64,000 bases of DNA from positions 124,001 through 188,000 of IMG/VR virus record IMGVR_UViG_3300031787_007614; one strand, written 5' to 3'. Numbering within the stretch: the stretch's first letter is position 1; every line of letters starts with the position of its first letter. The position numbers were made by a program, and so were the translations under genes. A model generated the notes under the pieces. That model did no database searches and was not told the origin of the DNA. It worked only from the letters and a program-made list of their open reading frames with translations. Positions 1 through 64,000 of the stretch are shown one piece after another.

Positions 1-218
1 ACAAGCCCCGTAAGTCCAATTGCTACACTTACAAGATTCACAAACATCTGTGGTTTATTTGCAACACGGATGCACCATATCAGAAACAGTATGGTTCCTA
101 TAAAAAATGTAAGGATATTGTAGGGATAGGCCGCGGGCCCGATAGCGTTGAGGCTGTGCCCTGCTACAATAAACACGGCACCTGCCCACTGCAAAATTTC
201 GTTAGTATCTAATTTCAT
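1..218 (-). CDS. Small membrane protein, truncated by window start (not in ORF track)
   Basis: Hand translation MKLDTNEILQWAGAVFIVAGHSLNAIGPAAYPYNILTFFIGTILFLIW... is open to base 1 and hydrophobic. ATG is 6 nt after TATAAT. Confidence 0.75.
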   Translation of the reverse strand, partial: MKLDTNEILQWAGAVFIVAGHSLNAIGPAAYPYNILTFFIGTILFLIWCIRVANKPQMFVNLVSVAIGLTGL

Positions 219-224
219 ACCTTA

Positions 225-253
225 ATTATAGCAGTTTGGGCATTATTGGTCAA
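225..253 (-). promoter_or_regulatory. sigma70-type promoter TTGACC-17-TATAAT
   Basis: -35 at 253-248, -10 at 230-225. Confidence 0.85.
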
Positions 254-255
254 CC

Positions 256-286
256 AAAAAGTAGTACTTTTGTAGTACTACTTTTT
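256..286. repeat. Perfect 12-bp inverted repeat AAAAAGTAGTAC-N7-GTACTACTTTTT (terminator or operator)
   Basis: Arms 256-267 and 275-286, overlapping the stop of the 278..484 gene and just upstream of the -35 at 248-253. Confidence 0.7.
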
Positions 287-484
287 GAGGATTTCGTAAA
301 ATTGCTGGTTGAGCGCATCCATTTCCGCCTGACTCACGTAGAAGTCAGTACGGGGGTCATAGTAGGCACCCTCTTTGTTGTCATAATACAACACTCTGCC
401 TGAGAAGTTGAACGGGCCTTCTAGCCCGGCACGAGCACTGTATTTTTCGCGCATGTTGTCAACTTCAAAGACTTTGTAACCCAT
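278..484 (-). CDS. Hypothetical early protein (68 aa)
   Basis: ORF-track frame; start moved to MGYKVF, which has an AAGGAG SD downstream of the promoter. Confidence 0.75.
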   Translation of the reverse strand: MGYKVFEVDNMREKYSARAGLEGPFNFSGRVLYYDNKEGAYYDPRTDFYVSQAEMDALNQQFYEILKK

Positions 485-514
485 TGCCAGCTCCTTTTGT
501 GTCTGTATGCCCAA

Positions 515-543
515 ATTATAGCAAATTGGGAATTATTGGTCAA
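515..543 (-). promoter_or_regulatory. sigma70-type promoter TTGACC-17-TATAAT
   Basis: -35 at 543-538, -10 at 520-515; spacer nearly identical to those at 225 and 30597. Confidence 0.85.
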
Positions 544-607
544 CCAGGCCGTTATATATTAGTAGAAACCATTAGTACTAGTGGTAAATACTGAGAAGGA
601 GAAAACC

Positions 608-775
608 ATGTCAGAACTAATGCAAAAATTAGTAGAACGCTTGGCCGAGATGTTTCCAGGCTCGGGCTACCAATCCCGATTGGAAGCATACATTGCCGGC
701 AGACGTCCATGTGACGTATTTGATGTTGAACGATTCCAAAAAGAGTTCAGCCAAGAATTTAAAGGATTTTTATGA
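608..775 (+). CDS. Hypothetical protein (55 aa)
   Basis: TAAATA at 585-590, AAGGAG SD, start MSELMQ. Confidence 0.65.
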   Translation: MSELMQKLVERLAEMFPGSGYQSRLEAYIAGRRPCDVFDVERFQKEFSQEFKGFL

Positions 776-876
776 TTGCTAAATTTTTTAATCGTGTGTT
801 TGAACTGTTGGTAGCCTGGGGCGACACTGTGCATGAGTACAGAATGAGCCGCGCCAGTCGTACCTGGTACTATTAA
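772..876 (+). CDS. Small hypothetical protein (34 aa, [34 protein letters not shown])
   Basis: ATGA overlap with the upstream stop; hand translation. Confidence 0.55.
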
Positions 877-1460
877 TCTCGTTTGATTAATATTTTATCA
901 GCAAGGCCATATTCAACTGCTTCGCCAGCAGTCATGAAATTGTCACGTTCCATATCAGCTTTGAGTTGTTTGTGGGGTTTGCCAGTGTGTTTGACATAGA
1001 TATCAGTCAACACAGTTTTCCAACGCAATAGTTCTCGAGCTTGAATTTCCACGTCTGTGGCCTGACCCGATGCGCCGCCCAGGGGTTGATGGATCATGTG
1101 GCGTGCATTGGGCAGGATGTAGCGATTGCCCTTGTCGCCAGCAGCGGCCAACAACGAGCCCATGCTGGCAGCCTGCCCCATCACAATAGTGTGAATTTTG
1201 GGCTTGATAAAGTTCATGGTATCGTAAATGGCCATACCTGCTGTGACTGATCCGCCGGGTGAGTTGATGTACAAGCTGATGGCTTTGTCGGGGTTGTCAC
1301 TTTCCAAAAACAATAACTGCGCACAGATCAAGCTGGCTGTGTGTTGGGTGACTTCTCCGTCCAGCATGATCACACGATCTTTGAGCAAGCGGCTGTAAAG
1401 GTCGTAACTGCGTTCGCCTCGGGAAGTGTTTTCGATAACAATTGGCACTAGATTTGACAT
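873..1460 (-). CDS. clpP: ATP-dependent Clp protease proteolytic subunit
   Basis: [24 protein letters not shown] (Ser), MIHQP (His), MERDNF (Asp); AGGAG SD before MSNLVP. Confidence 0.97.
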
Positions 1461-1511
1461 GGGGTCTCCTGGTTGATTGCATAAGTATAGCATTATTCTC
1501 GGAAGAAAACA

Positions 1512-3092
1512 ATGCGTGATCTACTCAATTTACTCGACAACATACTGACTGAAGAAGTCAACGCTCAATTTGCCCCTGAACTTGAAGGCATGAAAGACGT
1601 GATTTCTAGAAGAATCAAGGATCTTCCAGACGACCCTGCTACTGCAAAAGCTCTTAAAGAAATTGAAGATCTGCTGTCGCATATTTCACATGGTGGAAGA
1701 ATGGGATCAATCAGTAAAGAAATTGAAGCTGTGCAAGATCAAGCTGTGCAAGATGCTAAAAAAGTTCTGGCAAGACTAGCAATGAACATCATGGAAGAAG
1801 TTGGTGCCACGCCGTTGCAACGTGCTGATTTTTTCAATACCTGGAAAAGCGATCGGTTGGTCAACACCCAGGCCCTGCTGAGCAATGAAAAAGTTGACTT
1901 TCCTGTGGTATTCACTGGTTATACTGAAAATCCAGTCACAAAAGAATTTGTTGACGAAGTTATGATGATCCAGGAATTAGGCATGGGACGAGGCGAATTT
2001 GGATTGAACGTACTGAGCAAAAGTATTACTGTGGCAGGCAAAAGTTCAAAACAAGACAATGACGAGGACAGCGGATCTAAAAAGGGTGACTTACAAATCA
2101 AGTCAGGTGGTAAAGTTTACCAAGTAGAATTAAAAACTGAAATGGGTGGTGCTGCCAGATTTGGAGATCAAGAAGTTAGGCCAGCAGAAGGATTTGAAGC
2201 ATCCGCAGTGACGTTGAATAATTTTGTGAAATCTCACAAGGCATACAAAAATCTCAAACGCAAATTGTCCGGCAGCGGCATGAATTTGAACCAGGCCATA
2301 GACTTTAACAAACTTCTTTCTCCAGCAGACAGTGATAAATTCCTGGCACTGACTCAACGGTGTATATCTCTCATATTTGGCAATATCAAAGGCAGTAGAA
2401 AAGAGTATGCCACAAGATTGAAAAAAAATATAAATGGCATTATGACAGCTATCGAAACTGGCGACAGCGGATCGGCTGCACAACAATGGAGTCAGGCCAG
2501 TTTCAATTATTACATGAGCAAAAAAGAAGACGACGGCGTGCTCTATCTTAACTTGAACAGCAAAGTATTCATATACTACAATGATGCAGAACAATTACTG
2601 GCACAAGGACTGAGATTCCACGCCAGTACTCCATACATTAGTGCCACAAAAGATCCTGTTAGATCAGTGTATCCACAGATTGGAGTTCAACAAACATCAT
2701 TTGGTGGTGACGCGGCTCGACAAGGATTGACACAGTTGTCCAAAGGAAAAAATCCTATGGCAGCTTCAACATTCAATTCTGCGTTGACTGATTGGGTCAT
2801 GACATTGGCAGGCAGACGTGGCATCAACAATCAAAAGTTAATAGCGCAAATTGCCAAGTCAACCTTGAACATGATAGCTAACAAAACACCAAAAGAGCAA
2901 ATTATTCCTGCACTAGAACGCCAATTTCCACAGTTGGTTCCAAGAGGGGCCGTGCAGCCAGTGGCACCTGCTGTGGCACCTGCTGTGGCGCCTGTTGGTA
3001 GACTCACAGGTCCGGGCGTGAAAACAGCTAGAAACCCAGCACAACCTCAGGTGACTGCTGAAGTGTTGGGCAGAGAACGCAGACGTAATTAA
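1512..3092 (+). CDS. 526-aa protein with a possible PD-(D/E)XK nuclease-like motif
   Basis: GDLQI...VELK motif preceded by GMGRGEFG; Pro/Ala/Val low-complexity tail. Confidence 0.55.
2961..2996 (+). repeat. 12-bp tandem repeat x3 (VAPA linker)
   Basis: gtggcacctgct gtggcacctgct gtggcgcctgtt. Confidence 0.85.
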
Positions 3093-3664
3093 CGAGTCAC
3101 TTGGCTGATGTGATCACAGATACCCAGCCGCAGGGCATCATCCGCACCCAAATAAACGTCATGCGGTGGCAACAGATGTTGCTTGATTTGGTCTTCGCTT
3201 AGACCTGTACAATCTATATAATGCTGTACCATGCGTTTTTGTGTGAGCTCAAACTCTTTAATTGTGGCCAATAGTTCATGATGTTTGCCATCACTGCCCC
3301 AGGCATACTGGTGACTCATGATTGACGTATTAGGAGTGAGTGTTCTGCGTCCTGGTGTTCCTGCCAAAAAGATCAACAATCCGGCACTGGCAATTTGCCC
3401 CAGCCCCACAGCTTTGATTGGAATGACCGAACTGCGCATGACATCAATCAAGGCAAATGCTGAACTCATGTCTCCACCTTCTGAGCAAATCATTAGCAAG
3501 AGTTCTTTGCGTTTTTTCTTGGCCACAAAGTTCTCGTGCAGGATCCATTCAATTATGGGTTTGATGTTATCATCATCAACCTCGCCCATAAAAACATACA
3601 TTCCAGCGTCGGCCAAGGCTTGGGTGTGAGTCTGCTCAATTTGTAGGGAGTTATCTGTGGTCAT
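3089..3664 (-). CDS. clpP: Divergent second ClpP-family protease
   Basis: CSEGGD, GLGQIASAG (Ser), MSHQY (His), HDVYL (Asp) are colinear with ClpP. Confidence 0.85.
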   Translation of the reverse strand: MTTDNSLQIEQTHTQALADAGMYVFMGEVDDDNIKPIIEWILHENFVAKKKRKELLLMICSEGGDMSSAFALIDVMRSSVIPIKAVGLGQIASAGLLIFLAGTPGRRTLTPNTSIMSHQYAWGSDGKHHELLATIKEFELTQKRMVQHYIDCTGLSEDQIKQHLLPPHDVYLGADDALRLGICDHISQVTR

Positions 3665-3678
3665 AATTTGAATGTAGG

Positions 3679-3700
3679 AAAAGGCAGCCGAAGCTGCCTT
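3679..3700 (-). terminator. Intrinsic terminator AAGGCAGC-TTCG-GCTGCCTT followed by TT
   Basis: 8-bp perfect stem, UUCG loop, short U tract, 14 nt after the lipoprotein stop. Confidence 0.8.
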
Positions 3701-3708
3701 TATTTATA
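3701..3708 (-). promoter_or_regulatory. T4-like late promoter TATAAATA abutting the hairpin
   Basis: Exact T4 late consensus upstream of the second clpP. Confidence 0.7.
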
Positions 3709-3714
3709 CGCCGT

Positions 3715-4554
3715 TTATTGCAGGGTAATTTGTCCAACCACTGCATTAGGCTTGGCCAATGCTTCTGCTCGTTTGCGCTTGTATTCCTCATTGTCCACGT
3801 CCAGTAATTTTAGTTCACCTTGTGTGGTGCTTACTACACTAGGAGCCGGTTTTGGTTCCGTTTCCACTTTTACAGGTTCAATTCGACTTTGCGGAACCAA
3901 GCTACGTTCAAGATTGGCATCAGTATCTTGCTGAGTTTTGCGCTCAACTGCTTCGTTACGATCCATGTTTTGTTCAGCGGCCCGACTGCGGATTTCAAGT
4001 TCGCGTGTCAACTGAGTTTGTTCTCGTCGAGTTTGAATTGTGTTTGCGGCTCCAAGGGGCAGACGCAACAACACATAGACCTTGTAGTACTGCCCGTCAT
4101 GGGTGGCTTGACTGTCTACCCGTTGAGCTCCACTCAACTCACCATTGGCATTCTTGCGAGTGACCTGCTGGAAGTTTTCAACCAGAGCTTGGCCACGATC
4201 AGATCTAAAGTTATTGGTCTGTGTGGTAATACGAGCATACATCTGCTCAATCAACTTGCGTTCAGCTGCCATACGAGCTTTGTCGTAGGCCATTTGTTCG
4301 TCTGTGCTGACTGCTGTACCAGCCGCAAAGGTCATCTCTGCGGTATCTTCAGGCAGGCGTACAAACCATTCTGGCGCACGGGGTATCACACGCTGAGGCT
4401 GGGCTGGCATGGCATACGGATGTACCGGGGCTTGATACACTTGTGGTGCTGGTTGTGCTACCACCTGTGGCACGGGCACTTCGGCTTTTTGAGCACTGGC
4501 ACAAGCCACAAGACCGGCACTGATTGCCACAACAGAAAGTTTAACGAGTTTCAT
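3715..4554 (-). CDS. Lipoprotein (LPP20-like) with coiled-coil C-terminus
   Basis: Signal peptide and lipobox GLVAC; AAAGG SD before MKLVKL. Confidence 0.75.
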   Translation of the reverse strand: MKLVKLSVVAISAGLVACASAQKAEVPVPQVVAQPAPQVYQAPVHPYAMPAQPQRVIPRAPEWFVRLPEDTAEMTFAAGTAVSTDEQMAYDKARMAAERKLIEQMYARITTQTNNFRSDRGQALVENFQQVTRKNANGELSGAQRVDSQATHDGQYYKVYVLLRLPLGAANTIQTRREQTQLTRELEIRSRAAEQNMDRNEAVERKTQQDTDANLERSLVPQSRIEPVKVETEPKPAPSVVSTTQGELKLLDVDNEEYKRKRAEALAKPNAVVGQITLQ

Positions 4555-4586
4555 ACACACCTTTCAGGTTAGTTAACGGATAAAGC

Positions 4587-4615
4587 ATTGTAGCAGATTG
4601 ATTAAAATTTGTCAA
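4587..4615 (-). promoter_or_regulatory. sigma70-type promoter TTGACA-17-TACAAT
   Basis: -35 at 4615-4610, -10 at 4592-4587. Confidence 0.8.
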
Positions 4616-5162
4616 CCACTATCCACTTTGCATCTTGCATTTGGCAAATGATTCCTTGTACCACAGCAATGTCTTGTGCTTGGAATTCAGTATCCAAAAA
4701 CCAACGGCACCGAGCGCCGTTGTGCCAAAACTCTCTATTGCGGTCTGGATGCGGTCTAAACTGGCTTACCAGGCCCACTGTGCCCACTGTGGTCTTTCGA
4801 ATTGTTTGGTGTTCGGGTCTATCCGAACACACCACAACGGATTCTGTAGCTACAGACGTTTGTCCGCTTCGACTTTGCACTTCTGCTTCTGCTCGAGTTA
4901 GTGCAATATTGCATGCTGACTGTTCGGATTGAGAAAGATCAAAAGACTGGTCACCGTGAGCAGTAAGCCACTGGTTTCCAATCCTTGCACGGAAACTCAC
5001 AATGCATCGTTTCTTTCCATTAATTTCTGGAGTTACAGTCTGTGTCAACGCAGATCTCTCAAGTATCTGCGCACGACCATTAGTGGCTGTTTTGCTTTGT
5101 AAAACGCATTCACCGGCTGCTACTGCCGCAGGTAACATGAGAGCAATGACTAGTTTTTTCAT
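4602..5162 (-). CDS. Secreted Cys-rich hypothetical protein
   Basis: Signal-like MKKLVIALMLPAAVAAG; ATGA overlap with the upstream gene; six Cys in the mature region. Confidence 0.75.
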   Translation of the reverse strand: MKKLVIALMLPAAVAAGECVLQSKTATNGRAQILERSALTQTVTPEINGKKRCIVSFRARIGNQWLTAHGDQSFDLSQSEQSACNIALTRAEAEVQSRSGQTSVATESVVVCSDRPEHQTIRKTTVGTVGLVSQFRPHPDRNREFWHNGARCRWFLDTEFQAQDIAVVQGIICQMQDAKWIVVDKF

Positions 5163-5515
5163 GAGCAGTGTTTTAAATGTTGCAGATTCCAATTTATCTG
5201 TTTGTTTATGGCACCAGATGCAATTTCTTGTCTGCGTTGATAGCCGTCTGGGTCAGTTATTTGTGTCCAAAAATTGCCAATGTTTCCTAGTCCAGCAAAC
5301 AGCATCTCATCTTCTGATTGCCTCATGCTTTGCAACATCGCAATCTGTTGTTCTTTGATACGACAGTTGGGCTGGAAAAAATTTAGATCACGCTCGGACA
5401 TGGGCATGCGACTGACATTGGTAACGGCGCACCCACTACACAGGCTGACAATTGTAACGCAGAGTCCAAAGACGGTGGCGAATTTGCGATCGCTGACGTG
5501 CATAATCTTGCTCAC
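5159..5515 (-). CDS. Putative lipoprotein
   Basis: Hydrophobic stretch ending LCSGC. Confidence 0.7.
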   Translation of the reverse strand: MSKIMHVSDRKFATVFGLCVTIVSLCSGCAVTNVSRMPMSERDLNFFQPNCRIKEQQIAMLQSMRQSEDEMLFAGLGNIGNFWTQITDPDGYQRRQEIASGAINKQINWNLQHLKHCS

Positions 5516-5687
5516 TTTGAAATGATTGACGAGGAATTAAATCTTGACTTTCGATCCACCTGGCAATGGCAGACCTATTGGCACAGTCATCTGGCATGAT
5601 GGCCACATCTATTGGCATGGGTCTAGGTGCTGATGCACACCCTATCAATGTGATCAATAGCAAAGGTGCCAGATGTTTAGTGTTCAT
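5436..5687 (-). CDS. Putative lipoprotein
   Basis: LLLITLIGC lipobox. Confidence 0.7.
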   Translation of the reverse strand: MNTKHLAPLLLITLIGCASAPRPMPIDVAIMPDDCANRSAIARWIESQDLIPRQSFQSEQDYARQRSQIRHRLWTLRYNCQPV

Positions 5688-5829
5688 CGCGCTGACGGTG
5701 TTTGATTTTGCGAGTGTACGCCACCCGCAACCTTTCTACTTTGAGTCTGAAAGGGGTATCGCGTGAGTACAACTCCACCGCACGACGGCGCTGGCGAGGT
5801 ATTTCGAGCTTGAAACTTAGTGTCTTCAT
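5677..5829 (-). CDS. 50-aa basic peptide resembling alternative ribosome-rescue factor ArfA (not in ORF track)
   Basis: MKTLSFKLEIPRQRRRAVELYSRDTPFRLKVERLRVAYTRKIKHRQRDEH; FRLKVE...AYTRKIKH vs E. coli ArfA FRQRVE...SYMRKGKH; leaderless behind its own promoter. Confidence 0.6.
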   Translation of the reverse strand: MKTLSFKLEIPRQRRRAVELYSRDTPFRLKVERLRVAYTRKIKHRQRDEH

Positions 5830-5835
5830 GATGTA

Positions 5836-5864
5836 ATTATAGCAGATTGGCTTTTATTGGTCAA
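5836..5864 (-). promoter_or_regulatory. sigma70-type promoter TTGACC-17-TATAAT
   Basis: The -35 contains the TGA stop of the upstream gene; ATG 6 nt after the -10. Confidence 0.85.
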
Positions 5865-6187
5865 TCGGCACGTGAGCTCATGTATGCATTGATACCAAAA
5901 CTGCGCAGAACGTCAGCATAGGCTTGGGCGCCTGCTTCTTTGATGTCCATGCTCTGGGTGCCTGAACCACCGGGGTTCCACAGATCCAGGCCACCGTGGT
6001 AGCTCTTGCGGAAGCCCACACTTTTGAGCGCACGACCCAACTTGGTCGAAGCCTTTTCGCTCACATGCACCCAGGCAAAACCACAGTAACCAGGTTCACC
6101 GTGTTGGGCACGGAAGTCTGCTTCGGCACGTTCTGCGGCGGCGGTAGCAGTGTTATGGACAGATTCAATATTGTCTAGTGCAAGCAT
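5861..6187 (-). CDS. Hypothetical early protein (108 aa)
   Basis: AAGGAG SD before MLALDN; the ORF-track start abuts the -10 and is unlikely. Confidence 0.8.
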   Translation of the reverse strand: MLALDNIESVHNTATAAAERAEADFRAQHGEPGYCGFAWVHVSEKASTKLGRALKSVGFRKSYHGGLDLWNPGGSGTQSMDIKEAGAQAYADVLRSFGINAYMSSRAD

Positions 6188-6217
6188 TTTGGGCTCCTTT
6201 TGCGTTAACATGTCCAT

Positions 6218-6246
6218 AGTATAGCAGATCGAGAATTTCCGGTCAA
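6218..6246 (-). promoter_or_regulatory. sigma70-type promoter TTGACC-17-TATACT
   Basis: -35 at 6246-6241, -10 at 6223-6218. Confidence 0.8.
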
Positions 6247-6249
6247 CCC

Positions 6250-6277
6250 AAAAAAAAGCCCTACATGCAGTAGGGCT
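6250..6277 (-). terminator. Intrinsic terminator after the phasin-like gene
   Basis: AGCCCTAC-TGCAT-GTAGGGCT followed by a T run on the minus strand. Confidence 0.9.
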
Positions 6278-6294
6278 ATTGTAATACTTGAGTA

Positions 6295-6567
6295 TTACTT
6301 TTTAGAAGTTGCTGTGTAAGCCTTCATGATGCCTTCGCCAAATTTCACATAGTCAAATTTGGTGGTTTCTTGCACGGCTTTGACAGTTTCGCTGGCAACA
6401 GTGGTTGCGGCGTCTGTGGTAGCTTTGAATGCTTTCTTGGTGTATTCGGCTTGATTGTCAATGAACTTGATCATTGCGTCTTTTACCAATTCGTTTGTGA
6501 CGAAAGTGTTAACCCAAGTTCTTTTCCCGGTTTGTACGGTGTCGATGAATGCGTCTGCTGTAAACAT
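6295..6567 (-). CDS. Phasin-like (PHA granule-associated) protein
   Basis: Small amphipathic helical Ala/Thr/Lys-rich protein (FIDNQAEYTKKAFKATTDAA); PhaR-like box upstream. Confidence 0.6.
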   Translation of the reverse strand: MFTADAFIDTVQTGKRTWVNTFVTNELVKDAMIKFIDNQAEYTKKAFKATTDAATTVASETVKAVQETTKFDYVKFGEGIMKAYTATSKK

Positions 6568-6572
6568 AGTGT

Positions 6573-6623
6573 TCTCCTTAATTAAGCAAGTTGCGATAGG
6601 ACCCGGCCTATCCAGCGTCCTAT
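6573..6623 (-). promoter_or_regulatory. Structured 5' leader: hairpin plus ROSE-like CUUGCUU/AAGGAG SD stem
   Basis: ATAGGAC/GTCCTAT stem (6596-6602 with 6617-6623), then CTTGCTT-AATT-AAGGAG. Confidence 0.6.
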
Positions 6624-6628
6624 GTGCT

Positions 6629-6660
6629 ATTATATATGATAATTATGTTGCATTGCAACA
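6629..6660 (-). promoter_or_regulatory. Promoter TTGCAA-18-TATAAT overlapped by palindrome TGTTGCA-T-TGCAACA (PhaR-like operator)
   Basis: Perfect 7-1-7 inverted repeat at 6646-6660; -10 at 6634-6629. Confidence 0.6.
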
Positions 6661-6732
6661 ATTATTTCTAGTGGATGGTCACTAAAAACCAAATCCAAAA
6701 ACGGCATACTAAATACAACATAGGAGATTGAA

Positions 6733-7002
6733 ATGTTAAAAGCTATTTTTAATTGGTTTACCAGCAAGCCAGTTCCAGGCACAGAAGCACCTGTTGTAAA
6801 AGCTGAATCTGCACCTTACAAAGTTGAACCACCACCAGTTGTTAAAGTGAGTGAACCAGCACCTGTTGGTGACCATGTAAGGGTAGAAGCCACTGCACCA
6901 GTTGAGTCAGCACCAAAAGCCAAACGAGCTCCTGCTGTAAAGAAGGCTGTTGCACCCAAGGCACCTGCTAAACCTAGGGCAAAAAAAGCACCTAAACAAT
7001 AA
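6733..7002 (+). CDS. Pro/Ala/Lys-rich histone-H1-like small protein
   Basis: C-terminus APKAKRAPAVKKAVAPKAPAKPRAKKAPKQ; TAAATA and AGGAG upstream. Confidence 0.7.
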   Translation: MLKAIFNWFTSKPVPGTEAPVVKAESAPYKVEPPPVVKVSEPAPVGDHVRVEATAPVESAPKAKRAPAVKKAVAPKAPAKPRAKKAPKQ

Positions 7003-7023
7003 ACTCGCGTTATATTATCATAG

Positions 7024-7054
7024 AAGCCCCGTGTAAATACTATATGGGGCTTTT
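7024..7054 (+). terminator. Hairpin AAGCCCC/GGGGCTT+TT with TAAATA promoter motif in its loop
   Basis: Arms 7024-7030 and 7046-7052; TAAATA at 7034-7039; csgF ATG at 7057. Confidence 0.65.
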
Positions 7055-7056
7055 CT

Positions 7057-7497
7057 ATGAAAACAACAATAACAACATTAGCCTTGATGCTGGTTACAGC
7101 TGGAGCCACCGCCACTGAACTAGTACATCAATTTAATTCGCCGTCGTTCAGTGGTATCGGTTACAGTAGTCACGTCCTTACAATCGAACAACTAGAGGCA
7201 ACACGCCGTCAGAAACTACGAGAAGAAGAAGCAAGCAGGATAGCCAAAGCCGAGCTTGCTGCCAAACAAACCAATATAGCTAAATTTCTAGTCAACGTAG
7301 AAAGTCGCATCTACGCTCAGTTGAGCAAACAGTTGGCAGACTCGCTGTTCAGCGGTGGGGGCACCACAGGCAGCATGGATTTCCAAGGCACCAACATCAG
7401 TTGGGTCAAAACTTCTACTGATGTAACCATGACCATTCTAGAAAGCAATGGCAATCGCACAGAGATCACTGTGCCACTAGCGAGTTTTGCATTTTGA
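7057..7497 (+). CDS. csgF: Curli assembly protein CsgF-like
   Basis: Signal peptide, then ELVHQFNSPSFSG (CsgF N-terminal F..PSF.G motif). Confidence 0.85.
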   Translation: MKTTITTLALMLVTAGATATELVHQFNSPSFSGIGYSSHVLTIEQLEATRRQKLREEEASRIAKAELAAKQTNIAKFLVNVESRIYAQLSKQLADSLFSGGGTTGSMDFQGTNISWVKTSTDVTMTILESNGNRTEITVPLASFAF

Positions 7498-8321
7498 TGA
7501 AAGCACTGTTTTTATCATTGCTGTTGGCTGTGTCTGGGTGTGCCAGTTTGGATCAAACTCAATTTGATGTACAGCCACCTCAATTGGTGCCACGACAAAA
7601 TTTGTTGGCTGTGTTGCCCGAGTTAGATGGTCCAAGAATACCTGTTGCTGTATATGGATTCATGGACAAGACTGGTCAGAAAAAAAACAACGACAAGCTG
7701 GCGTTATTTTCTACAGCGGTAACACAAGGTGCTGAAGTGTTTTTGATCAAGGCCTTGCAAGACACCCCAAACTGGTTCACAGTGGTTGAACGTGTAGGCC
7801 TGGACAACTTGATCAAAGAGCGTCAACTGATTCGCAATCAACGTGAAGTGTACGAAGGCAAAGATGCCAAGCCGCTCAAGCCTTTGTTGGTAGCTGGACT
7901 CATGATTGAAGGTGGCATCATTGGTTATGACACCAACATAACGTCTGGTGGTCGAGGAGCCAGAGTGCTAGGCATTGGTGCCAGTACTCAATATCGTGTG
8001 GACGAGATTGTGATATCCATGCGAGTGATTTCAGTCAACACTGGAGAAGTGTTGCTGAATACGGCTGTGAGCAAGACGGTGTTTAGCACAGCTCACAATC
8101 AAGGTGTTCTCAAATTTGTTGACCTTGGCACAACCAGTGTTGAACTTGAGAACGGGGCTGCTATTAACGAGCCCACCACATACGCTGTTCGAATAGCCAT
8201 CGAGCAAGCGGTGTACGAAATGATCCAAGAAGGAGCAAAACGGAAACTTTGGTCATACAAAAAGGGCACAAGCCCAAGGAGTGCGGATGAGGATAGTAAC
8301 TTGCCCACAAAACAAAAATGA
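7494..8321 (+). CDS. csgG: Curli secretion pore lipoprotein CsgG
   Basis: Lipobox VSGC; AVYGFMDKTGQ, FSTAVTQGA, WFTVVERVGLDNLIKERQLIR, EGGIIGYD. Confidence 0.95.
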   Translation: MMKALFLSLLLAVSGCASLDQTQFDVQPPQLVPRQNLLAVLPELDGPRIPVAVYGFMDKTGQKKNNDKLALFSTAVTQGAEVFLIKALQDTPNWFTVVERVGLDNLIKERQLIRNQREVYEGKDAKPLKPLLVAGLMIEGGIIGYDTNITSGGRGARVLGIGASTQYRVDEIVISMRVISVNTGEVLLNTAVSKTVFSTAHNQGVLKFVDLGTTSVELENGAAINEPTTYAVRIAIEQAVYEMIQEGAKRKLWSYKKGTSPRSADEDSNLPTKQK

Positions 8322-8944
8322 AAATAACAAGATCTCTCAAAGGGACAATATTTGCATTGAGCATGATGGCTTTATCGCATGTTCAAGCTTCAAATGAAAT
8401 TTACATAGAGCAAGTTGGTGATAATGCCACAGTGACTTTAAAACAAGCAGGCAGCAACAATACCATTGGCTCTGCCCTAGCACCGGCCTTTATTGGTGGC
8501 GGCCAAAACGTAGTTTACGTTGAACAATCTGGCAGTAGCAATCAACTGGCCATGTTGGTCAACGGCGCTGGCACTAATGTGACGTTAACAATCACAGGCG
8601 ACAGCAACCAACAGACCATCACATGCGGAACCAGCATCAGCGCCAGCTGTAGCGGATCTGCAATCACGCATACCATAACAGGTGACAACAATGATGTGCA
8701 AAGTATCCTAGGTACCAATGGTGGAGCGCATACCAGTAACATCACAGTGCTAGGTGACTACAACCATGTGACTCATAGCAGTTCAGGATCAGGCGCCAAC
8801 TCAGCCACAATCAATGTTACTGGGTCAGGCTCAGGTGCTACCCCAAATGCAATCACTGTATCACAGAGTGGTATGAATACTCAAAGTGCAACCGTCAATG
8901 CTTCGGGCAATAACATTAATATCAGTATTATTCAGTCTGACTAA
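8318..8944 (+). CDS. Curlin-repeat (CsgA/CsgB-like) secreted protein
   Basis: Signal peptide; repeated I/V-x-Q-x-G-x-x-N units (EQVGDN, KQAGSNN, EQSGSSN, ITGDSN, ITGDNN, SQSGMN). Confidence 0.75.
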   Translation: MKITRSLKGTIFALSMMALSHVQASNEIYIEQVGDNATVTLKQAGSNNTIGSALAPAFIGGGQNVVYVEQSGSSNQLAMLVNGAGTNVTLTITGDSNQQTITCGTSISASCSGSAITHTITGDNNDVQSILGTNGGAHTSNITVLGDYNHVTHSSSGSGANSATINVTGSGSGATPNAITVSQSGMNTQSATVNASGNNINISIIQSD

Positions 8945-9974
8945 TACTTGGGCTGGAGTAGGCAAGGTCACTGAACAAACTGGCCCTACTGAAATAGTAC
9001 GGGCTCGAAAAAGCATATCCAGTGCTGTAAATACCGCAGTGGAAATGAATGACACCATTGTCACAGCCCGATCCCGAGCTGAACTTACATTTGATGATGC
9101 TACCAAAGTCAAAATTACTGAACAGTCAAAGCTGATAATTGATGACTTTGTGTATGACCCAAAGTCAGGCACAGGCAAGTTGGCCATGAAAGTGGCTCTG
9201 GGCACGGCTAGATATGCATCAGGACAGATTGCCAAGAACTCTCCACAACAGGTTGCAGTCAGCACACCCACAGCTTCTATTGCTGTGCGTGGCACAGACT
9301 TTTCAATGACCGTGGACGAGCTTGGGCGCAGTCTAATAATGCTGTTGCCCAGTTGTGATGACAAAACATGTGTAACAGGTGCTATTGAAGTATCCAATCA
9401 ATCTGGTAGCATACTAATGACACAGGCCTATCAAGCTACTTTAGTTTCCACAGTAGATACACCGCCAACCAGACCAGTTGTGTTGACCATTGATCAGGCC
9501 AACATCAACAACATGCTGATCATCAGCCGGCCCCGAGAAATTAGCGAAGAACATAGAGACAACAAAAAAGATGTTCGAACAGCGTTAGACGTTAACTTTC
9601 TTGATCGAGACTTTTTAAAACCTGCAGATTTAGACAATCGGTTGGATGCATTCAACCGACTGGATCGCAATGAACTAGAAGATGAGCTGTTGCCCAATGT
9701 GTTGGATGCCGTAAATGCAGCCTTGTCGGCCACGCAAGAAGCCATGTCAACTACACTGAGCATGCTGCCAGGCTATGACGCTGGCTCAGGATTAAAATGG
9801 CGGGTAGATGATCAAGAACAGCTGGGTTTAACCAGATACAGCACTCATATTTTTGAACTAACTGTTCCCAAAGAGCAAGGGGCAATACTGGATCTCCAAC
9901 AGGACGGCATTCCTGTATATCAAAAAATCAACACAGGTGGAACCACCACAATTACCATTGTCCAAAGTCAATAA
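8898..9974 (+). CDS. FecR-domain periplasmic protein
   Basis: Signal peptide; DTIVT, AELTFDDATKVKITEQS, STPTASIAVRGTDF FecR motifs. Confidence 0.88.
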   Translation: MLRAITLISVLFSLTNTWAGVGKVTEQTGPTEIVRARKSISSAVNTAVEMNDTIVTARSRAELTFDDATKVKITEQSKLIIDDFVYDPKSGTGKLAMKVALGTARYASGQIAKNSPQQVAVSTPTASIAVRGTDFSMTVDELGRSLIMLLPSCDDKTCVTGAIEVSNQSGSILMTQAYQATLVSTVDTPPTRPVVLTIDQANINNMLIISRPREISEEHRDNKKDVRTALDVNFLDRDFLKPADLDNRLDAFNRLDRNELEDELLPNVLDAVNAALSATQEAMSTTLSMLPGYDAGSGLKWRVDDQEQLGLTRYSTHIFELTVPKEQGAILDLQQDGIPVYQKINTGGTTTITIVQSQ

Positions 9975-10001
9975 ATACTACTATAAAAATAAGGAGCCAA
10001 C

Positions 10002-10283
10002 ATGGGGGACATCTTCAAGTTAATTGGTGATCTAGGATTTCCAATAGCAGTGGCATTAGCAGGTGGATACTTTGTTTATCTCACAATCAAACTGTTGTTA
10101 GCCGGTGTACTAAGTGCAATCAAAGGCATGGCTGGCATCATCACAGCACTCGACAATCGCGTAAAGACCATGAATCATGATGTGGTTCGCATTGATACCA
10201 TTGTGTCAAATGCGCTGGGCCTCAAACCCGATGTGGATCGTATTGCACGAGCAGATGGTAAGAATGATGCAAGGAGAGATTGA
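10002..10283 (+). CDS. Small membrane/coiled-coil protein (YvrJ/holin-like), paralog of 10465..10806
   Basis: LIGDLGFPIAVA N-terminus; TAAATA at 9972-9977 and AAGGAG SD. Confidence 0.65.
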   Translation: MGDIFKLIGDLGFPIAVALAGGYFVYLTIKLLLAGVLSAIKGMAGIITALDNRVKTMNHDVVRIDTIVSNALGLKPDVDRIARADGKNDARRD

Positions 10284-10468
10284 TGTTACATCTTGATTAC
10301 AACTGGGACCTGGGCCCTGGATATATTGTGCCAGACAAAGAATTAGACACTGAAAGACTGGGCTGGAAGCCTGGACAGTTCTGGCAGATGATTGAAGTCA
10401 ATGGAAAAATAAGATTACACCAGGTGGATCCCATGGTCCAATTTGTATTGGAAGGATCTGTCAAATGA
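10280..10468 (+). CDS. Hypothetical protein
   Basis: Coupled overlaps with both neighbours. Confidence 0.65.
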   Translation: MMLHLDYNWDLGPGYIVPDKELDTERLGWKPGQFWQMIEVNGKIRLHQVDPMVQFVLEGSVK

Positions 10469-10806
10469 GCGAAGTAGTTGAACTAGTAAACAAATATGGC
10501 TTTCCTATTGTGATGGCTGTGGGCATGGGCTACATCATCAAGTATGTTTGGGAATGGGCCACAAAAGAAGTCAAACCTGTTATCAATGATGCCAACACTG
10601 TGTTGATTGCTCTCATTGACCGCGTTAGAATGTTGGACAATGATCTTATTCGTTTGAATCAAAAGGTCAACACAGTGTTGCACCTACGTGGCAAGATGAT
10701 TGAAAGTGATCGTGTGATGGAAGCACACAAAGTAGATCATGAAGCTGAAAAAACGTTCAAGAGTGTAGTGCAAGATAAAACTACTACCAAGCCAGGCGGA
10801 AGTTAA
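10465..10806 (+). CDS. Small membrane/coiled-coil protein, paralog of 10002..10283
   Basis: LVNKYGFPIVMA; ALIDRVRMLDNDLIR vs ALDNRVKTMNHDVVR. Confidence 0.65.
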   Translation: MSEVVELVNKYGFPIVMAVGMGYIIKYVWEWATKEVKPVINDANTVLIALIDRVRMLDNDLIRLNQKVNTVLHLRGKMIESDRVMEAHKVDHEAEKTFKSVVQDKTTTKPGGS

Positions 10807-10814
10807 GTACTTTA

Positions 10815-11519
10815 ATGACAGAACTAATAGCAACCCTGGTAATGACACACATTACCATAGTTTGCGTCACTTTGTATTTGCATCGTGGACAAGCTCATCG
10901 AAGTATAGAATTTCATCCCATACTCGAACACTTTATGCGAGCCTGGTTATGGCTCACAACAGGCATGGTTACCAAGCAATGGGTGGCTATACATCGCAAG
11001 CATCATAGGCACAGTGATCAACCAGGTGATCCACACAGCCCACATGTGTATGGCATCAAGAGAGTTTTCTTTAAAGGAGCAGGATTATATCATGAAGCAT
11101 CAAAAGATAAAATCATGGTTGACGCATACGGTGTTGGTACTCCTGCTGATTGGGTGGAGCTTCACTTATACACTCCTCACAGTAGACTTGGCATTGGCAT
11201 TCTCTTTGTGCTCAACACCTTGATATTTGGTTGGTGGGGCATCTTAATCTGGGGCATACAAATGATCTGGATTCCATTCTGGGCTGCAGGGGTAATCAAC
11301 GGTCTAGGTCACTGGTGGGGATATAGAAATGGTGAAACTAAAGATCACAGCAGAAACATTGTTCCTTGGGATATTATTGTTGGTGGGGAATGCCTGCATA
11401 ATAACCATCATCTGGATCCTGCTAACGCTCGACTGAGTCGTCGTTGGTTTGAGTTTGATGCAGGATGGATGTGGCTCACAGTGTTTAGAGCACTGTATCT
11501 TGCCAAATTAAGAACTTAA
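10815..11519 (+). CDS. Membrane fatty-acid desaturase (delta-9/DesC-like)
   Basis: His boxes HRGQAH, HRKHH, HNNHH. Confidence 0.92.
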   Translation: MTELIATLVMTHITIVCVTLYLHRGQAHRSIEFHPILEHFMRAWLWLTTGMVTKQWVAIHRKHHRHSDQPGDPHSPHVYGIKRVFFKGAGLYHEASKDKIMVDAYGVGTPADWVELHLYTPHSRLGIGILFVLNTLIFGWWGILIWGIQMIWIPFWAAGVINGLGHWWGYRNGETKDHSRNIVPWDIIVGGECLHNNHHLDPANARLSRRWFEFDAGWMWLTVFRALYLAKLRT

Positions 11520-11520
11520 A

Positions 11521-13569
11521 TTACTTTTCATGGGCAACAAACTCACCGTTCCAGTTGTCGCCTAGGTCCTGTTGCTTCATGAACGCACAACGTTCAATCC
11601 ACATTTTATAGTACTTGTCCATTTGCCCACCAAACTTGCCGTGCAATTCTTCACACAAGATAACAGCCGCATCAAACTGTTTTTCTTTGTATAAGGCATG
11701 CATTTTGTTGTGCGTAGCACGTTCTTTAGTATAATCCTCACCACGAGTGCGTAGCACGGTGTAGATCAAGTCTGCTACTGTTTTGCCTTTGGGTTGTAAG
11801 TTATCTAATAGCAAGTAGAAGAAGTCATCTCGAGTTCTGTTGTATGTCTCAGCACCAACAATGGCCAACACACCATAAGCCTTACAACGTGCTTCTAGTC
11901 GTGCGGCTGTTGACACCATGTCACCCAAGATGTCATAACTGTGTCGTTCTGTTGAACCCATCTCACCAATAAAGCCGACGCCTGTGTTACAGCCCCAACC
12001 CATTGCAGCTGGTGGTAAGCCCTGAGCTTCCATCTCTTTAGTGTAAGCATCTACAGCATCCAACATTTCTAATCCTACTTGAACAATAGTTCTAGCATGG
12101 TTAGGATCTTCAATTGGAGCACCGTGTATGTGCATACTCGCATCACCCACATACTTTATGACCATGCCTTTGTTGTCTAGTATAGGGCGGCTGATGCTGT
12201 CCATGTAGCCGTTCATGTACCGGCCAAGTCCAGCAACATCATCGCCGTAGTGTTCCCCAATTGGTGTAAAACCACGTAAGTCACTGAACATGACACTTAC
12301 GTCTTTACGCACGCCACGCTTGATCAAGTCTGGATCTTTTTGCAGTAGCTCTACAACTTCCTTGGAACAGTAGCCTGCAAATTGTTTTTTGATTGCTTGT
12401 TTTTGGAGGAACTCTGAGACAAACTTGACTCCGTAGGCGTGTAGCCCGACAAGGACAATGCCCGCGACTGGGAGGGTAACGTCAAATAACCAAAGGTAAT
12501 TGACAAAACTAAAGTAACTGCCATACGCAAGTACAGCGCATATTCCAACCAACGAGATAAGACCAACATACACCCACCTTGTAAGAATTAATAATAACAC
12601 GCCTGCTGCCAAGATAACAAGTATTTCAACTCCATCAGCGTAGTCTGGACGCACAATATTGGTGCCTGCTGCCACAGTTTCTAGTACACTGGCTTGCAAG
12701 TAGTGCGGATAGACTTCTCCTCTTGCAGTTGCGACGGGGTTGTTGAGCCCGCGAGCTGTGAGTCCGACAATGACAATTCCACCTTGGAAGTCCTCTGGCA
12801 AATCAGCCAGGGAGTATTCTTGCGGTTGGGATGACCAATCCACCCAAACTCTACCGTAACTGTCTGTTGGAATTTTTCCAAACTGTGGAATTCTAACTGC
12901 TTCAACGCTTCCGTCATTGACTCGGACCTGGAAGCTGGGATCTCCGGCAAGGACTCTAAGCGTTTCAAGACTGATGGAGGGATAGACTTGTTCTCCAACT
13001 GTGACGACTTGGGGGACTCGGCGTACAACGCCGTCGATTTCAGGCAAAGTGTTAACAATGCCAATGCCGCTTGCTGTTTCATTTAATGACCTCACGTTGG
13101 GTTGAATACTTTGATACGCTATGCCCGGCAAACCAGTGCCTATTACAGACACACCAGGTCTGTAAGGTGCGTACTTGGACACAGTGTTTTCGTTGGTGGC
13201 CATGTGTGGCAACACTACTAAACTCTCTTTGAGTTGCCGAGACAGTGCAGAGTCTTGCCCAAAACGATCCACATCGGGCATGAATATGTTAAACACAATC
13301 ACACCTGCATTGCGATCTTCTAACTGACGAATAATGTCAGCATACTGATTTCTGGGAAAAGGAAACTGCCCACGTTGAGCAATAGCACGGTCGTCAATGT
13401 TGACCACATGAATTTGCTCACTTGTTGTAACAGCACGATCAGTGATCAGCATGTCAAAGTAACGTAGTCTTATACTTTCTACAAAGCTAGGATCAGCAAT
13501 TCTTATACTTAAAATAAGTGCCAATGTAATTAGAGCAGTCCATGGACTTAGTAGAATTTTTTTCAACAT
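11521..13569 (-). CDS. CHASE2-domain class III adenylate/guanylate cyclase
   Basis: N-terminal TM, CHASE2 (VVNID, QFPFPR, DGVVRRVP), three TMs, cyclase FSDLRGFT / KYVGDA / GDMVSTAARLE. Confidence 0.93.
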   Translation of the reverse strand: MLKKILLSPWTALITLALILSIRIADPSFVESIRLRYFDMLITDRAVTTSEQIHVVNIDDRAIAQRGQFPFPRNQYADIIRQLEDRNAGVIVFNIFMPDVDRFGQDSALSRQLKESLVVLPHMATNENTVSKYAPYRPGVSVIGTGLPGIAYQSIQPNVRSLNETASGIGIVNTLPEIDGVVRRVPQVVTVGEQVYPSISLETLRVLAGDPSFQVRVNDGSVEAVRIPQFGKIPTDSYGRVWVDWSSQPQEYSLADLPEDFQGGIVIVGLTARGLNNPVATARGEVYPHYLQASVLETVAAGTNIVRPDYADGVEILVILAAGVLLLILTRWVYVGLISLVGICAVLAYGSYFSFVNYLWLFDVTLPVAGIVLVGLHAYGVKFVSEFLQKQAIKKQFAGYCSKEVVELLQKDPDLIKRGVRKDVSVMFSDLRGFTPIGEHYGDDVAGLGRYMNGYMDSISRPILDNKGMVIKYVGDASMHIHGAPIEDPNHARTIVQVGLEMLDAVDAYTKEMEAQGLPPAAMGWGCNTGVGFIGEMGSTERHSYDILGDMVSTAARLEARCKAYGVLAIVGAETYNRTRDDFFYLLLDNLQPKGKTVADLIYTVLRTRGEDYTKERATHNKMHALYKEKQFDAAVILCEELHGKFGGQMDKYYKMWIERCAFMKQQDLGDNWNGEFVAHEK

Positions 13570-13572
13570 CAA

Positions 13573-13707
13573 TTATTTATTGGGGGGGTTTGGAGCAGAT
13601 TCTTTGGCTTTTTGTTTAGCTTTTTCTGAAGCCGGGCTTGATCTGTGCGGAGTAGTGGGGCGGGGGGTCGAAGGATATCGGGGCGGTTTGTGCTTGAACC
13701 AACTCAT
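13573..13707 (-). CDS. 44-aa Pro/Lys-rich peptide (not in ORF track)
   Basis: MSWFKHKPPRYPSTPRPTTPHRSSPASEKAKQKAKESAPNPPNK; TAAATA at 13732-13727 and AAAGGA SD. Confidence 0.6.
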   Translation of the reverse strand: MSWFKHKPPRYPSTPRPTTPHRSSPASEKAKQKAKESAPNPPNK

Positions 13708-13762
13708 AGGCTGTGTCCTTTTGAAGTATTTAATTGAGCTCAAACATGATAAAGTTAATTGT

Positions 13763-13993
13763 TTATTTTTTGTTATAGTTCCAGACCAGTCTGCGCTGTT
13801 CTTTGCGCACCCAATGCATACAATCTTCTTTCAGTGACAGATTTTTGATTTTATCACAGTGATGAATACTTACTGTTGCTTGAGCCATGCACATGGCATT
13901 TTGCTCAGGATCTTTGATCTTGGTGCAATCATTTAGGTTTACGGCCCATGATTGCATGGGCGCAAACACAAGCATAAACATTGTGGGCCACAT
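13763..13993 (-). CDS. Small secreted Cys-rich protein
   Basis: Signal peptide and four Cys; TAAATA 4 nt upstream of ATG. Confidence 0.7.
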   Translation of the reverse strand: MWPTMFMLVFAPMQSWAVNLNDCTKIKDPEQNAMCMAQATVSIHHCDKIKNLSLKEDCMHWVRKEQRRLVWNYNKK

Positions 13994-14008
13994 GCCTTAT
14001 TTACAGCC

Positions 14009-14036
14009 AAAATAATAGGACTGTGTAGTCCTATTA
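14009..14036 (-). terminator. Intrinsic terminator after pstS
   Basis: 10-bp stem TAATAGGACT/AGTCCTATTA followed by TTTT. Confidence 0.75.
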
Positions 14037-14083
14037 TGCTGGTTACGAGTTCCAGCACCTCTCAATCGTTGAGGTCGGTTTGT

Positions 14084-15088
14084 TTACTTAATCTGACTCC
14101 ACACACGCTCGCGAATTTGCTTGGTCAACACATCAGGCAAACTCACATAGTCCAGTTCTTCAGCCATCTTCTTGCCATTCTTGAATGACCAGTTAAAGAA
14201 CTTTAGTACTTCAGCCGATGCTTTTTTATCAGCTGGGTCCTTGTACATGATAATAAAACTAGCAGTGGTCACAGGCCACACTGTGTCGCCCTTTTGGTCC
14301 ACAATACTAATGCCCATACCTGGCACTGAGAACCAGTCAGCGCCTGCAGCCGCGGCAGCAAAAGTCAAGTCATCTGGACTGACAAATTTGCCTGACTTGT
14401 TTTGCAACTGCATGAATGTCATGTTGTTCTTTTTAACATAAGCATACTCAACATATCCAATGGCACCTTTCACACGATTCACATTGGCTGCAACACCTTC
14501 GTTGCCTTTGCCGCCCACTGATGATGCAGCCGGCCATTTTACTGCGGCACCACGGCCCACTCGGCTGGCCCATTCAGGACTGACAGTTGTGAGATAGTCT
14601 GTCCAGTTAAATGTTGTGCCTGATCCATCTGCACGATGCACTACAGTGATGTTGGCATCAGGTAACTTTTTGCCGGGATTCAACGCCGCTAATTTTGGGT
14701 CGTTCCACTTCACAATGTTGCCCATAAACACTTCTGCCATCACTGCACCTGTGATTTGCAATTCACCGGGGCGGAATCCTTCCAAGTTGATCACCGGCAC
14801 TGTGCCACCAATAACAGCAGGAAATTGCACTTGTCCTAGTCGATCCAAATCTTCACCTTTTACTGGTGCATCAGTTGCACCAAAGGCCACTGTTTTGTTG
14901 TTGATCTGGCGAATGCCGCCTGATGAACCAATTGATTGATAATTAAGTCCCACGCCAGTTTCTTTCTTGTAGGCTTCAGCCCATTTAGCGTAGATAGGAT
15001 AAGGGAAAGTTGCACCTGCCCCTGTGATGTCGGCTGCTTGTGCTGTAACCGTGAAAGCGGTCAGTAGTGTCAGTAAGTGTTTGAACAT
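14084..15088 (-). CDS. pstS: Phosphate ABC transporter substrate-binding protein
   Basis: ITGAGATFPYP, YQSIGSSGG, HRADGSGTT, GKGNEGVA; AAAGGAG SD. Confidence 0.97.
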   Translation of the reverse strand: MFKHLLTLLTAFTVTAQAADITGAGATFPYPIYAKWAEAYKKETGVGLNYQSIGSSGGIRQINNKTVAFGATDAPVKGEDLDRLGQVQFPAVIGGTVPVINLEGFRPGELQITGAVMAEVFMGNIVKWNDPKLAALNPGKKLPDANITVVHRADGSGTTFNWTDYLTTVSPEWASRVGRGAAVKWPAASSVGGKGNEGVAANVNRVKGAIGYVEYAYVKKNNMTFMQLQNKSGKFVSPDDLTFAAAAAGADWFSVPGMGISIVDQKGDTVWPVTTASFIIMYKDPADKKASAEVLKFFNWSFKNGKKMAEELDYVSLPDVLTKQIRERVWSQIK

Positions 15089-15129
15089 GATTTCTCCTTT
15101 GTAGTTCACAACTATTTAGGCCGAATCAC

Positions 15130-15147
15130 ATTACAATTTTGTTACAA
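15130..15147 (-). promoter_or_regulatory. Pho-box-like direct repeat TTGTAAC-AAAA-TTGTAAT
   Basis: 11-bp periodicity and A-rich spacer as in the PhoB consensus CTGTCAT-A(A/T)A(A/T)-CTGT(C/A)A(C/T); directly upstream of pstS. Confidence 0.55.
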
Positions 15148-15432
15148 TGTCAACATTCGGATCAACGCAATGGTGTCAATAGTCGTGAGCAACACATAGT
15201 TAGCCAACATCCCAAAACTTCTGCGAGTCCAAGCAGCCCAGGCATAGATAGCACAACCAGTGATCCACACAGGGTAAAGAGCCAGTAAGGGTGGAGTTGG
15301 TACAGTGGCTGCCATTGCAACACTGCAACCAATGCTGATAGCCCAAGCCAATACTTCCATGACAAACCTAAAAGGGTGGGTCTTGTAATCACTTTTGATC
15401 CATTCAAAGATGCCAGTTAAAATGTTGTTCAT
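15142..15432 (-). CDS. Small inner-membrane protein
   Basis: Three hydrophobic segments; ATGA overlap with the uvsE stop. Confidence 0.75.
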   Translation of the reverse strand: MNNILTGIFEWIKSDYKTHPFRFVMEVLAWAISIGCSVAMAATVPTPPLLALYPVWITGCAIYAWAAWTRRSFGMLANYVLLTTIDTIALIRMLTL

Positions 15433-16466
15433 CGAGTGGCCAGCCATTGCTGGTACAATTGATCTCGGGCCAAGTTCTTGCCTTTGGCCTCGCACTGAAT
15501 GTTGAATTGATCAGCAAATGTCAAGGCCCAGTCATTCACTGCTTCGTTCCAATAAAAGTCACTATGGGCTCGCAGTTTTTGCTTTTTGTAGCCCTGTGCC
15601 AACAGCGCACTCAAGTCAGGCTTTACTGTGCGAGAGTGGTCAACAAGGCAGTCTTCACGACTAACTGAGTAGTGTAGTGTAGGACGCACACCACGCCAAG
15701 ACTCACGAACCCGTTGCGCACGTGGGTCCGTAGGTTGGATGTATTCGCCGGTGTTGATCCAGTGGTGATGGATATCCAGCACAAGAGCCACATGATCAGC
15801 CACGGCAAGAGTAACGTCAAGTCCATTTGTAAGTTCGTCATTTTCTATAGTTATGAGATTGCGAGCCTCTGGAGACAATCTGCCCAAGGTTCGAAGAAAC
15901 TTTGCAGGGCCGCCCTTGCCCGAGAGATGTACGTTGATCTTGAATCCGTGATCATGATACGTGTTTCCATACCCCATCCACCGGGCCATATCTGCATGAT
16001 ACTCGAATTCCAGAATGGATCGTTCAACGATTTCATCCGATTCGCTTGCCAGCACACAAAATTGTCCTGGATGAAAGGAAAGCCGAACACCCAGACGCCG
16101 AGCAGCGTTGCCAACCGGCGCAAATATGCGTTCGCAATGATCTTGAATTTCACGTCGTTGCCACCAATTGATCCAAGAGGGTTCTGTATAGCCCTGTAAC
16201 ATTTCTGATCCCAAACGAACCATTCTGCGCTCGGGTTCCATTGCGCCCACACGCTCAATCATTTTTAACGCCGCGGCAGCGTTATGGTTCATGATGTCCC
16301 ACTGACGCTGGTCAGCTTCGGCGGCATGCTCACGGAGCCAGCGCATGGTGGTTGATCTTCCGTTTATATCACGGTCCACAGCATTGACTTTCATGCCCCC
16401 AGTTTCCTCGGGGTCATTGAGCCATTTGCAACAAAAGCCAAAACGCGAATGTGTAAGTGTAGTCAT
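15429..16466 (-). CDS. uvsE: UV-damage endonuclease
   Basis: RLSFHPGQF, INVH, TIENDE, VLDIHHH, RAHSD, QCEAK. Confidence 0.93.
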   Translation of the reverse strand: MTTLTHSRFGFCCKWLNDPEETGGMKVNAVDRDINGRSTTMRWLREHAAEADQRQWDIMNHNAAAALKMIERVGAMEPERRMVRLGSEMLQGYTEPSWINWWQRREIQDHCERIFAPVGNAARRLGVRLSFHPGQFCVLASESDEIVERSILEFEYHADMARWMGYGNTYHDHGFKINVHLSGKGGPAKFLRTLGRLSPEARNLITIENDELTNGLDVTLAVADHVALVLDIHHHWINTGEYIQPTDPRAQRVRESWRGVRPTLHYSVSREDCLVDHSRTVKPDLSALLAQGYKKQKLRAHSDFYWNEAVNDWALTFADQFNIQCEAKGKNLARDQLYQQWLATR

Positions 16467-16472
16467 ACATGT

Positions 16473-16501
16473 ATTATACGACTACTTTATTAAAAAGTCA
16501 A
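16473..16501 (-). promoter_or_regulatory. sigma70-type promoter TTGACT-17-TATAAT (leaderless uvsE)
   Basis: The -35 contains the upstream TGA; ATG 6 nt after the -10. Confidence 0.85.
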
Positions 16502-17415
16502 TTGGTTTGACGATTTAGATCCAATGTTACACAATGAAACCCACCACCCAATGTTCGGCTGTGGCGCAGTTCCAACGGTATCACTTCAAATCGGTAACTC
16601 TTTAGTGTTTTGATCAATTCGGTTTGGTGTCGGTCCACAATCACAGTGTTTGGATCCACAGTGAGCATGTTCATTGCTATCCATTTTGAAGCATAAGGAT
16701 ATTGGTAAAAGTCCTGTGGCACCACTTCGTTTACCCAAATTTTCTGCCAGCCATCAAACACTCGGGGCACTGTATCAAACCCAACTCTGCTACCGTTTAA
16801 CATGACCAAACCTTCGCGCAAGGCCACAATGGTTGAGTCAATGTGTACGCCAGCATAAAAATTACACAGTTCTATTTCAACATCAGGGAATTGATCACAC
16901 AGCCAATTGTAGGCAGCTCGATTCCCTGATGCTGATTCCAAAAATAGCATTTTGTCGTTGAGTCTTAGTACATTGGCAGCGTCCAGTGTCATGCCTTCAT
17001 TACGTGGCATAAACAAATATTGGTCAGCAGAATCCACAATGTCGTGATAGCATTGCAGTTCCATGTCTCTGCAGGGATACATCATGGCAGGATCCACAAC
17101 AGTTGATCCGTACACAAGGAACCGATCACGCGGGCAGTAATTGTACATGCCATCATGTGCTTGGAAGTTGAGTGGATCTGGGCGCACAACTTCTACACCA
17201 AGGCTGATTAGAGTAGTTGCTAACGTATCTAAGTCTTCATTGGCTTCGTCAATTATGCGTTGTGGCACAGGTCCACGCGGAACGGGTGTTTCTTTCCAGG
17301 TGGTCTTTTCACTCTCCTGAGAGAATACAGGATCGTTTACAGGCCAGTTAGCATTGGTGGCCGAACCTACTACTATACGTTTTAGTGGACTCCACTCGTT
17401 GTAACTTGATATCAT
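16498..17415 (-). CDS. Amidinotransferase (glycine/inosamine-phosphate amidinotransferase family)
   Basis: SYNEWSPLK, YCPRD, DAAN, HIDST, GGGFHCVT (catalytic Cys). Confidence 0.9.
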   Translation of the reverse strand: MISSYNEWSPLKRIVVGSATNANWPVNDPVFSQESEKTTWKETPVPRGPVPQRIIDEANEDLDTLATTLISLGVEVVRPDPLNFQAHDGMYNYCPRDRFLVYGSTVVDPAMMYPCRDMELQCYHDIVDSADQYLFMPRNEGMTLDAANVLRLNDKMLFLESASGNRAAYNWLCDQFPDVEIELCNFYAGVHIDSTIVALREGLVMLNGSRVGFDTVPRVFDGWQKIWVNEVVPQDFYQYPYASKWIAMNMLTVDPNTVIVDRHQTELIKTLKSYRFEVIPLELRHSRTLGGGFHCVTLDLNRQTN

Positions 17416-18329
17416 AATGTTGTCTCTATTTGTTGCAAAAGTGGTTCAATAATTTGTTGCTTGATACAACTCTGTACATATGCTTGATCAAAAAATCTAT
17501 CATGATTATGCTGTAATTTTTCCAACGTAATACGATCATATGGCACCTGTTTAAAGTTGCCAACATTGCTAACCATTGCTTTTAATCGATCAACCGAGTT
17601 AGATATAGCGTCATATGATTCATCAAATAAATTATTAAAAGTTTCAAATCCCAAATTTTTTAAATGTTGCAATGATCCCAATTCTCCCCAAATCAAGAAT
17701 GGATGATAAAACGCCAGGGCCTTGAATGTTTTTTCACTAATCAATAAAGGTGTATTCACTACTGTCATAACTCTAGTTTCTGCAACTATGCTAAAATATG
17801 TATCATCGTACCATCGTGCTTCAAAATGTCGTTGCCCTGGCCAATCTACTACAGGAACATCGAACGGCAATTGTCGACCCATGCCTACATAACTCCAATA
17901 ACACTTGTCAAGGTATGGGGCCATGCGTTCCAATAATTGTGTTCGGTGGTGTTTATGCAAATTCATAGGCATAAGTGCAAGTTTTTTATAAGTTTTCTGT
18001 GGTTGATAAGTGTGATAGTTGTGAGCAATCATTTGCAGACTGTCGTGATACCACATGTAGTCCTGATGGTGCAACACATATCCGTTGCTTGTGGTGAATT
18101 TAATACCGGGTTCGTGTAACCCATCATATACGATTTGAAATCCACGTTCTAAAAACTCATCATGCACACTGGTTTTTTTCAATGCATCAGTATAGTATAA
18201 TGTGGTTTTGGGATCGTAGTTTTTGTCAACCTGATATTGTTCAACGTTAAAATATTCCTGATATAACGGAAGTTCCAAATTAGAATGTATAGTTCCAAGA
18301 TGATCATATATCAAGGTGAATTTTTTCAT
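17412..18329 (-). CDS. Putative glycosyltransferase-like protein
   Basis: SIVAET...ISEKTFKAL..HPF..LGFETF..FDESYD, shared with 20062..21399. Confidence 0.5.
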   Translation of the reverse strand: MKKFTLIYDHLGTIHSNLELPLYQEYFNVEQYQVDKNYDPKTTLYYTDALKKTSVHDEFLERGFQIVYDGLHEPGIKFTTSNGYVLHHQDYMWYHDSLQMIAHNYHTYQPQKTYKKLALMPMNLHKHHRTQLLERMAPYLDKCYWSYVGMGRQLPFDVPVVDWPGQRHFEARWYDDTYFSIVAETRVMTVVNTPLLISEKTFKALAFYHPFLIWGELGSLQHLKNLGFETFNNLFDESYDAISNSVDRLKAMVSNVGNFKQVPYDRITLEKLQHNHDRFFDQAYVQSCIKQQIIEPLLQQIETTL

Positions 18330-18829
18330 AAGTGTCCTGTAATTTGTAATGTGTATCTTGGTTCAAACCCACAGTTGGCAGCCATGTGTGGCGTGTCGTA
18401 CCGCCACTCCACTGTGTCTCCTGCTCGCCAGTTTGTCATTGGTTGATCTTCATATTCGCCGTAGTGTCCAGGTTTCCAGTCTTCAAGGAATACTACTGCT
18501 CGTCTGATATGTTGTTCCTGGCCTTGCAATTTAAACAATTCAATATATTTGACATAGAGATCTTGATGAGTAGGAAGGATTGTGCCTGAACTCATTCTGT
18601 AATAGCTGGTGCCCACATCCTTCCAGCCCATTTCTTCGTAAATTTTTACAAATTGTTTGTTCCAACTGGGTTGCACTGATCGCATGTCGCACATGTCGCC
18701 AGTGAATTTATTGGCAAAGCCTTGCCCTTGCCAGAGTTCTAGATTTTTTGAATCATTGAATGTTTCATTGATATACAATAGCTGTTTAAACTCGTTATCC
18801 CAAAATTTTGGAATGTGGTATTTAAGCAT
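18326..18829 (-). CDS. 2OG-Fe(II) oxygenase-like protein
   Basis: PTHQD and distal PHMA His. Confidence 0.6.
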   Translation of the reverse strand: MLKYHIPKFWDNEFKQLLYINETFNDSKNLELWQGQGFANKFTGDMCDMRSVQPSWNKQFVKIYEEMGWKDVGTSYYRMSSGTILPTHQDLYVKYIELFKLQGQEQHIRRAVVFLEDWKPGHYGEYEDQPMTNWRAGDTVEWRYDTPHMAANCGFEPRYTLQITGHL

Positions 18830-20063
18830 GTCTAGTGTTACCGTAATGCACCACTTCAACGTTGTCTGTAGATTCCAACTTGCGCCATGGGTCAACAATT
18901 ATACTGCCAGGCAAAATGTCACAGTAGGGTTTGGTGTCAGCTTGATCGCCGGTGTACTCATATGTGATCTTGCGATTGTGTGCCCACAAAAAGATTGCAG
19001 GTGTATCAACACCATCTACCACTTTGTCTTTGTTGTCAGCAAGTGGATCAACATACACAACTGATTTACCTTCCATCTCAACGTAGTGCCCAACCAAGGT
19101 TGAGTATGAACCAATACAGTATTCTACGTCAGGCTTGTAGGCCTTGCCGTGAATCACAATGGGCATGTTGTCATTCATCACACTTAAATCAACCAAGAAC
19201 ATGGCCAAGTTCTTAGCTTGAATTTCTCTAGCATGCATCACAGTATCAAACAAGTCATACCCAATGTTGTATTCTTTGGCCAACCAACGCAGTGCAATGT
19301 TATCACGTGGATGGCAAGCACCGGCATCTCCCATGCCTGCTGTCATGTACTTGGGTCCCATGATACGCATGGTTGAACGTGCAAGAGCATTTGTGACAAC
19401 GTCTACATTGATATTGCCAATTCGCATGGCAAAGTCTTGGACCATGTTTACAAGGCCCACTTTGGCCGAAATAAATGTGTTGTAAAAAATCTTAATGGCT
19501 TCGCATTCGTCCCAGGTACCAATTTCGTAGCGTGGGTCATTTTGCATCACTGTGTCATACAAATCACGAAGTTCACCGGCCAAGGCATTGGGGTTGCCAT
19601 CTTCAGTACCAATCATGATCATTTCAGGGTTCACCATGTCCCACTTTACCGAGCCCATGGCAATCAGGTAAGGATTGTACAAGAACTGATGCTTGGCATC
19701 CAACAACGGAACAAAGTGCTTGCGAGTAGTGCCAGGTAGCACTGTAGAGATCAACACAACCTTCTTGGAGCCAGTCGCGTATTTGTTAACATTTTTAATA
19801 GCATCAATCACAGCCGCATGCCCAAAATCTCGAGGTTCCATGTGTGAGCTTGGCACTGATCCATCATAGCCTTCAGCATGTGGTGTAGGCACAGCAATAA
19901 AAATCCATTCGCTTTCGTTTACTAGTTCTTCAATGTCGCAGACTTTTACTGAGTCACTGACTCTTGGGTAAATATCGTAACCGCGCACTTCGTGCTTTTC
20001 TGCCATGACTTCTGCGCAGTCAAGTCCTAGTTTCCCAATACCAATAAAACCAATTTTCTTCAT
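18822..20063 (-). CDS. ugd: UDP-glucose/GDP-mannose 6-dehydrogenase
   Basis: GFIGIGKLG, IAVPTP, STVLPG, catalytic GACHPRD, GKAYK; AAAGGA SD before MKKIG. Confidence 0.92.
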   Translation of the reverse strand: MKKIGFIGIGKLGLDCAEVMAEKHEVRGYDIYPRVSDSVKVCDIEELVNESEWIFIAVPTPHAEGYDGSVPSSHMEPRDFGHAAVIDAIKNVNKYATGSKKVVLISTVLPGTTRKHFVPLLDAKHQFLYNPYLIAMGSVKWDMVNPEMIMIGTEDGNPNALAGELRDLYDTVMQNDPRYEIGTWDECEAIKIFYNTFISAKVGLVNMVQDFAMRIGNINVDVVTNALARSTMRIMGPKYMTAGMGDAGACHPRDNIALRWLAKEYNIGYDLFDTVMHAREIQAKNLAMFLVDLSVMNDNMPIVIHGKAYKPDVEYCIGSYSTLVGHYVEMEGKSVVYVDPLADNKDKVVDGVDTPAIFLWAHNRKITYEYTGDQADTKPYCDILPGSIIVDPWRKLESTDNVEVVHYGNTRHA

Positions 20064-21399
20064 GAGTGTTCCTTTAGATAGATTATACAATTTTTTGCAA
20101 AGCCTTTGCAACCGAGATATCATAATTTATCGCTGGACGCCACATGGCTCAAGAAATTTAGGCGATCTGACGCCAATAAAAACTATACAATATCAGACAG
20201 ATGTATTATTAACTATCCCCCCAATAATCTGTCATGATCAAGAGCCGTTAAATTACAACTATTGGACTCAACATGATTTTGTACAAAATTCAACATTGAT
20301 TCTTGAAGAGTCAACTATTGTTGCTAACCAGTTTGCCCACTGGCATTTACGTTCAGCTTTACGCCGAAGACACAAAGCACATGTTTTTAAAAATACCTTA
20401 TTATGTCATTCAGAACTTAACAGCAAAGAACTAGACAAATACACACAAAATAACTTCACCGGAGTTTACTACTGGGCACATGGATTGATTGCTAGAGATT
20501 GGTTTAGATTTGCGCAACTAGATCATAGTCTAAAACAAAAAAATATTCAGTCTGATTTTTTGATTTACAACAGAGCATGGTGCGGCACTAGAGAGTATCG
20601 GTTAAAGTTTGCAGAACTTTTGGTAAAAAACAATTTACATCATCACTGTCAGATGGGATTCAATGACACTGATAGCATTCACTACAGTAACCACAAGTTT
20701 AACAATCCTGCCATGCAAATTTCTAGCACAGATCTTGACCAAAACTTCAAAAAAAATAATTCATTGCCAACAGCCAGTGCAGATTATTGCACTCAGGATT
20801 ATCAGCAAACAGCAATTGAAGTTGTGTTAGAAACGCTGTTTGACGACAGTAGATTGCATCTCACTGAGAAGGCTCTACGTCCAATTGCTTGTGGGCAACC
20901 TTTTATATTGGCAGCAACTGCCGGTAGCCTTGGATATCTTAGAAGCTACGGGTTCAAAACATTTGACTCAGTGTTTGACGAATCGTATGATACCATCAGC
21001 GATCCAGTAGAGCGGCTTCATGCTATAGTCGATCTTATGAACAATATCAAAAACAATCCAAGACGTTTGGAAATATATCAACAGTTACAAGATATCGCCG
21101 ACTTCAATCAACAACGATTCTTTAGTGATGAGTTTCATCAACAAATCGTAGACGAATTTAAACAAAATTTTTCTAATGCGTATGTAGAAGTGTTAAACAG
21201 TTGTACTGGAGAATACATGGAACAATACTTAAATGCCGTACAACAAACTCAAGAATATTATACTGCACCAGTATCAAACAATCATCTTCAAAATCTTAGA
21301 AACTGGACAAAATACGTCTATGATTTTATAGATCGGACAACGAGCGAGTCAAACATCCGTTCCAATCTTCCGGCGGCGGAGTGTGTTCATAATCAGTGA
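20062..21399 (+). CDS. Putative glycosyltransferase-like protein
   Basis: VVLET..HLTEKALRPIACGQPF..GFKTF..FDESYD; start uncertain. Confidence 0.5.
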   Translation: MSVPLDRLYNFLQSLCNRDIIIYRWTPHGSRNLGDLTPIKTIQYQTDVLLTIPPIICHDQEPLNYNYWTQHDFVQNSTLILEESTIVANQFAHWHLRSALRRRHKAHVFKNTLLCHSELNSKELDKYTQNNFTGVYYWAHGLIARDWFRFAQLDHSLKQKNIQSDFLIYNRAWCGTREYRLKFAELLVKNNLHHHCQMGFNDTDSIHYSNHKFNNPAMQISSTDLDQNFKKNNSLPTASADYCTQDYQQTAIEVVLETLFDDSRLHLTEKALRPIACGQPFILAATAGSLGYLRSYGFKTFDSVFDESYDTISDPVERLHAIVDLMNNIKNNPRRLEIYQQLQDIADFNQQRFFSDEFHQQIVDEFKQNFSNAYVEVLNSCTGEYMEQYLNAVQQTQEYYTAPVSNNHLQNLRNWTKYVYDFIDRTTSESNIRSNLPAAECVHNQ

Positions 21400-21685
21400 C
21401 TCTGGCCTGCAGATTGTCGTAGAAACTGTCTAATTCTCCATTCCATCGACCGCGCAGGCCTTTGATTGCACTGTTACAATATTCCCAATTGCGGCCTCGA
21501 TAGGCCTGCATCAAGTCACTGTGTACTTTTTTGTAGGCGTCTAGGGTTGGAAAATCTCCCAAGGGAATATTTTCTACCACACACCAAGCAGTTTCTTGCT
21601 TGTTGCCATCTTCAAATGTATCTAGTTCTAGTATGGTAAACTTTTCGGGAATTAGATGAAGTGAGTCTCCAAATATAATGTGCAT
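21326..21685 (-). CDS. Stand-alone homolog of the cyclase C-terminal region
   Basis: HSDLMQAYRGRNW..LRGRWNGELDSFY..R..WNG aligns with HNKMHALYKEKQF..LHGKFGGQMDKYY..R..WNG of 11521..13569. Confidence 0.75.
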   Translation of the reverse strand: MHIIFGDSLHLIPEKFTILELDTFEDGNKQETAWCVVENIPLGDFPTLDAYKKVHSDLMQAYRGRNWEYCNSAIKGLRGRWNGELDSFYDNLQARVTDYEHTPPPEDWNGCLTRSLSDL

Positions 21686-21709
21686 GTTAAATCCTTTTAA
21701 ATATGTATC

Positions 21710-22498
21710 ATGAAAGTTGCTTTTGACCTAATTTCTGATCTCCACATTGACACCTGGAACGAACCCTTTGACTGGACTGATCGAGCCACCAGTCCATACG
21801 CTATTGTTGCCGGTGACATTGCTGAAGATAGAAAATTGTTATCTGACGCATTGACCAATCTAAGTCGCTGTTATCAAGCTGTGTTTTTTATAGACGGCAA
21901 TGACGAGCATGCTAGATATTATCACAGTCTTAGCGACAGCTACAAAGACCTAACCAAACGCATTGCCAAAATATCTAATGTGGTTTATCTCCAGGACAAT
22001 GTGGTGGTAGTTGATGGTATTGGCATATTGGGCACCAATGGATGGTGGGGATTTGATTTTGAACTCAGCATTGATCCTACTCAAAGTTCTTTGTGGTGGC
22101 AAGAAAAAGAAAATCTCACCAGTGACATTGCTAAAAAGATATCCAGGATGGCTACCAATGATGCGGCGTACATGATAAACTCTGTGAAACGCTTGCAATC
22201 ACACAAGGATGTCAAACACATACTCATGGTCACACATACTGTGCCCTGTCAGCAGTTGATTGAGCATGACATAGATCTTGAAGGCAGCATGCGATTCAAC
22301 ATGATGGGCAACAGAGACATGATGCAGGCTATGGCAGCAGACGACGGGAAAAAGATTCATACCTGGTGTTTTGGACACTATCATGGATCAGTAGACCAAA
22401 TACGCCACGACGTGAGGTTTGTAAACAACTGTCGTGGGCGCAGTGGTTCGCCATGGTCACATCATGTGTACCATCCTCGCAGAATTGAAATTCAGTGA
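21710..22498 (+). CDS. Calcineurin-like metallophosphoesterase
   Basis: ISDLH, AGDI, GNDEH, HTVP, GHYH; TAAATA 6 nt before ATG. Confidence 0.9.
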   Translation: MKVAFDLISDLHIDTWNEPFDWTDRATSPYAIVAGDIAEDRKLLSDALTNLSRCYQAVFFIDGNDEHARYYHSLSDSYKDLTKRIAKISNVVYLQDNVVVVDGIGILGTNGWWGFDFELSIDPTQSSLWWQEKENLTSDIAKKISRMATNDAAYMINSVKRLQSHKDVKHILMVTHTVPCQQLIEHDIDLEGSMRFNMMGNRDMMQAMAADDGKKIHTWCFGHYHGSVDQIRHDVRFVNNCRGRSGSPWSHHVYHPRRIEIQ

Positions 22499-22803
22499 AC
22501 TTCTTCTGGTTCTAATTTGATTTGTAACGGATAACTTTGTGAACGAGCTTGCAAGGTAACTTCGATGCCTTTTTGTTCGGCAATCTCATAAGGTAGCACA
22601 GCAACCACAGCACTTCCAGCTTCGTGAATGTCAACTGTGATTTGTTCAGCAGATTCTGCGGTGTAATCAAAATACTCAACCAAACTACTGACCACAAATT
22701 CCATAGAGGTCTGATTGTCATTGATATAAATCACGCGAAACAACGACGGTGGTCGCACTGCTTCTTGTGTGCGAGTTCGTGATTTCGTTTCAGTTTGAGC
22801 CAT
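22492..22803 (-). CDS. clpS: ATP-dependent Clp protease adaptor
   Basis: RVIYINDNQTSMEFVV, VDIHEAGSAVV, YPLQIKLE. Confidence 0.93.
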   Translation of the reverse strand: MAQTETKSRTRTQEAVRPPSLFRVIYINDNQTSMEFVVSSLVEYFDYTAESAEQITVDIHEAGSAVVAVLPYEIAEQKGIEVTLQARSQSYPLQIKLEPEEVH

Positions 22804-22819
22804 TTTTTATCCTTGTTAG

Positions 22820-22850
22820 CAGTGGCAGCACTGTGCTGCCACTGTATTTA
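22820..22850 (-). promoter_or_regulatory. TAAATA immediately followed by an 11-bp perfect hairpin
   Basis: TAAATA at 22850-22845; CAGTGGCAGCA/TGCTGCCACTG at 22820-22844. Confidence 0.65.
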
Positions 22851-22860
22851 CACAATTATA

Positions 22861-23319
22861 TTAGTTTGTGTAGGTGATCGCAATAGTCTTTGGCTTGGCA
22901 TCTTCGGGCACTTCACGTTTCAAGTGAACGCTTAGAATACCAAGTTCAAGGTGTGCATTACTGATCTCCACATGATCAGCCAACTGAAATTCCCTACGGA
23001 AACTTCTTTCGCTGATGCCTTTGTGCAAATATTTTGTTGTAGTATCCTCATTCTCCACAGTCTCACGACTGTGCTTACCTTCAACAATCAAGAATTTTTT
23101 GTCCTTGGTTACTGTGAGGTTATCATGCCCAAAGCCAGCCACGGCCATGCTGATCATGTACTCATCTTCATTGATTTGTACAATGTCATAGGGTGGGTAG
23201 TTGGTAGAGGATTGTTGAGCACTCACACGCATGAGTTCATCAAACATGCTATCGAAACCGATACCAAATTTGGTGAGTGTGGGAATGTCGAAACTACGAA
23301 GGGTGAGAGTTTTTGTCAT
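22861..23319 (-). CDS. Small heat-shock protein (Hsp20/IbpA-like)
   Basis: NYPPYDI, AVAGF, YLHKGISERSFRREF, A.L..GILSV. Confidence 0.95.
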   Translation of the reverse strand: MTKTLTLRSFDIPTLTKFGIGFDSMFDELMRVSAQQSSTNYPPYDIVQINEDEYMISMAVAGFGHDNLTVTKDKKFLIVEGKHSRETVENEDTTTKYLHKGISERSFRREFQLADHVEISNAHLELGILSVHLKREVPEDAKPKTIAITYTN

Positions 23320-23326
23320 TTGTTTT

Positions 23327-23394
23327 CTCCTTTATATAAGCAAGATGACTTGTAATGTAGCCCCACTATGGGCACTACAACATTATTTATTATA
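23327..23394 (-). promoter_or_regulatory. hsp20 leader: promoter motifs, hairpin and ROSE-like thermometer
   Basis: Overlapping TATAAT/TAAATA at 23394-23384; TGTAG/CTACA hairpin; CTTGCTT-ATATA-AAGGAG. Confidence 0.65.
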
Positions 23395-23406
23395 CACGAA
23401 GAAAAA

Positions 23407-23634
23407 CTATATTTTATTATTTAGGTCAGTTATCAAGCGGTAACTTGTCCATTCTGGATGTTCTGGATGTGGCACCCAGGTCATTGCAAACAGTGTGTAA
23501 GATTCGTCTGAATCAAATGTAACCCGCAAGGTGTATTTGAATACTTTAGTACGGTATTTGATATTGTATTTTGCTGCCCATGCACTCAGTTTGTTTCGAA
23601 CAAAGTCTGAGGACAACCGAAACTCAATGTACAT
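23407..23634 (-). CDS. Hypothetical protein
   Basis: ORF coupled to rpsU. Confidence 0.7.
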   Translation of the reverse strand: MYIEFRLSSDFVRNKLSAWAAKYNIKYRTKVFKYTLRVTFDSDESYTLFAMTWVPHPEHPEWTSYRLITDLNNKI

Positions 23635-23858
23635 CAGTACAGTTTTTTAGGTAGTGCTTGCTCGGCTAGTTGTTTGCGCCAGCGATTTTTGGCAGCACTG
23701 CGTTTGAGTTTGCGAGCAGTAGTGGGCTTGATGTAGTGCTCTTTTTCACGGAGATCATTGAGTATGTTTGACGCTTGAATTTTTTTCTTGAGTTTTCTCA
23801 GCGCACGTTCAATATTGTTGTCCTGAACCAACACTGATCTACCATGTAATTTACCCAT
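23634..23858 (-). CDS. rpsU: Ribosomal protein bS21
   Basis: IERALRKLKKK, LREKEHYIKPTTARKLKR, C-terminal LY as in E. coli S21. Confidence 0.9.
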   Translation of the reverse strand: MGKLHGRSVLVQDNNIERALRKLKKKIQASNILNDLREKEHYIKPTTARKLKRSAAKNRWRKQLAEQALPKKLY

Positions 23859-25056
23859 TGACTTTCTTTAACTCCTCGGGAGTATTTACCATGTTTTCGT
23901 CAATTTCTACATGGGCGATGTTTTGTTTAGTATACTCGCCTAGCTTGTACATGTGTGGCAGTAGCACACGTTCCAGTTCACTGTGTAGTCCACGAGCACC
24001 AGTTTTGTTCTTGATGGTATTGTCGGCAATTTTGACCAGGGCCTCTGGGGTAAAATCCAACACAATCTTGTCTTGGTCAAACAGCCATTTGTACTGTTCT
24101 ATATAACTGTGTTTGATATCAATCAATATCCTAATGAGATCATCTCTAGTTAAATCTTGCAATGCTACCCAGGTTGGGAAACGACCAACAAATTCTGGAA
24201 TCATACCAAAGCGAATCAAATCGTCAGGTGTGACTTGGTCTAGGTGCGTGGTGGTATCCGAGTTTACTTTGGCACCAAACCCTATGCTGGTTCCACGCAC
24301 TCGACTTTTTACAATGTTATCCAGGCCCACAAATGCGCCGCCTGCAATGAACAGGATATTGGTGGTGTCAATTTCAACTGTTTCACCTGATGGATGTTTG
24401 CGCCCACCTTGTGGAACAATTCTACACTTGGTTCCTTCGACTAGCTTGAGCAGAGCCTGTTGTACACCTTCACCTGATACATCTCTTGTGATGGATGCTG
24501 ATTCCGAACGACGAGAAATTTTATCAACTTCATCTAAAAACACAATGCCACGTTGGCATCGATCAACGTCATTACCAGCAGCCGCAAACAGTCTACTAAT
24601 CAAACTTTCCACATCATCGCCAACATAGCCTGCTTCAGTAAGACTGGTGGCGTCAGCAATCACAAACGGCACGTCAAGATATCGTGCTACCGATCTTGCC
24701 AACAGAGTTTTTCCCGAACCAGTGGGCCCAAGCATGAGAATGTTGACTTTTTCAATTTCGGTATGTTTGTCATGATTGTTGATGCGTTTGTAATGATTGG
24801 CAATTGCCACGCTCAACACAATCTTGGCTTGATCCTGACCAATTACGTATTGATCAAGATGTGTTTTGATCTCAATTGGATTCAATGTAGGGGATGTTTT
24901 TGTTTCTTTAACTATTAGTTCTTCTTTGAGAAGAGTTTCACATAAATCCACACATTCATTGCAAATTGCAACACCTTCGCCCACAATTAGTTTGGCCACT
25001 GCGTCTTTATGTTTGTTACAAAAACTGCAGGTGTCAATGGTTTCAGTCTGTTTCAT
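23851..25056 (-). CDS. clpX: Clp protease ATPase subunit
   Basis: Zn finger CSFC..CNEC, GPTGSGKT, GYVG, LDEVDK, RDVSGEGVQ, IGF loop. Confidence 0.97.
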   Translation of the reverse strand: MKQTETIDTCSFCNKHKDAVAKLIVGEGVAICNECVDLCETLLKEELIVKETKTSPTLNPIEIKTHLDQYVIGQDQAKIVLSVAIANHYKRINNHDKHTEIEKVNILMLGPTGSGKTLLARSVARYLDVPFVIADATSLTEAGYVGDDVESLISRLFAAAGNDVDRCQRGIVFLDEVDKISRRSESASITRDVSGEGVQQALLKLVEGTKCRIVPQGGRKHPSGETVEIDTTNILFIAGGAFVGLDNIVKSRVRGTSIGFGAKVNSDTTTHLDQVTPDDLIRFGMIPEFVGRFPTWVALQDLTRDDLIRILIDIKHSYIEQYKWLFDQDKIVLDFTPEALVKIADNTIKNKTGARGLHSELERVLLPHMYKLGEYTKQNIAHVEIDENMVNTPEELKKVNG

Positions 25057-26558
25057 AAGTTATTGGTTTGTTTAAGACGTTCTGCAACTTGTTCACGTTC
25101 AATGTCACTCAACAAGTCCGGATCATACTCACCGGTTGCAATTTTGTCAATGAGGTGATCAATGTATGCTGTATCGTAAGTATAGTTATCTGTAGAATTT
25201 TTGTCAATAATAATCCACTCGTTGCCATTGAATTTGTAAACCTTGCTGGGCAATTGATCTACTCTAACAAAAGTATCGCCTTTTGAAGGACTGTCAGGGA
25301 ATCGTATTCCAAAGCTGGAGTTTGATTGTCTAGGTTGGTCATTGTCAGGCACCAACTTCATCCAAGGTAATTCGTCAATTTCTCCACGATATAATTTACG
25401 TCTTTCTTCCTTGAGTGTTCGATCAGGGTTTGCAGTTTTCCATGCTTTGACTGCTGCCTTGACATTTGCAGGCTCATCTTCTTCTTGATCAAAGTTAGGC
25501 ATGTCCACAAACACTGGCGAGCTTGGTGTTTCAGGTTGTGTAAAACTAATCGTGGCACCAGAAGTAGAGTCAAACACATCGCACTGTTTGTTTGGACAGA
25601 AAAGACCTATACCAGGAGCATCTACTAGTTCCGTGCCACACTTGTAGCAATTGATTGGGTCTGGCTTGTCAAACATCCACCCCGGCGGATGTGGATCTTT
25701 CGGCAATTCCACACTGGCTTGTATTTGTTCTATTTGGTCATCGGTGAGTGGCCCATCGTCGGGCTCATATTTAGGTTCGTCATGTATGAATCCACCTGTG
25801 CCTTGCCGTGCCCATTCAAACTGTTTGTTGGCGGCTAGGATAAGTGTGAGAGCAAGAGGATCAAACACCAGCACAATCATTATGATCATCCAACGCACTG
25901 CCCGTTCCAACAGATTGGCATCAGGATTGTCTCCGTACAACAGGGCCGCAATGTATTTTATCGGTCCGACTTCTGCGTCAACTTTGCGTACTTCGGCGGC
26001 AATAGGCGCACGGGCATCATTAAGTTCTGCGATAGACTTTTGCGACTGTGATATTTCAGCTTGAAGGCGAGTACGCTCTTTCTGCTGGGCTCTTCGCATA
26101 GCCACAGCTTTTTCGGCACCCGTTTCTGTTGTTGAGCGGCCCAGTACTTGGTCCACTCCCTCATCCATCTGTTTAAGTGCCTTACGGTTTGCTTCAATAT
26201 TCTCTTTTTCGGTCTTGATCTTTTCATCATATATTGCAATCTTGCTAACAACGTCGCCGGACACAAGATTTTGATCAGAGTGTGCCTTTGACAAATAACC
26301 AAAGATACCCATACTGGTCAGTATCATTAGGAATGCTATGGCTGGTACCAGGTACAGTTTGAACACAATACCGGCACGTTTCCAGTTGTTGTGCAACCAC
26401 ACAGTGGCCACAATCTTGCCCAGTTCTAGTGAACCACCCATGATGATCACAGGCACCACAGCCGCTGAAAATATAGCAGTAAGGCCGGCCACTGAGTACC
26501 AGGCAGCCACGGCGCTTAGGAGTAATGCGGTGGCGAGAATTCCAAATCCAAATATCAT
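25053..26558 (-). CDS. Multi-pass membrane coiled-coil protein
   Basis: N-terminal TMs, long coiled coil, further TM, acidic/Pro region with CYKC..CPNKQC. Confidence 0.75.
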   Translation of the reverse strand: MIFGFGILATALLLSAVAAWYSVAGLTAIFSAAVVPVIIMGGSLELGKIVATVWLHNNWKRAGIVFKLYLVPAIAFLMILTSMGIFGYLSKAHSDQNLVSGDVVSKIAIYDEKIKTEKENIEANRKALKQMDEGVDQVLGRSTTETGAEKAVAMRRAQQKERTRLQAEISQSQKSIAELNDARAPIAAEVRKVDAEVGPIKYIAALLYGDNPDANLLERAVRWMIIMIVLVFDPLALTLILAANKQFEWARQGTGGFIHDEPKYEPDDGPLTDDQIEQIQASVELPKDPHPPGWMFDKPDPINCYKCGTELVDAPGIGLFCPNKQCDVFDSTSGATISFTQPETPSSPVFVDMPNFDQEEDEPANVKAAVKAWKTANPDRTLKEERRKLYRGEIDELPWMKLVPDNDQPRQSNSSFGIRFPDSPSKGDTFVRVDQLPSKVYKFNGNEWIIIDKNSTDNYTYDTAYIDHLIDKIATGEYDPDLLSDIEREQVAERLKQTNNL

Positions 26559-26563
26559 AAAAA

Positions 26564-26887
26564 TTATTTACCGGGTAGCGGCAAAGAGATCACCGCATGC
26601 TTTACTGCCACCCATGTAGCAAAGGTCTGATCTGGCACTTCAAACCATACAGGCACTGTTTGAGCGGGACTTAGCCCCCAGAGATTATTGTGCTCTAGTC
26701 TGCGTTTTACCCGGCTTTGAGTGCGCCAGTTTTTACCAAACATAACACGAGCCTCGTTCATAACTGCATACCATTCTTTAGTAGAATGCAATTGGAACCA
26801 AATACGGTGCATGACCAAAGGCGTTATTTCAAGCGAGTCAAGTGACTCAGGGATACTCAACGCAGAGCCCTCAATTTTGACAGTCAT
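26564..26887 (-). CDS. Hypothetical protein
   Basis: ORF with GAAAGG SD. Confidence 0.7.
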   Translation of the reverse strand: MTVKIEGSALSIPESLDSLEITPLVMHRIWFQLHSTKEWYAVMNEARVMFGKNWRTQSRVKRRLEHNNLWGLSPAQTVPVWFEVPDQTFATWVAVKHAVISLPLPGK

Positions 26888-26899
26888 TTCTAACCTTTC

Positions 26900-27068
26900 C
26901 AGATTTATCCTCTCGGCATACTCCCAGGGTACCAGCCCAGGTTTTGATCTTACAATCGAGGTCCTTGTCGCAACCTACAGGATTTACGTCCACTTGCCAC
27001 GGTCTGAGCAGGCCTAGGTTATCGATTCACCCCGCCCTACCATTAGACTACCCAATCTCTTTGATCAT
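26900..27068 (-). ncRNA. Candidate structured non-coding RNA or long leader
   Basis: No ORF longer than about 10 codons from the ATGs; follows a consensus promoter; several stems with GNRA-type loops. Confidence 0.4.
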
Positions 27069-27069
27069 G

Positions 27070-27105
27070 CACAGTAATTATAACTGTGTATGTTGAGATT
27101 GTCAA
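27070..27105 (-). promoter_or_regulatory. Perfect sigma70 promoter TTGACA-17-TATAAT, with the -10 flanked by CACAGT/ACTGTG inverted repeat
   Basis: -35 at 27105-27100 (contains the upstream TGA), -10 at 27082-27077; inverted repeat at 27070-27088. Confidence 0.9.
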
Positions 27106-27563
27106 GTGTTTTGTTTTTGTTTGACAAGATTGCACACAGTTTGAAACTGCTCGTATGCATCACGCACAGCCGGATGACTCATCAGTTTGTCTGCTTCGGC
27201 AATCATGGCGTTGACACCTGCTTCGGCATGATCTCGAGCACTGCCCATGGTCAGTGCGGCCAGACCATCACCAAACTCTTTTGCCAATTTTTCCCAGGCT
27301 TTCTTTTGTCCAGGAGTAATAGGTGTACGCTGTGGCCGCATCTCGCTAGATTTTCTAAGAGCATCACAGATGGCATCTTCCGCTACACGGCCTGCGGCAA
27401 TCATCGGAGCATAAGCGGGATCAATATTATAGTAGCGAGACCTGCCTCCGGGGTATACTGACACCAGGTGATTGCCTTTTGTAAAGCTATCCAAAAAGTC
27501 GCTGTCGTATTCTGTCACAGGCACATACCGACGTCCAATTTTTTCATAGTAAATTTTCTTCAT
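27102..27563 (-). CDS. Hypothetical protein
   Basis: ORF track; coupled operon. Confidence 0.8.
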   Translation of the reverse strand: MKKIYYEKIGRRYVPVTEYDSDFLDSFTKGNHLVSVYPGGRSRYYNIDPAYAPMIAAGRVAEDAICDALRKSSEMRPQRTPITPGQKKAWEKLAKEFGDGLAALTMGSARDHAEAGVNAMIAEADKLMSHPAVRDAYEQFQTVCNLVKQKQNT

Positions 27564-27790
27564 TTGCCAAAATACTTAATAACTGTGTTCAGTGCTTCCA
27601 CCAAACGAGTGTTACCTGCTACATCTTCGGGGTGCAACCAATATCCGTCTGGATTGGTTTCTGACCGAGGATTCTTTTTCCAATCACTGAGTTCTTTCTT
27701 GAGATAGGCTCTCTGCTCCTTGAGAGTTAGTACAGTGATGCAATCAGCGGCTTCGCCGTCCAGGGTAATAGGTCCAACTCTTTTGTTCAT
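27560..27790 (-). CDS. Hypothetical protein
   Basis: ORF track; coupled operon. Confidence 0.75.
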   Translation of the reverse strand: MNKRVGPITLDGEAADCITVLTLKEQRAYLKKELSDWKKNPRSETNPDGYWLHPEDVAGNTRLVEALNTVIKYFGK

Positions 27791-28215
27791 TAGCGATACT
27801 CCCGATCTAGTTTAACACTGGTCAATCCAGCAACCATTTGAAATTTGTCCCAGGCATCTTTCACTGCCGGGCGAGATTCAAGTTCACTGTCCGGCAATAC
27901 TGTTTCCAACCAGTATTCTGATCGGCGGCTTGGATGTGTGCCAAACTTGCGTGGCTGGTGTAGTCGACCAGTTTCCCAAAGTTCAATGCTAACACTGCGG
28001 AACTTGTCTTCATCTTCTTTACTGTTGAAATCATAGGCACTCCATTCTGCTCGGCTGCCGCCACCATAGCAGTATCCCGCCCAGATGCCTGCCCACTGTT
28101 CGTCATCTCTGGGATCAAAATCTGTACGAGTAATCAGCACCAACACATCGTCCATGTTCACACTACCTTCCACAATGTCTCGAACGCAACGGCTGTAACT
28201 GAGTCCAATTTTCAT
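27790..28215 (-). CDS. Hypothetical protein
   Basis: ORF track; coupled operon. Confidence 0.8.
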   Translation of the reverse strand: MKIGLSYSRCVRDIVEGSVNMDDVLVLITRTDFDPRDDEQWAGIWAGYCYGGGSRAEWSAYDFNSKEDEDKFRSVSIELWETGRLHQPRKFGTHPSRRSEYWLETVLPDSELESRPAVKDAWDKFQMVAGLTSVKLDREYR

Positions 28216-29585
28216 ACTTTTTCACCTGCTTCAAAGTCACGGAATCTCAAGAACCGGGGGAATCGGAGACTGTATGTTCCGTCTTGGTTTTGGGTGACTG
28301 CGTCCGCTTGGACTTCAACCAAGTGACCAAGTAGCTGATCCCTACTGGCCCAATACTCATCGCGAAGAGTATCACTAAACCCACTACCAACATTAACATG
28401 AATTCTACGGTCATTATCATCTCCTTCACAGATTATAGCACCCAACCGGTTTTCGTTCCTACCAGTTCCTTCTTCAAAACCCACAATGTTCAAATCAACT
28501 GTGATGGTGGGTTTCCATTTCATCCACGAGTCCGAACGTTTGCATTGGTATGGTGCGTCCAGGCTCTTGATCATGATGCCTTCAAAGCCACCTTCCACAG
28601 CAGCTTCCGCATAACGTTGCATGATGTCATGTCCTTCGGCTGTGTCCAGGTTCACATCCAAGCCTGGCATGATGCGCAGACACGTAGTCTCTTCCAATCC
28701 AGCGCGGGCTGACTCTAGCCATTCCAGACGTTTGTACTGCCCTGCATTCCAGTGCCCTTCTTGAAAAGCTTCAAGTGGGATGATATCAAAGATGTGATAC
28801 ACCATGCCGGTGGTTTCGGCGTTTGATTTGCGATGTGCTTGGCGCATGAGTTGCTGGAAACTTTCGCCCACAATCTCACCATCCAACACATAATGGCCAC
28901 CGGTACCACGTCCATATTGGAAGTGCTTGCGAGCATCTTCAATGGCATCGGCAACCTGCGGAAAGTTTTCAAATTCTTTGCCATTGCGACTGTATAGTGT
29001 GACTGTGGATCCACTAACCACTGCCAACACACGCACACCATCCAGTTTGCATTCCAGGCGCTTGATGCCTTTCATTTTCTTGGGATGATCTGTTGAGTCT
29101 TGTGCCAGCTGGCACGAGAAAATTGGTATCTTGTATTCGGTCTTGCCCACAACCTTGTTGATGGTCTTTTCTGAAATGCCGCATCGAAGGTCTTTGATCA
29201 ACACACGGCGGGCTAACATGTTCCATTCTTCCGAGTCAAACTGCTGGCTCATTTGTTCAACTGCTTCTCTAGCACGATTGCCTGTGATGTACCTAGTGCG
29301 TAGAGCTTCTAGCATGGCCCAGAACTGTGTCCAAGGATTGGCACGACCAGTCAGTCCCTCAGTCTCAGGCACCTGGCGGATGCCAAACACATAGAACGGA
29401 TTGTAGGCTTGGTAGCAATTGAACAAAAAACACTGTGCATCGGCACTGCCAAGCCGAGCAGCCATGAGAGCCTTTTCAATCACTTTTTCTTTGTGAATGC
29501 GACTGTCAGAGCTTTCTAGGTCTCGGATCCATCCTGCGGCCATTATGGCATCAAACCTTGAGTAGCTGTAATCGGTTTCATTCAT
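28212..29585 (-). CDS. lig: ATP-dependent DNA ligase
   Basis: KLDGVR (motif I), VLDGEI, FDII, EGIMIK, WMKWK, OB fold SLRFPRF. Confidence 0.95.
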   Translation of the reverse strand: MNETDYSYSRFDAIMAAGWIRDLESSDSRIHKEKVIEKALMAARLGSADAQCFLFNCYQAYNPFYVFGIRQVPETEGLTGRANPWTQFWAMLEALRTRYITGNRAREAVEQMSQQFDSEEWNMLARRVLIKDLRCGISEKTINKVVGKTEYKIPIFSCQLAQDSTDHPKKMKGIKRLECKLDGVRVLAVVSGSTVTLYSRNGKEFENFPQVADAIEDARKHFQYGRGTGGHYVLDGEIVGESFQQLMRQAHRKSNAETTGMVYHIFDIIPLEAFQEGHWNAGQYKRLEWLESARAGLEETTCLRIMPGLDVNLDTAEGHDIMQRYAEAAVEGGFEGIMIKSLDAPYQCKRSDSWMKWKPTITVDLNIVGFEEGTGRNENRLGAIICEGDDNDRRIHVNVGSGFSDTLRDEYWASRDQLLGHLVEVQADAVTQNQDGTYSLRFPRFLRFRDFEAGEKV

Positions 29586-29597
29586 ATACTTAACGCC

Positions 29598-30011
29598 TTA
29601 CCATGATGAGTTATAAAACACTTTCAAACCCATGAACATCTCTGTTCTAGCGGCTTTGATAAAGGCCAGGTCACTGTCATAGTAGTGCTGGTCTGAATTG
29701 TTGCCAAAGAAGAATCCCGATGTGGCTGGCAGTTGACGCTTTTTAACATCGCGTTCAAGGGCATCCAAGTCCTCAGCAGTGAGTTCCATTTCCACGCCGT
29801 TGAAAGAATCATATTTCAACTTCTTTTGCTCGGCTAATGTTTCCATCCATCCATGCAGGTTAGGATGCTTGCGCCAGTAGGCAATCTCACGCGGCTTGTT
29901 TACCTTTGTGTTCACATAATCTTTGGCGTCGTCGTTCCATTCGGAACCTTCGTAGTAGTCGCGGTGCTGGCCTTCACGGGTGGCCACATAAGCATACATA
30001 TCAAGACCCAT
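29598..30011 (-). CDS. Conserved phage hypothetical protein
   Basis: MGLDMYAY...EIAYWRKHPNLHGWM; AAGGAG SD. Confidence 0.8.
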   Translation of the reverse strand: MGLDMYAYVATREGQHRDYYEGSEWNDDAKDYVNTKVNKPREIAYWRKHPNLHGWMETLAEQKKLKYDSFNGVEMELTAEDLDALERDVKKRQLPATSGFFFGNNSDQHYYDSDLAFIKAARTEMFMGLKVFYNSSW

Positions 30012-30168
30012 TTGGTACTCCTTGTTGATGACGGTATTCGCGTTTGAGCCAATATTTGTATTTGGCAAAATAATCTGACATTGGATAAGTTGGCATGCGG
30101 CCAGTCCATTCTTCTATTTCAAGGCAGTGAGCATACCACTGCTGTTGCAACCAGCGTCGAAATGTCAT
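30001..30168 (-). CDS. Small hypothetical protein (55 aa)
   Basis: Start MTFRRW in an ATGA overlap. Confidence 0.65.
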   Translation of the reverse strand: MTFRRWLQQQWYAHCLEIEEWTGRMPTYPMSDYFAKYKYWLKREYRHQQGVPNGS

Positions 30169-30284
30169 GTCATTACCCATGTAATTGCTCGGGGATTCAT
30201 TGCTTGACGAGCTTGCCAGTAAGGCAGAGCCCAAGCCACATTGGTTTCTACCACAATCAGTCGTTTGTTGAAATAGACTTTCAT
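30165..30284 (-). CDS. Small hypothetical protein (39 aa; not in ORF track)
   Basis: MKVYFNKRLIVVETNVAWALPYWQARQAMNPRAITWVMT; ATGA overlaps at both ends. Confidence 0.6.
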   Translation of the reverse strand: MKVYFNKRLIVVETNVAWALPYWQARQAMNPRAITWVMT

Positions 30285-30565
30285 GCTGCCTCCAACATGT
30301 TAGCAGGCACTTTCCACAAGCCTTGCTGGGTGCTCACTGTCACATACTTGATAGCAATCTTGCTCACAGTACCTTGCATGGTCATGCCACGTTTGGTGCT
30401 GTGAAACTTCACTGTGTCACCTTTGGCAAATTGTCGGATATTGTGTTTACGCAGATTTGCCTTGGCAAATTGCACTGCACTGATGATGCTGTCAAGCTCA
30501 GTGTTTGAAAACTCACCAAACATGATTGCAGAGTTGACTTGCTGGATCTTGGACATCTGGGTCAT
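30281..30565 (-). CDS. Hypothetical early protein (SH3/KOW-like C-terminus)
   Basis: GDTVKF..GTVSKI..YVTV..WKVPANML; AAGGAG SD. Confidence 0.75.
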   Translation of the reverse strand: MTQMSKIQQVNSAIMFGEFSNTELDSIISAVQFAKANLRKHNIRQFAKGDTVKFHSTKRGMTMQGTVSKIAIKYVTVSTQQGLWKVPANMLEAA

Positions 30566-30570
30566 TTGGG

Positions 30571-30625
30571 GCTCCTTTGTTGCTTACTATGCCTAAATTA
30601 TAACAGATTGGGAATTATTGGTCAA
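30571..30625 (-). promoter_or_regulatory. Promoter TTGACC-17-TATAAT plus leader cassette copy 1
   Basis: -35 at 30625-30620 contains the upstream TGA; 30571-30602 is identical to 30944-30975. Confidence 0.85.
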
Positions 30626-30939
30626 GCCAATTCTAGTTCTTTGGCAGGAAAACGGATCTGGCCTTCGTAGTCCAGTTGGCTTTGTTCAAACTCTGTGAGG
30701 TAGTCATCGGCCTCTACTGACCAGTCAATGATGTGCTCACGGAAGTACTCTGAGTCTGACTCAACTTTGGGACGAATCAAGTCCACAATCACGCCAGGGG
30801 CATAACGCAAGGGATCAAAATCACGGATCACATAGTCAGAACCGCCCTTGGCTTTCCAGTAAGAAGGGCACTCACCTGCACCGTCCCAATCGTGGGCACC
30901 GTAGTTTTCATAAACTTGGGTGGTGATCAGCAGTTTCAT
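30622..30939 (-). CDS. Hypothetical early protein
   Basis: ORF with AAGGAG SD. Confidence 0.8.
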   Translation of the reverse strand: MKLLITTQVYENYGAHDWDGAGECPSYWKAKGGSDYVIRDFDPLRYAPGVIVDLIRPKVESDSEYFREHIIDWSVEADDYLTEFEQSQLDYEGQIRFPAKELELA

Positions 30940-30943
30940 TGTG

Positions 30944-30998
30944 GCTCCTTTGTTGCTTACTATGCCTAAATTATAGCAAAAACGGCTTTTCTAGTCAA
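30944..30998 (-). promoter_or_regulatory. Promoter TTGACT-17-TATAAT plus leader cassette copy 2
   Basis: -35 at 30998-30993, -10 at 30975-30970. Confidence 0.85.
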
Positions 30999-31112
30999 CC
31001 AAAATAATAACCCTACAATCACTAGGAGTTCTACTACCGTAAAATTAGTACGATAGTAGTACTGTAATACTTTCTGTTTAAGTACTACCAGTTGGGTTTT
31101 TAGTGGTTTCAT
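30966..31112 (-). CDS. 48-aa membrane peptide with a pilin-like FTVVELLVIV segment (not in ORF track)
   Basis: MKPLKTQLVVLKQKVLQYYYRTNFTVVELLVIVGLLFWLTRKAVFAII; leaderless. Confidence 0.6.
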   Translation of the reverse strand: MKPLKTQLVVLKQKVLQYYYRTNFTVVELLVIVGLLFWLTRKAVFAII

Positions 31113-31118
31113 GCCCTG

Positions 31119-31147
31119 ATTATAGCAGTTTGGGCATTATTTGTCAA
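31119..31147 (-). promoter_or_regulatory. Perfect sigma70 promoter TTGACA-17-TATAAT
   Basis: -35 at 31147-31142, -10 at 31124-31119; ATG 6 nt later. Confidence 0.9.
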
Positions 31148-31155
31148 TGTATACT

Positions 31156-33273
31156 TTAGTTTGCAATTTCTACGCCGCATGCTGGCGGCACAGGCGGTGC
31201 TGGATCTGGTTTTATGTCTGCGCCACTGAGCTTGTTTTCAGCCAGTTTCATTTGGTTCTCGCCTTCGCGTAAACTGCCAATCATGGCTTGACCGGCTAAT
31301 GTTGTGGTGTCAGCTATGTTTTGTAAGAAATCATATGGACCGCAAGTTTGGCATTCTCTGCCGTACTGTGACAGCATTTGAGAAAACGCCACAATTGAAT
31401 TTTGCTCACCTGACACCAAAGCAAAATAGTCAATACCAGCTTTGACTTGATAGGTTTTCTCTTTGTTGAGATATGTGGCAATGGCAATCCATGCAGTGTT
31501 CAATGTGCCGACTGTGGCAGTGTATGTGGGATTGGCATACAGTGTTGCTATGGCCGAGTTGGCATTGGTAATTTGTGTTAGCACCGCGGCATCGTTAGCT
31601 GCAACCAAAATATTAGTATAGGCGGTATTCAATGTGGCCAACGCTCCGGCAGTTTGTAGTGTTTGAACTGCTGCCGACGCTATGTCAAATTGCGCTGCCA
31701 GATTGTTGTAATCAATTGCTGTGCCCAACACATCACACATGGTAATATTGCCGTCTGTGCCTGATCCAGTGGCCACAGAATTATTGATGTAATTAGTAGT
31801 TGCGGCGGCAACAGGATTGGTCAATGCTTCAATTTGGTCCAGACCAGTCATGGTGTTTAGTCCACCAAGTGTGATTGGTTCCCAGTAGGTTGTGTTGTTG
31901 ATATTGGTACCAGCCGGAACATCATCTATGGCCTGATAAAACACAGTAGCGGGACTTAACACTGCCAGTGGAGGCTGCAATGTGCTGTTAGGATTGACTG
32001 GAGCAGCCGCCACAATGTCGTTGGCCAAGTAGTCACTGTTCACGTCCCAGGGATTGCGATCAAAGCCTTGTATGGTTTGTGCCAGTTCTGGCCAAGTGGC
32101 TAATGGAATATTTGTAATCTGTTGCACAGCCGCTTGTGTGGACTTGTTGGCCACAGCTTGATCTGGGGGAATAATTTTTGCCAACTCATCACACCCAGAT
32201 GGAGCAGGTAAAAATGCACCCACGGTCTCGGCTAGGTTCATGTTGACTGCACCATTGGTCTGGTAAATTGGCACAGGACCTGCTGGTGACGGTGTTAGTA
32301 AATTGGTATAACTGTTTGGAAACATCACAGCTGGATTTAACAAATCTGCCATGGTTGAAACATTAGGTGTGGTCACTCCCAGTATGTCTAATACATCTTG
32401 TAAGGCAGCGTCTGTGATACTGACCAATGCTGGGTATGCTTTTTTCTGTAGTTTATCAAATTCGTTTGGGGTGAGACCACTGGGATTGAACAATGACACT
32501 TTGTTGATGTTCACTAGGTTTGATATGTCTTGTAATGTCAGTCCTTGGTCCTGTAATGCATCACGAACAGCAGGCAACGTACCATTGATGGTGTTGCTTA
32601 CCTTTGACAACTGCGCCAGCAATGCAGCCGGTGTGCCGTATTCATTTAGTGTTTGTGTATTTGTTAACAATCCTTGATTGGCAATATCAGTGGCCAGTCT
32701 GCCCAATGCGCCGGGGCTATCATCCACTAGGCTTGCAATGTTATTGCTTACCAAGTTGCTCATGTTTGTAAATGTAGGGCCCAAATACGTTGCGGCGTTG
32801 CGTGTGCTGTTGATCAACGAATTGGTGGTGGTGATGTACCCTTGCATTGCCATGAATCCTTGACAAAATTTTCCAAGGTCTCTAGTGTCATTGTAGATGC
32901 CTAGATATGCATTACCAGTTTGTTGTACCAAGTCAGCAAATCCGTATGGATCCAATGTGGAAGCATCGCTTTGAGTAGGCAGGTATTCTTGAGTCAAGTA
33001 AGGAAAATTTGCCAATGGCAGTGCAGGAATGGCATCGCCTAGTGCTGGAATTGTGCTGGCACCAATACTCAACAACAAATCTAGTGTGCTTTGAGTTTTG
33101 AATGTCTGAGCTTGGTAATAGTTTACTGCGGCCAACCAATTCACTATCACTGTTTTACCATTGAATGTAGCAATTGCTGTGGTCAGTGCTGTTGGTAAAC
33201 TTTTGACGCCTTGATTGTTCATCAATCCGGCAGCAGCGTTTATTTCTAATGGAGTTAATACACCATTGGCCAT
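31156..33273 (-). CDS. Large putative virion (tail/baseplate) protein
   Basis: Ala/Thr/Asn-rich 705 aa; TAATG coupling to the PAAR gene. Confidence 0.65.
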   Translation of the reverse strand: MANGVLTPLEINAAAGLMNNQGVKSLPTALTTAIATFNGKTVIVNWLAAVNYYQAQTFKTQSTLDLLLSIGASTIPALGDAIPALPLANFPYLTQEYLPTQSDASTLDPYGFADLVQQTGNAYLGIYNDTRDLGKFCQGFMAMQGYITTTNSLINSTRNAATYLGPTFTNMSNLVSNNIASLVDDSPGALGRLATDIANQGLLTNTQTLNEYGTPAALLAQLSKVSNTINGTLPAVRDALQDQGLTLQDISNLVNINKVSLFNPSGLTPNEFDKLQKKAYPALVSITDAALQDVLDILGVTTPNVSTMADLLNPAVMFPNSYTNLLTPSPAGPVPIYQTNGAVNMNLAETVGAFLPAPSGCDELAKIIPPDQAVANKSTQAAVQQITNIPLATWPELAQTIQGFDRNPWDVNSDYLANDIVAAAPVNPNSTLQPPLAVLSPATVFYQAIDDVPAGTNINNTTYWEPITLGGLNTMTGLDQIEALTNPVAAATTNYINNSVATGSGTDGNITMCDVLGTAIDYNNLAAQFDIASAAVQTLQTAGALATLNTAYTNILVAANDAAVLTQITNANSAIATLYANPTYTATVGTLNTAWIAIATYLNKEKTYQVKAGIDYFALVSGEQNSIVAFSQMLSQYGRECQTCGPYDFLQNIADTTTLAGQAMIGSLREGENQMKLAENKLSGADIKPDPAPPVPPACGVEIAN

Positions 33274-33560
33274 TATCCTGCCCTTACATCGCCACTGCCA
33301 CCGGCTCGAGCATGACCACAAGTGTCTGCATCTCCAGTTAGGCTTACTGCTATTCCACCAGCTCGTACTGTGCCCGAACCGCCTGCGGTTGAGGGTCCGC
33401 AATGTATGCCAGGACATCCTCTTCGTCCACAACAAGGATGGGCGCTGACACCTTGCCCAGTTGTGGCAATTGGTCTTCCGTTTATGCGTACCGAACCAAT
33501 ACCCGATGTAATCACACCGCCTGCTCCGTTTGCATCACCCACTCGTTGTATTCCTGGCAT
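33273..33560 (-). CDS. PAAR-domain spike tip protein
   Basis: RVGD, VRINGRPIA, HPCC..H, VRAGG, GDADTCGH. Confidence 0.9.
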   Translation of the reverse strand: MPGIQRVGDANGAGGVITSGIGSVRINGRPIATTGQGVSAHPCCGRRGCPGIHCGPSTAGGSGTVRAGGIAVSLTGDADTCGHARAGGSGDVRAG

Positions 33561-33561
33561 G

Positions 33562-33855
33562 TTATCCTACTAAGATTTTCTTTTCTGGCACCTTTATGCC
33601 TGTAGTTGCTTCGATGTATTTCATACGCACATTTTCATCCGTCAATGAATGAATAGCAACACAGCTCATATTTAGCCGGGGATTTTTGTCAGGATCTGCG
33701 GTAAACATACTCGGCACAAGTCCCATGCCTTGTGGACCTGGGGCCACGCTTACAGGATCCTGTAAGATAGCATAGCCCGACTCCATGTCCACAAGTTTGG
33801 CAATCATTTCTTCGCCAGAGTTCAGTTTGAATGTGTAAACTTTTCCAATTTCCAT
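33562..33855 (-). CDS. Conserved Sm-like/hypothetical phage protein
   Basis: TFKLNSGEEMIAKL. Confidence 0.7.
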   Translation of the reverse strand: MEIGKVYTFKLNSGEEMIAKLVDMESGYAILQDPVSVAPGPQGMGLVPSMFTADPDKNPRLNMSCVAIHSLTDENVRMKYIEATTGIKVPEKKILVG

Positions 33856-34085
33856 TATTTGCTTTCTGTTAGTTTTGTTCTGAGTTCGGTGAACCCGCCT
33901 ACCAGTTGATCATCTAAAAAGATCTGTGGTACTGTACGAGCATTTGGTACTGCTTCTAGTAGTTGTTCTCGTGTCCAACCATGCATAATATTGCGTTCTT
34001 CAAATTCAATGTTACGTGATTTCAACAACGCCTTGGCTTGGTCGCAGTAGGGGCATTGGTCTTTTGACCATACAATTGCTTTCAT
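33855..34085 (-). CDS. grx: Glutaredoxin
   Basis: CPYC, TVPQIF, GGF. Confidence 0.95.
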   Translation of the reverse strand: MKAIVWSKDQCPYCDQAKALLKSRNIEFEERNIMHGWTREQLLEAVPNARTVPQIFLDDQLVGGFTELRTKLTESK

Positions 34086-34086
34086 T

Positions 34087-34497
34087 TTATTTTCCTTCTT
34101 TTGATTTGTCGTAAGTCTTGGCAAAGATATCTGTTTTTACAACACCGTAGTCACCAGGACCATGTCGAACAATGTAGTCATTGCCACGAGTGTATTCTAA
34201 GTTGCCCCATGATGCTCGAACAACACCGTCATGGTCAGCAAGACGAGCAACCTTCATGATCTTCTTGGGCGTAGCAGTGCCATCTTGATTATCATCGTAG
34301 TAGGCAGCAAACTTGATAGGACTCACAGGATACCGTTCGCCCTTGGGTCCTGTAATAATCTTAAAACCAACTGTGTAGGCAACAGGACCTTCGAGGGTTT
34401 CTATAGTTCCGTTGTCTGTGGCAGTTTCATACTTGATAGGTGTTGGATGCTTGTAGGTTTCAAATCCACCTTGTTGGAACCATTCGTCGTTGATCAT
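34087..34497 (-). CDS. PGDYG-family protein
   Basis: TLEG, GPKGERYP, PGDYGVVKTDIF. Confidence 0.8.
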   Translation of the reverse strand: MINDEWFQQGGFETYKHPTPIKYETATDNGTIETLEGPVAYTVGFKIITGPKGERYPVSPIKFAAYYDDNQDGTATPKKIMKVARLADHDGVVRASWGNLEYTRGNDYIVRHGPGDYGVVKTDIFAKTYDKSKEGK

Positions 34498-35594
34498 AGG
34501 TTTGGTAACTCGTCGTAGTCAATGGCATCGCCCATCACGCCAATAACATAATTGGTTGATTCATTTTCCTGCAAGGCAGTTTGCTTCTTGCTGGTGTCCA
34601 CATGCTTGTTGAACCATGGAATGGGTGTGGAGCGTGGTGCTGGTTCTAGATACTTGATGCCAATTTCTTTCAAGGCATTGGCTGCTGTGTAATCTACAAA
34701 GTCTTTTAAGATTTGTGCGTTAAGGCCAATCACTGGTCCCTTGTTGAACAAGTAATCAGCCCACTCTTTTTCTTCACGGATCACATCCAGGTACAGTTGA
34801 TACACTTCTGCTTCACATTCTTGTTTGGCTTGAGCAAAGCGAGGGTCTTCTTTCACCACTTGATTGATGATCCACCCTGTCCATTCCTTGTGCAGGATTT
34901 CATCTTGCAGGATCAACTGAATGATGTTGCCATTGCCAATGAAGATGCGATTTTCTACCATGGCCAAACTGGTAGCAAAGCTAACCATAAAGCGGAATGC
35001 CTCCAATGCGTAACTGGCATTGAGAGCCAACCAAATTGCTTTAACGTGGCCGTGATCTTTGACAGGAACTTCTAGTTCTTTTTCGCAGTTGACCATGTGC
35101 AAGTGATCGTAATACTTGCCCACGCTTGACGCCATGTCCACAATCTCTTTGGTGTCGTGGATGGTGTTGAACACATCCTTGGGCACATTGTAGATGTTGC
35201 GAATGATGTGACTGTAACTGCGTGAATGAATATTGGTTTCAAAGAAACTCCAGTTGTACATCAATGCTTCTAATTCTGGAATACTAATTACAGGAGTAAA
35301 CACCTGTGCTGGACCACGGCCTTGCAATGAGTCTAGTGCTGTTTGGCGCAATAAATTTGCAGTAAAGATATGCTTGACTGTGTCTGACGCTTCTTTGAAG
35401 TCATTGGCATCTTTGCTTAGACTAATCTCTTCTGGAACCCAAAAGAAACCGCGAGCTTCTTGTTCGTACTTGGCCAGTTTGTTGTATTTGACTTCTTCAA
35501 ATCGCTGAATGGTTACAGGACCTGCAGGATCCAGAAACATCTTGCGATGCAGGTAATCTGTTTTGGTTGATAAGTTGTATTGTGCTTGACTCAT
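34494..35594 (-). CDS. nrdB: Ribonucleotide reductase class Ia beta subunit
   Basis: FFWVPEE, ETNIHSRSY (radical Tyr), LEAFRF, DEILH. Confidence 0.97.
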   Translation of the reverse strand: MSQAQYNLSTKTDYLHRKMFLDPAGPVTIQRFEEVKYNKLAKYEQEARGFFWVPEEISLSKDANDFKEASDTVKHIFTANLLRQTALDSLQGRGPAQVFTPVISIPELEALMYNWSFFETNIHSRSYSHIIRNIYNVPKDVFNTIHDTKEIVDMASSVGKYYDHLHMVNCEKELEVPVKDHGHVKAIWLALNASYALEAFRFMVSFATSLAMVENRIFIGNGNIIQLILQDEILHKEWTGWIINQVVKEDPRFAQAKQECEAEVYQLYLDVIREEKEWADYLFNKGPVIGLNAQILKDFVDYTAANALKEIGIKYLEPAPRSTPIPWFNKHVDTSKKQTALQENESTNYVIGVMGDAIDYDELPNL

Positions 35595-35609
35595 TTTGTT
35601 ATTTTCCTG

Positions 35610-36245
35610 TTATTCATTTTTTTCTTCTATGGTATAAAACCAATCATCTCCAGCTGACCACTTGCGTGTGCCATCCACTGTAAAAATAGTCTGTGCAGCC
35701 TTAAAGTCTGGAAACTTAACATTACCTGAAATTAAACTTTGGTCGTACCACAAACATCGGTTGTTGGGTTGGCAAGCAAACTGACCGTTTTCCAATCTAA
35801 TAAAGTTGAAACTTTTGTGCTCTTCGGCAACCTCAGTAAAGCCTGTGTCCACGTCCATACCATCTGCACAAAAGTCCACAGTGAACAAATAAGTTCCGTG
35901 GTGCCATTCCTTGTCTTTACCCAGAAACTTTACACCTAGATTACGCAGGCCTATTTTTTCAATGATAGTAAAACGATAGCCCATACAGTCCCAAAGTTGC
36001 AAGGTGTCTATAGGCAGCTGGCCTGTGTGATTTTCTTGCCACACATAAGCATGGATGGGCAGTTTGTCATACAGTGCTCCGTAGTTGGGCAACAAGGACT
36101 CGATACGAAACACCTGCCCACGTAGTGCTTTAAGGCTAACCCATATTGCGGGTTCTAATTCTCCGTGACCTTTTTCAAAGTTGTAGAGAAATTCTCTTTT
36201 GACAAAGCATTTGATCGGTGGAAGAGATCCTACAATGTAGCTCAT
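35610..36245 (-). CDS. Conserved hypothetical protein
   Basis: ORF within the nrd operon. Confidence 0.8.
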   Translation of the reverse strand: MSYIVGSLPPIKCFVKREFLYNFEKGHGELEPAIWVSLKALRGQVFRIESLLPNYGALYDKLPIHAYVWQENHTGQLPIDTLQLWDCMGYRFTIIEKIGLRNLGVKFLGKDKEWHHGTYLFTVDFCADGMDVDTGFTEVAEEHKSFNFIRLENGQFACQPNNRCLWYDQSLISGNVKFPDFKAAQTIFTVDGTRKWSAGDDWFYTIEEKNE

Positions 36246-36896
36246 TTAGTATTTTCCCGATGCAAGAACTATCTTACAAATGTGTTCTAATCTTTCAATG
36301 TGCTCATAAGCACGCCATGGAGTGACATCAATGGCCACAACTCCGTGACCTTTGATTCCCACAATATCAAATTTGATATTGCCTGCTGAATCCAATCCTA
36401 AATTACGGTGACATGCATCAGCAAGTTCTTGGCTGATAGGTGCTACATCTCCCACATTGGGTGCTACTTTAGTGTATCGATTGAGTTCTGGAAATGAATC
36501 ACTAATAGTGCTCAGATCAATACCGGCATGCATGGCCGCAATACAATAGGTTGGATGAACATGAACAACAACTCTAACATCATTGCTGTGTTGACCCATT
36601 TCCATTTGTAGGCCAAAGTGCAGGGGAATTTCACCGCTGGGCTTGAGGTTGGCACTGATGTCAGTATAGTGATCTTCTTGCCAGAATTTTGTTAAAAACG
36701 GAGGAATTGGATTGATATGATCAACTAATTTAATTTTTTTAAACTGATCAGGTTGTAGCGTTTGCTTGCGCACACCTGATGGTGTGATATAAAAGTGATC
36801 ACGGTCGTGATGACGAATAGAGATGTTGCCATCTCTACTGGTTATCCAATTGCGTTTGTACGCATCTACTAATATATCACAACAGGTTTCTAGCAT
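36246..36896 (-). CDS. Class II aldolase/adducin family protein
   Basis: GNISIR, ITPSG, PSGE, HVHP, GHG. Confidence 0.88.
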   Translation of the reverse strand: MLETCCDILVDAYKRNWITSRDGNISIRHHDRDHFYITPSGVRKQTLQPDQFKKIKLVDHINPIPPFLTKFWQEDHYTDISANLKPSGEIPLHFGLQMEMGQHSNDVRVVVHVHPTYCIAAMHAGIDLSTISDSFPELNRYTKVAPNVGDVAPISQELADACHRNLGLDSAGNIKFDIVGIKGHGVVAIDVTPWRAYEHIERLEHICKIVLASGKY

Positions 36897-37837
36897 TTTA
36901 ATTGTTCCAGTGAGTATGTAATTAGCCCAGTTTTTACACTGTGCTCAACAACTAAATTTGTTTGTGGGTTTGATAAAATTATAGGGTTTTCTCCTGGCCC
37001 CCAATGTCCGGTATCCAAATACAATCGATCATTGTCTTGTGCCATACCCATGCGCGGCACGATCAACACAGTTTTGTCACGCCAGTGTTCAGTAGGCACC
37101 GTTAACACAAAATGTTCACGATCATCACGGCACTGTGTAACATAACTAGCAACCACAGAACCAGCTTGAACTGCTCGCATGTATGGTATCCAGTTCCACA
37201 CTGTGCTAACTTGTCGATCAAACTGCATGATGCCCGGGGTCAGATGTAGCAACGGCATAGGATCATATGTACAATCAGCAGTTTCACAAATAAGTTCATT
37301 TACAGTTTGAACAAATTTATGATCCACATCTACTCCCGGGGCAAAAACTCTATTGGTTTGTTCTTGTACTCCAATGCCTTGCGCAAATGTGTCAGGAATA
37401 ACCAGTGCCCACAGCTCTAAAAAATATTCTCCAGGTAAGAAAATAGATTTGTTGTCTTGAGGCAAGCTATTCCACAAACCTTCCCACCATAAATTACCAT
37501 TCACAGTTTCTGTAAATGTAACTGGTGTGGGTCGATAACTGTTGTCATAACGCTCATTGATAAGTTCTATCTTGTTGTCTAAACCAAGGCGTTGTATGAT
37601 TTCACGTCCCAGCAGATATCTATCATGATCAATTTCAAATGCCCTAACATGATCTGCACCATGCTTTAATGCCAACATTGACAACAGGCCTGTGCCAAAT
37701 CCAATGTCAGTGCAACGTTGGTTGGCAACATAACGAGCAAGAATTCTGTCGTAGAATTGGTTACGCATGAAGTCGTTGATCATGCCTAGATTCACACCAT
37801 CATGGTTGAACCAATCAATCCTACTCAAAAAACTCAT
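36890..37837 (-). CDS. SAM-dependent methyltransferase (PrmA/PRMT-like)
   Basis: MINDFMRNQFY, DIGFGTGLLS, AFE. Confidence 0.8.
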   Translation of the reverse strand: MSFLSRIDWFNHDGVNLGMINDFMRNQFYDRILARYVANQRCTDIGFGTGLLSMLALKHGADHVRAFEIDHDRYLLGREIIQRLGLDNKIELINERYDNSYRPTPVTFTETVNGNLWWEGLWNSLPQDNKSIFLPGEYFLELWALVIPDTFAQGIGVQEQTNRVFAPGVDVDHKFVQTVNELICETADCTYDPMPLLHLTPGIMQFDRQVSTVWNWIPYMRAVQAGSVVASYVTQCRDDREHFVLTVPTEHWRDKTVLIVPRMGMAQDNDRLYLDTGHWGPGENPIILSNPQTNLVVEHSVKTGLITYSLEQLKC

Positions 37838-38028
37838 TACCAGTGCCTTATTGTATTTGCTATGATGAACCCACAGGTCACAACATGTATTATAACCCAA
37901 AAGGTCTTGAAGAACAAGGCCAATCGGGCTTCTCGCAAGGTTAAAATGGGCACATCAGGACGGTCATCGTCTGTGTGCCCCATTAGGTGGCCTGTGGCTC
38001 TAGCCCAAACTTTTTCTAGGCTGTTCAT
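37837..38028 (-). CDS. Small membrane protein
   Basis: WARATG; C-terminal TM. Confidence 0.7.
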   Translation of the reverse strand: MNSLEKVWARATGHLMGHTDDDRPDVPILTLREARLALFFKTFWVIIHVVTCGFIIANTIRHW

Positions 38029-38755
38029 TCTTTTCCTCTGAAATTGTTAATAAACCAAGCATTGAAAATATTTTAGCGTAAACATATCCAATATCAACTT
38101 CAAACCACCTATGTCTATAATTAGGTCTATATGGCATATTATGGTGATTGTTGTGAAGCTCTTCGCCGCCTAGTAGGATTCCAATTGGAAACAAATTCTT
38201 TGATTTGTCATTTAAATTTTTATGTCCAGCATAGTCAAACCCAAATTTATGAAAAGCATAGTTGCCAATGAATACACCTAGCCAATTTTTAGTTAATAAA
38301 TGTAATACCAATGATAATACTGCTCCAAGATATCCAAACAAAATGCCTGCAACTAGATGTTGCACCCAGGGACCTGCAAACCTATATTTTTCATGCAATG
38401 TTTTTTGCATCCAGTCATCTGGTGTTTGAATGTCAGGACAATACTTTTTAACTTCATCCTGGTCAGCCTTCCACGGTTGACACATTTGTTTAAGTGTTAG
38501 ATGATGTGGGCTCTGATCGTCATTTTTTGTATCGCTGGTTGCATGATGTTTACGATGTCTACTGGTGTAAGTCTCTGCCCAATTTGGCCCCAACGTGCCA
38601 GAAATCCATAACACAATTCTAAAAAAATATCCCAATGGGTTAGATATTAAAAAATGTCTGTGTGCAACAGATCTATGAACATAGATAGAAAAACACGTGG
38701 TAAAAATATGCAGTTGTACCAGCCAAAAAATCCAAAAATATTGCAACTCAAACAT
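38000..38755 (-). CDS. Second fatty-acid desaturase
   Basis: HRSVAH, HRKHH, HNNHH. Confidence 0.88.
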   Translation of the reverse strand: MFELQYFWIFWLVQLHIFTTCFSIYVHRSVAHRHFLISNPLGYFFRIVLWISGTLGPNWAETYTSRHRKHHATSDTKNDDQSPHHLTLKQMCQPWKADQDEVKKYCPDIQTPDDWMQKTLHEKYRFAGPWVQHLVAGILFGYLGAVLSLVLHLLTKNWLGVFIGNYAFHKFGFDYAGHKNLNDKSKNLFPIGILLGGEELHNNHHNMPYRPNYRHRWFEVDIGYVYAKIFSMLGLLTISEEKNEQPRKSLG

Positions 38756-38763
38756 TTGATAAC

Positions 38764-41076
38764 TTAAAGTTTACACGCTTCACAATCTTCTTCAAGATCA
38801 AAATCAATAATCTCAAGAGGTTCTTCCACTTTCATTTTGCTACCAGCTTTGTTGATAAGACTGTAGTAGAATGTTTTGATACCCCAATGATGTGCTTGCA
38901 TTAGATTGCGAGCAATCAGTGTGGTAGGTACTTTTCTATCAGGCCAGTGTGCTGGGTTATAAAACGTATTGGTCGAAATTGACTGGTCAATATAAGCAGC
39001 CAAAACCGCTGCTGTTTTTAGATATCCGTCACAGTCTTTTTGTGCCCACATCAGTTGATATTTGTTTTTCAACTTGTGATACTCGGGTACAACTTGTGTC
39101 AATGATCCAGCCTTGCTTTCTTTAACTGAGATCAGGCTCATGGGCATTTCAATGCCGTTGGTTGAGTTAATTACAACTGAACTTGATTCCACAGGCGCCA
39201 CTGCCATAAGTGTGGCATTGCGTACCCCGTGAGCTTTCATCTGTTCACGCAAGGGTTCCCAGTCTAGTTCTGGTGCAAAATTCGCAAGTTCGTTAACTCC
39301 GTTAGCTCGTCGTTCCCACGGAAACACACCACGACCATACCAGGTGCGGTCCGAATCTTTGCAACGGCCACGTTCTTTAGCAAGCTCAACTGTGGCTTCT
39401 GTGAGATAATAGGCTTGGTGCTCCATCCAAGATTTGACTTCGGCCAAAGCATCTGTATCACCGTATAGGAGGCCGCGCTTGGCATGCCAGTAAGCCAAGT
39501 TAGTAATACCGATGCCAAGCGGCTGGATTTCGTCATTTGATAATTTTGATTGGATCGATAGGAAGTCTTGGTAGTCAAGGATATTACACAAGGATCTCTG
39601 CAGAATTCTACAAGCTCTGCGCATGTCTTCAGGATTCCGGAATGCACCCCAGTTAATACTTCCAAGCGTACAGAGCGCGATTCGCCCATCAGCGTCATCC
39701 AGGCGCTTAAACGGTTTAGTTGGTAAGAGAATTTCACAGCAAAGGTTACTCTGATAAATGGTATGATACTCAGGATCAAATGGTCCTTGGTTCATCACAT
39801 TGTCAATAAACACTAGATAGATACGACCAGTGTCTGTTCGTTCTTTAAGTATGCCTGATTTGAACACCTCTTCAGCAGACATAGTTTTTGTCCGGAGGTC
39901 AGATCTAGCTTCATATTTGACATAAAGATCTTCAAAAAGGTTAATGTCTTTGTAGAATGCCTCGTAAAGTTCCGGTACTTCGTTAGGGTCAAAAAACGTG
40001 ATGTTTTGTTTGTGTTTAAATCTACGCCAGAAAAAAGCAGAAAGCACCACCCCGTAGTCCATGTGTCGGACACGGGTTTCTTCGGTTCCTTGATTGTTCT
40101 TGAGCACAATAAGATCATCGAATTGATGATGCCAGATGGGATAAAAAACAGTGGCACTTGCATTTCGAATACCTCCTTGTGAACATGACCGTAAATCACC
40201 AAACCATTTTTTCAGGAATGGTATCATGCCTGTGTGCATGATCTCACCACCACGAATGGGTGAGCCCAATGGACGTAGACGTCCTATCTCCAGGCCAATA
40301 CCAGCACGTTTGCTGGCATACTTGGCCATCATTTCTCCTGAAGCAAAGATGCTATCAAGATCATCATCTGAACGAATAAGCACACAACTACTAAATTGCT
40401 TAGTTGGAGTACCAAGGCCGGCCAGAACAGGAGTTGCAAGAGTAAAGAGCCCATCGCTAGCCGCGTTGTAGTATTCTTTAATATAACGCATCCTAGCTGT
40501 GTTAGGTTCTTCTTTGTGAAACACTGTGGCAGCGGCCACCATGTATCTAACTTGCGGAGTTTCATAAATTTCCTTTGTGGAGCGATTGCGTACCAAATAT
40601 TTTTCAATCAATTGCTCAATGGCTGCATATGAATATTGTTCATCCTTAGCATGATCAATTATGTCGTTCATGCGGTTCCAGTCATCCTCTGAGTACCATT
40701 CCAACAGTTCAGGAGTGTACAAGCCGGTGGCTACATTGCGTTTCACAATCTCATACAAGTGTGGAGGCTGATAAGAACCATAGACATCTTTGCGCAACAT
40801 AGAGAGCCGTTGTTTGCCTGCCACATGTTGATAGTTGGTATGGCCCACATCAGGGTTTTGCTCTACATCAATGAGATCTACTATGGCTCGCAGTGTAATG
40901 CCATCAATTTCTTTGGTAGTAATACCATCATAAAAGTGTAGCTGTGTGCGTATCTCTATCATGCTTTGACTTACGTCTGCTATGCCTGCGCATACTTTGG
41001 CAATTTGCGTTTGCCACTTTTCCAAAGCCAATGGCTCTCGGGTGCCATCTCTTTTAAGAACTGTAATTATTTTCAT
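38764..41076 (-). CDS. nrdA: Ribonucleotide reductase class Ia alpha subunit
   Basis: ATP cone KRDG, SSCVL, SNLCCEI, C-terminal CEAC. Confidence 0.97.
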   Translation of the reverse strand: MKIITVLKRDGTREPLALEKWQTQIAKVCAGIADVSQSMIEIRTQLHFYDGITTKEIDGITLRAIVDLIDVEQNPDVGHTNYQHVAGKQRLSMLRKDVYGSYQPPHLYEIVKRNVATGLYTPELLEWYSEDDWNRMNDIIDHAKDEQYSYAAIEQLIEKYLVRNRSTKEIYETPQVRYMVAAATVFHKEEPNTARMRYIKEYYNAASDGLFTLATPVLAGLGTPTKQFSSCVLIRSDDDLDSIFASGEMMAKYASKRAGIGLEIGRLRPLGSPIRGGEIMHTGMIPFLKKWFGDLRSCSQGGIRNASATVFYPIWHHQFDDLIVLKNNQGTEETRVRHMDYGVVLSAFFWRRFKHKQNITFFDPNEVPELYEAFYKDINLFEDLYVKYEARSDLRTKTMSAEEVFKSGILKERTDTGRIYLVFIDNVMNQGPFDPEYHTIYQSNLCCEILLPTKPFKRLDDADGRIALCTLGSINWGAFRNPEDMRRACRILQRSLCNILDYQDFLSIQSKLSNDEIQPLGIGITNLAYWHAKRGLLYGDTDALAEVKSWMEHQAYYLTEATVELAKERGRCKDSDRTWYGRGVFPWERRANGVNELANFAPELDWEPLREQMKAHGVRNATLMAVAPVESSSVVINSTNGIEMPMSLISVKESKAGSLTQVVPEYHKLKNKYQLMWAQKDCDGYLKTAAVLAAYIDQSISTNTFYNPAHWPDRKVPTTLIARNLMQAHHWGIKTFYYSLINKAGSKMKVEEPLEIIDFDLEEDCEACKL

Positions 41077-41079
41077 TTT

Positions 41080-41508
41080 TTAACCAATTTTTTGTTGTAT
41101 TTGTTGCTGACTAACACGGTGCCGAGGGTTTTCTGGTCCTGGAGTGATATTTACGATTGTGTCCTTGTCCCAATTCAGTATATATTTCTTTTGAGGCGCA
41201 TGGACTAAATTGTCACTACCATGATCGGCTAACCAGCATTTTTGCAAGTCTTCACGATCAATTATTGTTATAGTATACAGGATTCCTAGCCCACGAGCAA
41301 GCCCACAGAACAAATTGTCATCTAATAGTTGCCAGGGATCAGGCCAATTGTCACGATCGTCCCAGTGTAAATGATAAGGAATCCAAGGAGTAGAAAACCA
41401 CCATTGATTAATGGTGGTCAAGGCTGATTCAACATCAGCAGTGGCAGCTTGATTTCTCAGTGCGTTCCAAGACTCAAGCCTATCAGCAAAAGTTCTAGGC
41501 CACATCAA
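41080..41508 (-). CDS. Hypothetical protein (possible transglutaminase-like)
   Basis: WPDPWQLL..FCGLARGLG. Confidence 0.65.
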   Translation of the reverse strand: MMWPRTFADRLESWNALRNQAATADVESALTTINQWWFSTPWIPYHLHWDDRDNWPDPWQLLDDNLFCGLARGLGILYTITIIDREDLQKCWLADHGSDNLVHAPQKKYILNWDKDTIVNITPGPENPRHRVSQQQIQQKIG

Positions 41509-43277
41509 ATGCCAAAGTTTGCTACAGAATACCTAATTGAAGCATTTGCACCAGTACTGGTACAAGTGTAACCCACTGAAAGTTCGGTGCCGCTGTCTGC
41601 TGGTGTAAGTGTTACACCAGTTGAGCCATTTTCTGTAAAGTTGTCAACATAACTGAAACCAGTGGTGGTAGCAGCTTGACCACCTGTTACTGTGATTGTG
41701 CCTCTGCGTCTGGTGTCAGATCTAGTGATCACATAATCAAAACTAAATGAAGTGATAGCAGTTTTATCAATCACCACAAGATTGCCGCTGCCATTGTCTA
41801 CCAGTGTGTCTGATATTCCTGCTGATCGTTTCAGCGTTCCAAGATCCAGGCTCATTCCAACGTTAGTGGTGGTTGCTTGCGATTGATAAAACACCATGTC
41901 TCGAGTGTTCTGACTCATTGCAATGGAGTTTGTGGTAGCAAGACTGATTCTAGGATAGGTGCCGCTTTGACTGTCATTGCGCTGAAACAAGTCGCCAACA
42001 GAAATATTGTTGTTGGCATCAATGCTGATGATAGGCGCTGCTGGTAGTGAAGCGCCATTGAAGTGATTGGCCACATCATAAAACACATTGTAACCAGTAG
42101 CATTCAAACTGCATTCTTGAATGATGATACCTTCGCCGTAGATATTATCAAACACATTATGCAACACCTTGAATCCGCTTGGCCCACCATCTACTGGTGT
42201 GGCACTGCCCAACACCACACCCTGATATAGCACATCAAACCATCCGTTGCTGACAGTTACTCCGGCAGTTTGATGGTCAGTGTTAATACCATAAGTCATG
42301 CCAGTGAATTTACATTTGTCCATGGTAATTTCTGTGCAAGGCAATGCAGTAGTTGAACTGAACAAAACACCGCTTACGTCTTCCACAGCATCTTGCAACT
42401 GCACTGTGGTAAGATTGCTGGCAAAGGTCACATTGTCCATACTGACTTTTTGAGCCTTTTCAATCAAACACACATTATGACTGCCTGACTCGGTGGTCTG
42501 GAATGACATGCTGGACACTTCAATGTTTTGTGGAGGGCTTGCGCCACCCACTCCAATGTTGACTCCAGTTTGTTGTTGACTATCGGCAGTTCTAACAACC
42601 AGTTCTGGCAGTGTGGTAGATTCCCAGTAACTTGCGTTGGATAACAAAATACCAGTGGCAGGCACTGCGGCAATACTACGGTAGTAACTGCCTGAACTTT
42701 TGACCAACACACCATCGGCATAGGCAGTGTTGGCAGCCCAAGTTTGCACAGTAAAATAAATAATACTGGAATCAGCGCCTTCGCCGTACAGTTTGGCCCA
42801 GGGCGGAATCAGTATGGTGTCTGTGACAATGTACGTGCCAGCTGGGAAAAACAAACTTCGGCGTATTTGTGTGTTGTTTTGCACACAGAACAATTGGAAC
42901 AGTGCTCGGTTGATAGCATCAGTGTCATCAGTGCTGCCGTCGCCTGTGGCGCCAAAGTCCGTGACAACAGCGTAACTGTCCAGTCTGCTTTGTATGCTTT
43001 GGCTGACAGGATCGCCAGACGTAGCGCCTGTTTGCACTGTATAGCCAGCGGCTGCGCCTTGATAGGTATACGCAGTGGTAAAACTGAGAATGTCTGAGAA
43101 CTCTGTAAGAACTTCGGTATTTCCCACTATTGGAGCACCGTCAGCAATTGAGCCGTTACCAATGTAGAGTTTGCGCTGATCAATTGCCCAGCCAAATTCG
43201 GCTCCAGCTAAGGGTTGAGGCAGGTCTGTCTCGAGTCCGGTTCGTTGGGTTATTCTAGATACTTGTACTATTGCCAC
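41505..43277 (-). CDS. Tail fibre/tailspike with pectin-lyase-like beta-helix
   Basis: VTDFGATGDGSTDDTDAI, FFPAGTY; GTG start with AAGGA SD. Confidence 0.85.
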   Translation of the reverse strand: MAIVQVSRITQRTGLETDLPQPLAGAEFGWAIDQRKLYIGNGSIADGAPIVGNTEVLTEFSDILSFTTAYTYQGAAAGYTVQTGATSGDPVSQSIQSRLDSYAVVTDFGATGDGSTDDTDAINRALFQLFCVQNNTQIRRSLFFPAGTYIVTDTILIPPWAKLYGEGADSSIIYFTVQTWAANTAYADGVLVKSSGSYYRSIAAVPATGILLSNASYWESTTLPELVVRTADSQQQTGVNIGVGGASPPQNIEVSSMSFQTTESGSHNVCLIEKAQKVSMDNVTFASNLTTVQLQDAVEDVSGVLFSSTTALPCTEITMDKCKFTGMTYGINTDHQTAGVTVSNGWFDVLYQGVVLGSATPVDGGPSGFKVLHNVFDNIYGEGIIIQECSLNATGYNVFYDVANHFNGASLPAAPIISIDANNNISVGDLFQRNDSQSGTYPRISLATTNSIAMSQNTRDMVFYQSQATTTNVGMSLDLGTLKRSAGISDTLVDNGSGNLVVIDKTAITSFSFDYVITRSDTRRRGTITVTGGQAATTTGFSYVDNFTENGSTGVTLTPADSGTELSVGYTCTSTGANASIRYSVANFGI

Positions 43278-43279
43278 AG

Positions 43280-43307
43280 TGTGATTCCTTGAGGTATCAC
43301 ATATTTA
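43280..43307 (-). promoter_or_regulatory. TAAATA followed by an SD-sequestering hairpin
   Basis: TAAATA at 43307-43302; TGTGATACC-TCAA-GGAATCACA (8 of 9 pairs) includes the AAGGA SD. Confidence 0.65.
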
Positions 43308-44013
43308 GCATGTAGTACTGTTCGACCTTTTTCCACCAGATGGTGCGATATTTTTCAAATTCCGCACCTTCCAGCACAAATTCCTGATATTTGGGCTGTC
43401 CTACAATATTGTGTTGCTCATCTAGATCAGGCTTAACACACATCAAAACTACGCCTTTTCGGATACGTGTGCCATGTATTTCGTTATGAGCTTCTGCGTA
43501 TGCGCACAACTGAACAAAGTAATCGTCAATCCATTCACGCTTTTTGGGCTTGTTAGTTTGCTTGTAGTCTAGGATGGATTCTTCATTTAAATGAATACCT
43601 GCACCGTCTGTTGTGCCTGCATACACGCCGGGAAAGTACAAGGGTACTTCAATACCCCAAAATTCCGTAACATTGACCAGGCCTTTATTGACAACTTCTT
43701 CTGCCATAATATGGCTAGGCCAACTGAATGGATTTGATCCACGAGCAGGTATAGCACCTTCTCGAATGTACTTTTCAAGATAGGTATGCATTCTAGTGCC
43801 GCGATTGGCAGCTTCAGTAGTAATAGCTTGTGCTCGTTCTGCGCCTACTGCACGCCGCCAGTTGTGCAAGGCAGCCTTGCTTTCTTCACTTTTGGTTCGG
43901 TCTAATATGGTAGTTACGCTAGGTAATTTGTTGCCATCTGGCGTGGCGTAAAATCGTTTGCCGTCTACAGTAACTCTGGGTATAGGTTGATAGTTAAATT
44001 TTGGATTGTACAT
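43297..44013 (-). CDS. PD-(D/E)XK exonuclease (RecB/lambda-exo-like)
   Basis: PSVTTIL, RGTRMH, AGTTDG, LDYKQT, QLCAYA. Confidence 0.85.
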   Translation of the reverse strand: MYNPKFNYQPIPRVTVDGKRFYATPDGNKLPSVTTILDRTKSEESKAALHNWRRAVGAERAQAITTEAANRGTRMHTYLEKYIREGAIPARGSNPFSWPSHIMAEEVVNKGLVNVTEFWGIEVPLYFPGVYAGTTDGAGIHLNEESILDYKQTNKPKKREWIDDYFVQLCAYAEAHNEIHGTRIRKGVVLMCVKPDLDEQHNIVGQPKYQEFVLEGAEFEKYRTIWWKKVEQYYMLNM

Positions 44014-44837
44014 TATGATAAACAACTTGCAATGTGTTGATACAGTGATGTTGGCCACTTTGCAAACAATGACACTCGCGGATTGTGTTCAGTAAGGCTG
44101 TTTTCAGCGTATCCTACACCATGTAATTTGTTTATGTTCAACAAAGTTGGATGTGGATAGATTTCAACTTGATCAACATAAGAAAATGTATCTGGCGGTG
44201 GCGTGGCATTAACACCTTTTTTAAATCTATCAGCATGTGCTGGCTGTATTCTAGTTATTGAAAAAAAATTCACCGTGCTGTGACTGGCTGCTAATTCTGC
44301 CTGACAATATTCAGGTAGATTCACAATACTTGCCGGAGTCTCGCATGGTGGCCAAGATGGATCTTTGATATTGGCATAGTGTTCTTGCCAAAGTTTTATG
44401 TCTTCTGAAAATTCGTAGAACTGAGTAAAACAGTTCTTGTGATTGTCTACTGGAAAAATCAAACTGGTTGTTTTTGTTATATCCACATGCACAGGAATCA
44501 TACTACCGCCACAAACAATCTGAAGCCTAATTATCGGTTGATCGTCAAACTCTGTTAAAAATGTCCATTGAGATCGAATTTCTTGTTCAATCTCAGCAGG
44601 TAACTCAAAGTTAAACATAGTTCCTATTAACTCATTTTTAGGTCCATAAAACGATTGATACTGGGATCGTAAATCTTCTGGAACTCCCATACTTGTATTA
44701 TACTCTAAATCATGCCAATTTAAATTTTCATAAATGTCTTTTTTAGCCATGCGTTGCCAAGGAAGGTTTTTTACCGCGGCCACAATGTCATTTGACAAAC
44801 TGATGTTTGGCAATGTTTGATAGTAAAAAGATCTCAT
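44013..44837 (-). CDS. Putative 2OG-Fe(II) oxygenase-like protein with an internal insertion
   Basis: PVHVD ... LHGV; insert YANIKDPSWPPCET. Confidence 0.5.
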   Translation of the reverse strand: MRSFYYQTLPNISLSNDIVAAVKNLPWQRMAKKDIYENLNWHDLEYNTSMGVPEDLRSQYQSFYGPKNELIGTMFNFELPAEIEQEIRSQWTFLTEFDDQPIIRLQIVCGGSMIPVHVDITKTTSLIFPVDNHKNCFTQFYEFSEDIKLWQEHYANIKDPSWPPCETPASIVNLPEYCQAELAASHSTVNFFSITRIQPAHADRFKKGVNATPPPDTFSYVDQVEIYPHPTLLNINKLHGVGYAENSLTEHNPRVSLFAKWPTSLYQHIASCLS

Positions 44838-45157
44838 ACTCTAAAACTTTCTCCGCAGCCGCAGCGATCGCGTTCATTGGGATTGAGGAATTCAAAACCT
44901 TCATTAAGGCCCTGTCGCACATAGTCTACAGTGACGCCTCTAAGATACACTTCATTTTTCTTATCAACCAATACCACAAAATCTGCTTGGGCATAGTTGA
45001 TGTCTGATTCTGAAGGCGTATACTCTTGCACGTATTCTAACACATACGCTAGGCCTGAGCAACCTGTAGTTTTTACCCCAAGACGAATGCCAGCATAGTT
45101 TTTGGCTTGCAGTAGTCTCTTTACTTTGGTATAGGCCTGATCAGTTATGGAGATCAT
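44834..45157 (-). CDS. iscA: Fe-S cluster assembly A-type carrier
   Basis: GCSGLAY, NPNERDRCGCGESF. Confidence 0.95.
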   Translation of the reverse strand: MISITDQAYTKVKRLLQAKNYAGIRLGVKTTGCSGLAYVLEYVQEYTPSESDINYAQADFVVLVDKKNEVYLRGVTVDYVRQGLNEGFEFLNPNERDRCGCGESFRV

Positions 45158-45527
45158 GCTTTTTGCGATAATCTTCTACAGCAGCCTTTATAGCATCTTC
45201 AGCAAGAATAGAACAATGAATCTTGACTGGTGGCAGCGCGAGTTCTTCAGCAATCTCTGAATTTTTAAGAGCTGCCGCTTGGTCAAGCGTTCGTCCTTTA
45301 ACCCACTCGGTAACAAGAGAGGATGAGGCAATCGCACTGCCGCATCCGTATGTTTTAAACCTTGCGTCTGTGATGATGCCATCTTGTACCTTGATTTGCA
45401 ATTTCATTACGTCGCCGCAAGCAGGTGCGCCAACCATGCCAGTACCAATATCAGTATCACTCTTGTCAAAAGAGCCGACATTCCGGGGATTTTCATAATG
45501 ATCAATAACTTTGTCTGAGTATGCCAT
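45141..45527 (-). CDS. iscU: Fe-S cluster scaffold
   Basis: PACGDVM, GCGSA, LPPVKIHCS. Confidence 0.97.
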   Translation of the reverse strand: MAYSDKVIDHYENPRNVGSFDKSDTDIGTGMVGAPACGDVMKLQIKVQDGIITDARFKTYGCGSAIASSSLVTEWVKGRTLDQAAALKNSEIAEELALPPVKIHCSILAEDAIKAAVEDYRKKHDLHN

Positions 45528-45528
45528 G

Positions 45529-45831
45529 TTACATTCTTACCAATACTTCTTGATAGTATCCGTTGTGCAACACCAACTGCTTGCGATAAGGCACGCCGTC
45601 GATATAAACAACATCACTAGGGCTCTGAGACATCACTGGTGGTTGTTGCACTACCAGGGGTCTGGTGATAGCATAAACCACAACGCCTCCAACCACAGCA
45701 GGGGCCACCCATCCCCAACCTCCGCCATGATGGCGATGATGTGGTGTGTGTAATGCAGATCCGTGATATCCGTTAGGTCCAGCAAATGCGCTGGAGGTAA
45801 CAAAAGTTAAAATGGTTAGAAGTCGTTTCAT
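45529..45831 (-). CDS. Secreted/membrane Gly-His-rich protein
   Basis: Signal peptide, HHRHHGGGWGW, TM; AAGGAGG SD. Confidence 0.75.
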   Translation of the reverse strand: MKRLLTILTFVTSSAFAGPNGYHGSALHTPHHRHHGGGWGWVAPAVVGGVVVYAITRPLVVQQPPVMSQSPSDVVYIDGVPYRKQLVLHNGYYQEVLVRM

Positions 45832-45851
45832 AGCAGCCTCCTTATGTAAGC

Positions 45852-45880
45852 AGTATACTGTATTTAACGCCTTGTGTCAA
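45852..45880 (-). promoter_or_regulatory. sigma70 promoter TTGACA-17-TATACT with TAAATA nested in the spacer
   Basis: -35 at 45880-45875, TAAATA at 45866-45861, -10 at 45857-45852. Confidence 0.8.
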
Positions 45881-45894
45881 CCAATGGTTGACTG

Positions 45895-46254
45895 TTACAT
45901 TGGACGTTTCATGGCCGATTTGGCCATTTTGTCTACCACTTGTTGTGCTTGAGGAACTGACATTTTGGGTTGTACCGTTTGTTCAGCACCGCCTTTGAAC
46001 ACAATGGGATCAGTTGAGCCGGGTTGGATGGGTTCTAACACATTGCTCAGTGGAGGCTGTCCAACTAGATCCATAATGTTTCTTTGATTGACAGGTACGT
46101 CAAGACTTTGTGCAATAGAGATAAAAGCATCTTGACTGATTTGTTTTTGACTGTTGGTGTCGTCTGCACGACCATTAAGAAAATCTACTAGGCCCAGAAG
46201 TTTGTCTGGGTCAGGTGTTGCACCAGCAAAGGTATCAACTTCAAAGATTTTCAT
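45895..46254 (-). CDS. Hypothetical (putative head-associated) protein
   Basis: N-terminus MKIFEV. Confidence 0.7.
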   Translation of the reverse strand: MKIFEVDTFAGATPDPDKLLGLVDFLNGRADDTNSQKQISQDAFISIAQSLDVPVNQRNIMDLVGQPPLSNVLEPIQPGSTDPIVFKGGAEQTVQPKMSVPQAQQVVDKMAKSAMKRPM

Positions 46255-47159
46255 TATCTACGGCCACGACCCAGTGCGCCTGCTGTGCCCACCGGCTCTT
46301 CAGCAGGAGCGGCCATGTCAGCACCTGCATCGGTAGCAGCAGCATCAAGATCAGCACCTACATCGGCACCCATGTCAGCGCCAGCGGCCATGTCAGCACC
46401 CATGTCAGCGCCAAGTTCGGCACCTAAGTCTGCACCAGCTGTGCTGGGTGCGGCTTGGCCAGTTACCACGCCAAGTGCTTGATCAAGTTGTTGTTTGGCA
46501 CCTTGTAGATTTTGCACTAGGCCAGTGAGTGCGGCTGTGGCGTCTGCGTTGAATTGCGAAGCTTGGTCAATGCCTACTTGATTCTTGATTGAATCAACTA
46601 GAGCAGGCAGTTCTTTAAATTGCATTTCGCTGGCATCTTCCAACATTGATTGCATTTTGTCAACCATGTCTTGTGCAGCCAACACCACTTGAGCTTGTTG
46701 CACTTCAGATTCTTTCAACATGCGATAAGCATTGCGCAAGCGGCTTTCGGCTTTCATCAATGCTGCACCTGCAACAAGTTTTTGTTCATCGGGATTCAAT
46801 GTTTGACCTGCGGCACTCTTTTTAAGAGCAGCAGCCAACTTAGGATCTTTTACTTGTGCGGCTGGTTGAACAGCGCCAGCAGTTGGTTGAGCACCAGGCA
46901 CTGGAACATCCATCTCTTTAAGACGTGTGGCCAAGGCCTGTTCCATCATCATGAGTTTGAGATAAGTTGGATTGCGTTCGCTGGTGTGGCGTGCCATTGA
47001 GCCTTTGTGCTCACCAAGCAGGCCTTGCACCTTGCGAAGCATTTGACGAGTTTGACCAGCGTTGAGACGTTCAACGCTGATGCGTGAGCCAAAATAACTT
47101 TCAAACGTCTTGGTAATCAGACGAGTTTTTTTAGGTGTGGCTAGTTCTTGCAGTTTCAT
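46254..47159 (-). CDS. Putative prohead scaffold/core-like protein
   Basis: Coiled coil and acidic GAD(M/L/V) repeat tail; TAAATA and GAGG SD. Confidence 0.55.
   Translation of the reverse strand: MKLQELATPKKTRLITKTFESYFGSRISVERLNAGQTRQMLRKVQGLLGEHKGSMARHTSERNPTYLKLMMMEQALATRLKEMDVPVPGAQPTAGAVQPAAQVKDPKLAAALKKSAAGQTLNPDEQKLVAGAALMKAESRLRNAYRMLKESEVQQAQVVLAAQDMVDKMQSMLEDASEMQFKELPALVDSIKNQVGIDQASQFNADATAALTGLVQNLQGAKQQLDQALGVVTGQAAPSTAGADLGAELGADMGADMAAGADMGADVGADLDAAATDAGADMAAPAEEPVGTAGALGRGRR
46312..46440 (-). repeat. Degenerate 12-bp repeats encoding GAD(M/L/V)
   Basis: Recurring catgtcagc(a/g)cc on the + strand. Confidence 0.75.
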
Positions 47160-47607
47160 TTGAGAATCCTCTAAGTTGTATATATTTAGCCGAAGATATA
47201 CATTTTTCAAGTTCGGCTGTGACAGCAGAATTTAGAGAAACTTTGGGTTCAAGTTTGGTTTTCACCATTTCTCTAAATTCTGCAGATCTACTGAGTTTGC
47301 CTAGACCACTGCGACAAGCAATGTCATTGTCTAAGAATTGTTTTTTAAAGTCCAACACTTTGATCTGTTGCGATAATGAAGCTTGGTTGTTTTTATCGGC
47401 AATGCACCAAGAAATTGCTGATCGTTTGCTGCCAAAGGATCCCACAAAGTTTGCATAATGCCAAACATTAAACACTTGCTGCTCTGGTGTGATGTGATAT
47501 TTTCCAAACACCACCCATCCACCTGAGTTGTCATCCAAAATCATTTTGTCAATGCTGTGGCGCAGTTCACGCTCGGCCCAGCGTTCAAGTTTTTGTTCTC
47601 GAGTCAT
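47131..47607 (-). CDS. Hypothetical protein
   Basis: ORF track. Confidence 0.75.
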   Translation of the reverse strand: MTREQKLERWAERELRHSIDKMILDDNSGGWVVFGKYHITPEQQVFNVWHYANFVGSFGSKRSAISWCIADKNNQASLSQQIKVLDFKKQFLDNDIACRSGLGKLSRSAEFREMVKTKLEPKVSLNSAVTAELEKCISSAKYIQLRGFSNETARTSHT

Positions 47608-47867
47608 TTGAGTACGTAGTGCGAGACCAGCCAGCCAACTGTGCCGGCTAAAAATGTTATGATTCCCACGCCCCAGGAAATCAATTGATTGTTGCGTTTT
47701 TCAGACATGGCATGCACAATTTCATGCACTTCTTTGACCACTGCCTTGACATCGTCGATGTCTTTTTGCACTGAACTGATTTGCAGTTCCAGTGCTTTGT
47801 ATCGCTCGGCACACAGTTCAACGTGGGCTTCGAGACTTTTCTTTTCAATATCAGTGGTGTCTGCCAT
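47604..47867 (-). CDS. Coiled-coil protein with C-terminal TM
   Basis: TAAATA 7 nt before ATG. Confidence 0.75.
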   Translation of the reverse strand: MADTTDIEKKSLEAHVELCAERYKALELQISSVQKDIDDVKAVVKEVHEIVHAMSEKRNNQLISWGVGIITFLAGTVGWLVSHYVLK

Positions 47868-47869
47868 AA

Positions 47870-48283
47870 TCAGTTATTTACCGTTTCAAACCAAATGTTC
47901 TGGTCAGGGCGCAGTACTGTTTCTACAACTTCCTGCTCGTCTAGCCCAGTTAGCATGGGCACTCCATTGCAGTCTTGGTGCAGTGCCGCAAAAGGATCAT
48001 GATTTCCCGAAATACCAAATGTGCTTTCTGCTTCAACTTCAAAGCTAAAACTCCACACACCTTTGTCACAGCGCGGGGCCTGAATGCGCTCTGGTTGGCT
48101 GCGCAGACTGATTATTTGAATCAATGTTTCAAAGTTTCGCTGTTGATTTCTTGCTCTGTTCCAGTCATTGATGCTGTTGATTGCTTGACCAACTTGATCT
48201 TCAAAGGGAATTTGACCTATGCGAAAATGCCCAGTAATTCCAGTAGGCGAGCAGTCAAAGAGGGTTTTGCACATATACTTCAT
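47870..48283 (-). CDS. Hypothetical protein
   Basis: TAAATA 7 nt before ATG. Confidence 0.75.
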   Translation of the reverse strand: MKYMCKTLFDCSPTGITGHFRIGQIPFEDQVGQAINSINDWNRARNQQRNFETLIQIISLRSQPERIQAPRCDKGVWSFSFEVEAESTFGISGNHDPFAALHQDCNGVPMLTGLDEQEVVETVLRPDQNIWFETVNN

Positions 48284-48300
48284 CGTGTGATATTTACGGC

Positions 48301-48333
48301 AAAAAAATACCCCGGAGTTTTTAATCCCGGGGT
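48301..48333 (-). terminator. Intrinsic terminator
   Basis: ACCCCGG/CCGGGGT stem and T7 tract on the minus strand. Confidence 0.8.
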
Positions 48334-48354
48334 GGTTTAGAACAAGTCTAAAAA

Positions 48355-48744
48355 TTAAGCAGACAGTTTGAAGCCGTTAGCTGTTGCGCTGTCCAACTGA
48401 TAACCAGTGAAGGTAATGTTGGCAGCAGCCAATGCTGTAGCAGCGTTGGCAAAAGCGCCAGTTGGGTAGTAAGCAATTGACAAAGCAGTTGTGTCAACTT
48501 GATACATAGCTACTGTGCAAGTTTGTTGCAGAGCTTGAATAACGTTAGCAACGTATTCTTGCACGCCTGACTGTGTAGCCATGCTGTTGTTGGCAACAAA
48601 GCGAACAAAGTCCAGTTTAGGACCAGCTGGTTGAACTGTAGCAGTAGCGCCAGTAGTGCTTGTAGAAGCAGCGATAGGACCGTTTTGTACGTCTAGTGCA
48701 AATACAGGTTGTGCATCACCATTTACGGGGGTAAGATAAGCCAT
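48355..48744 (-). CDS. Putative abundant virion (decoration-like) protein
   Basis: Ala/Thr-rich; own TAAATA, AAGGA SD and terminator. Confidence 0.55.
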   Translation of the reverse strand: MAYLTPVNGDAQPVFALDVQNGPIAASTSTTGATATVQPAGPKLDFVRFVANNSMATQSGVQEYVANVIQALQQTCTVAMYQVDTTALSIAYYPTGAFANAATALAAANITFTGYQLDSATANGFKLSA

Positions 48745-48807
48745 GATAAATTTCCTTTAAGTTAGTGGTCCTGGTGGACCTGCTTTTATTTAGTCTTTTG
48801 GCAAAAA

Positions 48808-50742
48808 TTATGCCTGTTGCGGATTGTTTTGGGCACGATTTCTAGCAGTAAAATCAAAGCGATTGACTGCTTTGGCATAGCCTGCAGGCGTGGCCATTAC
48901 CCAACCTTCGTGTCCAGGATCTTTCAAATCCAAATTACGTAGTATGTCTAGCTTTAGATCGTGTAACAGAATAAACAGGGTAAATGCAGCAGCCAGACCT
49001 TCTGTGTTTGATGCAGGGCTTTTTAGATATTCAATGATGTTGGCAAATTTTCTTGGGGTGACTTCGGATTGCAACCATTCACCAAACCCTGCCAACAAGT
49101 TGTCAAAGTTGCCTGATCCAATTCTAAAATTAATGTAGTCCACACACAGTTTGGCCAAGTCTGTGATTTGCATGGCTCGCAGTTCGCCAGGATTAAACAA
49201 GGTATCGATGGCAGCACCTTTACTGCGGCGTATTTGTTTGATTTGTTTGATCAAGGCAGTTTGTCCCTTAGATTGTGCAGCGTCTTGAGGTGTAATACCT
49301 TTGCCATAAATTGGCTCAATCAAAAACAATCCTGGTACTTCATTAAATGACACTCTGCTGAGTGGCTGCTTGGGTTCACCTTGATCAGCATACATTGTGT
49401 GCATGGCAATACCTGTGGTGCTGTTGCGAATTCTTTGTCCCAGGGCGCTCTTGGCGGGTATGCGATATTGCACTGTGTTGGGCTTGAACACAAGATTACC
49501 AGCTTCTTCTGTCCATGGCTGTTCGGGGTAGTACAACAAGTCGCCTTTGACATAGCCACGGAAGTTTGTGGGCACAGCCGCTTCTAACTGTGGCCAAAGG
49601 TCAGCATACAATTGTATCAACTTCGCACGTTCACCTTTGCGTGTGCTTTGTATCTGTGCCATCATTCGGGGACTAGTAGCAAGTCCATCGTAGCCTTTGG
49701 CGTCAAACCCTGACCCATCTGTAAGCACAAACTCACCTGTGGCAGGCTTGCGGCCAAATATCACAGCAGGCTTGCCGTCCCACTTCACACTGGTGGTCTT
49801 TTGTGGTGCATCTGCGGCATGCTGGATAATGGCCAGTGCTTCATCCACGCCGCGTGAACCTTTGCGAAACACAAGATCTTCCAGGTGTTCGATGCCTTTG
49901 GCCCGGCCACCCACGCCTGGTTCTTCAGCTTCATAAATTTGATATGGGTTGGCTGTTTCTGTTTCAATCAATGGTGTCATGCCTTGATTTACAATTCTGT
50001 CGCGCAACTTGGCTAGAAAATTCACTTCAGTGTTTTCATTCACAGCACCTGGCTCTTGTAGGCCTTCACGGCCCAGGTATTCACGGAAGTCTGCCAGCTT
50101 GGCATCTCGGTTTTTGTCTCCGGCCAGAGCAGCATAAATGCTTTCCACGTTCTTGAGATTTGCTCTAGTGGCCTTGGGTCCTAGCAGTGTTTTGGCCACG
50201 TAGTCAGGATCCATGCCACCATCTACCAGTTGGTTTGTGGTGCGACTGAACATGCCATTAGCACCCACTTTGAGTCCCTGTTGTTTGGCAATTGAACTCA
50301 TCAACACATTGCGATTCATGCCTTTGTAGGCCGAATCATCTGCACCACCATAGTAAAACTGTCCCCAGTCCAGATTGGGAAAGAACATGAAGTCTGTTTG
50401 CACATAACCATTTTCTGGACGACCATTAATAGGTGTACGTAAGTGTACTTCGCCGCTTTTCTTTACCCAGGCTTTAGGGTCTTCACCGTGACTGGTTGCC
50501 CATTGTGTTAGTTTTGCTGCCAATTGTTCTTTGGATATTTCGCTGGCATCCACTGCCATGTCCATGTCGCCTGATGTAGGTTTACGTCCGGTTGATCCCA
50601 GCCAACGCTCGCGTGGGAATTCTAATCCTGTGAGTGTTTCTAGCCATTGTACTGTGGCTGCTACATCGCTTTGGTTGATACGCCCAGTAAGTGGTTTACC
50701 ATCAGCATCTTTGAATACATTGCCGCCTTCTAATAGTCTCAT
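48808..50742 (-). CDS. Two-domain protein: pol-beta-type nucleotidyltransferase plus KWDG ligase-like domain
   Basis: LGSTGRKPTSGDMDM and VQTDF; VKWDGKPAV and VKGDLLY. Confidence 0.6.
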   Translation of the reverse strand: MRLLEGGNVFKDADGKPLTGRINQSDVAATVQWLETLTGLEFPRERWLGSTGRKPTSGDMDMAVDASEISKEQLAAKLTQWATSHGEDPKAWVKKSGEVHLRTPINGRPENGYVQTDFMFFPNLDWGQFYYGGADDSAYKGMNRNVLMSSIAKQQGLKVGANGMFSRTTNQLVDGGMDPDYVAKTLLGPKATRANLKNVESIYAALAGDKNRDAKLADFREYLGREGLQEPGAVNENTEVNFLAKLRDRIVNQGMTPLIETETANPYQIYEAEEPGVGGRAKGIEHLEDLVFRKGSRGVDEALAIIQHAADAPQKTTSVKWDGKPAVIFGRKPATGEFVLTDGSGFDAKGYDGLATSPRMMAQIQSTRKGERAKLIQLYADLWPQLEAAVPTNFRGYVKGDLLYYPEQPWTEEAGNLVFKPNTVQYRIPAKSALGQRIRNSTTGIAMHTMYADQGEPKQPLSRVSFNEVPGLFLIEPIYGKGITPQDAAQSKGQTALIKQIKQIRRSKGAAIDTLFNPGELRAMQITDLAKLCVDYINFRIGSGNFDNLLAGFGEWLQSEVTPRKFANIIEYLKSPASNTEGLAAAFTLFILLHDLKLDILRNLDLKDPGHEGWVMATPAGYAKAVNRFDFTARNRAQNNPQQA

Positions 50743-51572
50743 TTTTTTGCCTCGGCCACGGCCATTTGTTGTTGTTGTGGGGCACCTTGCAACAGGCCCA
50801 TACTGGCCAGCACCTTGTTTAGTGCTGGATCACGTTGCTGTGGAACCTTGGCAGTAATTCCTAGTTGTTGCGCTGTGAGGCCAGCTCGTTGCGCTGCCTG
50901 TGCCAACTGCGGTTCAGCTGCATTTTTATTTGTGCTGGCTGCGCCAGATACTGGATTGAATTCAACTTCGTTGGCAATGCCATAGCTCATTTTAGCAATG
51001 GAATTCCACAAGTCAGCCAATTTTTTTGCATTGACTCTAGTGGGTTCAGTTATCAACAGTGCGTCAATGGCTTTGTCAATGGTGGCACTCATGTCTCCGA
51101 CCATGTTTCGCAACTGACCTTGATTGGCATCTTTGTCCACCAAACTGGCAGCATTTTTATAGTCGCTGACTGAACGACCGCTCATTCTTTGAAGATTACC
51201 GTTTACCAAACTGATTAATGCTCGTTGCATTTCAATTGGCTGAATGTCCTTGATGCTTTGAACTCCAGCTCGACCAGTTATGGGATTTTTGGCCTGTTGC
51301 ATCATTTGTGTCACTGTGTCTGACCATTGTGCCTGCAGAGTTTTGGCTAGCGCAGCCACAGCAGGTGCCGAAGCAGCCGCGGCTGCGCCGCTTGCTTGTC
51401 CTGGAACAACGCTGGCGCCAGGCGCGGCGTCTGTATTACCACCTGCAGGGATCATGGCTTTGGCTAGATTTTGCCCCACGCCTCCCAAGAATGAACCTGC
51501 CTGTGAACCGGCGCCGCCAGGAGCAAAAACTTCTTGCATGCGGCGGCCATTGGTAATTTCATATATCTGCAT
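50739..51572 (-). CDS. Hypothetical Ala/Gln-rich (putative internal virion) protein
   Basis: N-terminus MQIYEI. Confidence 0.7.
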   Translation of the reverse strand: MQIYEITNGRRMQEVFAPGGAGSQAGSFLGGVGQNLAKAMIPAGGNTDAAPGASVVPGQASGAAAAASAPAVAALAKTLQAQWSDTVTQMMQQAKNPITGRAGVQSIKDIQPIEMQRALISLVNGNLQRMSGRSVSDYKNAASLVDKDANQGQLRNMVGDMSATIDKAIDALLITEPTRVNAKKLADLWNSIAKMSYGIANEVEFNPVSGAASTNKNAAEPQLAQAAQRAGLTAQQLGITAKVPQQRDPALNKVLASMGLLQGAPQQQQMAVAEAKK

Positions 51573-51807
51573 GAGTTCTCCTTACAGATCTAGCAAACTT
51601 TGTGGAATCTTTAAGACGTATGGCATTGAGCAATTTTCTAGTGAGATTTTCAGCCTGATCAGCAGTGTATTCTGTTTCAATTTGCTCTAGCAAACGAATA
51701 GCAGATTCTATCACATTGTTGGCTCTATTTTCAATTATTAGACGACGATCGCGTTCCACATACATGGAATCCAATTCTTCTAACAAGCTACGAGTTTTCT
51801 TTTGCAT
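51559..51807 (-). CDS. Hypothetical protein
   Basis: TAAATA upstream. Confidence 0.75.
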   Translation of the reverse strand: MQKKTRSLLEELDSMYVERDRRLIIENRANNVIESAIRLLEQIETEYTADQAENLTRKLLNAIRLKDSTKFARSVRRTHADI

Positions 51808-51880
51808 TTGCTCGGGGACCTTTGGATTATTTAGCGAAATCTGGTTAGCAATAAATATCTATAACAATCAAGGATTCGCA

Positions 51881-52810
51881 ATGACCAGTCAAATCAACCC
51901 TAACAACATCGACGGAAACTATCCAGTAGCCGGCGTTCCCAACAACACACAAGGGTTTCGGGACAATTTCACAAACACTAGCACTAATTTTCAATATGCA
52001 GCAGACGAAATAACTGCACTGCAAACCAACGCAGTTTTTAAATCTGCACTAACTGGTGCTACACTTGACAACAACATGAATGACAATCTCATTTATGCTG
52101 TAAAATTGCAAGATGTCAGCTATACCTATGTGCCAATTACCACAACTTCTGGCTCAGTCAGCGTGGACTATTCTGCAGGACAATATCAATACGTCAGCAC
52201 AACTGGCAGTATCAGTTTAAACTTTAGCAATTTTCCCACCAGCGGCAGTGCTGGTATAGTACAGCTGGCCATCAACATCACCAATACAGCTTACACTGTT
52301 ACATTGCCGGCTGCTGTGACTTTGGGCATTGTAGGCATTCAAGGCATTAGTTCAAATGTGATCACATTTGCCGCCACAGGAACTTATCAGTTTCAATTTA
52401 CCACTACAGACGGCGGCACCACCGTAACTGTTTACGATCTAAATCGCCCATTGCTGGGCAGCGCAGAATCTGCTGTGGGATACAGCACCGGTACTGGCGG
52501 CACTGTCACACAGGCCACCAGTAAATCAACTGGTGTAACACTCAACAAACGCTGTGGACAAATCACCATGAACAATGCTGCGTTGTCGGCAGCGGCTGAA
52601 GTGAGTTTTACTTTTACCAACAGCACTATTGCAGCCACTGATGTGGTTGTTACTGCTATCAGTTCAGGTGCCACAGCTGGCGCCTACAACACTCACGTTG
52701 ATGCAATTGCCGCAGGCAGTTGTAGAATTAGTATAACCAATTTTTCAGCTGGTCCCCTGTCTGAAGCCATAGTACTAAACTTTGTTGTGATCAAAGCGGT
52801 AAACGCTTAA
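51881..52810 (+). CDS. Putative tail/fibre-associated structural protein
   Basis: TAAATA and AAGGA SD before MTSQIN; Thr/Ser-rich; C-terminal GGTVTQATSKSTGVTLN domain. Confidence 0.7.
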   Translation: MTSQINPNNIDGNYPVAGVPNNTQGFRDNFTNTSTNFQYAADEITALQTNAVFKSALTGATLDNNMNDNLIYAVKLQDVSYTYVPITTTSGSVSVDYSAGQYQYVSTTGSISLNFSNFPTSGSAGIVQLAINITNTAYTVTLPAAVTLGIVGIQGISSNVITFAATGTYQFQFTTTDGGTTVTVYDLNRPLLGSAESAVGYSTGTGGTVTQATSKSTGVTLNKRCGQITMNNAALSAAAEVSFTFTNSTIAATDVVVTAISSGATAGAYNTHVDAIAAGSCRISITNFSAGPLSEAIVLNFVVIKAVNA

Positions 52811-54249
52811 TTACTTTTGATCTGTCCCAGCAGTTGTTTTAGTTTTGAACTTTGAACATCTGCTGTTACTTTAGGCCCCTGCTCCCATGCAGGGGTTCCT
52901 GTGGGTCGGTCCCATTTTGATGGCGAGCTTTCTTCTGGGGCGTCAGCAGCCTTGACCTGGCTGCGGGCCTTGATTGAATCCATAATGGAACTTTGTGGTT
53001 TGTTGTATCCTGTTCCCTCGTCTCCACCTTCATCAGTAATGCGCATGGTTTCAATGTTGTACTCCAAATCAATCTTTTGACCAACGCCGGTCGAGCTTCG
53101 AGACTTCATACACTGGATTTGATACTTGCCACGTTCTTTCATTGCACGACTTGTAAAGATACCAAACACATTATCTGCTGTGTTAATTTTAGAGATACCA
53201 CCTGATATGTGTGAGTGATCAAATTCAATTTCTTCCACAGCTGATCTATTCAACTGCGACGCTGTGACCATCAAGATGCCTAGCTCTTTGGCCAAGTTGC
53301 GCAGTTCTTCTGAAACATACTTGTCTTTCACAAACAAGTCATTGGGGCTGACCTTTGCACTCACAGGCATCAGCAAGTCTAAATAGTCAATCATCACAAA
53401 GTCTACCCGCTTGCCTGTTTGAATTTGATACTCTTTCAAATAAGCACGGATGTCGTTGATATTGCTTTGTGCTGGCAAGCCTTTCACTTGATAGTTGCCT
53501 GACTTCTTGGATACCAGCTTGACCTTAAGTTCAGTGGTGTCTATGTCCTTGCGGATATCTTTTGTTGACATATTGGTCAACATAGCATCAGTACGCAATG
53601 ACGTAAGTTCTTCTGAAAGTTCTAGTGTAATATACACACCACTAAGTCCTTGCTGTAGCCAGTTTAGAGCAATGTTCATCATCACAAGTGATTTGCCTGA
53701 TCCGGATCCACCTGCAAAGATGTTGAGTTCGCCTCTTGAGAATCCACCATACAACAATCTATCCAGTTGTGGCCAACCTGTGCTTACTTGTCCACCCGAG
53801 TTGAAGTACTTCTCAATACGACTCTTAGGATCAGCAAAGTAGTCTGTGCCCATGTCCTTGGTAAGTGATATCTGTACTGCATCTTTGATGAGTTTTTCAA
53901 CTGGATCATACTCGCCTTTTTCCAGTAAGTCTGCGGCTTTTAAGATAGCACGTTCTAGTTCTTGACGTCGAGTAAATGCTTCAAACTCGCCCATGAACCA
54001 ATCAAAGTGCCCTTCGTTTAAATCCGGCACGGCTGCTAATTTAACGCCAGTGGTTGCAGAAATCTGTGTACGTTCCGGCAGGGTCTTGTGTTTGTCTGAG
54101 TGTTCTTTAATAAACTCAGCCGCAGGTCTCAAACTCTTGTCAAAGTTCTGCGGGTTGTAGATGTTTTGAACACGCACATAACTCTGTGCGTCCTCCAACA
54201 TCATTTCTAGAAATAGTCGTTGGACATCAAGTCCGTATTCTTTTAACAA
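52807..54249 (-). CDS. Replicative helicase (DnaB/T4 gp41-like)
   Basis: GGSGSGKS, IDYLDL, TASQLNR, MKSRSS. Confidence 0.95.
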   Translation of the reverse strand: MLKEYGLDVQRLFLEMMLEDAQSYVRVQNIYNPQNFDKSLRPAAEFIKEHSDKHKTLPERTQISATTGVKLAAVPDLNEGHFDWFMGEFEAFTRRQELERAILKAADLLEKGEYDPVEKLIKDAVQISLTKDMGTDYFADPKSRIEKYFNSGGQVSTGWPQLDRLLYGGFSRGELNIFAGGSGSGKSLVMMNIALNWLQQGLSGVYITLELSEELTSLRTDAMLTNMSTKDIRKDIDTTELKVKLVSKKSGNYQVKGLPAQSNINDIRAYLKEYQIQTGKRVDFVMIDYLDLLMPVSAKVSPNDLFVKDKYVSEELRNLAKELGILMVTASQLNRSAVEEIEFDHSHISGGISKINTADNVFGIFTSRAMKERGKYQIQCMKSRSSTGVGQKIDLEYNIETMRITDEGGDEGTGYNKPQSSIMDSIKARSQVKAADAPEESSPSKWDRPTGTPAWEQGPKVTADVQSSKLKQLLGQIKSN

Positions 54250-54956
54250 AGTTTGTCCTTTACGCTTGTTTCAAAAAAATGTCGGTTGCCAGCAGGTCCG
54301 TGGTGCCCGTGCCAACCAAAATTGTCATAGTCTGCCGGCCGATTGATATTTAAGTTGACATCATACATGGAGCCATCAAACAATTTACATCTGTTGTGAT
54401 TTACACAATAATCTAGTATGTATTGGCTTGGTCCCCAGTGATTGTTTGGATCTAAATTTTTACTGAGATTTACAATAATGTAGTTAGCGTCGCAAGAATC
54501 CAACCACTGAGTTATTAAAAATATTTGTCGTAGCACCTGAGTTTCAATCCAACTACGATCACTGATCAACACCGACAATCGATCAAGTTCCTTGTACTGC
54601 AAATTTACCAATCCATGATGACTTGCAACATTACTGGGTTGTGCCTGCCAGGTTTTTGTATCAAATACGGAACTTACCAACGCTGTGTCTTTGTAATCGT
54701 CAAATATAGTAATTCTTTCTAATGGTGGCAGACCAATGACAAAAAAGTCTTGCTCAAAGTTGTATCTTTGCTGTTCACCTATTAGCATTTGACACACACT
54801 GTCAAAACTTATTTTAGATCTGCTACAGTTAATCACAGTACCAACACCCAACTCAGAAGCAGTTAGCCCCCAAAAACTTTCTTGTGGGGAAACACAAACA
54901 TCTGGTGTGCTATAACTGTCGCCAAACACCCAAAGCCTATTGTATTTTTTTAACAA
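54243..54956 (-). CDS. SGNH/GDSL-like hydrolase
   Basis: VFGDSYS; C-terminal GHHGPAGN. Confidence 0.55.
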   Translation of the reverse strand: MLKKYNRLWVFGDSYSTPDVCVSPQESFWGLTASELGVGTVINCSRSKISFDSVCQMLIGEQQRYNFEQDFFVIGLPPLERITIFDDYKDTALVSSVFDTKTWQAQPSNVASHHGLVNLQYKELDRLSVLISDRSWIETQVLRQIFLITQWLDSCDANYIIVNLSKNLDPNNHWGPSQYILDYCVNHNRCKLFDGSMYDVNLNINRPADYDNFGWHGHHGPAGNRHFFETSVKDKLC

Positions 54957-55920
54957 GTTGTCGTTTCCTTATCTCTATTTTGATTTTACTAGTTTCTCTG
55001 GCTGCCATTATAGTTAGCAAGGTGCCCACACGCCCCATGGCAATCACAGCATTATTGACATCTTTGCAGCCTTTGGGCCAGTCGGGTATACTTACCGCCC
55101 ATCCCAGTTCCACAGCACGATCTACCAGTTCTACACCTGCTAGGTCTTGATCAGGCACCACAGTTATGTCTCGACCCAGATTGCGTATCAGTCGGGCCTG
55201 TGCATCACTCACTGTGTTGTGCATCACAGCCACACCACCAATACTCAATGCATCAAATATGCCTTCTGTCACTATCACATTGGTCCAGTCTTTGTGCTGT
55301 AAATCTGTGCCAAACACATAACCTGGTTGGCTGTCTGAAATAAACTTGGGTTGACGGTTGTCTAAAAATCTACAAGTGTATCCTACAATTTTATTTTCGT
55401 ATGTAAACGGAATCACCACATGTGGGCGTGTCCAATGAATACCATCATTCTCTATCTGTACCATAGCAGGAAAATCTTCAGGCACATGTCTACCACGCAC
55501 ATAATCCCAATATGGCCCATGTTCGGGCATCAACAACTCAGCATGTGGTGGCAGGTCTCGTTCTTCAAATGTGAAGCCAGCTAGTTGATTCCAGGCCTGT
55601 TGTCTATCTTCTAGTATGCCATGTATGCTACGATGCCGCAGACTTTCCAAATTGAGCATTTCAATTTCGTTGTCTGGCACACCCATCCATCCTAGTAGTC
55701 TGCGAGCTTTAACACTTAGGGTCCGACCCATAATAAAACTGGCTGTATAGGCGCAATTGAAACAGTGATAACTCCATCCTGCTTCAATAGCTTTGAGCCC
55801 AGCCCGACCTCTTGTGTCTCTGGTGCTGCCATTGTGCTGACAGCAAACCGCATTGAAACTCAACCAACCAGATGGTGTGGGTTTTCTTTTTGCAGGTAGA
55901 TACGCAAGGATGTCAAGCAT
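54937..55920 (-). CDS. DNA primase (T4 gp61-like)
   Basis: Zn finger CC.H..CFNC; TOPRIM TEGIFDA, VPDQD, KDVN. Confidence 0.92.
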   Translation of the reverse strand: MLDILAYLPAKRKPTPSGWLSFNAVCCQHNGSTRDTRGRAGLKAIEAGWSYHCFNCAYTASFIMGRTLSVKARRLLGWMGVPDNEIEMLNLESLRHRSIHGILEDRQQAWNQLAGFTFEERDLPPHAELLMPEHGPYWDYVRGRHVPEDFPAMVQIENDGIHWTRPHVVIPFTYENKIVGYTCRFLDNRQPKFISDSQPGYVFGTDLQHKDWTNVIVTEGIFDALSIGGVAVMHNTVSDAQARLIRNLGRDITVVPDQDLAGVELVDRAVELGWAVSIPDWPKGCKDVNNAVIAMGRVGTLLTIMAARETSKIKIEIRKRQLVKKIQ

Positions 55921-55926
55921 CTATAC

Positions 55927-55955
55927 AGTATAGCAGATCAGCCGGGCTAAATCAA
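55927..55955 (-). promoter_or_regulatory. sigma70 promoter TTGATT-17-TATACT (leaderless primase)
   Basis: The -35 contains the upstream TGA; ATG 6 nt after the -10. Confidence 0.75.
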
Positions 55956-57025
55956 CGATATTGGAGATTGTCAATATATCCAGTGGTAATCATTACCGTG
56001 GCCTGTTGTGTGCCTTGGTATTGAATTGGCAAGTAACCTGAACCGCCATTGGTCACTACAATGGTTGCAATTTGGCCGTCGGCCCCAATGGTGGCTATAG
56101 CTTCTGCGCCAGATCCATTTCCCAAGATTTGAACTTTGGGTGCAGCCACATAATTCTTGCCAGCATTGCTCAAGCTGATTCCTGTGACCACACCCTCAGG
56201 TGAAACCTGTGCTGTTGCTTGCCCGCCAAATCCTTGACTGTTGTTAAAAGCTGCTCGAATCAAGGGATAAAATCCTACCACGTTGAAATACTGTGTGGAA
56301 GTTTCATCAAAAAAGCTATAACTGTCAGTTACATTGTACCAGATAGATTCGTAATCTTGTGCGGCCTGAAATTTCACAGTGCCTGTAAAGTGATCCAGAT
56401 CCATCTTGACTGTTGTCAAACTCTGATGAGATGTGTCAATAAAACTGCTGTAGAATTCAGTAAGTTGCGTGGTATTTACTGGAGGAGGTGTTAGCGCCCA
56501 GTCGGGATAGTTGGTCGGTCCGGGTGTTAGTTGTTGTGCTTTGCCATAAATTGTGGGAATAGTGAGTTCATGACTGGGCACAAACTGCGGTAGCACAGAA
56601 TCCACAATGTTACAGTCACCACGTGCTTGGCTGTTGGCGTCCACATACACTGCTTGTATGTAATCACCAGAAGTGCGCTGTATTGAATAACTAGCTGGTT
56701 GTGCAACTAGATTAATGGTGTCTTCGATGTCCAGCACCACTTTTACTCGTCCTAGTGAATTGCTAAGACTTGTCATGTCTTTTTCCACCAGTACTCTGTC
56801 TCCGTTTTGGCTCATCAAACGAAACACAAATGCAGAGCCAGTGATGTTTACCGGTTTCTGTTCTTGATTGATAAATTCAAAGAGTAGAACATTATCTACA
56901 CCTTTGTTTACAGTTAATTGTTTTGCATACACTGGGTCGTACCTCGCTGTGAAATATCCACCACTGGTGTCAACTAACAAGACTTTGGTAATTTGCTGGT
57001 ATAAGTAAACGGTGGTTGAATACAT
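55952..57025 (-). CDS. Putative baseplate/structural protein
   Basis: BppU-like N-terminus; C-terminal beta repeats (VTGISLSNAGKNY..P, IVVTNGGSGY). Confidence 0.6.
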   Translation of the reverse strand: MYSTTVYLYQQITKVLLVDTSGGYFTARYDPVYAKQLTVNKGVDNVLLFEFINQEQKPVNITGSAFVFRLMSQNGDRVLVEKDMTSLSNSLGRVKVVLDIEDTINLVAQPASYSIQRTSGDYIQAVYVDANSQARGDCNIVDSVLPQFVPSHELTIPTIYGKAQQLTPGPTNYPDWALTPPPVNTTQLTEFYSSFIDTSHQSLTTVKMDLDHFTGTVKFQAAQDYESIWYNVTDSYSFFDETSTQYFNVVGFYPLIRAAFNNSQGFGGQATAQVSPEGVVTGISLSNAGKNYVAAPKVQILGNGSGAEAIATIGADGQIATIVVTNGGSGYLPIQYQGTQQATVMITTGYIDNLQYR

Positions 57026-57045
57026 AGGATCCTCGAACAATATTT

Positions 57046-57423
57046 ATGGGCAATACAATCTTCGATAAGCTGGCAGAAAAATACCCGTTTATTACTCTTT
57101 GCAGTTATGCAAACGCAGAATACGTGGGCATTATACAAAACAGAGATGACAGCGTGACTACCATCTACGACTTTGGATCTGTAGTTGACCAACAAGACAA
57201 AATGTTGTTTTTAGAACTGGCCAATCAGTGGTGGTGGGAAAGCAATAGATCCATCCCCATCAACATATTCCTTCGCCAAGATTGGGACAAATTTAGATTT
57301 ACGTTGCGCACATTTTCCAACAAAGATCTTGAAGTTTTACACGGTCCAGTGTGCAGTTTGATGGACATTGCTCGCAAGAAAAGCAAGCGAAAATCAATCA
57401 CACTTGTGCGGCGTCTTGATTGA
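57046..57423 (+). CDS. Conserved hypothetical protein
   Basis: WWWESNRSIPINIFL. Confidence 0.75.
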   Translation: MGNTIFDKLAEKYPFITLCSYANAEYVGIIQNRDDSVTTIYDFGSVVDQQDKMLFLELANQWWWESNRSIPINIFLRQDWDKFRFTLRTFSNKDLEVLHGPVCSLMDIARKKSKRKSITLVRRLD

Positions 57424-57976
57424 GTAGATTCATGTGTAGTGCGACCAAAGCCGCGTAACTTATACTGTGCGACTTTTTGAATGTGTAACCTTTAGAATCA
57501 TCTCCGTTCCACACTTCGGCAAACACTTCTGTCCACGGGCGATTTTGTAAGTGTGCTTTGCCCGGGCGAATAACTGAGATAAACGCTGCCATTCTGGGTA
57601 TTGAATCTGGCCGCATTGACAGCATCAAGTCTGTGTAATTGCCCACATGAACCAACTGACTAGCCCAAGCAGTATCAGTCCACAGTCTCTGCCATGGTGG
57701 CACGGCTGCCAACATTTCAGCATAGTGTGCAGGGTCACGAATCAACTGATACACACTCATGTTCAACAGATCTATCTTGAAGTATCCACGCTGTTCTGCT
57801 GACTCATAGTCTATGGCTGCACAGCCATTGGGTATGTCTCTAGGAATGTCTGTGACATAGATGCCTGAATTGTGTTTACGCACTTGACCTTGATGCAGTT
57901 GCCGTGCGGCAGTGTGCTGGATTAATTTCAGCACAGCCGTTCTATCCGGCACATCAATGTCAATGTCTGCGCTCAT
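57398..57976 (-). CDS. Miniature DnaE (family C polymerase) catalytic-core protein
   Basis: DIDID, HNSG, GYFKIDLL, RPDS..IRPG, YTFKKSHSISYA are colinear with DnaE. Confidence 0.8.
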   Translation of the reverse strand: MSADIDIDVPDRTAVLKLIQHTAARQLHQGQVRKHNSGIYVTDIPRDIPNGCAAIDYESAEQRGYFKIDLLNMSVYQLIRDPAHYAEMLAAVPPWQRLWTDTAWASQLVHVGNYTDLMLSMRPDSIPRMAAFISVIRPGKAHLQNRPWTEVFAEVWNGDDSKGYTFKKSHSISYAALVALHMNLLNQDAAQV

Positions 57977-58376
57977 AAGTTTCCAAGTATTGTACAGCAG
58001 ATTGCAGTCTTTGTAAATTGTCAGCGAAGTTTCCTAGCCCTAAATTGCATTTATGACACAACCAATTTCTAAATTCGCCAGTAATATGATCATGGTCTGC
58101 ACACCATACTGTTTTCTTTTTTACACTGTATCCGTGTGCTTCTTCTTCATTGCGATTGCATATAGGACATCGATAATTTAATGGCACTGCCGGAGCTGTT
58201 TTTTTTAATTTTGCAACCAATTTACTTTGAGCTCTTGCGCATTCTTTGCATTCATATCTTCTATATTTGGCACCGCCATCAAATCCAAAACATCCAATAG
58301 GTTTTTCGTTACGGCACATCCCACAAATTTTTGTTTGTGTGTTAGCACCTTCAAATAACTTTTGAAAATTATTCAC
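57960..58376 (-). CDS. Endonuclease VII-family (likely free-standing homing) endonuclease
   Basis: CPIC, DHDH.TG, LCHKCNLGLG; N-terminal CGMC..CKEC. Confidence 0.88.
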   Translation of the reverse strand: MNNFQKLFEGANTQTKICGMCRNEKPIGCFGFDGGAKYRRYECKECARAQSKLVAKLKKTAPAVPLNYRCPICNRNEEEAHGYSVKKKTVWCADHDHITGEFRNWLCHKCNLGLGNFADNLQRLQSAVQYLETYERRH

Positions 58377-58732
58377 TTGCTGTCAGTATCGCAAAGTGCA
58401 GTCACCACCTGCAGTTTTTCTTTGGCCAGTTGCACTGCTGCCAATGCATCTGCCACTGTGGGATGTTGTGCTGCCAGGTGCGCAATGCGCCATTCTTCAT
58501 CACGCTTGGCTCGTGCCCAATCTAACAGGGTTTCAGCGTCTGTTGTGAGAGTGATCATAGGATGTGCCGAGTGAATCTGCTGCCACGAATTGCCATCGTT
58601 TACCTCCATACAGTTCATGCCGGAGTTCCATCTCAACATGCCTGCGCCGCTTGCACCTGGACTGATGTATGGATTGGTGAACGTGCCGCCCGACACTTGA
58701 ATGTATTTGCTGCCGCTAATAGATCTAATCAT
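58373..58732 (-). CDS. Hypothetical protein
   Basis: Coupled ORF. Confidence 0.75.
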   Translation of the reverse strand: MIRSISGSKYIQVSGGTFTNPYISPGASGAGMLRWNSGMNCMEVNDGNSWQQIHSAHPMITLTTDAETLLDWARAKRDEEWRIAHLAAQHPTVADALAAVQLAKEKLQVVTALCDTDSK

Positions 58733-59097
58733 AATGCAATTATAGCCACAAGGCCAATGTAAGTCAACTGATGTGCCATCTGATCCAGGCCCAAGTGTGC
58801 CCAGAAGCTGGGATTTTGAAGGTCTCTATTGCCCCAGTTCATTTTGGCCCAGTCAATGTGATAGTGAACCACAGCATCTATCACGCCCATCATGATGCTG
58901 GCGGCCCAGTACACAGGACCTAGCACACATCCAACACACAAGGCTGTGCCAATGCCGTGTTTGAGACTGTGCCGCATGCCCAACCAATGTCCGTATTGGC
59001 CTTTGTGGTTGACTTCCGCCATGCTTTGATCCACAAAGTCAATGTACCAGTGTTTGATCTGTAAAAGTATTAGGGTTAAAAATATCACCGTTTCCAT
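58729..59097 (-). CDS. DUF3307-like membrane protein
   Basis: KHWYIDF, HSLKHG, HYHIDWAK, LGLDQMAHQ. Confidence 0.8.
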   Translation of the reverse strand: METVIFLTLILLQIKHWYIDFVDQSMAEVNHKGQYGHWLGMRHSLKHGIGTALCVGCVLGPVYWAASIMMGVIDAVVHYHIDWAKMNWGNRDLQNPSFWAHLGLDQMAHQLTYIGLVAIIAL

Positions 59098-59098
59098 G

Positions 59099-59770
59099 TC
59101 ACCAACCTGCCTTGCTTAATATATCTTTTGCGTATTCTTGATCAGCTGGATAGTTGTGAAACTTTTTTTGCCACACATCTGAGTCAATGTAGGGCCATAC
59201 CATGCTGATTTGATCAGGAGAGAGTTCACCCAAGAACTGTTGTCCTGACTCTGAATTGTAAATTACCCAAGGTGATATCCTACCTGTTGTGACTGCATAG
59301 CACATGGCCGGTGTGCTGCCATATCGCAAACAGTCCTGTGGCTGTGCTGAATTTTTCTCTGCCCAGTCCATGCCAAACTCTACAGCTCGTGCTAGAGCAT
59401 CTGCCACATTCTCTAATGGCAAGTATTGTATGAGATATTCTGTGTACAGTTGATCACTTGCCCAACGATCGATCTTTTTGTTGTTTTTCAACAGCCACTC
59501 AAGAAACTGTTTGGGATTGATAGTTCTTGTGCTCACACAATAGCGTCCAAACTTCACAAACGCACGATAGTAAGGCGAGTCAGCAAAGTCGTCAAATGTC
59601 TTGAGCCGAGCCGAACCTTGGCTCATTTCATAAAAGCGTATGTAGGCTTGAAAACCCAGTTCCACACCACGCTCCGCTCGTTCCTGTCTGCGCCGTTTGG
59701 GTTCACACACATGCACTGCCAAAGAAGTTTCTTTGATAAAATCTTTCTTGCAGTACTGACACTGGGTCAT
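59099..59770 (-). CDS. Zn-finger-containing replication-region protein
   Basis: CQYC..HVC; ATGA overlap. Confidence 0.7.
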   Translation of the reverse strand: MTQCQYCKKDFIKETSLAVHVCEPKRRRQERAERGVELGFQAYIRFYEMSQGSARLKTFDDFADSPYYRAFVKFGRYCVSTRTINPKQFLEWLLKNNKKIDRWASDQLYTEYLIQYLPLENVADALARAVEFGMDWAEKNSAQPQDCLRYGSTPAMCYAVTTGRISPWVIYNSESGQQFLGELSPDQISMVWPYIDSDVWQKKFHNYPADQEYAKDILSKAGW

Positions 59771-60489
59771 TTTAGTAGATTGTTGTTGTTGATCCATGCA
59801 GTCAAAAACATGTTTAGTTCTTGATGAAATCCTGGTTGCCGATGTGCTATTTCTGGAGGCACATACTGAAGAGCTCCTGGACCATAATCTGTTGCTGGAA
59901 CTCCTCGTTCATGTTGCCATGGTATGGCACGCCACTTGTATCCTTCAACTATTTCAGGTTCACTGTGAAACAATTTTAGTCTTGGTGAATCTAAATAAGA
60001 TTCATATAAATTATCAGCCTGCTGGAAAACTATCACAGCATGGCCTCTAGATTTTAAACTGTGTATCATAGCAAGTATACGATACATGAGATCTTCTGCA
60101 CGATCCAGTATGCTATTCAATTCCCATTTGAGTTTGAGTTCAATCATTGCATCAGTATCTGCTTGTGTCCAGGGAGCATCCCATCGCGAACTCCAGCTTT
60201 GATTTTGAAAATTAGTCCATCGACCTTCAAAATCACTGCTGGCTTGCAAAATTGGCAATTCTTCTCTGCTGACAAATGTCATTCCCAACACATACAACGT
60301 GGGCTGTAGCGTGATGTAACTGTGCTTGAGCGTGGTTCGAATAATACGCGAATTGGCGCTGCCCCCAATGGCCAAACTTATGGCCTGGGGAATTGACAAT
60401 CGTTCTGCTAATTCTTGATGGCCAAATCCGCTGGCATAGCTCTCCATGTAACTACACCCATTAACCACCAGCTGTTGATATTTCATCAT
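59767..60489 (-). CDS. SGNH/GDSL-like hydrolase
   Basis: VNGCSY, AIGGSANSRI, late His (AHRQP). Confidence 0.55.
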   Translation of the reverse strand: MMKYQQLVVNGCSYMESYASGFGHQELAERLSIPQAISLAIGGSANSRIIRTTLKHSYITLQPTLYVLGMTFVSREELPILQASSDFEGRWTNFQNQSWSSRWDAPWTQADTDAMIELKLKWELNSILDRAEDLMYRILAMIHSLKSRGHAVIVFQQADNLYESYLDSPRLKLFHSEPEIVEGYKWRAIPWQHERGVPATDYGPGALQYVPPEIAHRQPGFHQELNMFLTAWINNNNLLK

Positions 60490-60935
60490 GATCCTTCACC
60501 AAATTTTTTGAGATACTCGTTTATTTCTTTTTGTGATGTGATTCCGGCCAGCACACTAATTTCATCATCTTTGAGATGTGGGTAAATTTCTGCCAGTTGT
60601 TTTCGCTTGCCGGTAAGTGTGGCATCTTTTTTCTTGGGAGCAATCCAGTTGTGTCGTTGAGCACCCAGGCCAGGACTCACAGTAGTGGCCAGTAACCATT
60701 GAAGTTTTTTGTGTTTGGTCGTGCTGATGTTAAAAAAATGTTTGTTCAATCGTTCGTTGGTGGCAATCACATAAAACTCTTGAAGCTCTCGAGATCCTTC
60801 CACCGCAGAACCCCAACGTATCATCAAAAAAGGGCTAAACTTTTTGCGTTCTTCATCAGACAATTGATCATAGAACGCTCTGTTCTTGCGATCAAATTGT
60901 TGCATCTCGTTGCCGATGGACAGGTTATCATTCAT
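60486..60935 (-). CDS. Clamp-loader small subunit (T4 gp62-like)
   Basis: KKFSPFLMIRW, NERLN, HKKLQW, WIAPKK. Confidence 0.7.
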   Translation of the reverse strand: MNDNLSIGNEMQQFDRKNRAFYDQLSDEERKKFSPFLMIRWGSAVEGSRELQEFYVIATNERLNKHFFNISTTKHKKLQWLLATTVSPGLGAQRHNWIAPKKKDATLTGKRKQLAEIYPHLKDDEISVLAGITSQKEINEYLKKFGEGS

Positions 60936-61228
60936 TCGGTTTTGGTTAGTTTATAAATCATTATAGCACGTTCTAGTGCGTCTTGTAAAGTGGGATTGGT
61001 ACGAGCTTCTCGCCGAATTTCGCCCCACATCTTGTCTTCCATTAGGTGATCAAACAATGGTCGGCCGTCGCTGGTTCGTTTATCGTAGGATATTTGATGT
61101 CCAGTCATAGGATCATATCCATATCCAACCAGCACACGAGTAGAAGGATCAGCACCTGACTCACGAGCATACACCTCATTACCGTTGCGCTCGTAGATGT
61201 ATGTGGCACCTGGTTTAAGGGTTCCCAT
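60932..61228 (-). CDS. Hypothetical protein
   Basis: Coupled ORF. Confidence 0.75.
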   Translation of the reverse strand: MGTLKPGATYIYERNGNEVYARESGADPSTRVLVGYGYDPMTGHQISYDKRTSDGRPLFDHLMEDKMWGEIRREARTNPTLQDALERAIMIYKLTKTE

Positions 61229-61361
61229 ATTGATAACCGTATTGTAAATGTGCCCAACGCAGGAAACGTTCTAAGCCTTCACGGTCGTCGGGGTAACTTT
61301 CCAGATACACTCTGGCCAAGCGATTGATAATTTCAAATATTTCTGGTTCAGTATAGGGCAT
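61215..61361 (-). CDS. 48-aa hypothetical protein (not in ORF track)
   Basis: MPYTEPEIFEIINRLARVYLESYPDDREGLERFLRWAHLQYGYQYGNP; TAATG coupling. Confidence 0.65.
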   Translation of the reverse strand: MPYTEPEIFEIINRLARVYLESYPDDREGLERFLRWAHLQYGYQYGNP

Positions 61362-61861
61362 TACCAGGCCTTGTTGTAGTCTACAATTTCACAATTGCGA
61401 CTGATGTCCTTTACAAAGTACACACAGTCAGGTTCCGGATCATTATTCAAAGGCACAGCCAACATTTGCCCATTTTTGAGTTTGGGTGCAAACCAGCTGA
61501 CTTCATGATAGACATCTAGTATTTCAATGTCAGGAAAACTAGGCCTATAACTGGTCAGTGGGTTGAATTGAAACACTCTAAAGCCTCGATCATTGATTGA
61601 TGTCAAGGGCAACACTTCCAAGTCACCAATGTCAGGTTCACCTATTAGGATTTGCCAGTCCATGGGCATTTTGAGTGTGATATCACCTATGCGTAAAACC
61701 AAAGCAGGAGCGTTAAAACTCTCCAAGAAGATCAATGGAATAAAGTGATAGTCTGGGTCTGCAGGATTGGAGTTATCTAAAATTGCAAATCTCAAGTCAT
61801 CAATTTCTTCTGGCAAGTGATCCAAGTCGTAGTAAGTGTTATCTAAAGTTAGTATTCTCAT
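61361..61861 (-). CDS. Conserved hypothetical protein
   Basis: ORF track. Confidence 0.8.
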   Translation of the reverse strand: MRILTLDNTYYDLDHLPEEIDDLRFAILDNSNPADPDYHFIPLIFLESFNAPALVLRIGDITLKMPMDWQILIGEPDIGDLEVLPLTSINDRGFRVFQFNPLTSYRPSFPDIEILDVYHEVSWFAPKLKNGQMLAVPLNNDPEPDCVYFVKDISRNCEIVDYNKAW

Positions 61862-61869
61862 ATGTTATC

Positions 61870-61898
61870 AGTATACAGAATTTAATTGACGTTGTCAA
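61870..61898 (-). promoter_or_regulatory. sigma70 promoter TTGACA-17-TATACT
   Basis: -35 at 61898-61893, -10 at 61875-61870; ATG 8 nt later. Confidence 0.8.
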
Positions 61899-62472
61899 GT
61901 TTTTTCATGATCACACCACAATCTAAAGTTTGGTGTACCACAGTCCATCCCAGCGACTGCAAATAAACCACTGCTGGACCGCACTTGCCAATCCAACAGT
62001 CGTTTACGCAATAGGTATCGTCAAATGCTACCACAGCATCGGGACTCAACAAGGGTGTTAATGCAACCATTTGCCGCATGTGCTCAATTTGACAATGTTG
62101 ATTGCTCATTACAATTCCTTGTCCAGCATAGTCATGCATTTGTTGGCGGATGGCTGCACTCACACTATCAATATCCCAGATGTAATCAAAGTTATCCAAA
62201 TATAACACAGCAATGTCGGTGTGGGTATTAGCAAATTCTCTAGCCCAGACAGATCCAGATGCCACAACAAAGTCAGTGTTTGATAACGTGTGAGACAATC
62301 TACTCTGCGCTTTGCTGGAAATGTCCACAGTGATCAAACGAGTGTTGTGTTGTTGAGCCACTTCAGCCAGAGTTTGAGTACTCCCTTCTCCACGGTCGCT
62401 GCCAATTTCCACAAACACTCCACGTGGAGTTTGCGGCAGAAAGTTATTGATGTCTTTGTATATTTTGCCCAT
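61882..62472 (-). CDS. SAM-dependent methyltransferase (Methyltransf_24-like)
   Basis: VEIGSDRGEGST, LYLD, AFDD, GKCG. Confidence 0.75.
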   Translation of the reverse strand: MGKIYKDINNFLPQTPRGVFVEIGSDRGEGSTQTLAEVAQQHNTRLITVDISSKAQSRLSHTLSNTDFVVASGSVWAREFANTHTDIAVLYLDNFDYIWDIDSVSAAIRQQMHDYAGQGIVMSNQHCQIEHMRQMVALTPLLSPDAVVAFDDTYCVNDCWIGKCGPAVVYLQSLGWTVVHQTLDCGVIMKKLDNVN

Positions 62473-63145
62473 GTATTATTTGGTGTATGTTGTTGGCAAC
62501 TGTTTGCTGAGTTGCACGATCCGTGTGAAACGGTGTGTCGACGTTGGGATTGTTGCCACTGAAATCATAAGCGACTTTTCCCACATTATCATTGTTGAAA
62601 AAAACAGGCAGTACACCTGCATCCAAGATCTTGTTGTGCCAAAATTCAAACAACCATCCATCAATGGTGTCTTGAAAATTGTAGTTCATAAAATACTTCA
62701 TGTACAGGTCAACAGCAACAAGTTGTTCTTTGGTAAAATCAAAAAATGGACTGTTTTCTAAATTCTGCCACACAGTGGAAAAAATTGCAGCCTTGCTATC
62801 GCCCACATGCGGCGAACCAGTGCTGGGCATGTGCGGATTAGAATAGATAAAATTCTTTAGGCCTTGAGACGGCTCAAAGTTGTCATGCATGGACAAGTTT
62901 ATTCTGCTGGCCCATGTGCGATTGTAGACCACAACATCAGCTCCAAGCTCAAGGGCTTTTTGCATTTGAAAAAATATTCCAGCATTGCTAAATCCGCCAT
63001 GCGCTAGATGGATAACTTGATAGCCATATTGGTCTTCAAGCATCTGACTAAAATGCGCTCGCAGTCCCACCTCTTTGAGATCAACAGTTGATGCAGTACA
63101 AAAACTGTCTCCGCACACTGCAACAGTTATTTTATTTTCATCCAT
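62444..63145 (-). CDS. SGNH/GDSL-like hydrolase
   Basis: VCGDSF, LAHGGFSN, DTPFH. Confidence 0.55.
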   Translation of the reverse strand: MDENKITVAVCGDSFCTASTVDLKEVGLRAHFSQMLEDQYGYQVIHLAHGGFSNAGIFFQMQKALELGADVVVYNRTWASRINLSMHDNFEPSQGLKNFIYSNPHMPSTGSPHVGDSKAAIFSTVWQNLENSPFFDFTKEQLVAVDLYMKYFMNYNFQDTIDGWLFEFWHNKILDAGVLPVFFNNDNVGKVAYDFSGNNPNVDTPFHTDRATQQTVANNIHQIIHGQNIQRHQ

Positions 63146-64000
63146 TCTAATTTTTCCTGAGTAAAGGGATAGTTAGCTTCTTTATAAAATTGCTTGCGTT
63201 TGGTCAAGTGTCGTTTTGCAAATTTGCATGTTGAAGTTATGTCCCAGATTTGAACATGCTCTTTGTCTTCGGCTTTTCTTATGCCGCGTCCAATGCTTTG
63301 GATAACGCGGACAAAACTTTTCCCGGGTTCCACAAGAACCAAATTAAAAATCCTAGGGATATTAATACCCACAGCGGCAACACCATAGGTAGCCACAATA
63401 ATCTTATCAGTGCTGTCCGCCACTTCGTCATATTCGTCTTGTCTATCTTTTGCTTTGGTTGCACCTGACACAAACACCGCACGTTCGCCCAGTCGTTCTA
63501 CCAATTGTCTACCACATTCGGTGCGATCAACCAGTACCAGAGTGTTGCCTGTTTCATTTACATGGCGTATGAGTTCGGCCATGGCATCCAGTCTGCCTGA
63601 CTCTTCCAACAAGTATTTAAGCTCGCTTTGGTAGTTGGCGTACTCCACATGGTCCTGCAACTGCACAATGTTCACATGGCACTGCGCCAGCACCCCTTGT
63701 TGTTGTAGTTCATTGGCACTGAGCTTGCTGATCACTGGACCCAGGCTTACCAATAGGGCTTGGCTTTCAAACTTCTCTTTGGGCACAGTACCGGTCAATC
63801 CCCAGCGAATTGGCACTCTAGCCATTACGCTGGTCAGCAGAGTTTTGAGTGCGTCTGCCTTGGCCATGTGTACTTCGTCTACCATTACACATACCACATC
63901 CTCAATAAAGTCCTGTATGGTCACTTCACCAACACCTGCCTTGGTATTCTTCAGCAGTACATTTAAACTCTGCCAAGTGCAGATGGTATGTGTGCGTCCG
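63127..64000 (-). CDS. SF2 helicase (UvsW-like), 5' end outside window
   Basis: TWQSL, VDEVH, GLTGT, GINIP, QSIGRGIR; frame open to the window end. Confidence 0.92.
   Translation of the reverse strand, partial: GRTHTICTWQSLNVLLKNTKAGVGEVTIQDFIEDVVCVMVDEVHMAKADALKTLLTSVMARVPIRWGLTGTVPKEKFESQALLVSLGPVISKLSANELQQQGVLAQCHVNIVQLQDHVEYANYQSELKYLLEESGRLDAMAELIRHVNETGNTLVLVDRTECGRQLVERLGERAVFVSGATKAKDRQDEYDEVADSTDKIIVATYGVAAVGINIPRIFNLVLVEPGKSFVRVIQSIGRGIRKAEDKEHVQIWDITSTCKFAKRHLTKRKQFYKEANYPFTQEKLEWMKIK

What the first reader, a model, noticed from the sequence alone, without database searches (positions are those of the whole stretch)
6573..23394. Matching ROSE-like RNA thermometers on hsp20 and the phasin gene
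Seen: both leaders have an upstream hairpin with an ATAG-containing loop, then CTTGCTT-(ATATA or AATT)-AAGGAG (6573-6590; 23327-23344), pairing the SD with a bulged G. Established: U(U/C)GCU paired to the SD is the ROSE hallmark of proteobacterial small HSP genes. Inference: heat-gated translation of Hsp20, and unexpectedly of a phasin, which suggests a chaperone role.
Basis: partly seen in the sequence, partly recalled or inferred. Interest (0 to 1): 0.62.

Follow-up and report, generated by a model that had tools for sequence, protein, structure and literature searches.

The report
Paired ROSE-like leaders in jumbo phage
A 364-kb freshwater jumbo phage carries two copies, and only two, of a short ROSE-type "RNA thermometer" leader: one before its small heat-shock gene, as in bacteria, and one before a small phage protein of unknown function that is not shown to be a phasin.

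Summary
Both motifs are on the minus strand, in the 5' leaders of a 90-aa ORF (6567-6295) and of an Hsp20 gene (23319-22861). The window belongs to a 364,404-bp phage record with terminal repeats. CTTGCTT-N-AAGGAG occurs only at these two sites in the whole genome.

Each leader has a TATAAT -10 box, a G+C-rich 5' hairpin with a bulged G, and a second hairpin. In that hairpin C-U-U-G-C-U-U pairs with the Shine-Dalgarno sequence around a bulged G.

- About 100 distinct related leaders keep this architecture. Hairpin I covaries strongly. In the SD hairpin, C-G changes to U-A where GGAG becomes GGAA.
- A covariance model built only from the 90-aa gene's leaders finds the Hsp20 leader and nothing else, here and in five related genomes.
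- The same model finds hsp20 leaders in SAR11 genomes and in cultured phages.
- Rfam ROSE_3 is the closest family, at 24-36 bits against a cut-off of 43.

Verdict: these are new members of the ROSE-like kind. Temperature gating is inferred, not shown, and repression by the IbpA-like Hsp20 itself is a live rival. "Phasin" is unsupported.

The parts
6629..6658 (-). Sigma-70-type promoter of the 90-aa gene: TTGCAA, 18 nt, TATAAT. The -10 box is 6634-6629. The -35 lies inside a palindrome (6646-6660) that is unique in the genome.
   Evidence: The -10 box keeps a fixed distance to hairpin I in 59 related leaders.
6596..6623 (-). Leader A, hairpin I: 11 pairs, bulged G at 6616, loop AUAGG. It starts within 0-3 nt of the predicted transcription start.
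   Evidence: Folds. In relatives 6 of 9 inner pairs show changes on both sides and 93.9% of cells pair. RNAalifold finds it unaided.
6574..6590 (-). Leader A, hairpin II (the sensor): anti-SD CUUGCUU (6590-6584, bulged G 6587), loop AAUU, SD AAGGAG (6579-6574).
   Evidence: 92% of cells pair. C-G changes to U-A in 7 sequences. The wobble is U.G in 28 and C.G in 27. Model energy is -0.84 kcal/mol at 20 C and +0.39 at 30 C.
6295..6567 (-). ORF of 90 aa (P0001), a three-helix protein of unknown function.
6247..6277 (-). Intrinsic terminator (8-bp stem and a T run) that closes the monocistronic unit of the 90-aa gene.
23389..23394 (-). -10 box TATAAT of the Hsp20 leader. The -35 is weak here, but relatives have TTGACA at 17 nt.
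   Evidence: A metatranscriptome contig ends at 23385 (weak evidence).
23356..23379 (-). Leader B, hairpin I: UGUAG/CUACA outer stem, U.G wobble, bulged G at 23373, CCC/GGG inner stem, loop AUAGU.
   Evidence: C-G changes to G-C in 12 sequences. In the broad set 10 of 11 pairs covary.
23315..23349 (-). Leader B, hairpin II with a closing helix. GUCAU (23349-23345) pairs with AUGAC (23319-23315), which includes the start codon. Inside it, anti-SD CUUGCUU (23344-23338, bulged G 23341), loop AUAUA and SD AAGGAG (23332-23327).
   Evidence: The sequence is almost invariant in 47 relatives. The variant AGUCA/UGACU shifts the closing helix by one pair.
22861..23319 (-). Hsp20 gene (152 aa, P0002). 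It is IbpA-like and keeps the Arg that corresponds to IbpA R93.

Best explanation
Both elements are short, two-hairpin ROSE-like translational control leaders, of the type described for Pseudomonas ibpA. A host-type promoter starts each transcript at the foot of a stable G+C-rich hairpin I, which probably protects the mRNA and helps it fold. A marginally stable hairpin II follows, in which C-U-U-G-C-U-U pairs with AAGGAG around a bulged G and a U.G wobble. In the Hsp20 mRNA a further 5-bp helix also covers the AUG. When hairpin II is closed the 30S subunit cannot bind, and when it opens translation starts. The most likely opening signal is warming. The nearest-neighbour energy of hairpin II crosses zero near 27 C for both leaders, which would count as heat for a lake organism. 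The phage therefore puts two genes, its sHSP and a 90-aa helical protein, under one post-transcriptional switch.

Shown here: the sequence features, their uniqueness in the genome, their conservation and covariation, and their kinship with bacterial and phage hsp20 leaders.

Inferred: the transcription starts, SD masking in vivo, and the response to temperature.
For: - The motif occurs twice in 364 kb, against 0.02 expected per window.
- In 59 distinct leaders of the 90-aa gene, 88.6% of cells pair against 82.7% in shuffles, with 85 cells changed on both sides (0 of 500 shuffles reach this). The closing C-G of the SD hairpin becomes U-A in the 7 sequences whose SD is GGAA.
- The wobble next to the bulged G is U.G in 28 sequences and C.G in 27. 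U goes with an extra U-A pair: counts are 26 (U,A), 18 (C,U), 9 (C,A) and 2 (U,U). This looks like tuning of stability.
- The bulged G is at least 90% conserved in one set and invariant in the other.
- In 47 Hsp20 leaders 98.5% of cells pair, and hairpin I covaries.
- Rfam's best family is ROSE_3, matched over its full length: 24.1 bits in the window, and 25-36.5 bits in 8 of 20 related loci drawn from both sets.
- Model R1, built only from the 90-aa gene's leaders, scores the Hsp20 leader at 31.1 bits (E 2e-4) while the next hit scores 15.7 bits. Five related genomes of 320-353 kb each show the same pair.
- R1 also hits chromosomal hsp20 leaders in Pelagibacterales at 26-42 bits, downstream of sigma-32-like promoters. 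It hits the hsp20 leaders of phages Melnitz-3 (43.4 bits), S-CREM1, HTVC115P and Phosso.
- In the broad set of 52 leaders, 95.4% of cells pair against 74.3% in shuffles.
- Hairpin II energy is -2.6 kcal/mol at 5 C, -0.85 at 20 C and +1.2 at 37 C for both leaders.
- The defining features and the mechanism come from PMC3669281 and PMC11342760.
Against: - There is no measurement of temperature dependence.
- Scores stay below the ROSE_3 cut-off of 43 bits. The window's Hsp20 leader gets no ROSE_3 hit at all; its only weak hit is freshwater-2.
- Nearest-neighbour folding of leader A prefers a different register that leaves the SD in a loop.
- Predicted SD occlusion ranks 46th of 66 for the 90-aa gene and 9th of 66 for Hsp20 among the phage's own SD-bearing starts, and it hardly changes between 15 and 37 C.
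- Hairpin II and the AUG helix of the Hsp20 leaders never vary, so they give no covariation evidence.
- The outer helix of leader A pairs in only 77% of cells, shows one compensatory change, and is degenerate in the window itself.
- One relative (L065) has no leader at all. I left it out of alignments A1 and A4.
- The promoters are sigma-70-like, not heat-shock promoters.
- A lake phage sees little temperature change within one infection.
Confidence: 0.6

Rival explanations
1. The leader is mainly an operator for the phage Hsp20 itself. As shown for E. coli IbpA, sHSP oligomers would bind the structured ROSE-type 5'UTR and repress translation. Unfolded or aggregating protein, for example during mass production of virion proteins, would titrate the sHSP away and release both mRNAs. 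The shared leader would then define a two-gene regulon that senses aggregation rather than temperature. This can coexist with thermosensing.
For: - The phage Hsp20 aligns with Salmonella IbpA and keeps the Arg equivalent to IbpA R93 (R105), where IbpB has Gln. It also keeps the aromatic residue equivalent to Y34 (Y41) and an Arg equivalent to R97.
- These Arg positions are conserved across the phage homologues aligned: R105 is invariant and R109 is at least 90% conserved in A5.
- PMC10474464 shows that R93 is essential for binding the ibpA 5'UTR and is common in alpha- and gamma-proteobacterial IbpAs.
- Exactly two mRNAs per genome carry the leader.
- The gene sits among ClpX and ClpS, a protein quality-control setting.
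Against: - The K98 equivalent is Glu.
- Binding of an sHSP to short two-hairpin ROSE elements has not been shown; the published cases use the longer enterobacterial and Vibrio leaders.
- Nothing here tests binding.
Confidence: 0.25
2. The leader is a fixed expression cassette: a 5' hairpin that stabilises the mRNA plus a strong, A-rich ribosome binding site. It has no switching function. It is conserved because it was inherited with hsp20 and copied once.
For: - Hairpin I at the 5' end is the best supported part. 5' hairpins are known mRNA stabilisers, as discussed in PMC3669281.
- Thermodynamic models do not predict strong SD masking for leader A.
- L065 manages without the leader.
Against: - The anti-SD heptamer and the bulged G are conserved as strongly as the SD.
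- The C-G to U-A change tracks the change from GGAG to GGAA.
- The wobble and the extra pair trade off against each other.
- The same anti-SD sits before hsp20 genes in distant bacteria and phages.

None of these is needed for a plain cassette.
Confidence: 0.1
3. The two sites resemble each other by chance.
For: The elements are short and A+T-rich.
Against: Expected count is 0.02 against 2 observed. R1 gives E 2e-4 in the window genome, and five relatives show the same pair.
Confidence: 0.02

Closest known systems
ROSE_3 (Rfam RF02523): short ROSE-like RNA thermometers of Pseudomonas ibpA (Krajewski et al. 2013, PMC3669281)
   Same: - Leader length is about 60-70 nt, with two hairpins.
- Hairpin I is G+C-rich and insensitive to temperature, and shares the core GAUGCC...GGGUC, which some relatives match exactly.
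- Hairpin II pairs U(U/C)GCU with the SD around a bulged G.
- It stands before an IbpA-type sHSP gene.
- It is the best and only consistent Rfam match.
   Different: - Scores are 24-36 bits against a cut-off of 43.
- The promoter is sigma-70-like rather than sigma-32.
- Hairpin II has no flanking G-C clamps.
- The Hsp20 leader also pairs its AUG, which is unpaired in Pseudomonas.
- The element is phage-borne, and a second copy regulates a gene that is not an HSP.
Uncharacterised hsp20 leaders of Pelagibacterales (SAR11) and other Alphaproteobacteria, found here
   Same: They have the same two-hairpin plan and an ACUUGCUUA...AAGGAG hairpin II. R1 scores them at 26-42 bits.
   Different: They are chromosomal, lie behind sigma-32-like promoters (CTTGAAA ... 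CCCATAT), and have A+T-richer stems. Rfam ROSE_3 does not detect most of them. I found no report of them in the paper library.
hsp20 leaders of cultured phages (Methylophilales phage Melnitz-3, Synechococcus phage S-CREM1, Pelagibacter phage HTVC115P, Sinorhizobium phage Phosso)
   Same: R1 matches directly upstream of their hsp20 genes with the same architecture: 43.4, 22.3, 17.6 and 15.7 bits.
   Different: These are unrelated phage lineages. None has a homologue of the 90-aa protein, so there is no second copy of the leader.
ROSE-like thermometers on non-HSP genes (ABC transporter genes, PMC11342760)
   Same: They show that the U(U/C)GCU and bulged-G module can gate genes other than chaperone genes.
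   Different: They are bacterial, differ in architecture, and control other classes of gene.
IbpA self-repression through the ibpA 5'UTR (PMC10474464, PMC10410725)
   Same: An IbpA-type sHSP with the critical Arg, together with a ROSE-type leader.
   Different: It is shown only for gamma-proteobacterial IbpAs with longer leaders, and it was not tested here.
Known RNA thermosensors of phages and prophages (SPbeta blyA fourU, PMC10586365; lambda cIII, from my own knowledge)
   Same: They are temperature-responsive mRNA structures in phage genes.
   Different: They use other motifs (fourU, or alternative structures) and are not ROSE-like.

Membership tests
ROSE-like RNA thermometers | Conserved U(U/C)GCU anti-SD motif in the 5'UTR | tested here: met
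   CUUGCUU is present in both leaders. In relatives the second position is U in 28 sequences and C in 27, as in the family definition (definition).
ROSE-like RNA thermometers | The motif pairs imperfectly with the SD in a stem that has a bulged G | tested here: met
   This is met in silico only. The register gives 6 pairs around G6587 or G23341. Cells pair in 92% (set A), 98.9% (set B) and 98.1% (broad set). A compensatory C-G to U-A change occurs in 7 sequences. The G is at least 90% conserved or invariant. No structure probing was possible.
ROSE-like RNA thermometers | Translation rises with temperature through melting of the SD hairpin | not testable with these tools
   Only model energies are available: they cross zero near 27 C. 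The ensemble prediction shows little change between 15 and 37 C.
ROSE_3 (RF02523) | Two-hairpin leader with a stable, conserved hairpin I | tested here: met
   Hairpin I is predicted unaided. It covaries at 6 of 9 pairs and at 10 of 11 pairs in the broad set.
ROSE_3 (RF02523) | Score at or above Rfam's gathering cut-off (43 bits) | tested here: not met
   Nothing passes in the window at the gathering threshold. Leader A scores 24.1 bits, leader B gets no hit, and relatives score 25-36.5 bits.
ROSE_3 (RF02523) | Precedes an sHSP (ibpA) gene transcribed from a sigma-32 promoter | tested here: inconclusive
   The sHSP gene is there for leader B but not for leader A. Both promoters look sigma-70-like (TATAAT) with no CCCCAT box. 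The SAR11 counterparts do have sigma-32-like boxes.
Phasin (Pfam PF09361 Phasin_2) | Match to the family profile at its curated threshold | tested here: not met
   P0001 has no hit even at E up to 1. Eight of 40 homologues hit with best E 0.0023, and equally weak hits go to unrelated helical families. The ESM Atlas gives only a lead, score 0.87. No phasin appears by PDB profile or fold search.
Phasin | Association with polyhydroxyalkanoate granules or PHA genes | not tested
   The neighbours annotated include no PHA genes, and the host is unknown.
IbpA-type self-regulating sHSP | Arg at the position of IbpA R93, plus an aromatic residue at Y34 and cationic residues at R97/K98 | tested here: met
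   R105, Y41 and R109 align with these positions. The K98 equivalent is Glu, and R108 lies next to it. IbpB has Gln at the R93 position (criteria). RNA binding itself was not tested.

The most novel reading that the evidence does not exclude
The shared leader is the recognition element of a phage-encoded post-transcriptional regulon. The IbpA-like Hsp20 would bind both leaders and hold both mRNAs silent until temperature or, more relevantly for a phage, a surge of unfolded virion protein releases them. The 90-aa helical protein would be a new partner or client-handling factor of the phage's own proteostasis set (ClpX, ClpS, Hsp20). That would make it the first phage regulon built on a ROSE-type RNA, and a functional handle on a protein family with more than 2,000 members and no annotation.
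Probability: 0.15. Interest if true: 0.75.

Novelty: new member of a known kind. Interest (0 to 1): 0.5.

Why it matters
ROSE-type thermometers are known from proteobacterial chromosomes. I found no report of them in phages in the paper library.

- They accompany hsp20 in a large clade of freshwater jumbo phages and in several cultured phages. So phages seem to capture the regulatory RNA together with the chaperone gene, while replacing the heat-shock promoter.
- The second copy, on a conserved and otherwise anonymous 90-aa protein, is the only functional clue for that family. It says the protein is wanted under the same conditions as an sHSP.
- The ~100 natural variants form a ready-made mutational series for studying how hairpin stability is tuned. 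Examples are the trade-off between the U.G or C.G wobble and the extra U-A pair, and GGAG changing to GGAA together with C to U.
- The SAR11 hsp20 leaders found on the way are not covered by Rfam.

Tried and rejected
- Rfam at gathering thresholds over the window found nothing.
- The freshwater-2 hit on the Hsp20 leader (23 bits against a cut-off of 49.9) rests mostly on the A-rich RBS string and lacks the middle of the model, so I rejected it as a family assignment.
- megablast of 20 kb against cultured phages found no match. tblastn of the 90-aa protein against phages found no match either.
- Function of the 90-aa protein: Pfam, PHROGs, ESM Atlas, an AlphaFold2 model (three helices, pLDDT 83), Foldseek against the PDB, and a PDB profile search gave nothing usable. 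The word-based search returned 2,241 relatives of about 90 aa, all without a Pfam domain. That tool sees only lengths of 0.55-1.75 times the query, so longer fusions are not excluded. I did not use the large representative search.
- Complex prediction with Hsp20 and the 90-aa protein gave no verdict (score 0.00). This is no evidence either way.
- RNA evidence: four lake or freshwater metatranscriptome runs hold contigs on the Hsp20 gene. One contig, with 1 mismatch, ends at 23385, 3 nt from the predicted start. Contigs cannot prove a 5' end, DNA carry-over is possible, and a relative's contig runs on upstream. I do not count this as a mapped start.
- A third copy: pattern search and R1 over the whole genome found none. 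The ROSE-like core at window 51570-51596 lies inside an operon, has no hairpin I, and gets no R1 hit, so I treat it as chance.
- Host: the genome search draws no relatives for a virus record. Contigs with 80% identical Hsp20 sit in Haliscomenobacter and Sediminibacterium MAG bins. SD use (28% of long ORFs against a 6% background) and TATAAT promoters fit Bacteroidota poorly, so these are probably phage contigs in bins. The host remains unknown.
- The moraphage paper (PMC12619734) describes a different clade, smaller and predicted to infect Bacteroidota.


Full report
**What the window is.** The window is bases 124,001-188,000 of a 364,404-bp IMG/VR virus record with direct terminal repeats, so it belongs to a jumbo phage. 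PHROG and Pfam hits fit a phage: ribonucleotide reductase, ATP-dependent DNA ligase and tail-spike-like proteins. No cultured phage is close at the DNA level.

**The observation.** Both motifs lie on the minus strand. Read in sense, CTTGCTT-AATT-AAGGAG occupies 6590-6574 and ends 6 nt before the ATG of a 90-aa ORF (6567-6295). CTTGCTT-ATATA-AAGGAG occupies 23344-23327 and ends 7 nt before the ATG of a 152-aa ORF (23319-22861).
- The pattern is expected 0.02 times in the window and occurs twice.
- It occurs nowhere else in the 364-kb genome.
- Each motif is preceded by a hairpin with AUAG in its loop (6623-6596 and 23379-23356) and, a few bases further up, by a TATAAT box (6634-6629 and 23394-23389).

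**The genes.** The 152-aa protein is an Hsp20 (PF00011, E 1.5e-16; phrog_432, E 1.7e-39). It is about 39-40% identical to enterobacterial IbpA.

The 90-aa protein has no Pfam or PHROG hit.
- It belongs to a family of at least 2,241 proteins of about 90 aa, none with a Pfam domain. The contigs listed reach about 350 kb, the size of this phage.
- The family has an invariant C-terminal KFDYxKFGEGIMKAY block.
- The AlphaFold2 model has three helices and a mean pLDDT of 83.
- Phasin_2 appears only as sub-threshold hits in 8 of 40 homologues (best E 0.0023). Equally weak hits go to Bac_DNA_binding (18 of 40), perilipin and others.
- The Atlas feature search gives PHA-related clusters only at lead level.
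- Foldseek and a PDB profile search find no phasin.

I therefore call it a protein of unknown function, not a phasin. Its gene is a self-contained unit of promoter (TTGCAA, 18 nt, TATAAT), leader, ORF and a strong intrinsic terminator at 6277-6257.

**Comparative evidence within the phage clade.** Scans of IMG/VR returned 80 loci for each protein. Many lie on contigs of 300-350 kb, and several contigs carry both genes. After removing duplicates, 59 leaders of the 90-aa gene and 47 Hsp20 leaders were aligned with MAFFT, without reference to any structure. L065 has no leader and was left out.

Both sets keep the -10 box at a fixed distance from hairpin I. This places the transcription start at the foot of that hairpin.

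For the structure I wrote down, the 90-aa set gives these counts:
- 88.6% of cells pair, against 82.7% in shuffles and 37-55% when the partners are slid.
- 85 cells have changes on both sides (0 of 500 shuffles reach this).
- Hairpin I has 6 of 9 inner pairs with compensatory changes.
- The SD hairpin pairs in 92% of cells. Its closing C-G becomes U-A in the seven sequences whose SD reads GGAA instead of GGAG.
- The pair next to the bulged G is U.G in 28 sequences and C.G in 27, which is the U/C alternation that defines ROSE.

The weaker U.G form nearly always comes with an extra U-A pair, and the C.G form often lacks it. The counts are 26, 18, 9 and 2. This is what selection for a set, marginal stability would produce, although the sequences are not independent.

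The Hsp20 set pairs in 98.5% of cells. Its hairpin I covaries, with C-G changing to G-C in 12 sequences. Its SD hairpin and the GUCAU/AUGAC helix over the start codon never vary, so they neither support nor contradict the pairing. A few relatives carry AGUCA/UGACU instead, which moves that helix by one pair through a synonymous codon change.

The corresponding outer helix in the 90-aa set (GUAAA/UUUAC) is weak. It pairs in 77% of cells, shows one compensatory change, and is degenerate in the window.

**Are the two leaders the same kind of element?** I built a covariance model (R1) from the 90-aa gene's leaders alone.
- Over the whole genome R1 scores its own leader at 85.4 bits and the Hsp20 leader at 31.1 bits (E 2e-4). 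Everything else scores 15.7 bits or less.
- In five related, 92-100% complete genomes of 320-353 kb, R1 finds the same pair each time: one leader before the 90-aa gene and one before Hsp20. Only one further hit, marginal at 21.6 bits, appears.

Two copies per genome on these two genes is therefore a conserved trait of the clade.

**Relation to known families.**
- In sensitive mode, Rfam's best match to leader A is ROSE_3. It aligns over the full length and through both hairpins, at 24.1 bits against a cut-off of 43.
- Eight of 20 related loci, drawn from both gene sets, hit ROSE_3 at 25-36.5 bits, and no other family recurs.
- Hairpin I shares its core (GAUGCC...GGGUC, with a bulged G) with the Pseudomonas element.
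- The published definition is a U(U/C)GCU motif imperfectly paired to the SD with a bulged G, in a two-hairpin leader whose hairpin I is stable and whose hairpin II melts (PMC3669281, PMC11342760). Every sequence-level point of that definition is met.
- The Rfam threshold and the sigma-32 promoter are not met.

**The same leader elsewhere.** A scan of one genome per prokaryotic species with the Hsp20 alignment returned 61 loci.
- R1 hits the 5'UTR of hsp20 in about 34 of them at E below 0.02. Most are Pelagibacterales, including isolate genomes, at 26-42 bits.
- In those genomes the leader lies behind sigma-32-like boxes. Rfam ROSE_3 does not detect most of them.
- R1 also hits directly upstream of hsp20 in cultured phages: Melnitz-3 (43.4 bits), S-CREM1 (22.3), HTVC115P (17.6) and Phosso (15.7). 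It hits the last hairpin of Salmonella ibpA weakly.
- In an alignment of 52 such leaders, 95.4% of cells pair against 74.3% in shuffles, and 10 of 11 hairpin I pairs covary. That alignment was fitted to the model, so it leans towards the structure.

The Hsp20 leader is therefore an ordinary member of a broad group of short ROSE-like hsp20 leaders that is only partly catalogued. The unusual item is its twin on the 90-aa gene.

**Mechanism.** In the ROSE register, hairpin II of both window leaders has almost the same model energy: about -2.6 kcal/mol at 5 C, -0.85 at 20 C, +0.35 at 30 C and +1.2 at 37 C. The midpoint is thus near 27 C, which is plausible for organisms from lake water. The runs that hold this sequence are lake and freshwater metatranscriptomes. 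With its closing helix, the Hsp20 element is more stable: -5.2 at 20 C and -1.6 at 37 C.

Against this:
- Unconstrained folding of leader A prefers another register, which uses a non-conserved codon and leaves the SD in a loop.
- Predicted SD occlusion is unremarkable for leader A (46th of 66) and only moderately high for the Hsp20 leader (9th of 66).

Solved ROSE stems contain non-canonical interactions that such models ignore. The models therefore neither prove nor disprove masking.

**A rival worth testing.** E. coli IbpA represses its own translation by binding its ROSE-type 5'UTR, and Arg93 is indispensable for this (PMC10474464). The phage Hsp20 keeps that Arg (R105, where IbpB has Gln), the Y34-equivalent Tyr and an R97-equivalent Arg, but it has Glu at K98. 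The gene sits in a row ClpX - ribosomal protein bS21 - orf75 - Hsp20 - ClpS. The leader may therefore respond to free Hsp20, that is, to protein aggregation during infection, as well as or instead of temperature. A structure prediction for Hsp20 with the 90-aa protein gave no verdict.

**Verdict.** The ROSE-like interpretation is supported by sequence, structure conservation and family relations. Heat gating remains an inference, and the phasin label is not supported. Neither paper search that paired RNA thermometers with phages returned a ROSE-type element in a phage. ROSE-like control of non-HSP genes is already known in bacteria. I rate this a new member of a known kind, of moderate interest.

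No alternative genetic code was used. Read laying was given 901 letters.

Noticed in passing
window 22492-25056 (-): The genes around Hsp20 form a proteostasis and translation row. It runs ClpX-like AAA+ with a ClpX zinc finger (25056-23851), ribosomal protein bS21 (23858-23634), a 75-aa ORF (23634-23407), Hsp20, then ClpS (22803-22492), which has its own promoter-like site at 22883-22855.
   Followed up: partly
window 7057-11519 (+): Divergent from the 90-aa gene, the phage encodes CsgF-like (7057-7497) and CsgG-like (7494-8321) curli-type secretion channel parts. A FecR-domain protein (8886-9974) and a fatty-acid desaturase (10815-11519) follow. This is unusual cargo for a phage.
   Followed up: no
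window 6646-6660: A perfect palindrome, TGTTGCA-T-TGCAACA, overlaps the -35 of the 90-aa gene's promoter. It is the only intergenic copy in the genome, and related phages keep it as a palindrome despite base changes. It is a candidate operator for a dimeric regulator, which would mean a second, transcriptional layer of control.
   Followed up: partly
L209, L227-L229, L233, L235, L242 and others (about 100 nt upstream of hsp20): Chromosomal hsp20 genes of Pelagibacterales (SAR11), isolates included, carry a two-hairpin ROSE-like leader behind sigma-32-like promoter boxes. Rfam ROSE_3 does not detect them, and I found no paper that describes them.
   Followed up: partly
L254:337-408, L255:339-410, L252:323-400, L251:339-410: The hsp20 genes of unrelated cultured phages (Melnitz-3, S-CREM1, HTVC115P, Phosso) are also preceded by leaders that match R1. 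Phage hsp20 genes seem generally to travel with this RNA.
   Followed up: partly
L065:1429-1518; L082:1426-1518: These are natural variants. One relative of the 90-aa gene has lost the whole leader, so its promoter sits about 20 nt from the ATG. One phage with an identical Hsp20 protein has the SD changed from GGAG to GAAG, which breaks the C-G pair.
   Followed up: no
window 23317-23375 (-): There is a weak match to Rfam freshwater-2 (RF02980, 23 bits against 49.9). Its 3' end is letter for letter the A-rich RBS string AAAGGAGAAAACAAAUG of the Hsp20 leader. That metagenomic motif may come from related freshwater phages.
   Followed up: no
L189, L190, L191: Contigs with Hsp20 that is 80% identical (and one that is 51% identical, with a typical GUCAU/AUGAC leader) are filed in MAG bins named Haliscomenobacter and Sediminibacterium. 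They are probably phage contigs in bacterial bins and are weak as host evidence.
   Followed up: partly
L188 (G004:C1:271215-271273, +): In one related genome R1 gives a marginal hit (21.6 bits, E 0.04) on the opposite strand next to the 90-aa gene's leader, towards the divergent gene. The window shows nothing comparable.
   Followed up: no
window 22700-23600: Lake and freshwater metatranscriptome assemblies contain contigs identical or nearly identical to the Hsp20 gene and its leader: X1 with 169 nt and no mismatch, X2 with 182 nt and 1 mismatch. This suggests the gene is transcribed in nature, but DNA carry-over cannot be excluded.
   Followed up: partly

What the first reader, a model, noticed from the sequence alone, without database searches (positions are those of the whole stretch)
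7057..13569. Possible phage trans-envelope signalling relay: CsgF/CsgG pore + curlin + FecR facing a CHASE2 cyclase
Seen: csgF, csgG, a curlin-repeat gene and fecR are overlap-coupled, followed by two paralogous membrane genes and a desaturase, all converging on a CHASE2 class III cyclase. No csgE, csgC or csgD is in the window. Established: CsgG/F secrete curlins, csgF/G occur in some marine T4-like myophages, and FecR and CHASE2 are periplasmic sensing modules. Inference: this may be a relay from outer-membrane pore and curlin to FecR to CHASE2 to cNMP, sensing surface contact or superinfection, rather than a simple amyloid fibre system.
Basis: partly seen in the sequence, partly recalled or inferred. 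Interest (0 to 1): 0.82.

Follow-up and report, generated by a model that had tools for sequence, protein, structure and literature searches.

The report
Phage curli pore plus receptor cyclase
A large freshwater phage carries a conserved gene set for an outer-membrane curli-type pore, a fibre subunit, a FecR-like periplasmic protein and a membrane receptor cyclase. The set was already described in marine phages, its function is still unknown, and it looks more like an envelope signalling device than a plain fibre factory.

Summary
csgF, csgG, a curlin-repeat gene and a secreted FecR-domain gene are overlap-coupled. They are followed by two paralogous small membrane genes, a 61-aa ORF and a desaturase. 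All converge on a CHASE2 class III cyclase.

It is not chance. In related viral contigs, 44/44 csgG-anchored and 49/50 cyclase-anchored loci carry the whole set.

It is not new as a gene set. Wittmers et al. 2022 (PMC9599517) described T8SS+FecR+adenylate cyclase in pelagiphages. HTVC008M and Melnitz also carry it. This window is a new member in a large freshwater phage, with the cyclase block inverted.

New here:
- The cyclase is a CHASE2 receptor.
- The small membrane pair belongs to the module.
- The module is two recombining blocks: csgF-csgG-curlin-fecR, and cyclase-sm1/sm3.
- The same FecR domain, cyclase and sm pair occur in other phages with a TolC/HlyD-like channel instead of CsgG/F.
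- In bacteria the FecR domain and CHASE2 cyclase sit beside a TPR+beta-barrel outer-membrane protein and never beside CsgG.

The outside-in relay idea is therefore partly supported as architecture. Direct contacts, the signal (surface contact or superinfection) and the cNMP target remain untested. FecR does not co-vary with the cyclase.

The parts
7034..7042 (+). promoter-like motif TAAATACTA, 16 nt before the csgF ATG, inside the loop of a hairpin (about 7022-7056)
   Evidence: Exact 9-mer occurs only twice in 64 kb (7034, 9972). One-mismatch copies lie before orf6733 (6710) and before the small ORF ahead of the cyclase (13732, - strand). Function inferred.
7057..7497 (+). csgF: secreted CsgF-like protein (146 aa)
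   Evidence: Pfam CsgF 1.1e-14 over profile positions 3-132/132. phrog_35372 7.7e-45. Signal peptide, and a mature N-terminus with QF..P.F.G as in E. coli CsgF.
7497..8321 (+). csgG: outer-membrane lipoprotein pore (ATG at 7497; the ORF list starts at TTG 7494)
   Evidence: Pfam CsgG 4.5e-52. 4e-48 to E. coli CsgG structures over residues 4-257. Lipobox VSGC. The constriction loop differs from E. coli.
8318..8944 (+). curlin-repeat beta-solenoid subunit (208 aa, signal peptide); the only one in this window
   Evidence: Curlin_rpt sub-threshold here, matched in 39/42 orthologues. AF2 pLDDT 88, 13 strands. Foldseek inconclusive.
8898..9974 (+). secreted FecR-domain protein (358 aa from ATG 8898; GTG 8886 also possible): FecR fold at 22-195, helical linker, C-terminal beta-sandwich at 299-356 ending in a curlin-like repeat
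   Evidence: Pfam FecR 1.8e-10. AF2 pLDDT 83.9. Foldseek PupR C-terminal domain 6ovk E 4.8e-4, and 5ix9 for the C-domain. Two invariant Cys. Curlin-like terminal motif.
9972..9980 (+). second exact copy of TAAATACTA, 23 nt before the sm1 ATG
10002..10283 (+). sm1: small membrane protein (93 aa), phrog_18771
   Evidence: phrog_18771 5.5e-29. Hydrophobic stretch 7-50. Among GenBank phages, homologues occur only in the six records that also have CsgG.
10283..10468 (+). sm2: 61-aa ORF between the paralogues, no family
   Evidence: Conserved at 34-98% identity in many related loci between sm1 and sm3. No Pfam or PHROG hit.
10465..10806 (+). sm3: paralogue of sm1 (113 aa)
   Evidence: phrog_18771 6.2e-29, weak holin phrog_4898 over the first 23 aa. 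Alignment A7.
10815..11519 (+). membrane fatty-acid desaturase; accessory passenger
   Evidence: Pfam FA_desaturase 7.3e-14. Present in only 14/44 and 25/50 related loci. A relative lacking it is seen in run X18.
11521..13569 (-). CHASE2 receptor class III nucleotide cyclase (682 aa from ATG 13569; the ORF list starts at TTG 13572)
   Evidence: CHASE2 1.6e-37 plus Guanylate_cyc 8.1e-15. Class III cyclase structures up to 4e-20. Hydrophobic segments at 3-31 and 310-385 flank CHASE2. Five of six canonical catalytic residues kept; Asn is Ser.
13573..13743 (-). small Pro/Lys-rich ORF directly upstream of the cyclase, preceded by TAAATACTT; membership uncertain
   Evidence: Weak low-complexity hits in 19 related loci. 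No Pfam hit.

Best explanation
This is a phage-encoded envelope module built from two blocks that always occur together but recombine independently.

Block A (csgF, csgG, curlin, fecR) builds a CsgG/CsgF outer-membrane channel in the infected cell. It exports a curlin-type beta-solenoid subunit. It also supplies a soluble, Sec-exported FecR-fold protein whose C-terminus looks like one curlin repeat.

Block B (the CHASE2 cyclase with the small membrane pair sm1/sm3) is an inner-membrane receptor. Its periplasmic CHASE2 domain controls a cytoplasmic class III cyclase, most likely making cAMP.

Most likely working: the FecR-fold protein sits in the periplasm at the channel or fibre. It takes the place of the missing CsgE, or is tethered to curlin. 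It reports the state of that export apparatus or fibre to the CHASE2 domain, so an event at the cell surface or outer membrane sets the cyclic-nucleotide level of the infected cell.

Shown: gene content, localisation signals, folds, co-occurrence, block structure and the bacterial and phage variants.
Inferred: every physical contact, the direction and nature of the signal, the nucleotide made and its target.
For: Co-occurrence: 44/44 csgG-anchored and 49/50 cyclase-anchored viral loci carry csgF, csgG, fecR and the cyclase. The 94 non-identical loci fall into 78 CsgG clusters at 90% identity. The same order is found in cultured HTVC008M and Melnitz.

All products are envelope proteins. Signal peptides and a lipobox are present. 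CHASE2 lies between hydrophobic segments with the cyclase domain behind them.

FecR fold: Foldseek matches the PupR C-terminal cell-surface signalling domain, the part that in that family docks onto an outer-membrane protein.

Independent FecR-CHASE2 linkage: 28/71 of the closest bacterial FecR-domain genes have a CHASE2 class III cyclase adjacent. 27 of those 28 also have a TPR+beta-barrel outer-membrane gene. 0/71 have csgG or csgF.

Interchangeable channel: L170 and 12 viral loci (contigs up to 172 kb) carry a giant protein with the same FecR domain (35% identity, E 4e-30). It sits with a TolC-like OEP, a HlyD-like protein, the CHASE2 cyclase and, in 10 of the 13, sm1/sm3, and without csgFG.

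The sm1/sm3 pair belongs to the module. In GenBank phages it occurs only where CsgG occurs. It co-varies with the cyclase (r=0.56 and 0.45).

Curlin-like C-terminus of FecR: the motif is found in 2 of 341 window ORFs, namely curlin and FecR. It is found in 33/106 FecR tails and in 0 of the other cassette families. The curlin HMM gives 5 FecR hits at E<0.05 against 0 in shuffles.

Catalysis is plausible: both metal Asp, Lys and Arg are invariant in 106 phage and 28 bacterial sequences. An active class III cyclase without the Asn is on record (Ma1120, PMC4215837).

Precedent: S. meliloti outer-membrane NsrA is required for signalling through CHASE2 cyclases (PMC13001267, PMC7529298).
Against: FecR divergence tracks csgF/csgG (r=0.84-0.91) and not the cyclase (r=0.07-0.27, highest for the CHASE2 part). 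Close relatives L011-L013 keep csgF-fecR at 90% identity with a cyclase only 60% identical. A specific co-adapted FecR-CHASE2 interface is therefore not indicated, and linkage alone could explain the FecR-csgG correlation.

No complex was modelled and no experiment exists.

The transition-state Asn is Ser in the window's cyclase class (about three quarters of the sampled phage cyclases), so activity could be low or altered.

No cNMP-binding effector was found in the window or related loci (low sensitivity).

The curlin-like tail motif was defined after seeing the two sequences.

The Foldseek match of the C-domain to 5ix9 is short (61 columns, E 9e-3).

Pieces in RNA libraries do not prove transcription.
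Confidence: 0.45

Rival explanations
1. It is a working curli (T8SS) fibre system. Infected cells make amyloid fibres for aggregation ('sibling capture') or as a shield against other phages. FecR and the cyclase only regulate its expression. There is no physical relay from the pore.
For: CsgG, CsgF and a curlin-repeat solenoid with signal peptides are all present and conserved. This is the reading proposed for pelagiphages (PMC9599517, PMC7029224). Many relatives carry a second curlin gene, as with CsgA/CsgB.
Against: CHASE2 is an extracytoplasmic input domain, so the cyclase listens to the periplasm rather than to the cytoplasm.
The same FecR domain, cyclase and sm pair occur with a TolC/HlyD-like channel and no curlin. 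In bacteria they occur with a TPR+barrel protein and never with CsgG.
The window has one curlin gene and no detectable CsgE/C/D.
No clumping was seen in Melnitz cultures (PMC9004378).
Confidence: 0.25
2. It is a lysis-timing or membrane-permeabilising device. CsgG/F acts as a gated outer-membrane hole, sm1/sm3 act as holin- or antiholin-like proteins, and the cyclase acts as a timer or superinfection sensor, analogous to lysis inhibition.
For: Proposed for Melnitz from modelling and synteny (PMC9004378). sm3 has a weak N-terminal match to holin phrog_4898 (1.2e-4). sm1/sm3 are small membrane proteins linked to the cyclase. The CsgG constriction loop differs from E. coli.
Against: Profiles of 26 sm1/sm3 members find no holin, XhlA or kinase family in Pfam or the PDB. 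No endolysin or spanin lies in the cassette. The bacterial FecR-CHASE2 modules have no lysis context.
Confidence: 0.1
3. It is an uptake or iron-sensing system. The ungated CsgG pore lets in nutrients or siderophores, and FecR senses iron as in Fec-type regulation.
For: Suggested in PMC9599517 and PMC7029224. No CsgE gate was detected.
Against: This FecR has a cleaved signal peptide and no anti-sigma or transmembrane segment. No TonB-dependent transducer or ECF sigma factor lies in the cassette. Its closest bacterial relatives sit with CHASE2 cyclases and TPR+barrel proteins, not with iron transport genes.
Confidence: 0.05
4. It is a Pycsar-like or other defence or exclusion system, in which the cyclase makes a signal that triggers a membrane effector.
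For: The cyclase domain matches PycC models of PADLOC (3.6e-12). Small membrane proteins lie beside it.
Against: The PycC match is generic class III homology. No other cassette protein matches PADLOC. sm1/sm3 have no cNMP-binding domain. The cyclase carries a periplasmic sensor, unlike Pycsar cyclases.
Confidence: 0.05

Closest known systems
Pelagiphage T8SS + FecR + adenylate cyclase module (Wittmers et al. 2022, PMC9599517; HTVC008M; Methylophilales phage Melnitz; Zaragoza-Solas 2020, PMC7029224; Buchholz 2022, PMC9004378)
   Same: Same genes in the same order: csgF, csgG, curlin, FecR, (curlin 2), cyclase. sm1/sm3 homologues lie directly upstream of csgF in HTVC008M and Melnitz. CsgE is absent. 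Function unknown.
   Different: Protein identity to the window is only 26-58%. The window comes from freshwater runs and 138-364 kb contigs. Its helicase is nearest to jumbo phages PA5oct and Atu_ph07 at 48%. The cyclase block is inverted, there is no second curlin, and a desaturase is inserted. The papers never mention CHASE2, the small membrane pair as such, or a TolC variant. Their 'histidine kinase, sometimes two' in front of csgF may be sm1/sm3 (inference from position only).
E. coli curli system (CsgA-G, type VIII secretion)
   Same: CsgG lipoprotein pore aligned over its full length. CsgF with the conserved N-terminal motif. Secreted subunit with Q.G..N repeats.
   Different: No detectable CsgE, CsgC or CsgD, and only one curlin. 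The constriction loop is one residue longer, without the Tyr. FecR and a cyclase are not part of bacterial curli operons (PMC9599517; 0/71).
S. meliloti NsrA - CyaD1/CyaD2/CyaK (CHASE2 cyclases) - cAMP - Clr pathway
   Same: An outer-membrane beta-barrel protein is required for signalling through CHASE2 class III cyclases. A FecR-domain periplasmic protein (SMc02177) belongs to the same regulon (PMC13001267, PMC7529298, PMC5498481).
   Different: The outer-membrane partner is unrelated to CsgG. It is a host-plant signal pathway of a bacterium. No direct role of the FecR protein in perception was found there (PMC5498481).
FecA-FecR-FecI / PupB-PupR cell-surface signalling
   Same: The FecR-fold periplasmic domain (Foldseek 6ovk) docks in that family on an outer-membrane protein.
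   Different: No cytoplasmic anti-sigma domain and no transmembrane helix. No TonB-dependent transducer or ECF sigma in the cassette. The output here would be a cyclase.
Burkholderia BiofilmReg operon and PA4035/4036 (LysM-FecR protein + CHASE2 histidine kinase; PMC5192318)
   Same: A secreted FecR-domain protein is encoded next to a CHASE2 sensor.
   Different: The output is a histidine kinase and response regulator. It has a LysM domain and no outer-membrane channel gene of the CsgG type.
Slam / type XI secretion, and T1SS adhesin retention modules (MpIBP RIN, 5ix9; PMC5550230)
   Same: Bacterial FecR-CHASE2 loci carry a TPR + beta-barrel protein of Slam-like build. The C-domain of the window's FecR protein resembles the periplasmic plug domain RIN. 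A phage variant uses TolC/HlyD-like genes.
   Different: SlipAM and TPR_Slam matches are weak (7 and 8 of 28 members, near or below cut-off). The RIN match is short. No ABC transporter was identified in the TolC variant.

Membership tests
Curli / type VIII secretion system | CsgG nonameric outer-membrane lipoprotein pore | tested here: met
   Pfam 4.5e-52. E. coli CsgG structures 4e-48 over residues 4-257. Lipobox present. Oligomeric state not testable.
Curli / type VIII secretion system | CsgF accessory protein with an N-terminal pore-binding segment | tested here: met
   Pfam CsgF 1.1e-14, full profile. QF..P.F.G motif after the signal peptide. Single-sequence phmmer with E. coli CsgF does not reach it.
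Curli / type VIII secretion system | Secreted curlin-repeat subunit(s): major CsgA plus nucleator CsgB | tested here: inconclusive
   There is one gene. Curlin_rpt scores 16.8 bits against a 20.7 cut-off in the window, but matches 39/42 orthologues. The model is a solenoid. Foldseek to CsgA fibril 8enq is not significant. No second curlin in the window.
Curli / type VIII secretion system | Periplasmic gate/adaptor CsgE, chaperone CsgC, regulator CsgD | tested here: not met
   phmmer of E. coli CsgE/C/D against 341 window ORFs gives nothing at E<=1. The unassigned cassette ORFs have no Pfam family. The same absence is reported for pelagiphages (PMC9599517).
Curli / type VIII secretion system | Extracellular amyloid fibre is formed | not testable with these tools
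   Needs Congo red/ThT assays or cryo-ET.
FecR-type anti-sigma transducers (cell-surface signalling) | FecR periplasmic fold | tested here: met
   Pfam FecR 1.8e-10. Foldseek 6ovk E 4.8e-4 and 4m0h E 5.9e-4, probability 1.0.
FecR-type anti-sigma transducers (cell-surface signalling) | N-terminal cytoplasmic anti-sigma domain and one transmembrane helix | tested here: not met
   The FecR fold starts at residue 22, right after a signal peptide. No hydrophobic segment passes the threshold.
FecR-type anti-sigma transducers (cell-surface signalling) | Cognate TonB-dependent transducer and ECF sigma factor | tested here: not met
   None among the cassette and flanking ORFs scanned. The rest of the window was not scanned exhaustively.
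CHASE2 receptor class III cyclases (CyaD1/CyaK type) | N-terminal CHASE2 domain between membrane segments, C-terminal class III cyclase domain | tested here: met
   CHASE2 at 16-325 (1.6e-37) and Guanylate_cyc at 423-579. Hydrophobic segments at 3-31 and 310-385. Cyclase structures up to 4e-20.
CHASE2 receptor class III cyclases (CyaD1/CyaK type) | Six canonical catalytic residues (2 metal Asp, Lys + Asp/Thr for substrate, Asn + Arg for the transition state) | tested here: inconclusive
   D431, D477, K473, D547 and the Arg are kept. The Asn is Ser in this class (motif VSTAARLE), while about a quarter of the phage copies and the bacterial ones keep Asn. An active cyclase with Ala at this site exists (PMC4215837). 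Activity and product not testable here.
CHASE2 receptor class III cyclases (CyaD1/CyaK type) | Adjacent FecR-domain gene | tested here: met
   Window and 93/94 related loci. 28/71 bacterial loci.
Pycsar defence | Cyclase plus an effector with a cNMP-binding domain | tested here: not met
   Only a generic PycC match for the cyclase. No cNMP-binding ORF. sm1/sm3 have no such domain.
Phage holins | Recognisable holin family next to an endolysin | tested here: not met
   Only a weak 23-residue match of sm3 to phrog_4898. No holin family in 26 members. No lysin in the cassette.

The most novel reading that the evidence does not exclude
The core unit is a FecR-like periplasmic domain, a CHASE2 cyclase and, in phages, the sm1/sm3 pair. 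This unit is a portable outside-in signalling head that plugs into interchangeable outer-membrane export machines: CsgG/F with curlin, or a TolC/HlyD-like set with a giant FecR-headed protein in phages, and a Slam-like TPR+barrel in bacteria. The FecR domain stays in the periplasm, tethered through the channel to an extracellular fibre. Here the tether would be its curlin-like tail. What happens to the fibre outside the cell (contact, binding, pulling, another phage) would then be read as cAMP inside the infected cell.
Probability: 0.3. Interest if true: 0.8.

Novelty: new member of a known kind. Interest (0 to 1): 0.55.

Why it matters
This gene set is very common in aquatic phages. More than 6,900 FecR relatives were scored in the protein search. 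The literature reports it at every GOV2.0 ocean station. It takes up several kilobases of phage genome, yet nobody knows what it does.

Three results turn a list of odd genes into a testable architecture:
- The cyclase is a periplasm-facing receptor.
- The FecR-like domain and cyclase recur with three unrelated outer-membrane channels.
- The module is split into an export block and a signalling block.

If the relay reading holds, phages would be giving their hosts a new sense organ during infection. The bacterial FecR-CHASE2 modules, whose ligands are unknown, would gain a mechanistic model. Cultured systems exist for the tests (HTVC008M/HTCC1062 and Melnitz/H5P1).

Tried and rejected
1. The large protein search with FecR was saturated by close phage relatives and gave no bacterial context. 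It was replaced by a genome-contig scan with an alignment.
2. Foldseek of the curlin model gave no significant PDB match (FapC E 0.02, CsgA fibril at rank 30). The fold cannot decide curlin membership.
3. The search for a cNMP-binding effector found nothing. It used phmmer with the cNMP domain of the L190 neighbour against window and locus ORFs. Sensitivity was low.
4. PADLOC gave only a generic PycC match.
5. Rfam and tRNA scans of the window were empty, so there is no riboswitch or tmRNA as in Melnitz.
6. RNA-library contigs hold exact pieces of csgF/G, sm3 and the cyclase. The tool warns that this does not show transcription.
7. Pfam and PDB profile searches with 26 sm1/sm3 members gave nothing above noise: YvrJ in 6 members, enterocin at E 0.065. 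The Atlas returned only viral clusters.
8. Garnerone 2018 (NsrA) is not held in the library. NsrA is cited from later papers.
9. MW574966, the deposited HTVC023P-type genome, has no curli genes in its first 50 kb. The 'histidine kinase' of podophage cassettes could therefore not be examined.
They were re-run with permitted rows only.
11. The sigma-70 promoter scan was at chance level (16 found against 13.8 expected). Terminator-like sites were modestly above expectation (14 against 7.4, sd 2.6), and no terminator lies between the convergent desaturase and cyclase.
12. Chance adjacency in a hypervariable island was rejected on the synteny counts.
13. My first assumption of a T4-like pelagimyophage was dropped after the helicase search.

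Full report
WHAT IS THERE

Pfam gives:
- CsgF, 7057-7497, 1.1e-14.
- CsgG, 7494-8321, 4.5e-52.
- A sub-threshold Curlin_rpt match, 8318-8944, 16.8 bits against a cut-off of 20.7.
- FecR, 8886/8898-9974, 1.8e-10.
- FA_desaturase, 10815-11519, 7.3e-14.
- On the minus strand, CHASE2 (1.6e-37) followed by a class III cyclase domain (8.1e-15), 11521-13572.

CsgG aligns over its whole length with the E. coli CsgG structures (4e-48) and has a lipobox. The curlin call is secured at family level. 39 of 42 orthologues match Curlin_rpt (best 2.5e-10), and the AF2 model is a 13-strand solenoid (pLDDT 88). Foldseek cannot tell it from other beta-helices.

The first four genes are overlap-coupled by 1 nt, 4 nt and 47 nt. 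The two 'membrane genes' are true paralogues: both hit phrog_18771 at about 6e-29 and they are 26% identical. A 61-aa ORF lies between them. The desaturase and cyclase stops are 1 nt apart. E. coli CsgE, CsgC, CsgD, CsgA and CsgB find nothing among 341 window ORFs.

WHAT GENOME

The window is phage. It encodes ribonucleotide reductase, DNA ligase, primase, a DnaB-like helicase, an exonuclease and virion proteins.

It is not a close relative of the marine T4-like pelagimyophages. Its helicase is nearest (48%) to those of jumbo phages PA5oct and Atu_ph07. IMG/VR contigs with an identical cassette are 138-364 kb long. The DNA is held at over 90% of sampled words by freshwater and lake metagenomes from many studies.

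IS IT MORE THAN CHANCE

Yes. Viral contigs were fetched around CsgG relatives and around cyclase relatives and scored by tblastn.
- All 44 csgG-anchored loci with at least 9.5 kb downstream carry csgF, curlin, fecR and the cyclase.
- 49 of 50 cyclase-anchored loci with enough flank carry csgF, csgG and fecR.
- The one exception (L092) ends 270 bases after sm1, where the inverted layout would place fecR.
- The 94 non-identical complete loci fall into 78 CsgG clusters at 90% identity and 12 at 70%.

Cultured HTVC008M and Melnitz have the same order.

The usual layout has the cyclase on the same strand, 0-7 kb after fecR and often behind a second curlin gene. The desaturase and sm3, sm2 and sm1 then lie convergent behind it. 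In the window's clade and a few others the block cyclase...sm1 is inverted.

The desaturase is accessory (14/44 and 25/50 loci). A relative without it is visible in one run (joint 10722 to 11519).

ALREADY KNOWN

- Zaragoza-Solas et al. 2020 (PMC7029224) reported csgF/csgG clusters in pelagimyophages and called the function a mystery.
- Buchholz et al. 2022 (PMC9004378) proposed a role in lysis timing for Melnitz.
- Wittmers et al. 2022 (PMC9599517) described the module as T8SS plus FecR plus adenylate cyclase, with a 'histidine kinase, sometimes two' in front of csgF in podophages. They showed it is ubiquitous in the ocean and shared between phage families.

None of these mentions CHASE2, TolC/HlyD or small membrane proteins. 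The gene set is therefore known, and the window is a new member in a different phage background and habitat.

THE PARTS IN DETAIL

FecR protein. It starts with a cleavable signal peptide and has no anti-sigma or transmembrane part. The AF2 model (pLDDT 83.9) has three regions:
- A confident beta domain at 22-195. It matches the C-terminal cell-surface signalling domain of PupR (6ovk, E 4.8e-4) and a Bacteroides anti-sigma factor. It has two invariant cysteines.
- A poorly defined helical linker.
- A confident beta-sandwich at 299-356. Its best match is 5ix9 (61 columns, rmsd 1.0, E 9e-3). That entry is the periplasmic plug domain that retains a T1SS adhesin in its TolC pore (PMC5550230). I treat this as a lead only.

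The last 28 or so residues read like one curlin repeat (Q.G...VN..G...I.I.Q). A pattern written from the two sequences hits only the curlin and FecR among 341 window ORFs. It hits 33/106 FecR tails and 55/99 curlin tails, and none of 546 sequences of the other cassette families. The curlin HMM gives five FecR hits below E 0.05 against none in shuffled copies. The pattern is post hoc, so this is suggestive and not proven.

Cyclase. Hydropathy places CHASE2 between membrane segments, with the catalytic domain behind three more. Both metal aspartates, the substrate lysine and the arginine are invariant in 106 phage and 28 bacterial sequences.

Two classes exist:
- A 'TN' class, like the bacterial enzymes, with Thr or Ser plus the canonical Asn.
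- The window's 'DS' class, about three quarters of the sample, in which the second substrate residue is Asp and the transition-state Asn is Ser.

An active mycobacterial cyclase with Ala at that site is on record (PMC4215837). Activity is therefore plausible but unproven. Lys plus Asp predicts ATP as substrate, from established knowledge of class III cyclases.

Small membrane pair. sm1 homologues occur among 50,697 GenBank phage records only in the six that also have CsgG. In Melnitz and HTVC008M the pair sits directly upstream of csgF. That is exactly where Wittmers et al. place their 'histidine kinase, sometimes two'. I infer these may be the same genes. However, no kinase, HAMP or holin family is detectable in 26 members.

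TWO BLOCKS

Pairwise protein distances over the loci show the following:
- csgF, csgG and fecR co-vary strongly (r=0.84-0.91).
- sm1 and sm3 co-vary (0.85) and follow the cyclase (0.56 and 0.45).
- The cyclase is almost uncorrelated with csgF, csgG and fecR (-0.02 to 0.27; the CHASE2 part gives the highest value with the FecR domain, 0.27).

Close relatives L011-L013 keep csgF-fecR at about 90% identity to the window but carry a cyclase only 60% identical.

The two blocks are thus always together yet exchanged independently. This argues against a finely co-adapted FecR-CHASE2 interface. A conserved interface remains possible.

RELATIVES OUTSIDE THE CASSETTE

A scan of one genome per bacterial species with a FecR alignment returned 79 loci. 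Eight look like phage contigs binned into MAGs: six of them carry sm1/sm3, one has only csgF-csgG-curlin-fecR-cyclase on a contig cut before sm1/sm3, and one is a 1.6-kb fecR fragment. The other 71 are bacterial.

Of those 71:
- 28 have a CHASE2 class III cyclase next to the FecR-domain gene.
- None has csgG or csgF.
- 27 of the 28, plus 23 of the other 43, have a gene of about 490 aa immediately beside the FecR gene.

That gene combines N-terminal TPR repeats (27/28 tested) with a C-terminal outer-membrane barrel. It shows weak SlipAM, TPR_Slam and DUF2860 similarity. The build is Slam-like, but membership is unproven. No paper in the library combines DUF560 with FecR.

One MAG contig (L170) and 12 IMG/VR viral loci (contigs up to 172 kb) carry a third version:
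- A 1200-1470 aa protein headed by the same FecR domain (35% identity, E 4e-30).
- A TolC-like OEP.
- An unknown 248-aa protein.
- A HlyD-like protein.
- The CHASE2 cyclase and, in 10 of the 13 loci, sm1/sm3, without csgFG or curlin. Two loci have the cyclase but no detected sm pair, and one contig ends before the cyclase.

The constant is therefore a FecR-like domain plus a CHASE2 cyclase (plus sm1/sm3 in phages). The outer-membrane channel is interchangeable.

HOW IT MOST LIKELY WORKS

By domain logic the cyclase takes its input in the periplasm. FecR folds are known to dock on periplasmic parts of outer-membrane proteins (the PupR/PupB and FecR/FecA families). An outer-membrane protein upstream of CHASE2 cyclases has a genetic precedent in S. 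meliloti, from NsrA to CyaK/CyaD to cAMP to Clr.

I therefore favour an outside-in device (confidence 0.45). CsgG/F exports curlin. The FecR protein stands in for the absent CsgE at the channel, or is tied to curlin by its tail. It conveys the state of the channel or fibre to CHASE2, and the cyclase sets cAMP. Every contact, the signal itself and the target of the nucleotide are inferred.

The rivals are a plain fibre system with regulators, a lysis timer, an uptake or iron system, and a defence system. They are listed with their evidence in the rival explanations.

OTHER POINTS

The exact 9-mer TAAATACTA occurs twice in 64 kb: 16 nt before the csgF ATG and 23 nt before the sm1 ATG. One-mismatch copies precede orf6733 and the small ORF ahead of the cyclase. 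Of 12 TAAATAC sites in the window, most lie 10-40 nt upstream of an ORF start. This looks like a phage promoter element shared by both arms.

RNA-library contigs contain exact pieces of csgF/G, sm3 and the cyclase, which is compatible with expression but does not prove it.

VERDICT

- The gene set is already published, so this is a new member of a known kind.
- The value added here is the CHASE2 identity, the block structure, the membership of sm1/sm3 and the interchangeable-channel pattern. Together these make the function testable.

Noticed in passing
L170:5210-15362; L242-L253: A second phage cassette type. It comprises a giant FecR-headed protein (1200-1470 aa), a TolC-like OEP (PF02321, 5e-46), an unknown 248-aa protein, a HlyD_3 protein, the CHASE2 cyclase and, in 10 of 13 loci, sm1/sm3. 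It has no csgFG or curlin. It is found in 12 IMG/VR contigs of up to 172 kb and is not mentioned in the three phage papers.
   Followed up: partly
L171-L241 (e.g. L190:8368-13742, L201:8361-13622, L197:5857-13217): Bacterial triad: a TPR + outer-membrane barrel (Slam-like) gene, one to three FecR-domain genes, and a CHASE2 class III cyclase. 27 of 28 cyclase-bearing loci have the barrel gene. No paper in the library links DUF560 and FecR.
   Followed up: partly
L190:13756-15231 (-): Next to one bacterial FecR-CHASE2 module lies an MscS-type channel fused to a cNMP-binding domain. It is a possible downstream effector of such modules.
   Followed up: no
window 6710, 7034, 9972 (+), 13732 (-), and 8 other sites: The motif TAAATAC lies 10-40 nt upstream of ORF starts in most of its 12 occurrences, including all four transcription units of the cassette. 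It is probably a phage promoter element (late-type look).
   Followed up: partly
window 7022-7056: A hairpin (GAAGCCCC ... GGGGCTTTTC) lies between orf6733 and csgF. It carries the TAAATACTA motif in its loop and ends in a T-run immediately before the csgF ATG. A terminator and promoter appear to be nested.
   Followed up: no
window 11521-13572 (-), residue about 554: The transition-state Asn of the cyclase is Ser (VSTAARLE) in about three quarters of the sampled phage copies. It comes together with Asp at the second substrate position. The remaining phage copies and all bacterial ones keep Thr/Ser plus Asn.
   Followed up: partly
L011, L012, L013: Mosaic relatives: csgF-fecR are 90-92% identical to the window, but sm1 is 74%, the desaturase 76% and the cyclase 60%. 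A recombination breakpoint lies between fecR and sm1.
   Followed up: partly
window 3715-4560 (-) and 4602-5192 (-): Two further putative envelope lipoproteins lie just upstream of the cassette (weak LPP20 and 17-kDa surface antigen matches). They are conserved only in the closest relatives.
   Followed up: partly
window 14084-15109 (-), 15429-16466 (-), 3089-3664 (-), 18822-20123 (-): Auxiliary genes around the cassette: PstS-like phosphate-binding protein, UvdE UV endonuclease, ClpP protease and UDP-glucose dehydrogenase.
   Followed up: no
window 7497-8321, CsgG residues about 60-75: The pore constriction loop differs from E. coli. It is one residue longer, the Tyr is missing and the Phe is kept.
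   Followed up: no
window 52807-54249 (-): The replicative helicase is closest (48%) to those of jumbo phages PA5oct and Atu_ph07. IMG/VR contigs with the identical cassette reach 364 kb. The phage is probably a freshwater jumbo phage with no cultured close relative.
   Followed up: partly
L163-L169 (MAG contigs labelled Flavobacteriaceae, Luteolibacter, Pelagibacter, Rhodobacteraceae, Pirellulales): Contigs carrying the full phage cassette, most with sm1/sm3, are filed inside bacterial MAGs of very different phyla. This is most likely phage DNA mis-binned.
   Followed up: no

What the first reader, a model, noticed from the sequence alone, without database searches (positions are those of the whole stretch)
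21326..22498. Orphan copy of the cyclase C-terminus divergently paired with a metallophosphoesterase
Seen: the 119-aa protein aligns with the last roughly 120 aa of the CHASE2 cyclase (H..M..Y, L.G.[FW].G..D.[FY]Y, R, WNG) but lacks the metal-binding and substrate-binding cyclase motifs. It shares a 24-bp intergenic region with a calcineurin-like phosphoesterase, the fold used by CpdA-type cAMP phosphodiesterases. Inference: writer, eraser and a pseudo-cyclase regulator could form a complete phage cyclic-nucleotide circuit.
Basis: partly seen in the sequence, partly recalled or inferred. Interest (0 to 1): 0.78.

Follow-up and report, generated by a model that had tools for sequence, protein, structure and literature searches.

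The report
Stand-alone cyclase tail in jumbo phage
A freshwater jumbo phage carries a small, well-conserved protein that is a free-standing, catalytically empty copy of the tail end of bacterial cAMP/cGMP-making enzymes. It sits next to a phosphodiesterase that looks like a carrier-protein hydrolase rather than a cAMP eraser, so the proposed complete phage cyclic-nucleotide circuit is not supported.

Summary
The 119-aa ORF (21326..21685, -) is homologous to the last ~110 residues of the phage's CHASE2 cyclase. The family HMM hits only itself and the cyclase C-terminus in the 364-kb genome (E 9.5e-11). hhalign gives E 1.4e-10, and Foldseek hits are almost all cyclase C-termini. The protein corresponds to the last beta-alpha-beta-beta of the catalytic domain plus a three-helix tail, and it starts just after the last catalytic helix. 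It is not a recent duplicate or a relic: about 750 clusters at 50% identity, dN/dS about 0.18, AF2 pLDDT 94.

Three of five near-complete relatives keep the orphan and the phosphoesterase but have no cyclase. Melnitz and HTVC008M have the cyclase but no orphan. The genome has no cNMP-binding domain. The phosphoesterase is closest to M. tuberculosis PptH (Z 23.2, against 14.8 for the cAMP phosphodiesterase Rv0805) and to SPbeta YotB.

The orphan-phosphoesterase head-to-head pair is nevertheless fixed in 79 of 80 loci, with a 24-bp spacer holding an 18-nt near-invariant sequence. In more distant phages the orphan has other neighbours.

Function is unknown. My best guess is a non-catalytic mimic of the cyclase tail that acts by protein binding.

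The parts
21326..21685 (-). Orphan: a 119-aa stand-alone homologue of the class III cyclase C-terminal module. It comprises beta 2-5, alpha 6-11, beta 17-26, beta 29-37, and helices 42-63, 67-77 and 86-101. It has no catalytic residues.
   Evidence: ORF. Family of 109 clusters at 90% identity and about 750 at 50%. HMM and hhalign matches to the cyclase. AF2 pLDDT 94.1. Foldseek AFDB and BFVD hits are cyclase C-termini. dN/dS about 0.18.
21686..21709 (.). 24-bp divergent spacer. Read on the orphan strand it is GATACATATTTAAAAGGATTTAAC. The first 18 nt are nearly invariant across relatives, and AAGGA lies 7 nt before the orphan ATG.
   Evidence: Sequence. Spacer length and 18-nt conservation across about 45 distinct related loci whose proteins are only 42-60% identical. 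The motif is unique in the window.
21710..22498 (+). 262-aa metallophosphoesterase, PptH/YotB-like, with an intact dimetal site and a GNDEH variant of the GNH[DE] motif.
   Evidence: phrog_1649 2e-26. Pfam Metallophos_2 hit below cutoff. Conserved ligands. AF2 pLDDT 92.9. PptH 6unc: Foldseek E 7e-11, VIA Z 23.2 over 238 aa. YotB and PptH top the Swiss-Prot models.
11521..13572 (-). 683-aa CHASE2 + class III cyclase, the full-length relative of the orphan. It lies 7.7 kb away.
   Evidence: Pfam CHASE2 1.6e-37 and Guanylate_cyc 8e-15. It is the only PF00211 hit in the genome. Aligned to solved CHDs through residue ~608.
11539..11862 (-). C-terminal module of the cyclase (residues ~571-679), the part homologous to the orphan.
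   Evidence: Hit by the orphan-family HMM at E 9.5e-11. hhalign. Joint alignment.
22492..22803 (-). ClpS. It is the conserved neighbour on the far side of the MPE, convergent with it and overlapping by 7 nt. The ClpX-S21-HSP20-ClpS block accompanies the orphan even in distant phages.
   Evidence: Pfam ClpS 1.3e-22. Synteny in 79 of 80 loci and in distant contigs.

Best explanation
What it is (shown). ORF 21326..21685 encodes a compact, well-folded protein that is an ancient, selectively maintained, free-standing copy of the C-terminal module of class III nucleotide cyclases. That module is the last beta-alpha-beta-beta of the catalytic domain plus a three-helix, weakly TPR-like tail ending in the ..PPxxW(D/N)G motif. 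In bacteria this module was found only at the very end of long CHASE2-type and other sensor cyclases. As a separate gene it was found only on phage contigs. It begins right after the last catalytic helix, so it can neither bind metal or substrate nor make a cyclic nucleotide.

It is a near-core gene of a large clade of uncultured aquatic jumbo and T4-like phages. It is kept whether or not the phage has a cyclase. In this clade it is locked start-to-start with a PptH/YotB-like metallophosphoesterase across a 24-bp spacer.

How it works (inferred, not shown). It most likely acts through protein-protein contacts as a mimic of the cyclase tail. It would occupy the surface or partner that the tail normally engages on a cyclase homology domain, either the host's CHASE2-type cyclases or the phage's own cyclase where present. 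That would uncouple or damp host cyclic-nucleotide signalling during infection.

The adjacent phosphoesterase is probably co-regulated with the orphan. Its substrate is more likely a phosphodiester such as a protein-linked phosphopantetheine than 3',5'-cAMP.
For: Homology and fold: sequence; structure; mapping onto solved cyclase domains.

Not a relic: 109 clusters at 90% and about 750 at 50% identity; 356 IMG/VR loci; dN/dS about 0.18; pLDDT 94.

Independence from the phage cyclase.

The module is common at the C-terminus of bacterial cyclases and never stand-alone in those searched: (54 of 200 other Bacteroidota genomes).

The helical half gives only weak TPR-like matches, and TPR-like folds are a protein-binding kind.

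Fixed pairing with the MPE.

MPE nearest to PptH and YotB.
Against: No interaction was tested, and no complex could be modelled.

The role of the tail in full-length cyclases is itself unknown, and no solved structure contains it.

The host is unknown. The only hint is two contigs binned in a Haliscomenobacter MAG, and that MAG showed no cyclase with this tail at E <= 0.01.

The strict pairing with the MPE could equally mean that the MPE is the partner.

Four metatranscriptomes gave RNA contigs over the MPE, ClpS and HSP20 but none over the orphan body. This is contig-level data and says nothing about absence.

The PptH resemblance is structural only (17% identity; profile against PDB E 0.7), and metallophosphoesterases are notoriously promiscuous.
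Confidence: 0.35

Rival explanations
1. The CHASE2 cyclase (writer), the MPE (a cAMP/cGMP phosphodiesterase, eraser) and the orphan (pseudo-cyclase regulator) form one phage-encoded cyclic-nucleotide circuit.
For: All three genes are present within 11 kb in this genome and in G001. In a marine lineage the orphan lies 1.2 kb from a CHASE2 cyclase. The orphan is truly cyclase-derived. Some MPEs, such as CpdA and Rv0805, are cNMP phosphodiesterases, and they share the fold.
Against: Three of five near-complete genomes keep the orphan and the MPE without any cyclase. Cyclase-bearing Melnitz and HTVC008M lack both the orphan and a close MPE homologue. The MPE is far closer to PptH and YotB than to CpdA or Rv0805 and hits no CpdA/Icc model. 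The genome has no cNMP_binding domain. In Melnitz, HTVC008M and here, the cyclase's conserved companion is the curli csgFG-FecR cluster, not this pair.
Confidence: 0.1
2. The orphan is an accessory subunit of the adjacent PptH-like phosphoesterase, for example a targeting subunit, an activator or an inhibitor. It would have been recruited from a cyclase fragment and have nothing more to do with cyclases. The two genes would be co-regulated from the shared 24-bp control region.
For: The head-to-head pair occurs in 79 of 80 loci, always with a 23-25-bp spacer and an 18-nt near-invariant core, while the genes beyond the orphan vary through insertions of up to 8 kb. The same pair occurs in a more distant lineage where the MPE is 43% and the orphan 29% identical to the window's proteins. 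Both genes are under purifying selection.
Against: More distant family members sit next to other genes, with no MPE within the 6-kb flanks held. These genes are DexA-like, IMPDH-like, CsgF and a cyclase. The features conserved in orphans are the same ones conserved in cyclase tails, with no obvious new surface. Clade-level synteny alone could explain the pairing.
Confidence: 0.2
3. Counter-defence reading. The orphan poisons or sequesters a host defence cyclase (Pycsar-type cyclases use the same catalytic fold), or it soaks up its nucleotide signal. The MPE degrades that signal.
For: The phage cyclase domain is related to PycC models, so the fold family overlaps. Phage nucleotide sponges and signal-degrading enzymes are known kinds (my own knowledge, not tested here). 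The invariant H55, E84, D86, R95 and W108 could form a pocket, but this was not checked in 3D.
Against: The orphan and the MPE hit no PADLOC model. The tail module was found on CHASE2-type sensor cyclases, not on Pycsar cyclases. No ligand site is evident. The MPE's nearest relatives are not cNMP enzymes.
Confidence: 0.07
4. The orphan is a non-functional remnant of a truncated cyclase gene.
For: It corresponds exactly to the 3' end of a cyclase gene. No RNA contig covers it in four metatranscriptomes.
Against: There are hundreds of diverged intact copies with 13 invariant residues. dN/dS is about 0.18. A conserved Shine-Dalgarno sequence lies 7 nt upstream. The fold is predicted confidently.
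Confidence: 0.02

Closest known systems
C-terminal end of bacterial class III (CHD, PF00211) adenylate/guanylate cyclases, especially CHASE2-type sensor cyclases
   Same: The sequence motifs are shared: ELD, H..L...Y...W, L.G.(F/W).GE(L/M)D.(F/Y)Y, R, PPxxW(D/N)G. The predicted fold over ~110 residues is also shared.
   Different: The orphan has no CHASE2 sensor or membrane part and none of the catalytic residues. It lacks the AVKGK phosphate-binding loop and the terminal (A/M)(T/E)(S/T)K motif. It is a separate gene, a form seen only on phage contigs.
PptH (Rv2795c), phosphopantetheinyl hydrolase of M. tuberculosis (PDB 6unc; PMC8557913)
   Same: It is the best structural match of the neighbouring MPE by a wide margin: Z 23.2, 238 aa at 2.9 A, TM 0.7. 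Both are dimetal metallophosphoesterases.
   Different: Identity is only about 17%, and there is no significant sequence-profile match. The substrate is untested. The paper reports PptH as limited to mycobacteria. The phage encodes an ACP-like carrier elsewhere but no PPTase.
YotB of Bacillus prophage SPbeta (uncharacterised)
   Same: It is the top Swiss-Prot structural match of the MPE (TM 0.67/0.64, E 1.2e-10), and it is also phage-borne.
   Different: Its function is unknown and no cyclase-tail neighbour is known. The orphan family has no hit in cultured-phage records.
CpdA / Icc / Rv0805 class III cNMP phosphodiesterases
   Same: Same calcineurin-like superfamily fold and same metal ligands.
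   Different: These are clearly more distant than PptH (Z 14.8; TM 0.48-0.51). No CpdA/Icc model is hit.
Other phage metallophosphoesterases: mycobacteriophage A10ZJ24 Gp48 (damages host DNA; PMC12287305) and D29 Gp66 (2',3'-cNMP phosphodiesterase; cited in PMC10580990)
   Same: They are phage-encoded MPEs with host-directed roles, and they show that the fold does not imply cAMP hydrolysis.
   Different: No specific sequence relation to them was tested or seen here.

Membership tests
Class III nucleotide cyclase catalytic domain (PF00211) - orphan | Two metal-binding Asp residues (beta1 and the beta2-beta3 turn) | tested here: not met
   The orphan aligns only from cyclase residue ~571 onward, after both Asp residues (FSDLRGFT, YVGD).
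Class III nucleotide cyclase catalytic domain (PF00211) - orphan | Substrate-specifying Lys/Asp pair and transition-state Asn/Arg in alpha4 | tested here: not met
   The orphan's Met1 lies 7-8 residues after the alpha4 motif GDxVNxAxRLE. There is no Pfam hit at E <= 1.
Class III nucleotide cyclase catalytic domain (PF00211) - orphan | Homology to the terminal beta-alpha-beta-beta of the domain | tested here: met
   The orphan's N-terminal strands (about residues 4-40) align to cyclase 571-608. Those cyclase residues align to CyaB 3r5g 153-192. AF2 predicts beta-alpha-beta-beta.
Cyclase C-terminal tail module (no database name) | Profile-level and fold-level match over the whole ~110-aa module | tested here: met
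   HMM E 9.5e-11 (own cyclase) and 2.6e-14 (Melnitz). hhalign E 1.4e-10. Foldseek E 2e-6 to 1e-2 and TM 0.63-0.76 to many cyclase C-termini. Matches in 54 of 200 other Bacteroidota genomes.
Calcineurin-like metallophosphoesterase superfamily - neighbour | Metal ligands of motifs D-x-H, G-D, G-N-x-x, H, G-H-x-H and the four-layer sandwich fold | tested here: met
   D10, H12, D36, N64, H176, H223 and H225 are conserved in 48 sequences. phrog_1649 2e-26. 129 PDB matches at E <= 0.001; those listed are MPEs. The Pfam hit alone is below cutoff. The GNH[DE] histidine is Asp (GNDEH).
CpdA/Icc 3',5'-cNMP phosphodiesterase - neighbour | Family-model match, or closest structural kinship to CpdA/Rv0805 | tested here: not met
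   No CpdA/Icc model in NCBIfam or Pfam at E <= 1. Rv0805 Z 14.8 against PptH 23.2. CpdA TM 0.48-0.51.
CpdA/Icc 3',5'-cNMP phosphodiesterase - neighbour | Hydrolysis of cAMP/cGMP | not testable with these tools
   This needs an enzyme assay.
PptH-type phosphopantetheinyl hydrolase - neighbour | Structural kinship standing above other MPEs | tested here: met
   6unc_A Z 23.2, against a next-best 16.4. Foldseek E 7e-11, TM 0.71.
PptH-type phosphopantetheinyl hydrolase - neighbour | Sequence-family membership and removal of Ppt from holo-carrier proteins | tested here: inconclusive
   Identity is 17%. The profile against PDB hits 6unc only at E 0.7 over residues 8-69. Activity was not tested.
Complete cyclic-nucleotide signalling module (writer + eraser + reader) | Co-occurrence of the parts across genomes, and a cNMP reader | tested here: not met
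   Three of five near-complete genomes lack the cyclase. There is no PF00027 in the genome. Other reader families were not searched.

The most novel reading that the evidence does not exclude
The stand-alone cyclase tail is a phage weapon against host nucleotide signalling. It would either poison cyclase-fold enzymes, including defence cyclases, by heterodimerising or capping them, or act as a sponge for their product. It would work together with the adjacent PptH-like phosphodiesterase as a two-gene counter-signalling cassette that is near-core in a very abundant clade of freshwater and marine jumbo phages.
Probability: 0.08. Interest if true: 0.85.

Novelty: new variant of a known kind. Interest (0 to 1): 0.48.

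Why it matters
The work defines an unnamed but widespread module at the end of bacterial sensor cyclases. It shows that a large group of abundant, uncultured aquatic phages has turned that module into a separate, strongly conserved gene.

If the protein binds cyclases, it would be a simple natural tool for switching off cyclic-nucleotide signalling, and a first clue to what the cyclase tail does. No solved structure covers that tail.

The neighbour also extends PptH-like phosphodiesterases, which the paper I read reports as limited to mycobacteria, to phages at the level of fold. This raises the testable idea that phages strip phosphopantetheine from host carrier proteins.

As it stands the function is unknown, and the attractive 'complete circuit' story does not hold.

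Tried and rejected
- BLASTP of the orphan against the cyclase gave no significant hit. The similarity needs a profile or an ungapped score.
- Pfam, PHROGs, NCBIfam and PADLOC returned nothing for the orphan.
- tblastn of the orphan and of a distant family member against 50,697 phage records found no stand-alone copy. The only hit (E 2) was the Melnitz cyclase end.
- A PDB sequence-profile search, Foldseek PDB and VIA wide found no solved structure with the module, only weak TPR-like helix matches (Z <= 6.2).
- The T4 late-promoter idea for the spacer was dropped. TATAAATA is not enriched in the window (1 site, 1.7 expected) and the spacer motif is unique. The sigma-70-type scan was not above background.
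- A leaderless MPE mRNA is unlikely, because an RNA contig starts 31 nt upstream of the ATG.
- The genome-contig scan found only phage contigs binned in one MAG.
- Literature searches for Melnitz or HTVC008M cyclase function, or for this family, found nothing relevant.
- The first dN/dS script timed out and was redone. dS is saturated, so the ratio is only indicative.
- One mistyped reference.
Full report
CONTEXT. The window is bases 124001-188000 of a 364,404-bp IMG/VR virus record. The record has direct terminal repeats and is rated 100% complete, so this is a jumbo phage. Near-identical DNA occurs in many lake and freshwater metagenomes. The nearest cultured relatives for individual genes are the myoviruses Melnitz (host OM43 Methylophilales) and HTVC008M (host Pelagibacter).

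Around the finding lies a block of host-like genes. Going rightward: ClpS (22492..22803), HSP20 (22861..23319), ribosomal protein S21 (23634..23858) and ClpX (23851..25056). Going leftward: an unassigned 464-aa ORF, UDP-glucose dehydrogenase, UvdE, a PstS-like protein, the CHASE2 cyclase, a fatty-acid desaturase and a curli-type CsgF/CsgG/FecR cluster.

The 119-aa ORF (21326..21685, -) and the 262-aa ORF (21710..22498, +) face each other across exactly 24 bp. BLASTP of the 119-aa protein against the 683-aa cyclase reports nothing significant (E 1.2). Orphan 52-110 against cyclase 618-676 gives 11/59 identities and a BLOSUM62 score of 59. In 300 shuffles the score is 29.3 +/- 3.4, with a maximum of 43.

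Profiles settle the matter.
- An HMM built from 68 family members, scanned over all six frames of the 364-kb genome, finds only the gene itself (3e-56) and window 11539..11862 (-). That region is the last ~108 codons of the cyclase (E 9.5e-11).
- hhalign of a broader 140-sequence profile against the cyclase gives probability 96.9 and E 1.4e-10 over cyclase residues 571-679.
- The same profile hits the C-terminus of the Melnitz cyclase (E 2.6e-14) and nothing else credible in that genome.
- Conversely, the cyclase used as query picks up the orphan genes of other phages (E 2e-6 to 9e-4 per genome).

WHAT PART OF A CYCLASE IT IS. Alignment of the cyclase to solved catalytic domains (P. aeruginosa CyaB 3r5g, Synechocystis Cya2 2w01) runs through cyclase residue ~608. 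Cyclase residues 568-608 are therefore the last strands of the catalytic domain, and residues ~612-683 form a tail that no solved structure contains.

A joint alignment of 15 orphans with 8 phage cyclase ends shows that the orphan's Met1 sits 7-8 residues after the alpha4 motif GDxVNxAxRLE. It also shows the shared positions: ELD, H, Y, W/F, L.G.(F/W).GE(L/M)D.(F/Y)Y, R and PPxxW(D/N)G. Orphans have lost the AVKGK loop and the terminal ATSK-type motif of the cyclases. All catalytic residues lie upstream of the orphan's start.

AlphaFold2 with the 140-sequence alignment gives pLDDT 94.1 and pTM 0.86. The topology is beta-alpha-beta-beta plus three helices.
- In AlphaFold DB clusters, Foldseek first finds the protein's own family. 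After that almost every hit is the extreme C-terminal ~110 residues of a cyclase (CHASE2-, response-regulator-, Cya1-type), at E 2e-6 to 1e-2 and TM 0.63-0.76.
- The viral library gives two ~100-aa proteins of uncultured phages and the end of a 671-aa phage CHASE2 protein.
- ESM Atlas gave the same picture.
- The PDB has nothing comparable: Foldseek best E 0.7, and VIA wide Z <= 6.2, where only the helices match and resemble TPR hairpins.

A REAL, OLD GENE FAMILY RESTRICTED TO PHAGE CONTIGS.
- There are 109 clusters at 90% identity.
- There are about 750 representatives at 50% identity with E <= 1e-3. The best 150 are all 79-144 aa.
- There are 356 loci in IMG/VR.
- Thirteen positions are invariant among 68 sequences that are 40-84% identical to the window's protein.
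- Median pairwise dN/dS is about 0.18, against 0.13 for the neighbouring MPE. dS is saturated, so these values are only indicative.
- No copy exists in 50,697 deposited phage records.

I sampled 200 other genomes of the phylum Bacteroidota. The phylum was chosen because one MAG, named Haliscomenobacter, carries two contigs of this phage clade. The profile hits 54 of the 200. With one weak exception, every hit lies inside an open frame of 671-937 aa. The two I read through lie at its very end, for example ...NPPPDDWNGVFVMTTK*. In the genomes searched, therefore, the module is a normal end-piece of bacterial sensor cyclases, and the free-standing form is a phage feature.

THE PAIRING WITH THE PHOSPHOESTERASE IS TIGHT IN THIS CLADE. 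In 79 of 80 related IMG/VR loci the MPE lies head-to-head with the orphan. The one exception has only 104 bases upstream. The spacer is 23-25 bp. Its first 18 nt on the orphan strand, GATACATATTTAAAAGGA, are almost invariant even though the two proteins fall to 42-60% identity. AAGGA lies 7 nt before the orphan ATG and is a plausible ribosome-binding site. The MPE has none, so the A/T-rich remainder may serve its initiation; this is inference. The motif occurs only once in the window.

Beyond the orphan, synteny is loose, with insertions of up to 8 kb before the next conserved gene. The pair persists in a more distant lineage where the MPE is 43% identical to the window's. Still more distant family members (~100-113 aa, 29-41% identical) have no MPE beside them. 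They follow a DexA-like exonuclease or an IMPDH-like gene, precede CsgF-CsgG, or lie 1.2 kb from a CHASE2 cyclase. They usually still sit near ClpS and HSP20.

THE CIRCUIT IDEA FAILS ITS OWN TEST. There are five near-complete genomes with the orphan-MPE pair. Only this one and G001 (97% complete) encode a cyclase. G002 (99%), G003 (95%) and G004 (92%) do not. Melnitz has a full-length cyclase with the tail but no orphan. HTVC008M has a tail-less cyclase and no orphan. Neither has a close MPE homologue. The genome encodes a single cyclase domain and no cNMP_binding domain. In Melnitz, HTVC008M and here, the cyclase's steady companion is the curli-type cluster.

THE PHOSPHOESTERASE. It is a genuine dimetal MPE. 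The ligands D10, H12, D36, N64, H176, H223 and H225 are conserved, and the GNH[DE] motif is the GNDEH variant. It matches phrog_1649 at 2e-26. It is divergent: Pfam hits are below cutoff, TIGR03729 is below cutoff, and there is no PDB sequence hit.

Its AF2 model (pLDDT 92.9) matches M. tuberculosis PptH (6unc) far better than anything else.
- Foldseek gives E 7e-11 and TM 0.71.
- VIA-align gives Z 23.2 over 238 residues at 2.9 A. The next best are Mre11 at 16.4, MPPED2 at 16.0, and Rv0805 and GpdQ at 14.8.
- Among Swiss-Prot models the top hits are SPbeta prophage YotB (TM 0.67) and PptH (0.68). CpdA proteins score 0.48-0.51.

PptH removes phosphopantetheine from holo-carrier proteins and has broad carrier specificity (PMC8557913). 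The phage encodes a 92-aa ACP-like protein with a DSLS motif next to a second desaturase about 40 kb away, and it has no PPTase. This is a lead, not evidence. Other phage MPEs damage host DNA (PMC12287305) or hydrolyse 2',3'-cNMPs (cited in PMC10580990), so the fold says little about substrate.

EXPRESSION. Four metatranscriptomes hold low-depth contigs over parts of the MPE, ClpS and HSP20 and none over the orphan body. Contigs show presence only, and DNA carry-over cannot be excluded.

MECHANISM. What is shown: the orphan cannot catalyse anything a cyclase does, it is a stable small domain under selection, it does not depend on a phage cyclase, and its conserved residues are those of cyclase tails.

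What is inferred: it most likely works by binding, as a mimic of the tail, to a cyclase domain or to whatever the tail contacts, probably in the host. The stand-alone form is phage-specific, while the fused form is common in bacteria of at least one plausible host phylum. I put about 0.35 on this.

The main rival, at about 0.2, is that it has become a subunit or regulator of the adjacent PptH-like enzyme. A sponge or anti-defence role is possible but has no direct support (about 0.07).

VERDICT. The result is a new, unnamed phage protein family derived from a known enzyme's end-piece, next to a PptH-like phosphodiesterase. It is moderately interesting and its function is open.

Noticed in passing
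window 7057-9974 (+): A curli-type secretion cluster lies in the phage: CsgF (7057-7497), CsgG (7494-8321), a 208-aa ORF and a FecR-domain protein (8886-9974). It sits about 1.5 kb from the cyclase. In Melnitz and HTVC008M the cyclase directly follows the same cluster.
   Followed up: partly
window 11521-13572 (-), cyclase residues ~550-560: The cyclase and all 120 close homologues read GDMVSTAARLE, with Ser where class III cyclases have the transition-state Asn. Melnitz has the same change (GDSVSTAARIE). Other phage cyclases of the clade keep Asn. The activity or specificity of this 'writer' is therefore uncertain.
   Followed up: partly
window 20005-21399 (+): A 464-aa ORF has no family in Pfam, PHROGs, NCBIfam or PADLOC. 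It is conserved next to UDP-glucose dehydrogenase in most relatives. Its 3' end overlaps the orphan's 3' end by 74 nt, and the two genes are convergent.
   Followed up: no
window 22492-25056 (-): A host-like block of ClpS, HSP20, a 75-aa ORF, ribosomal protein S21 and ClpX is conserved across the clade and beyond. Distant relatives add ClpP and HSP70 (L094).
   Followed up: partly
L112 (G000:C1:102750-105953), outside the window: A 92-aa ACP-like carrier protein (PP-binding 24.5 bits, DSLS motif) has its start overlapping the end of a second fatty-acid desaturase-like gene (249 aa). The genome has no ACPS-type PPTase.
   Followed up: partly
L111, L113 (G011 contigs C110 and C31): Two different contigs carrying the HSP20-ClpS-MPE-orphan block are binned in a 6.9-Mb Haliscomenobacter (Bacteroidota) MAG. 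This is either a host hint or a binning artefact.
   Followed up: partly
window 10465-10806 (+): A 113-aa ORF with a predicted membrane helix is homologous by eye to Melnitz gene 98. In Melnitz that gene lies just upstream of CsgF. Here it lies between FecR and the desaturase.
   Followed up: no
window 14084-16466, 28212-29585, 38764-43277: Other annotated genes: a PstS-like phosphate-binding protein, the UV endonuclease UvdE, an ATP-dependent DNA ligase, the ribonucleotide reductase large subunit with an ATP-cone, and a pectate-lyase-like protein (a possible tail or depolymerase protein). There is no tRNA in the window.
   Followed up: no
window 21679-22064 and 22289-22495: Metatranscriptome contigs cover parts of the MPE. 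One starts 31 nt upstream of its ATG, inside the orphan's first codons. None covers the orphan body. Depth is very low.
   Followed up: partly
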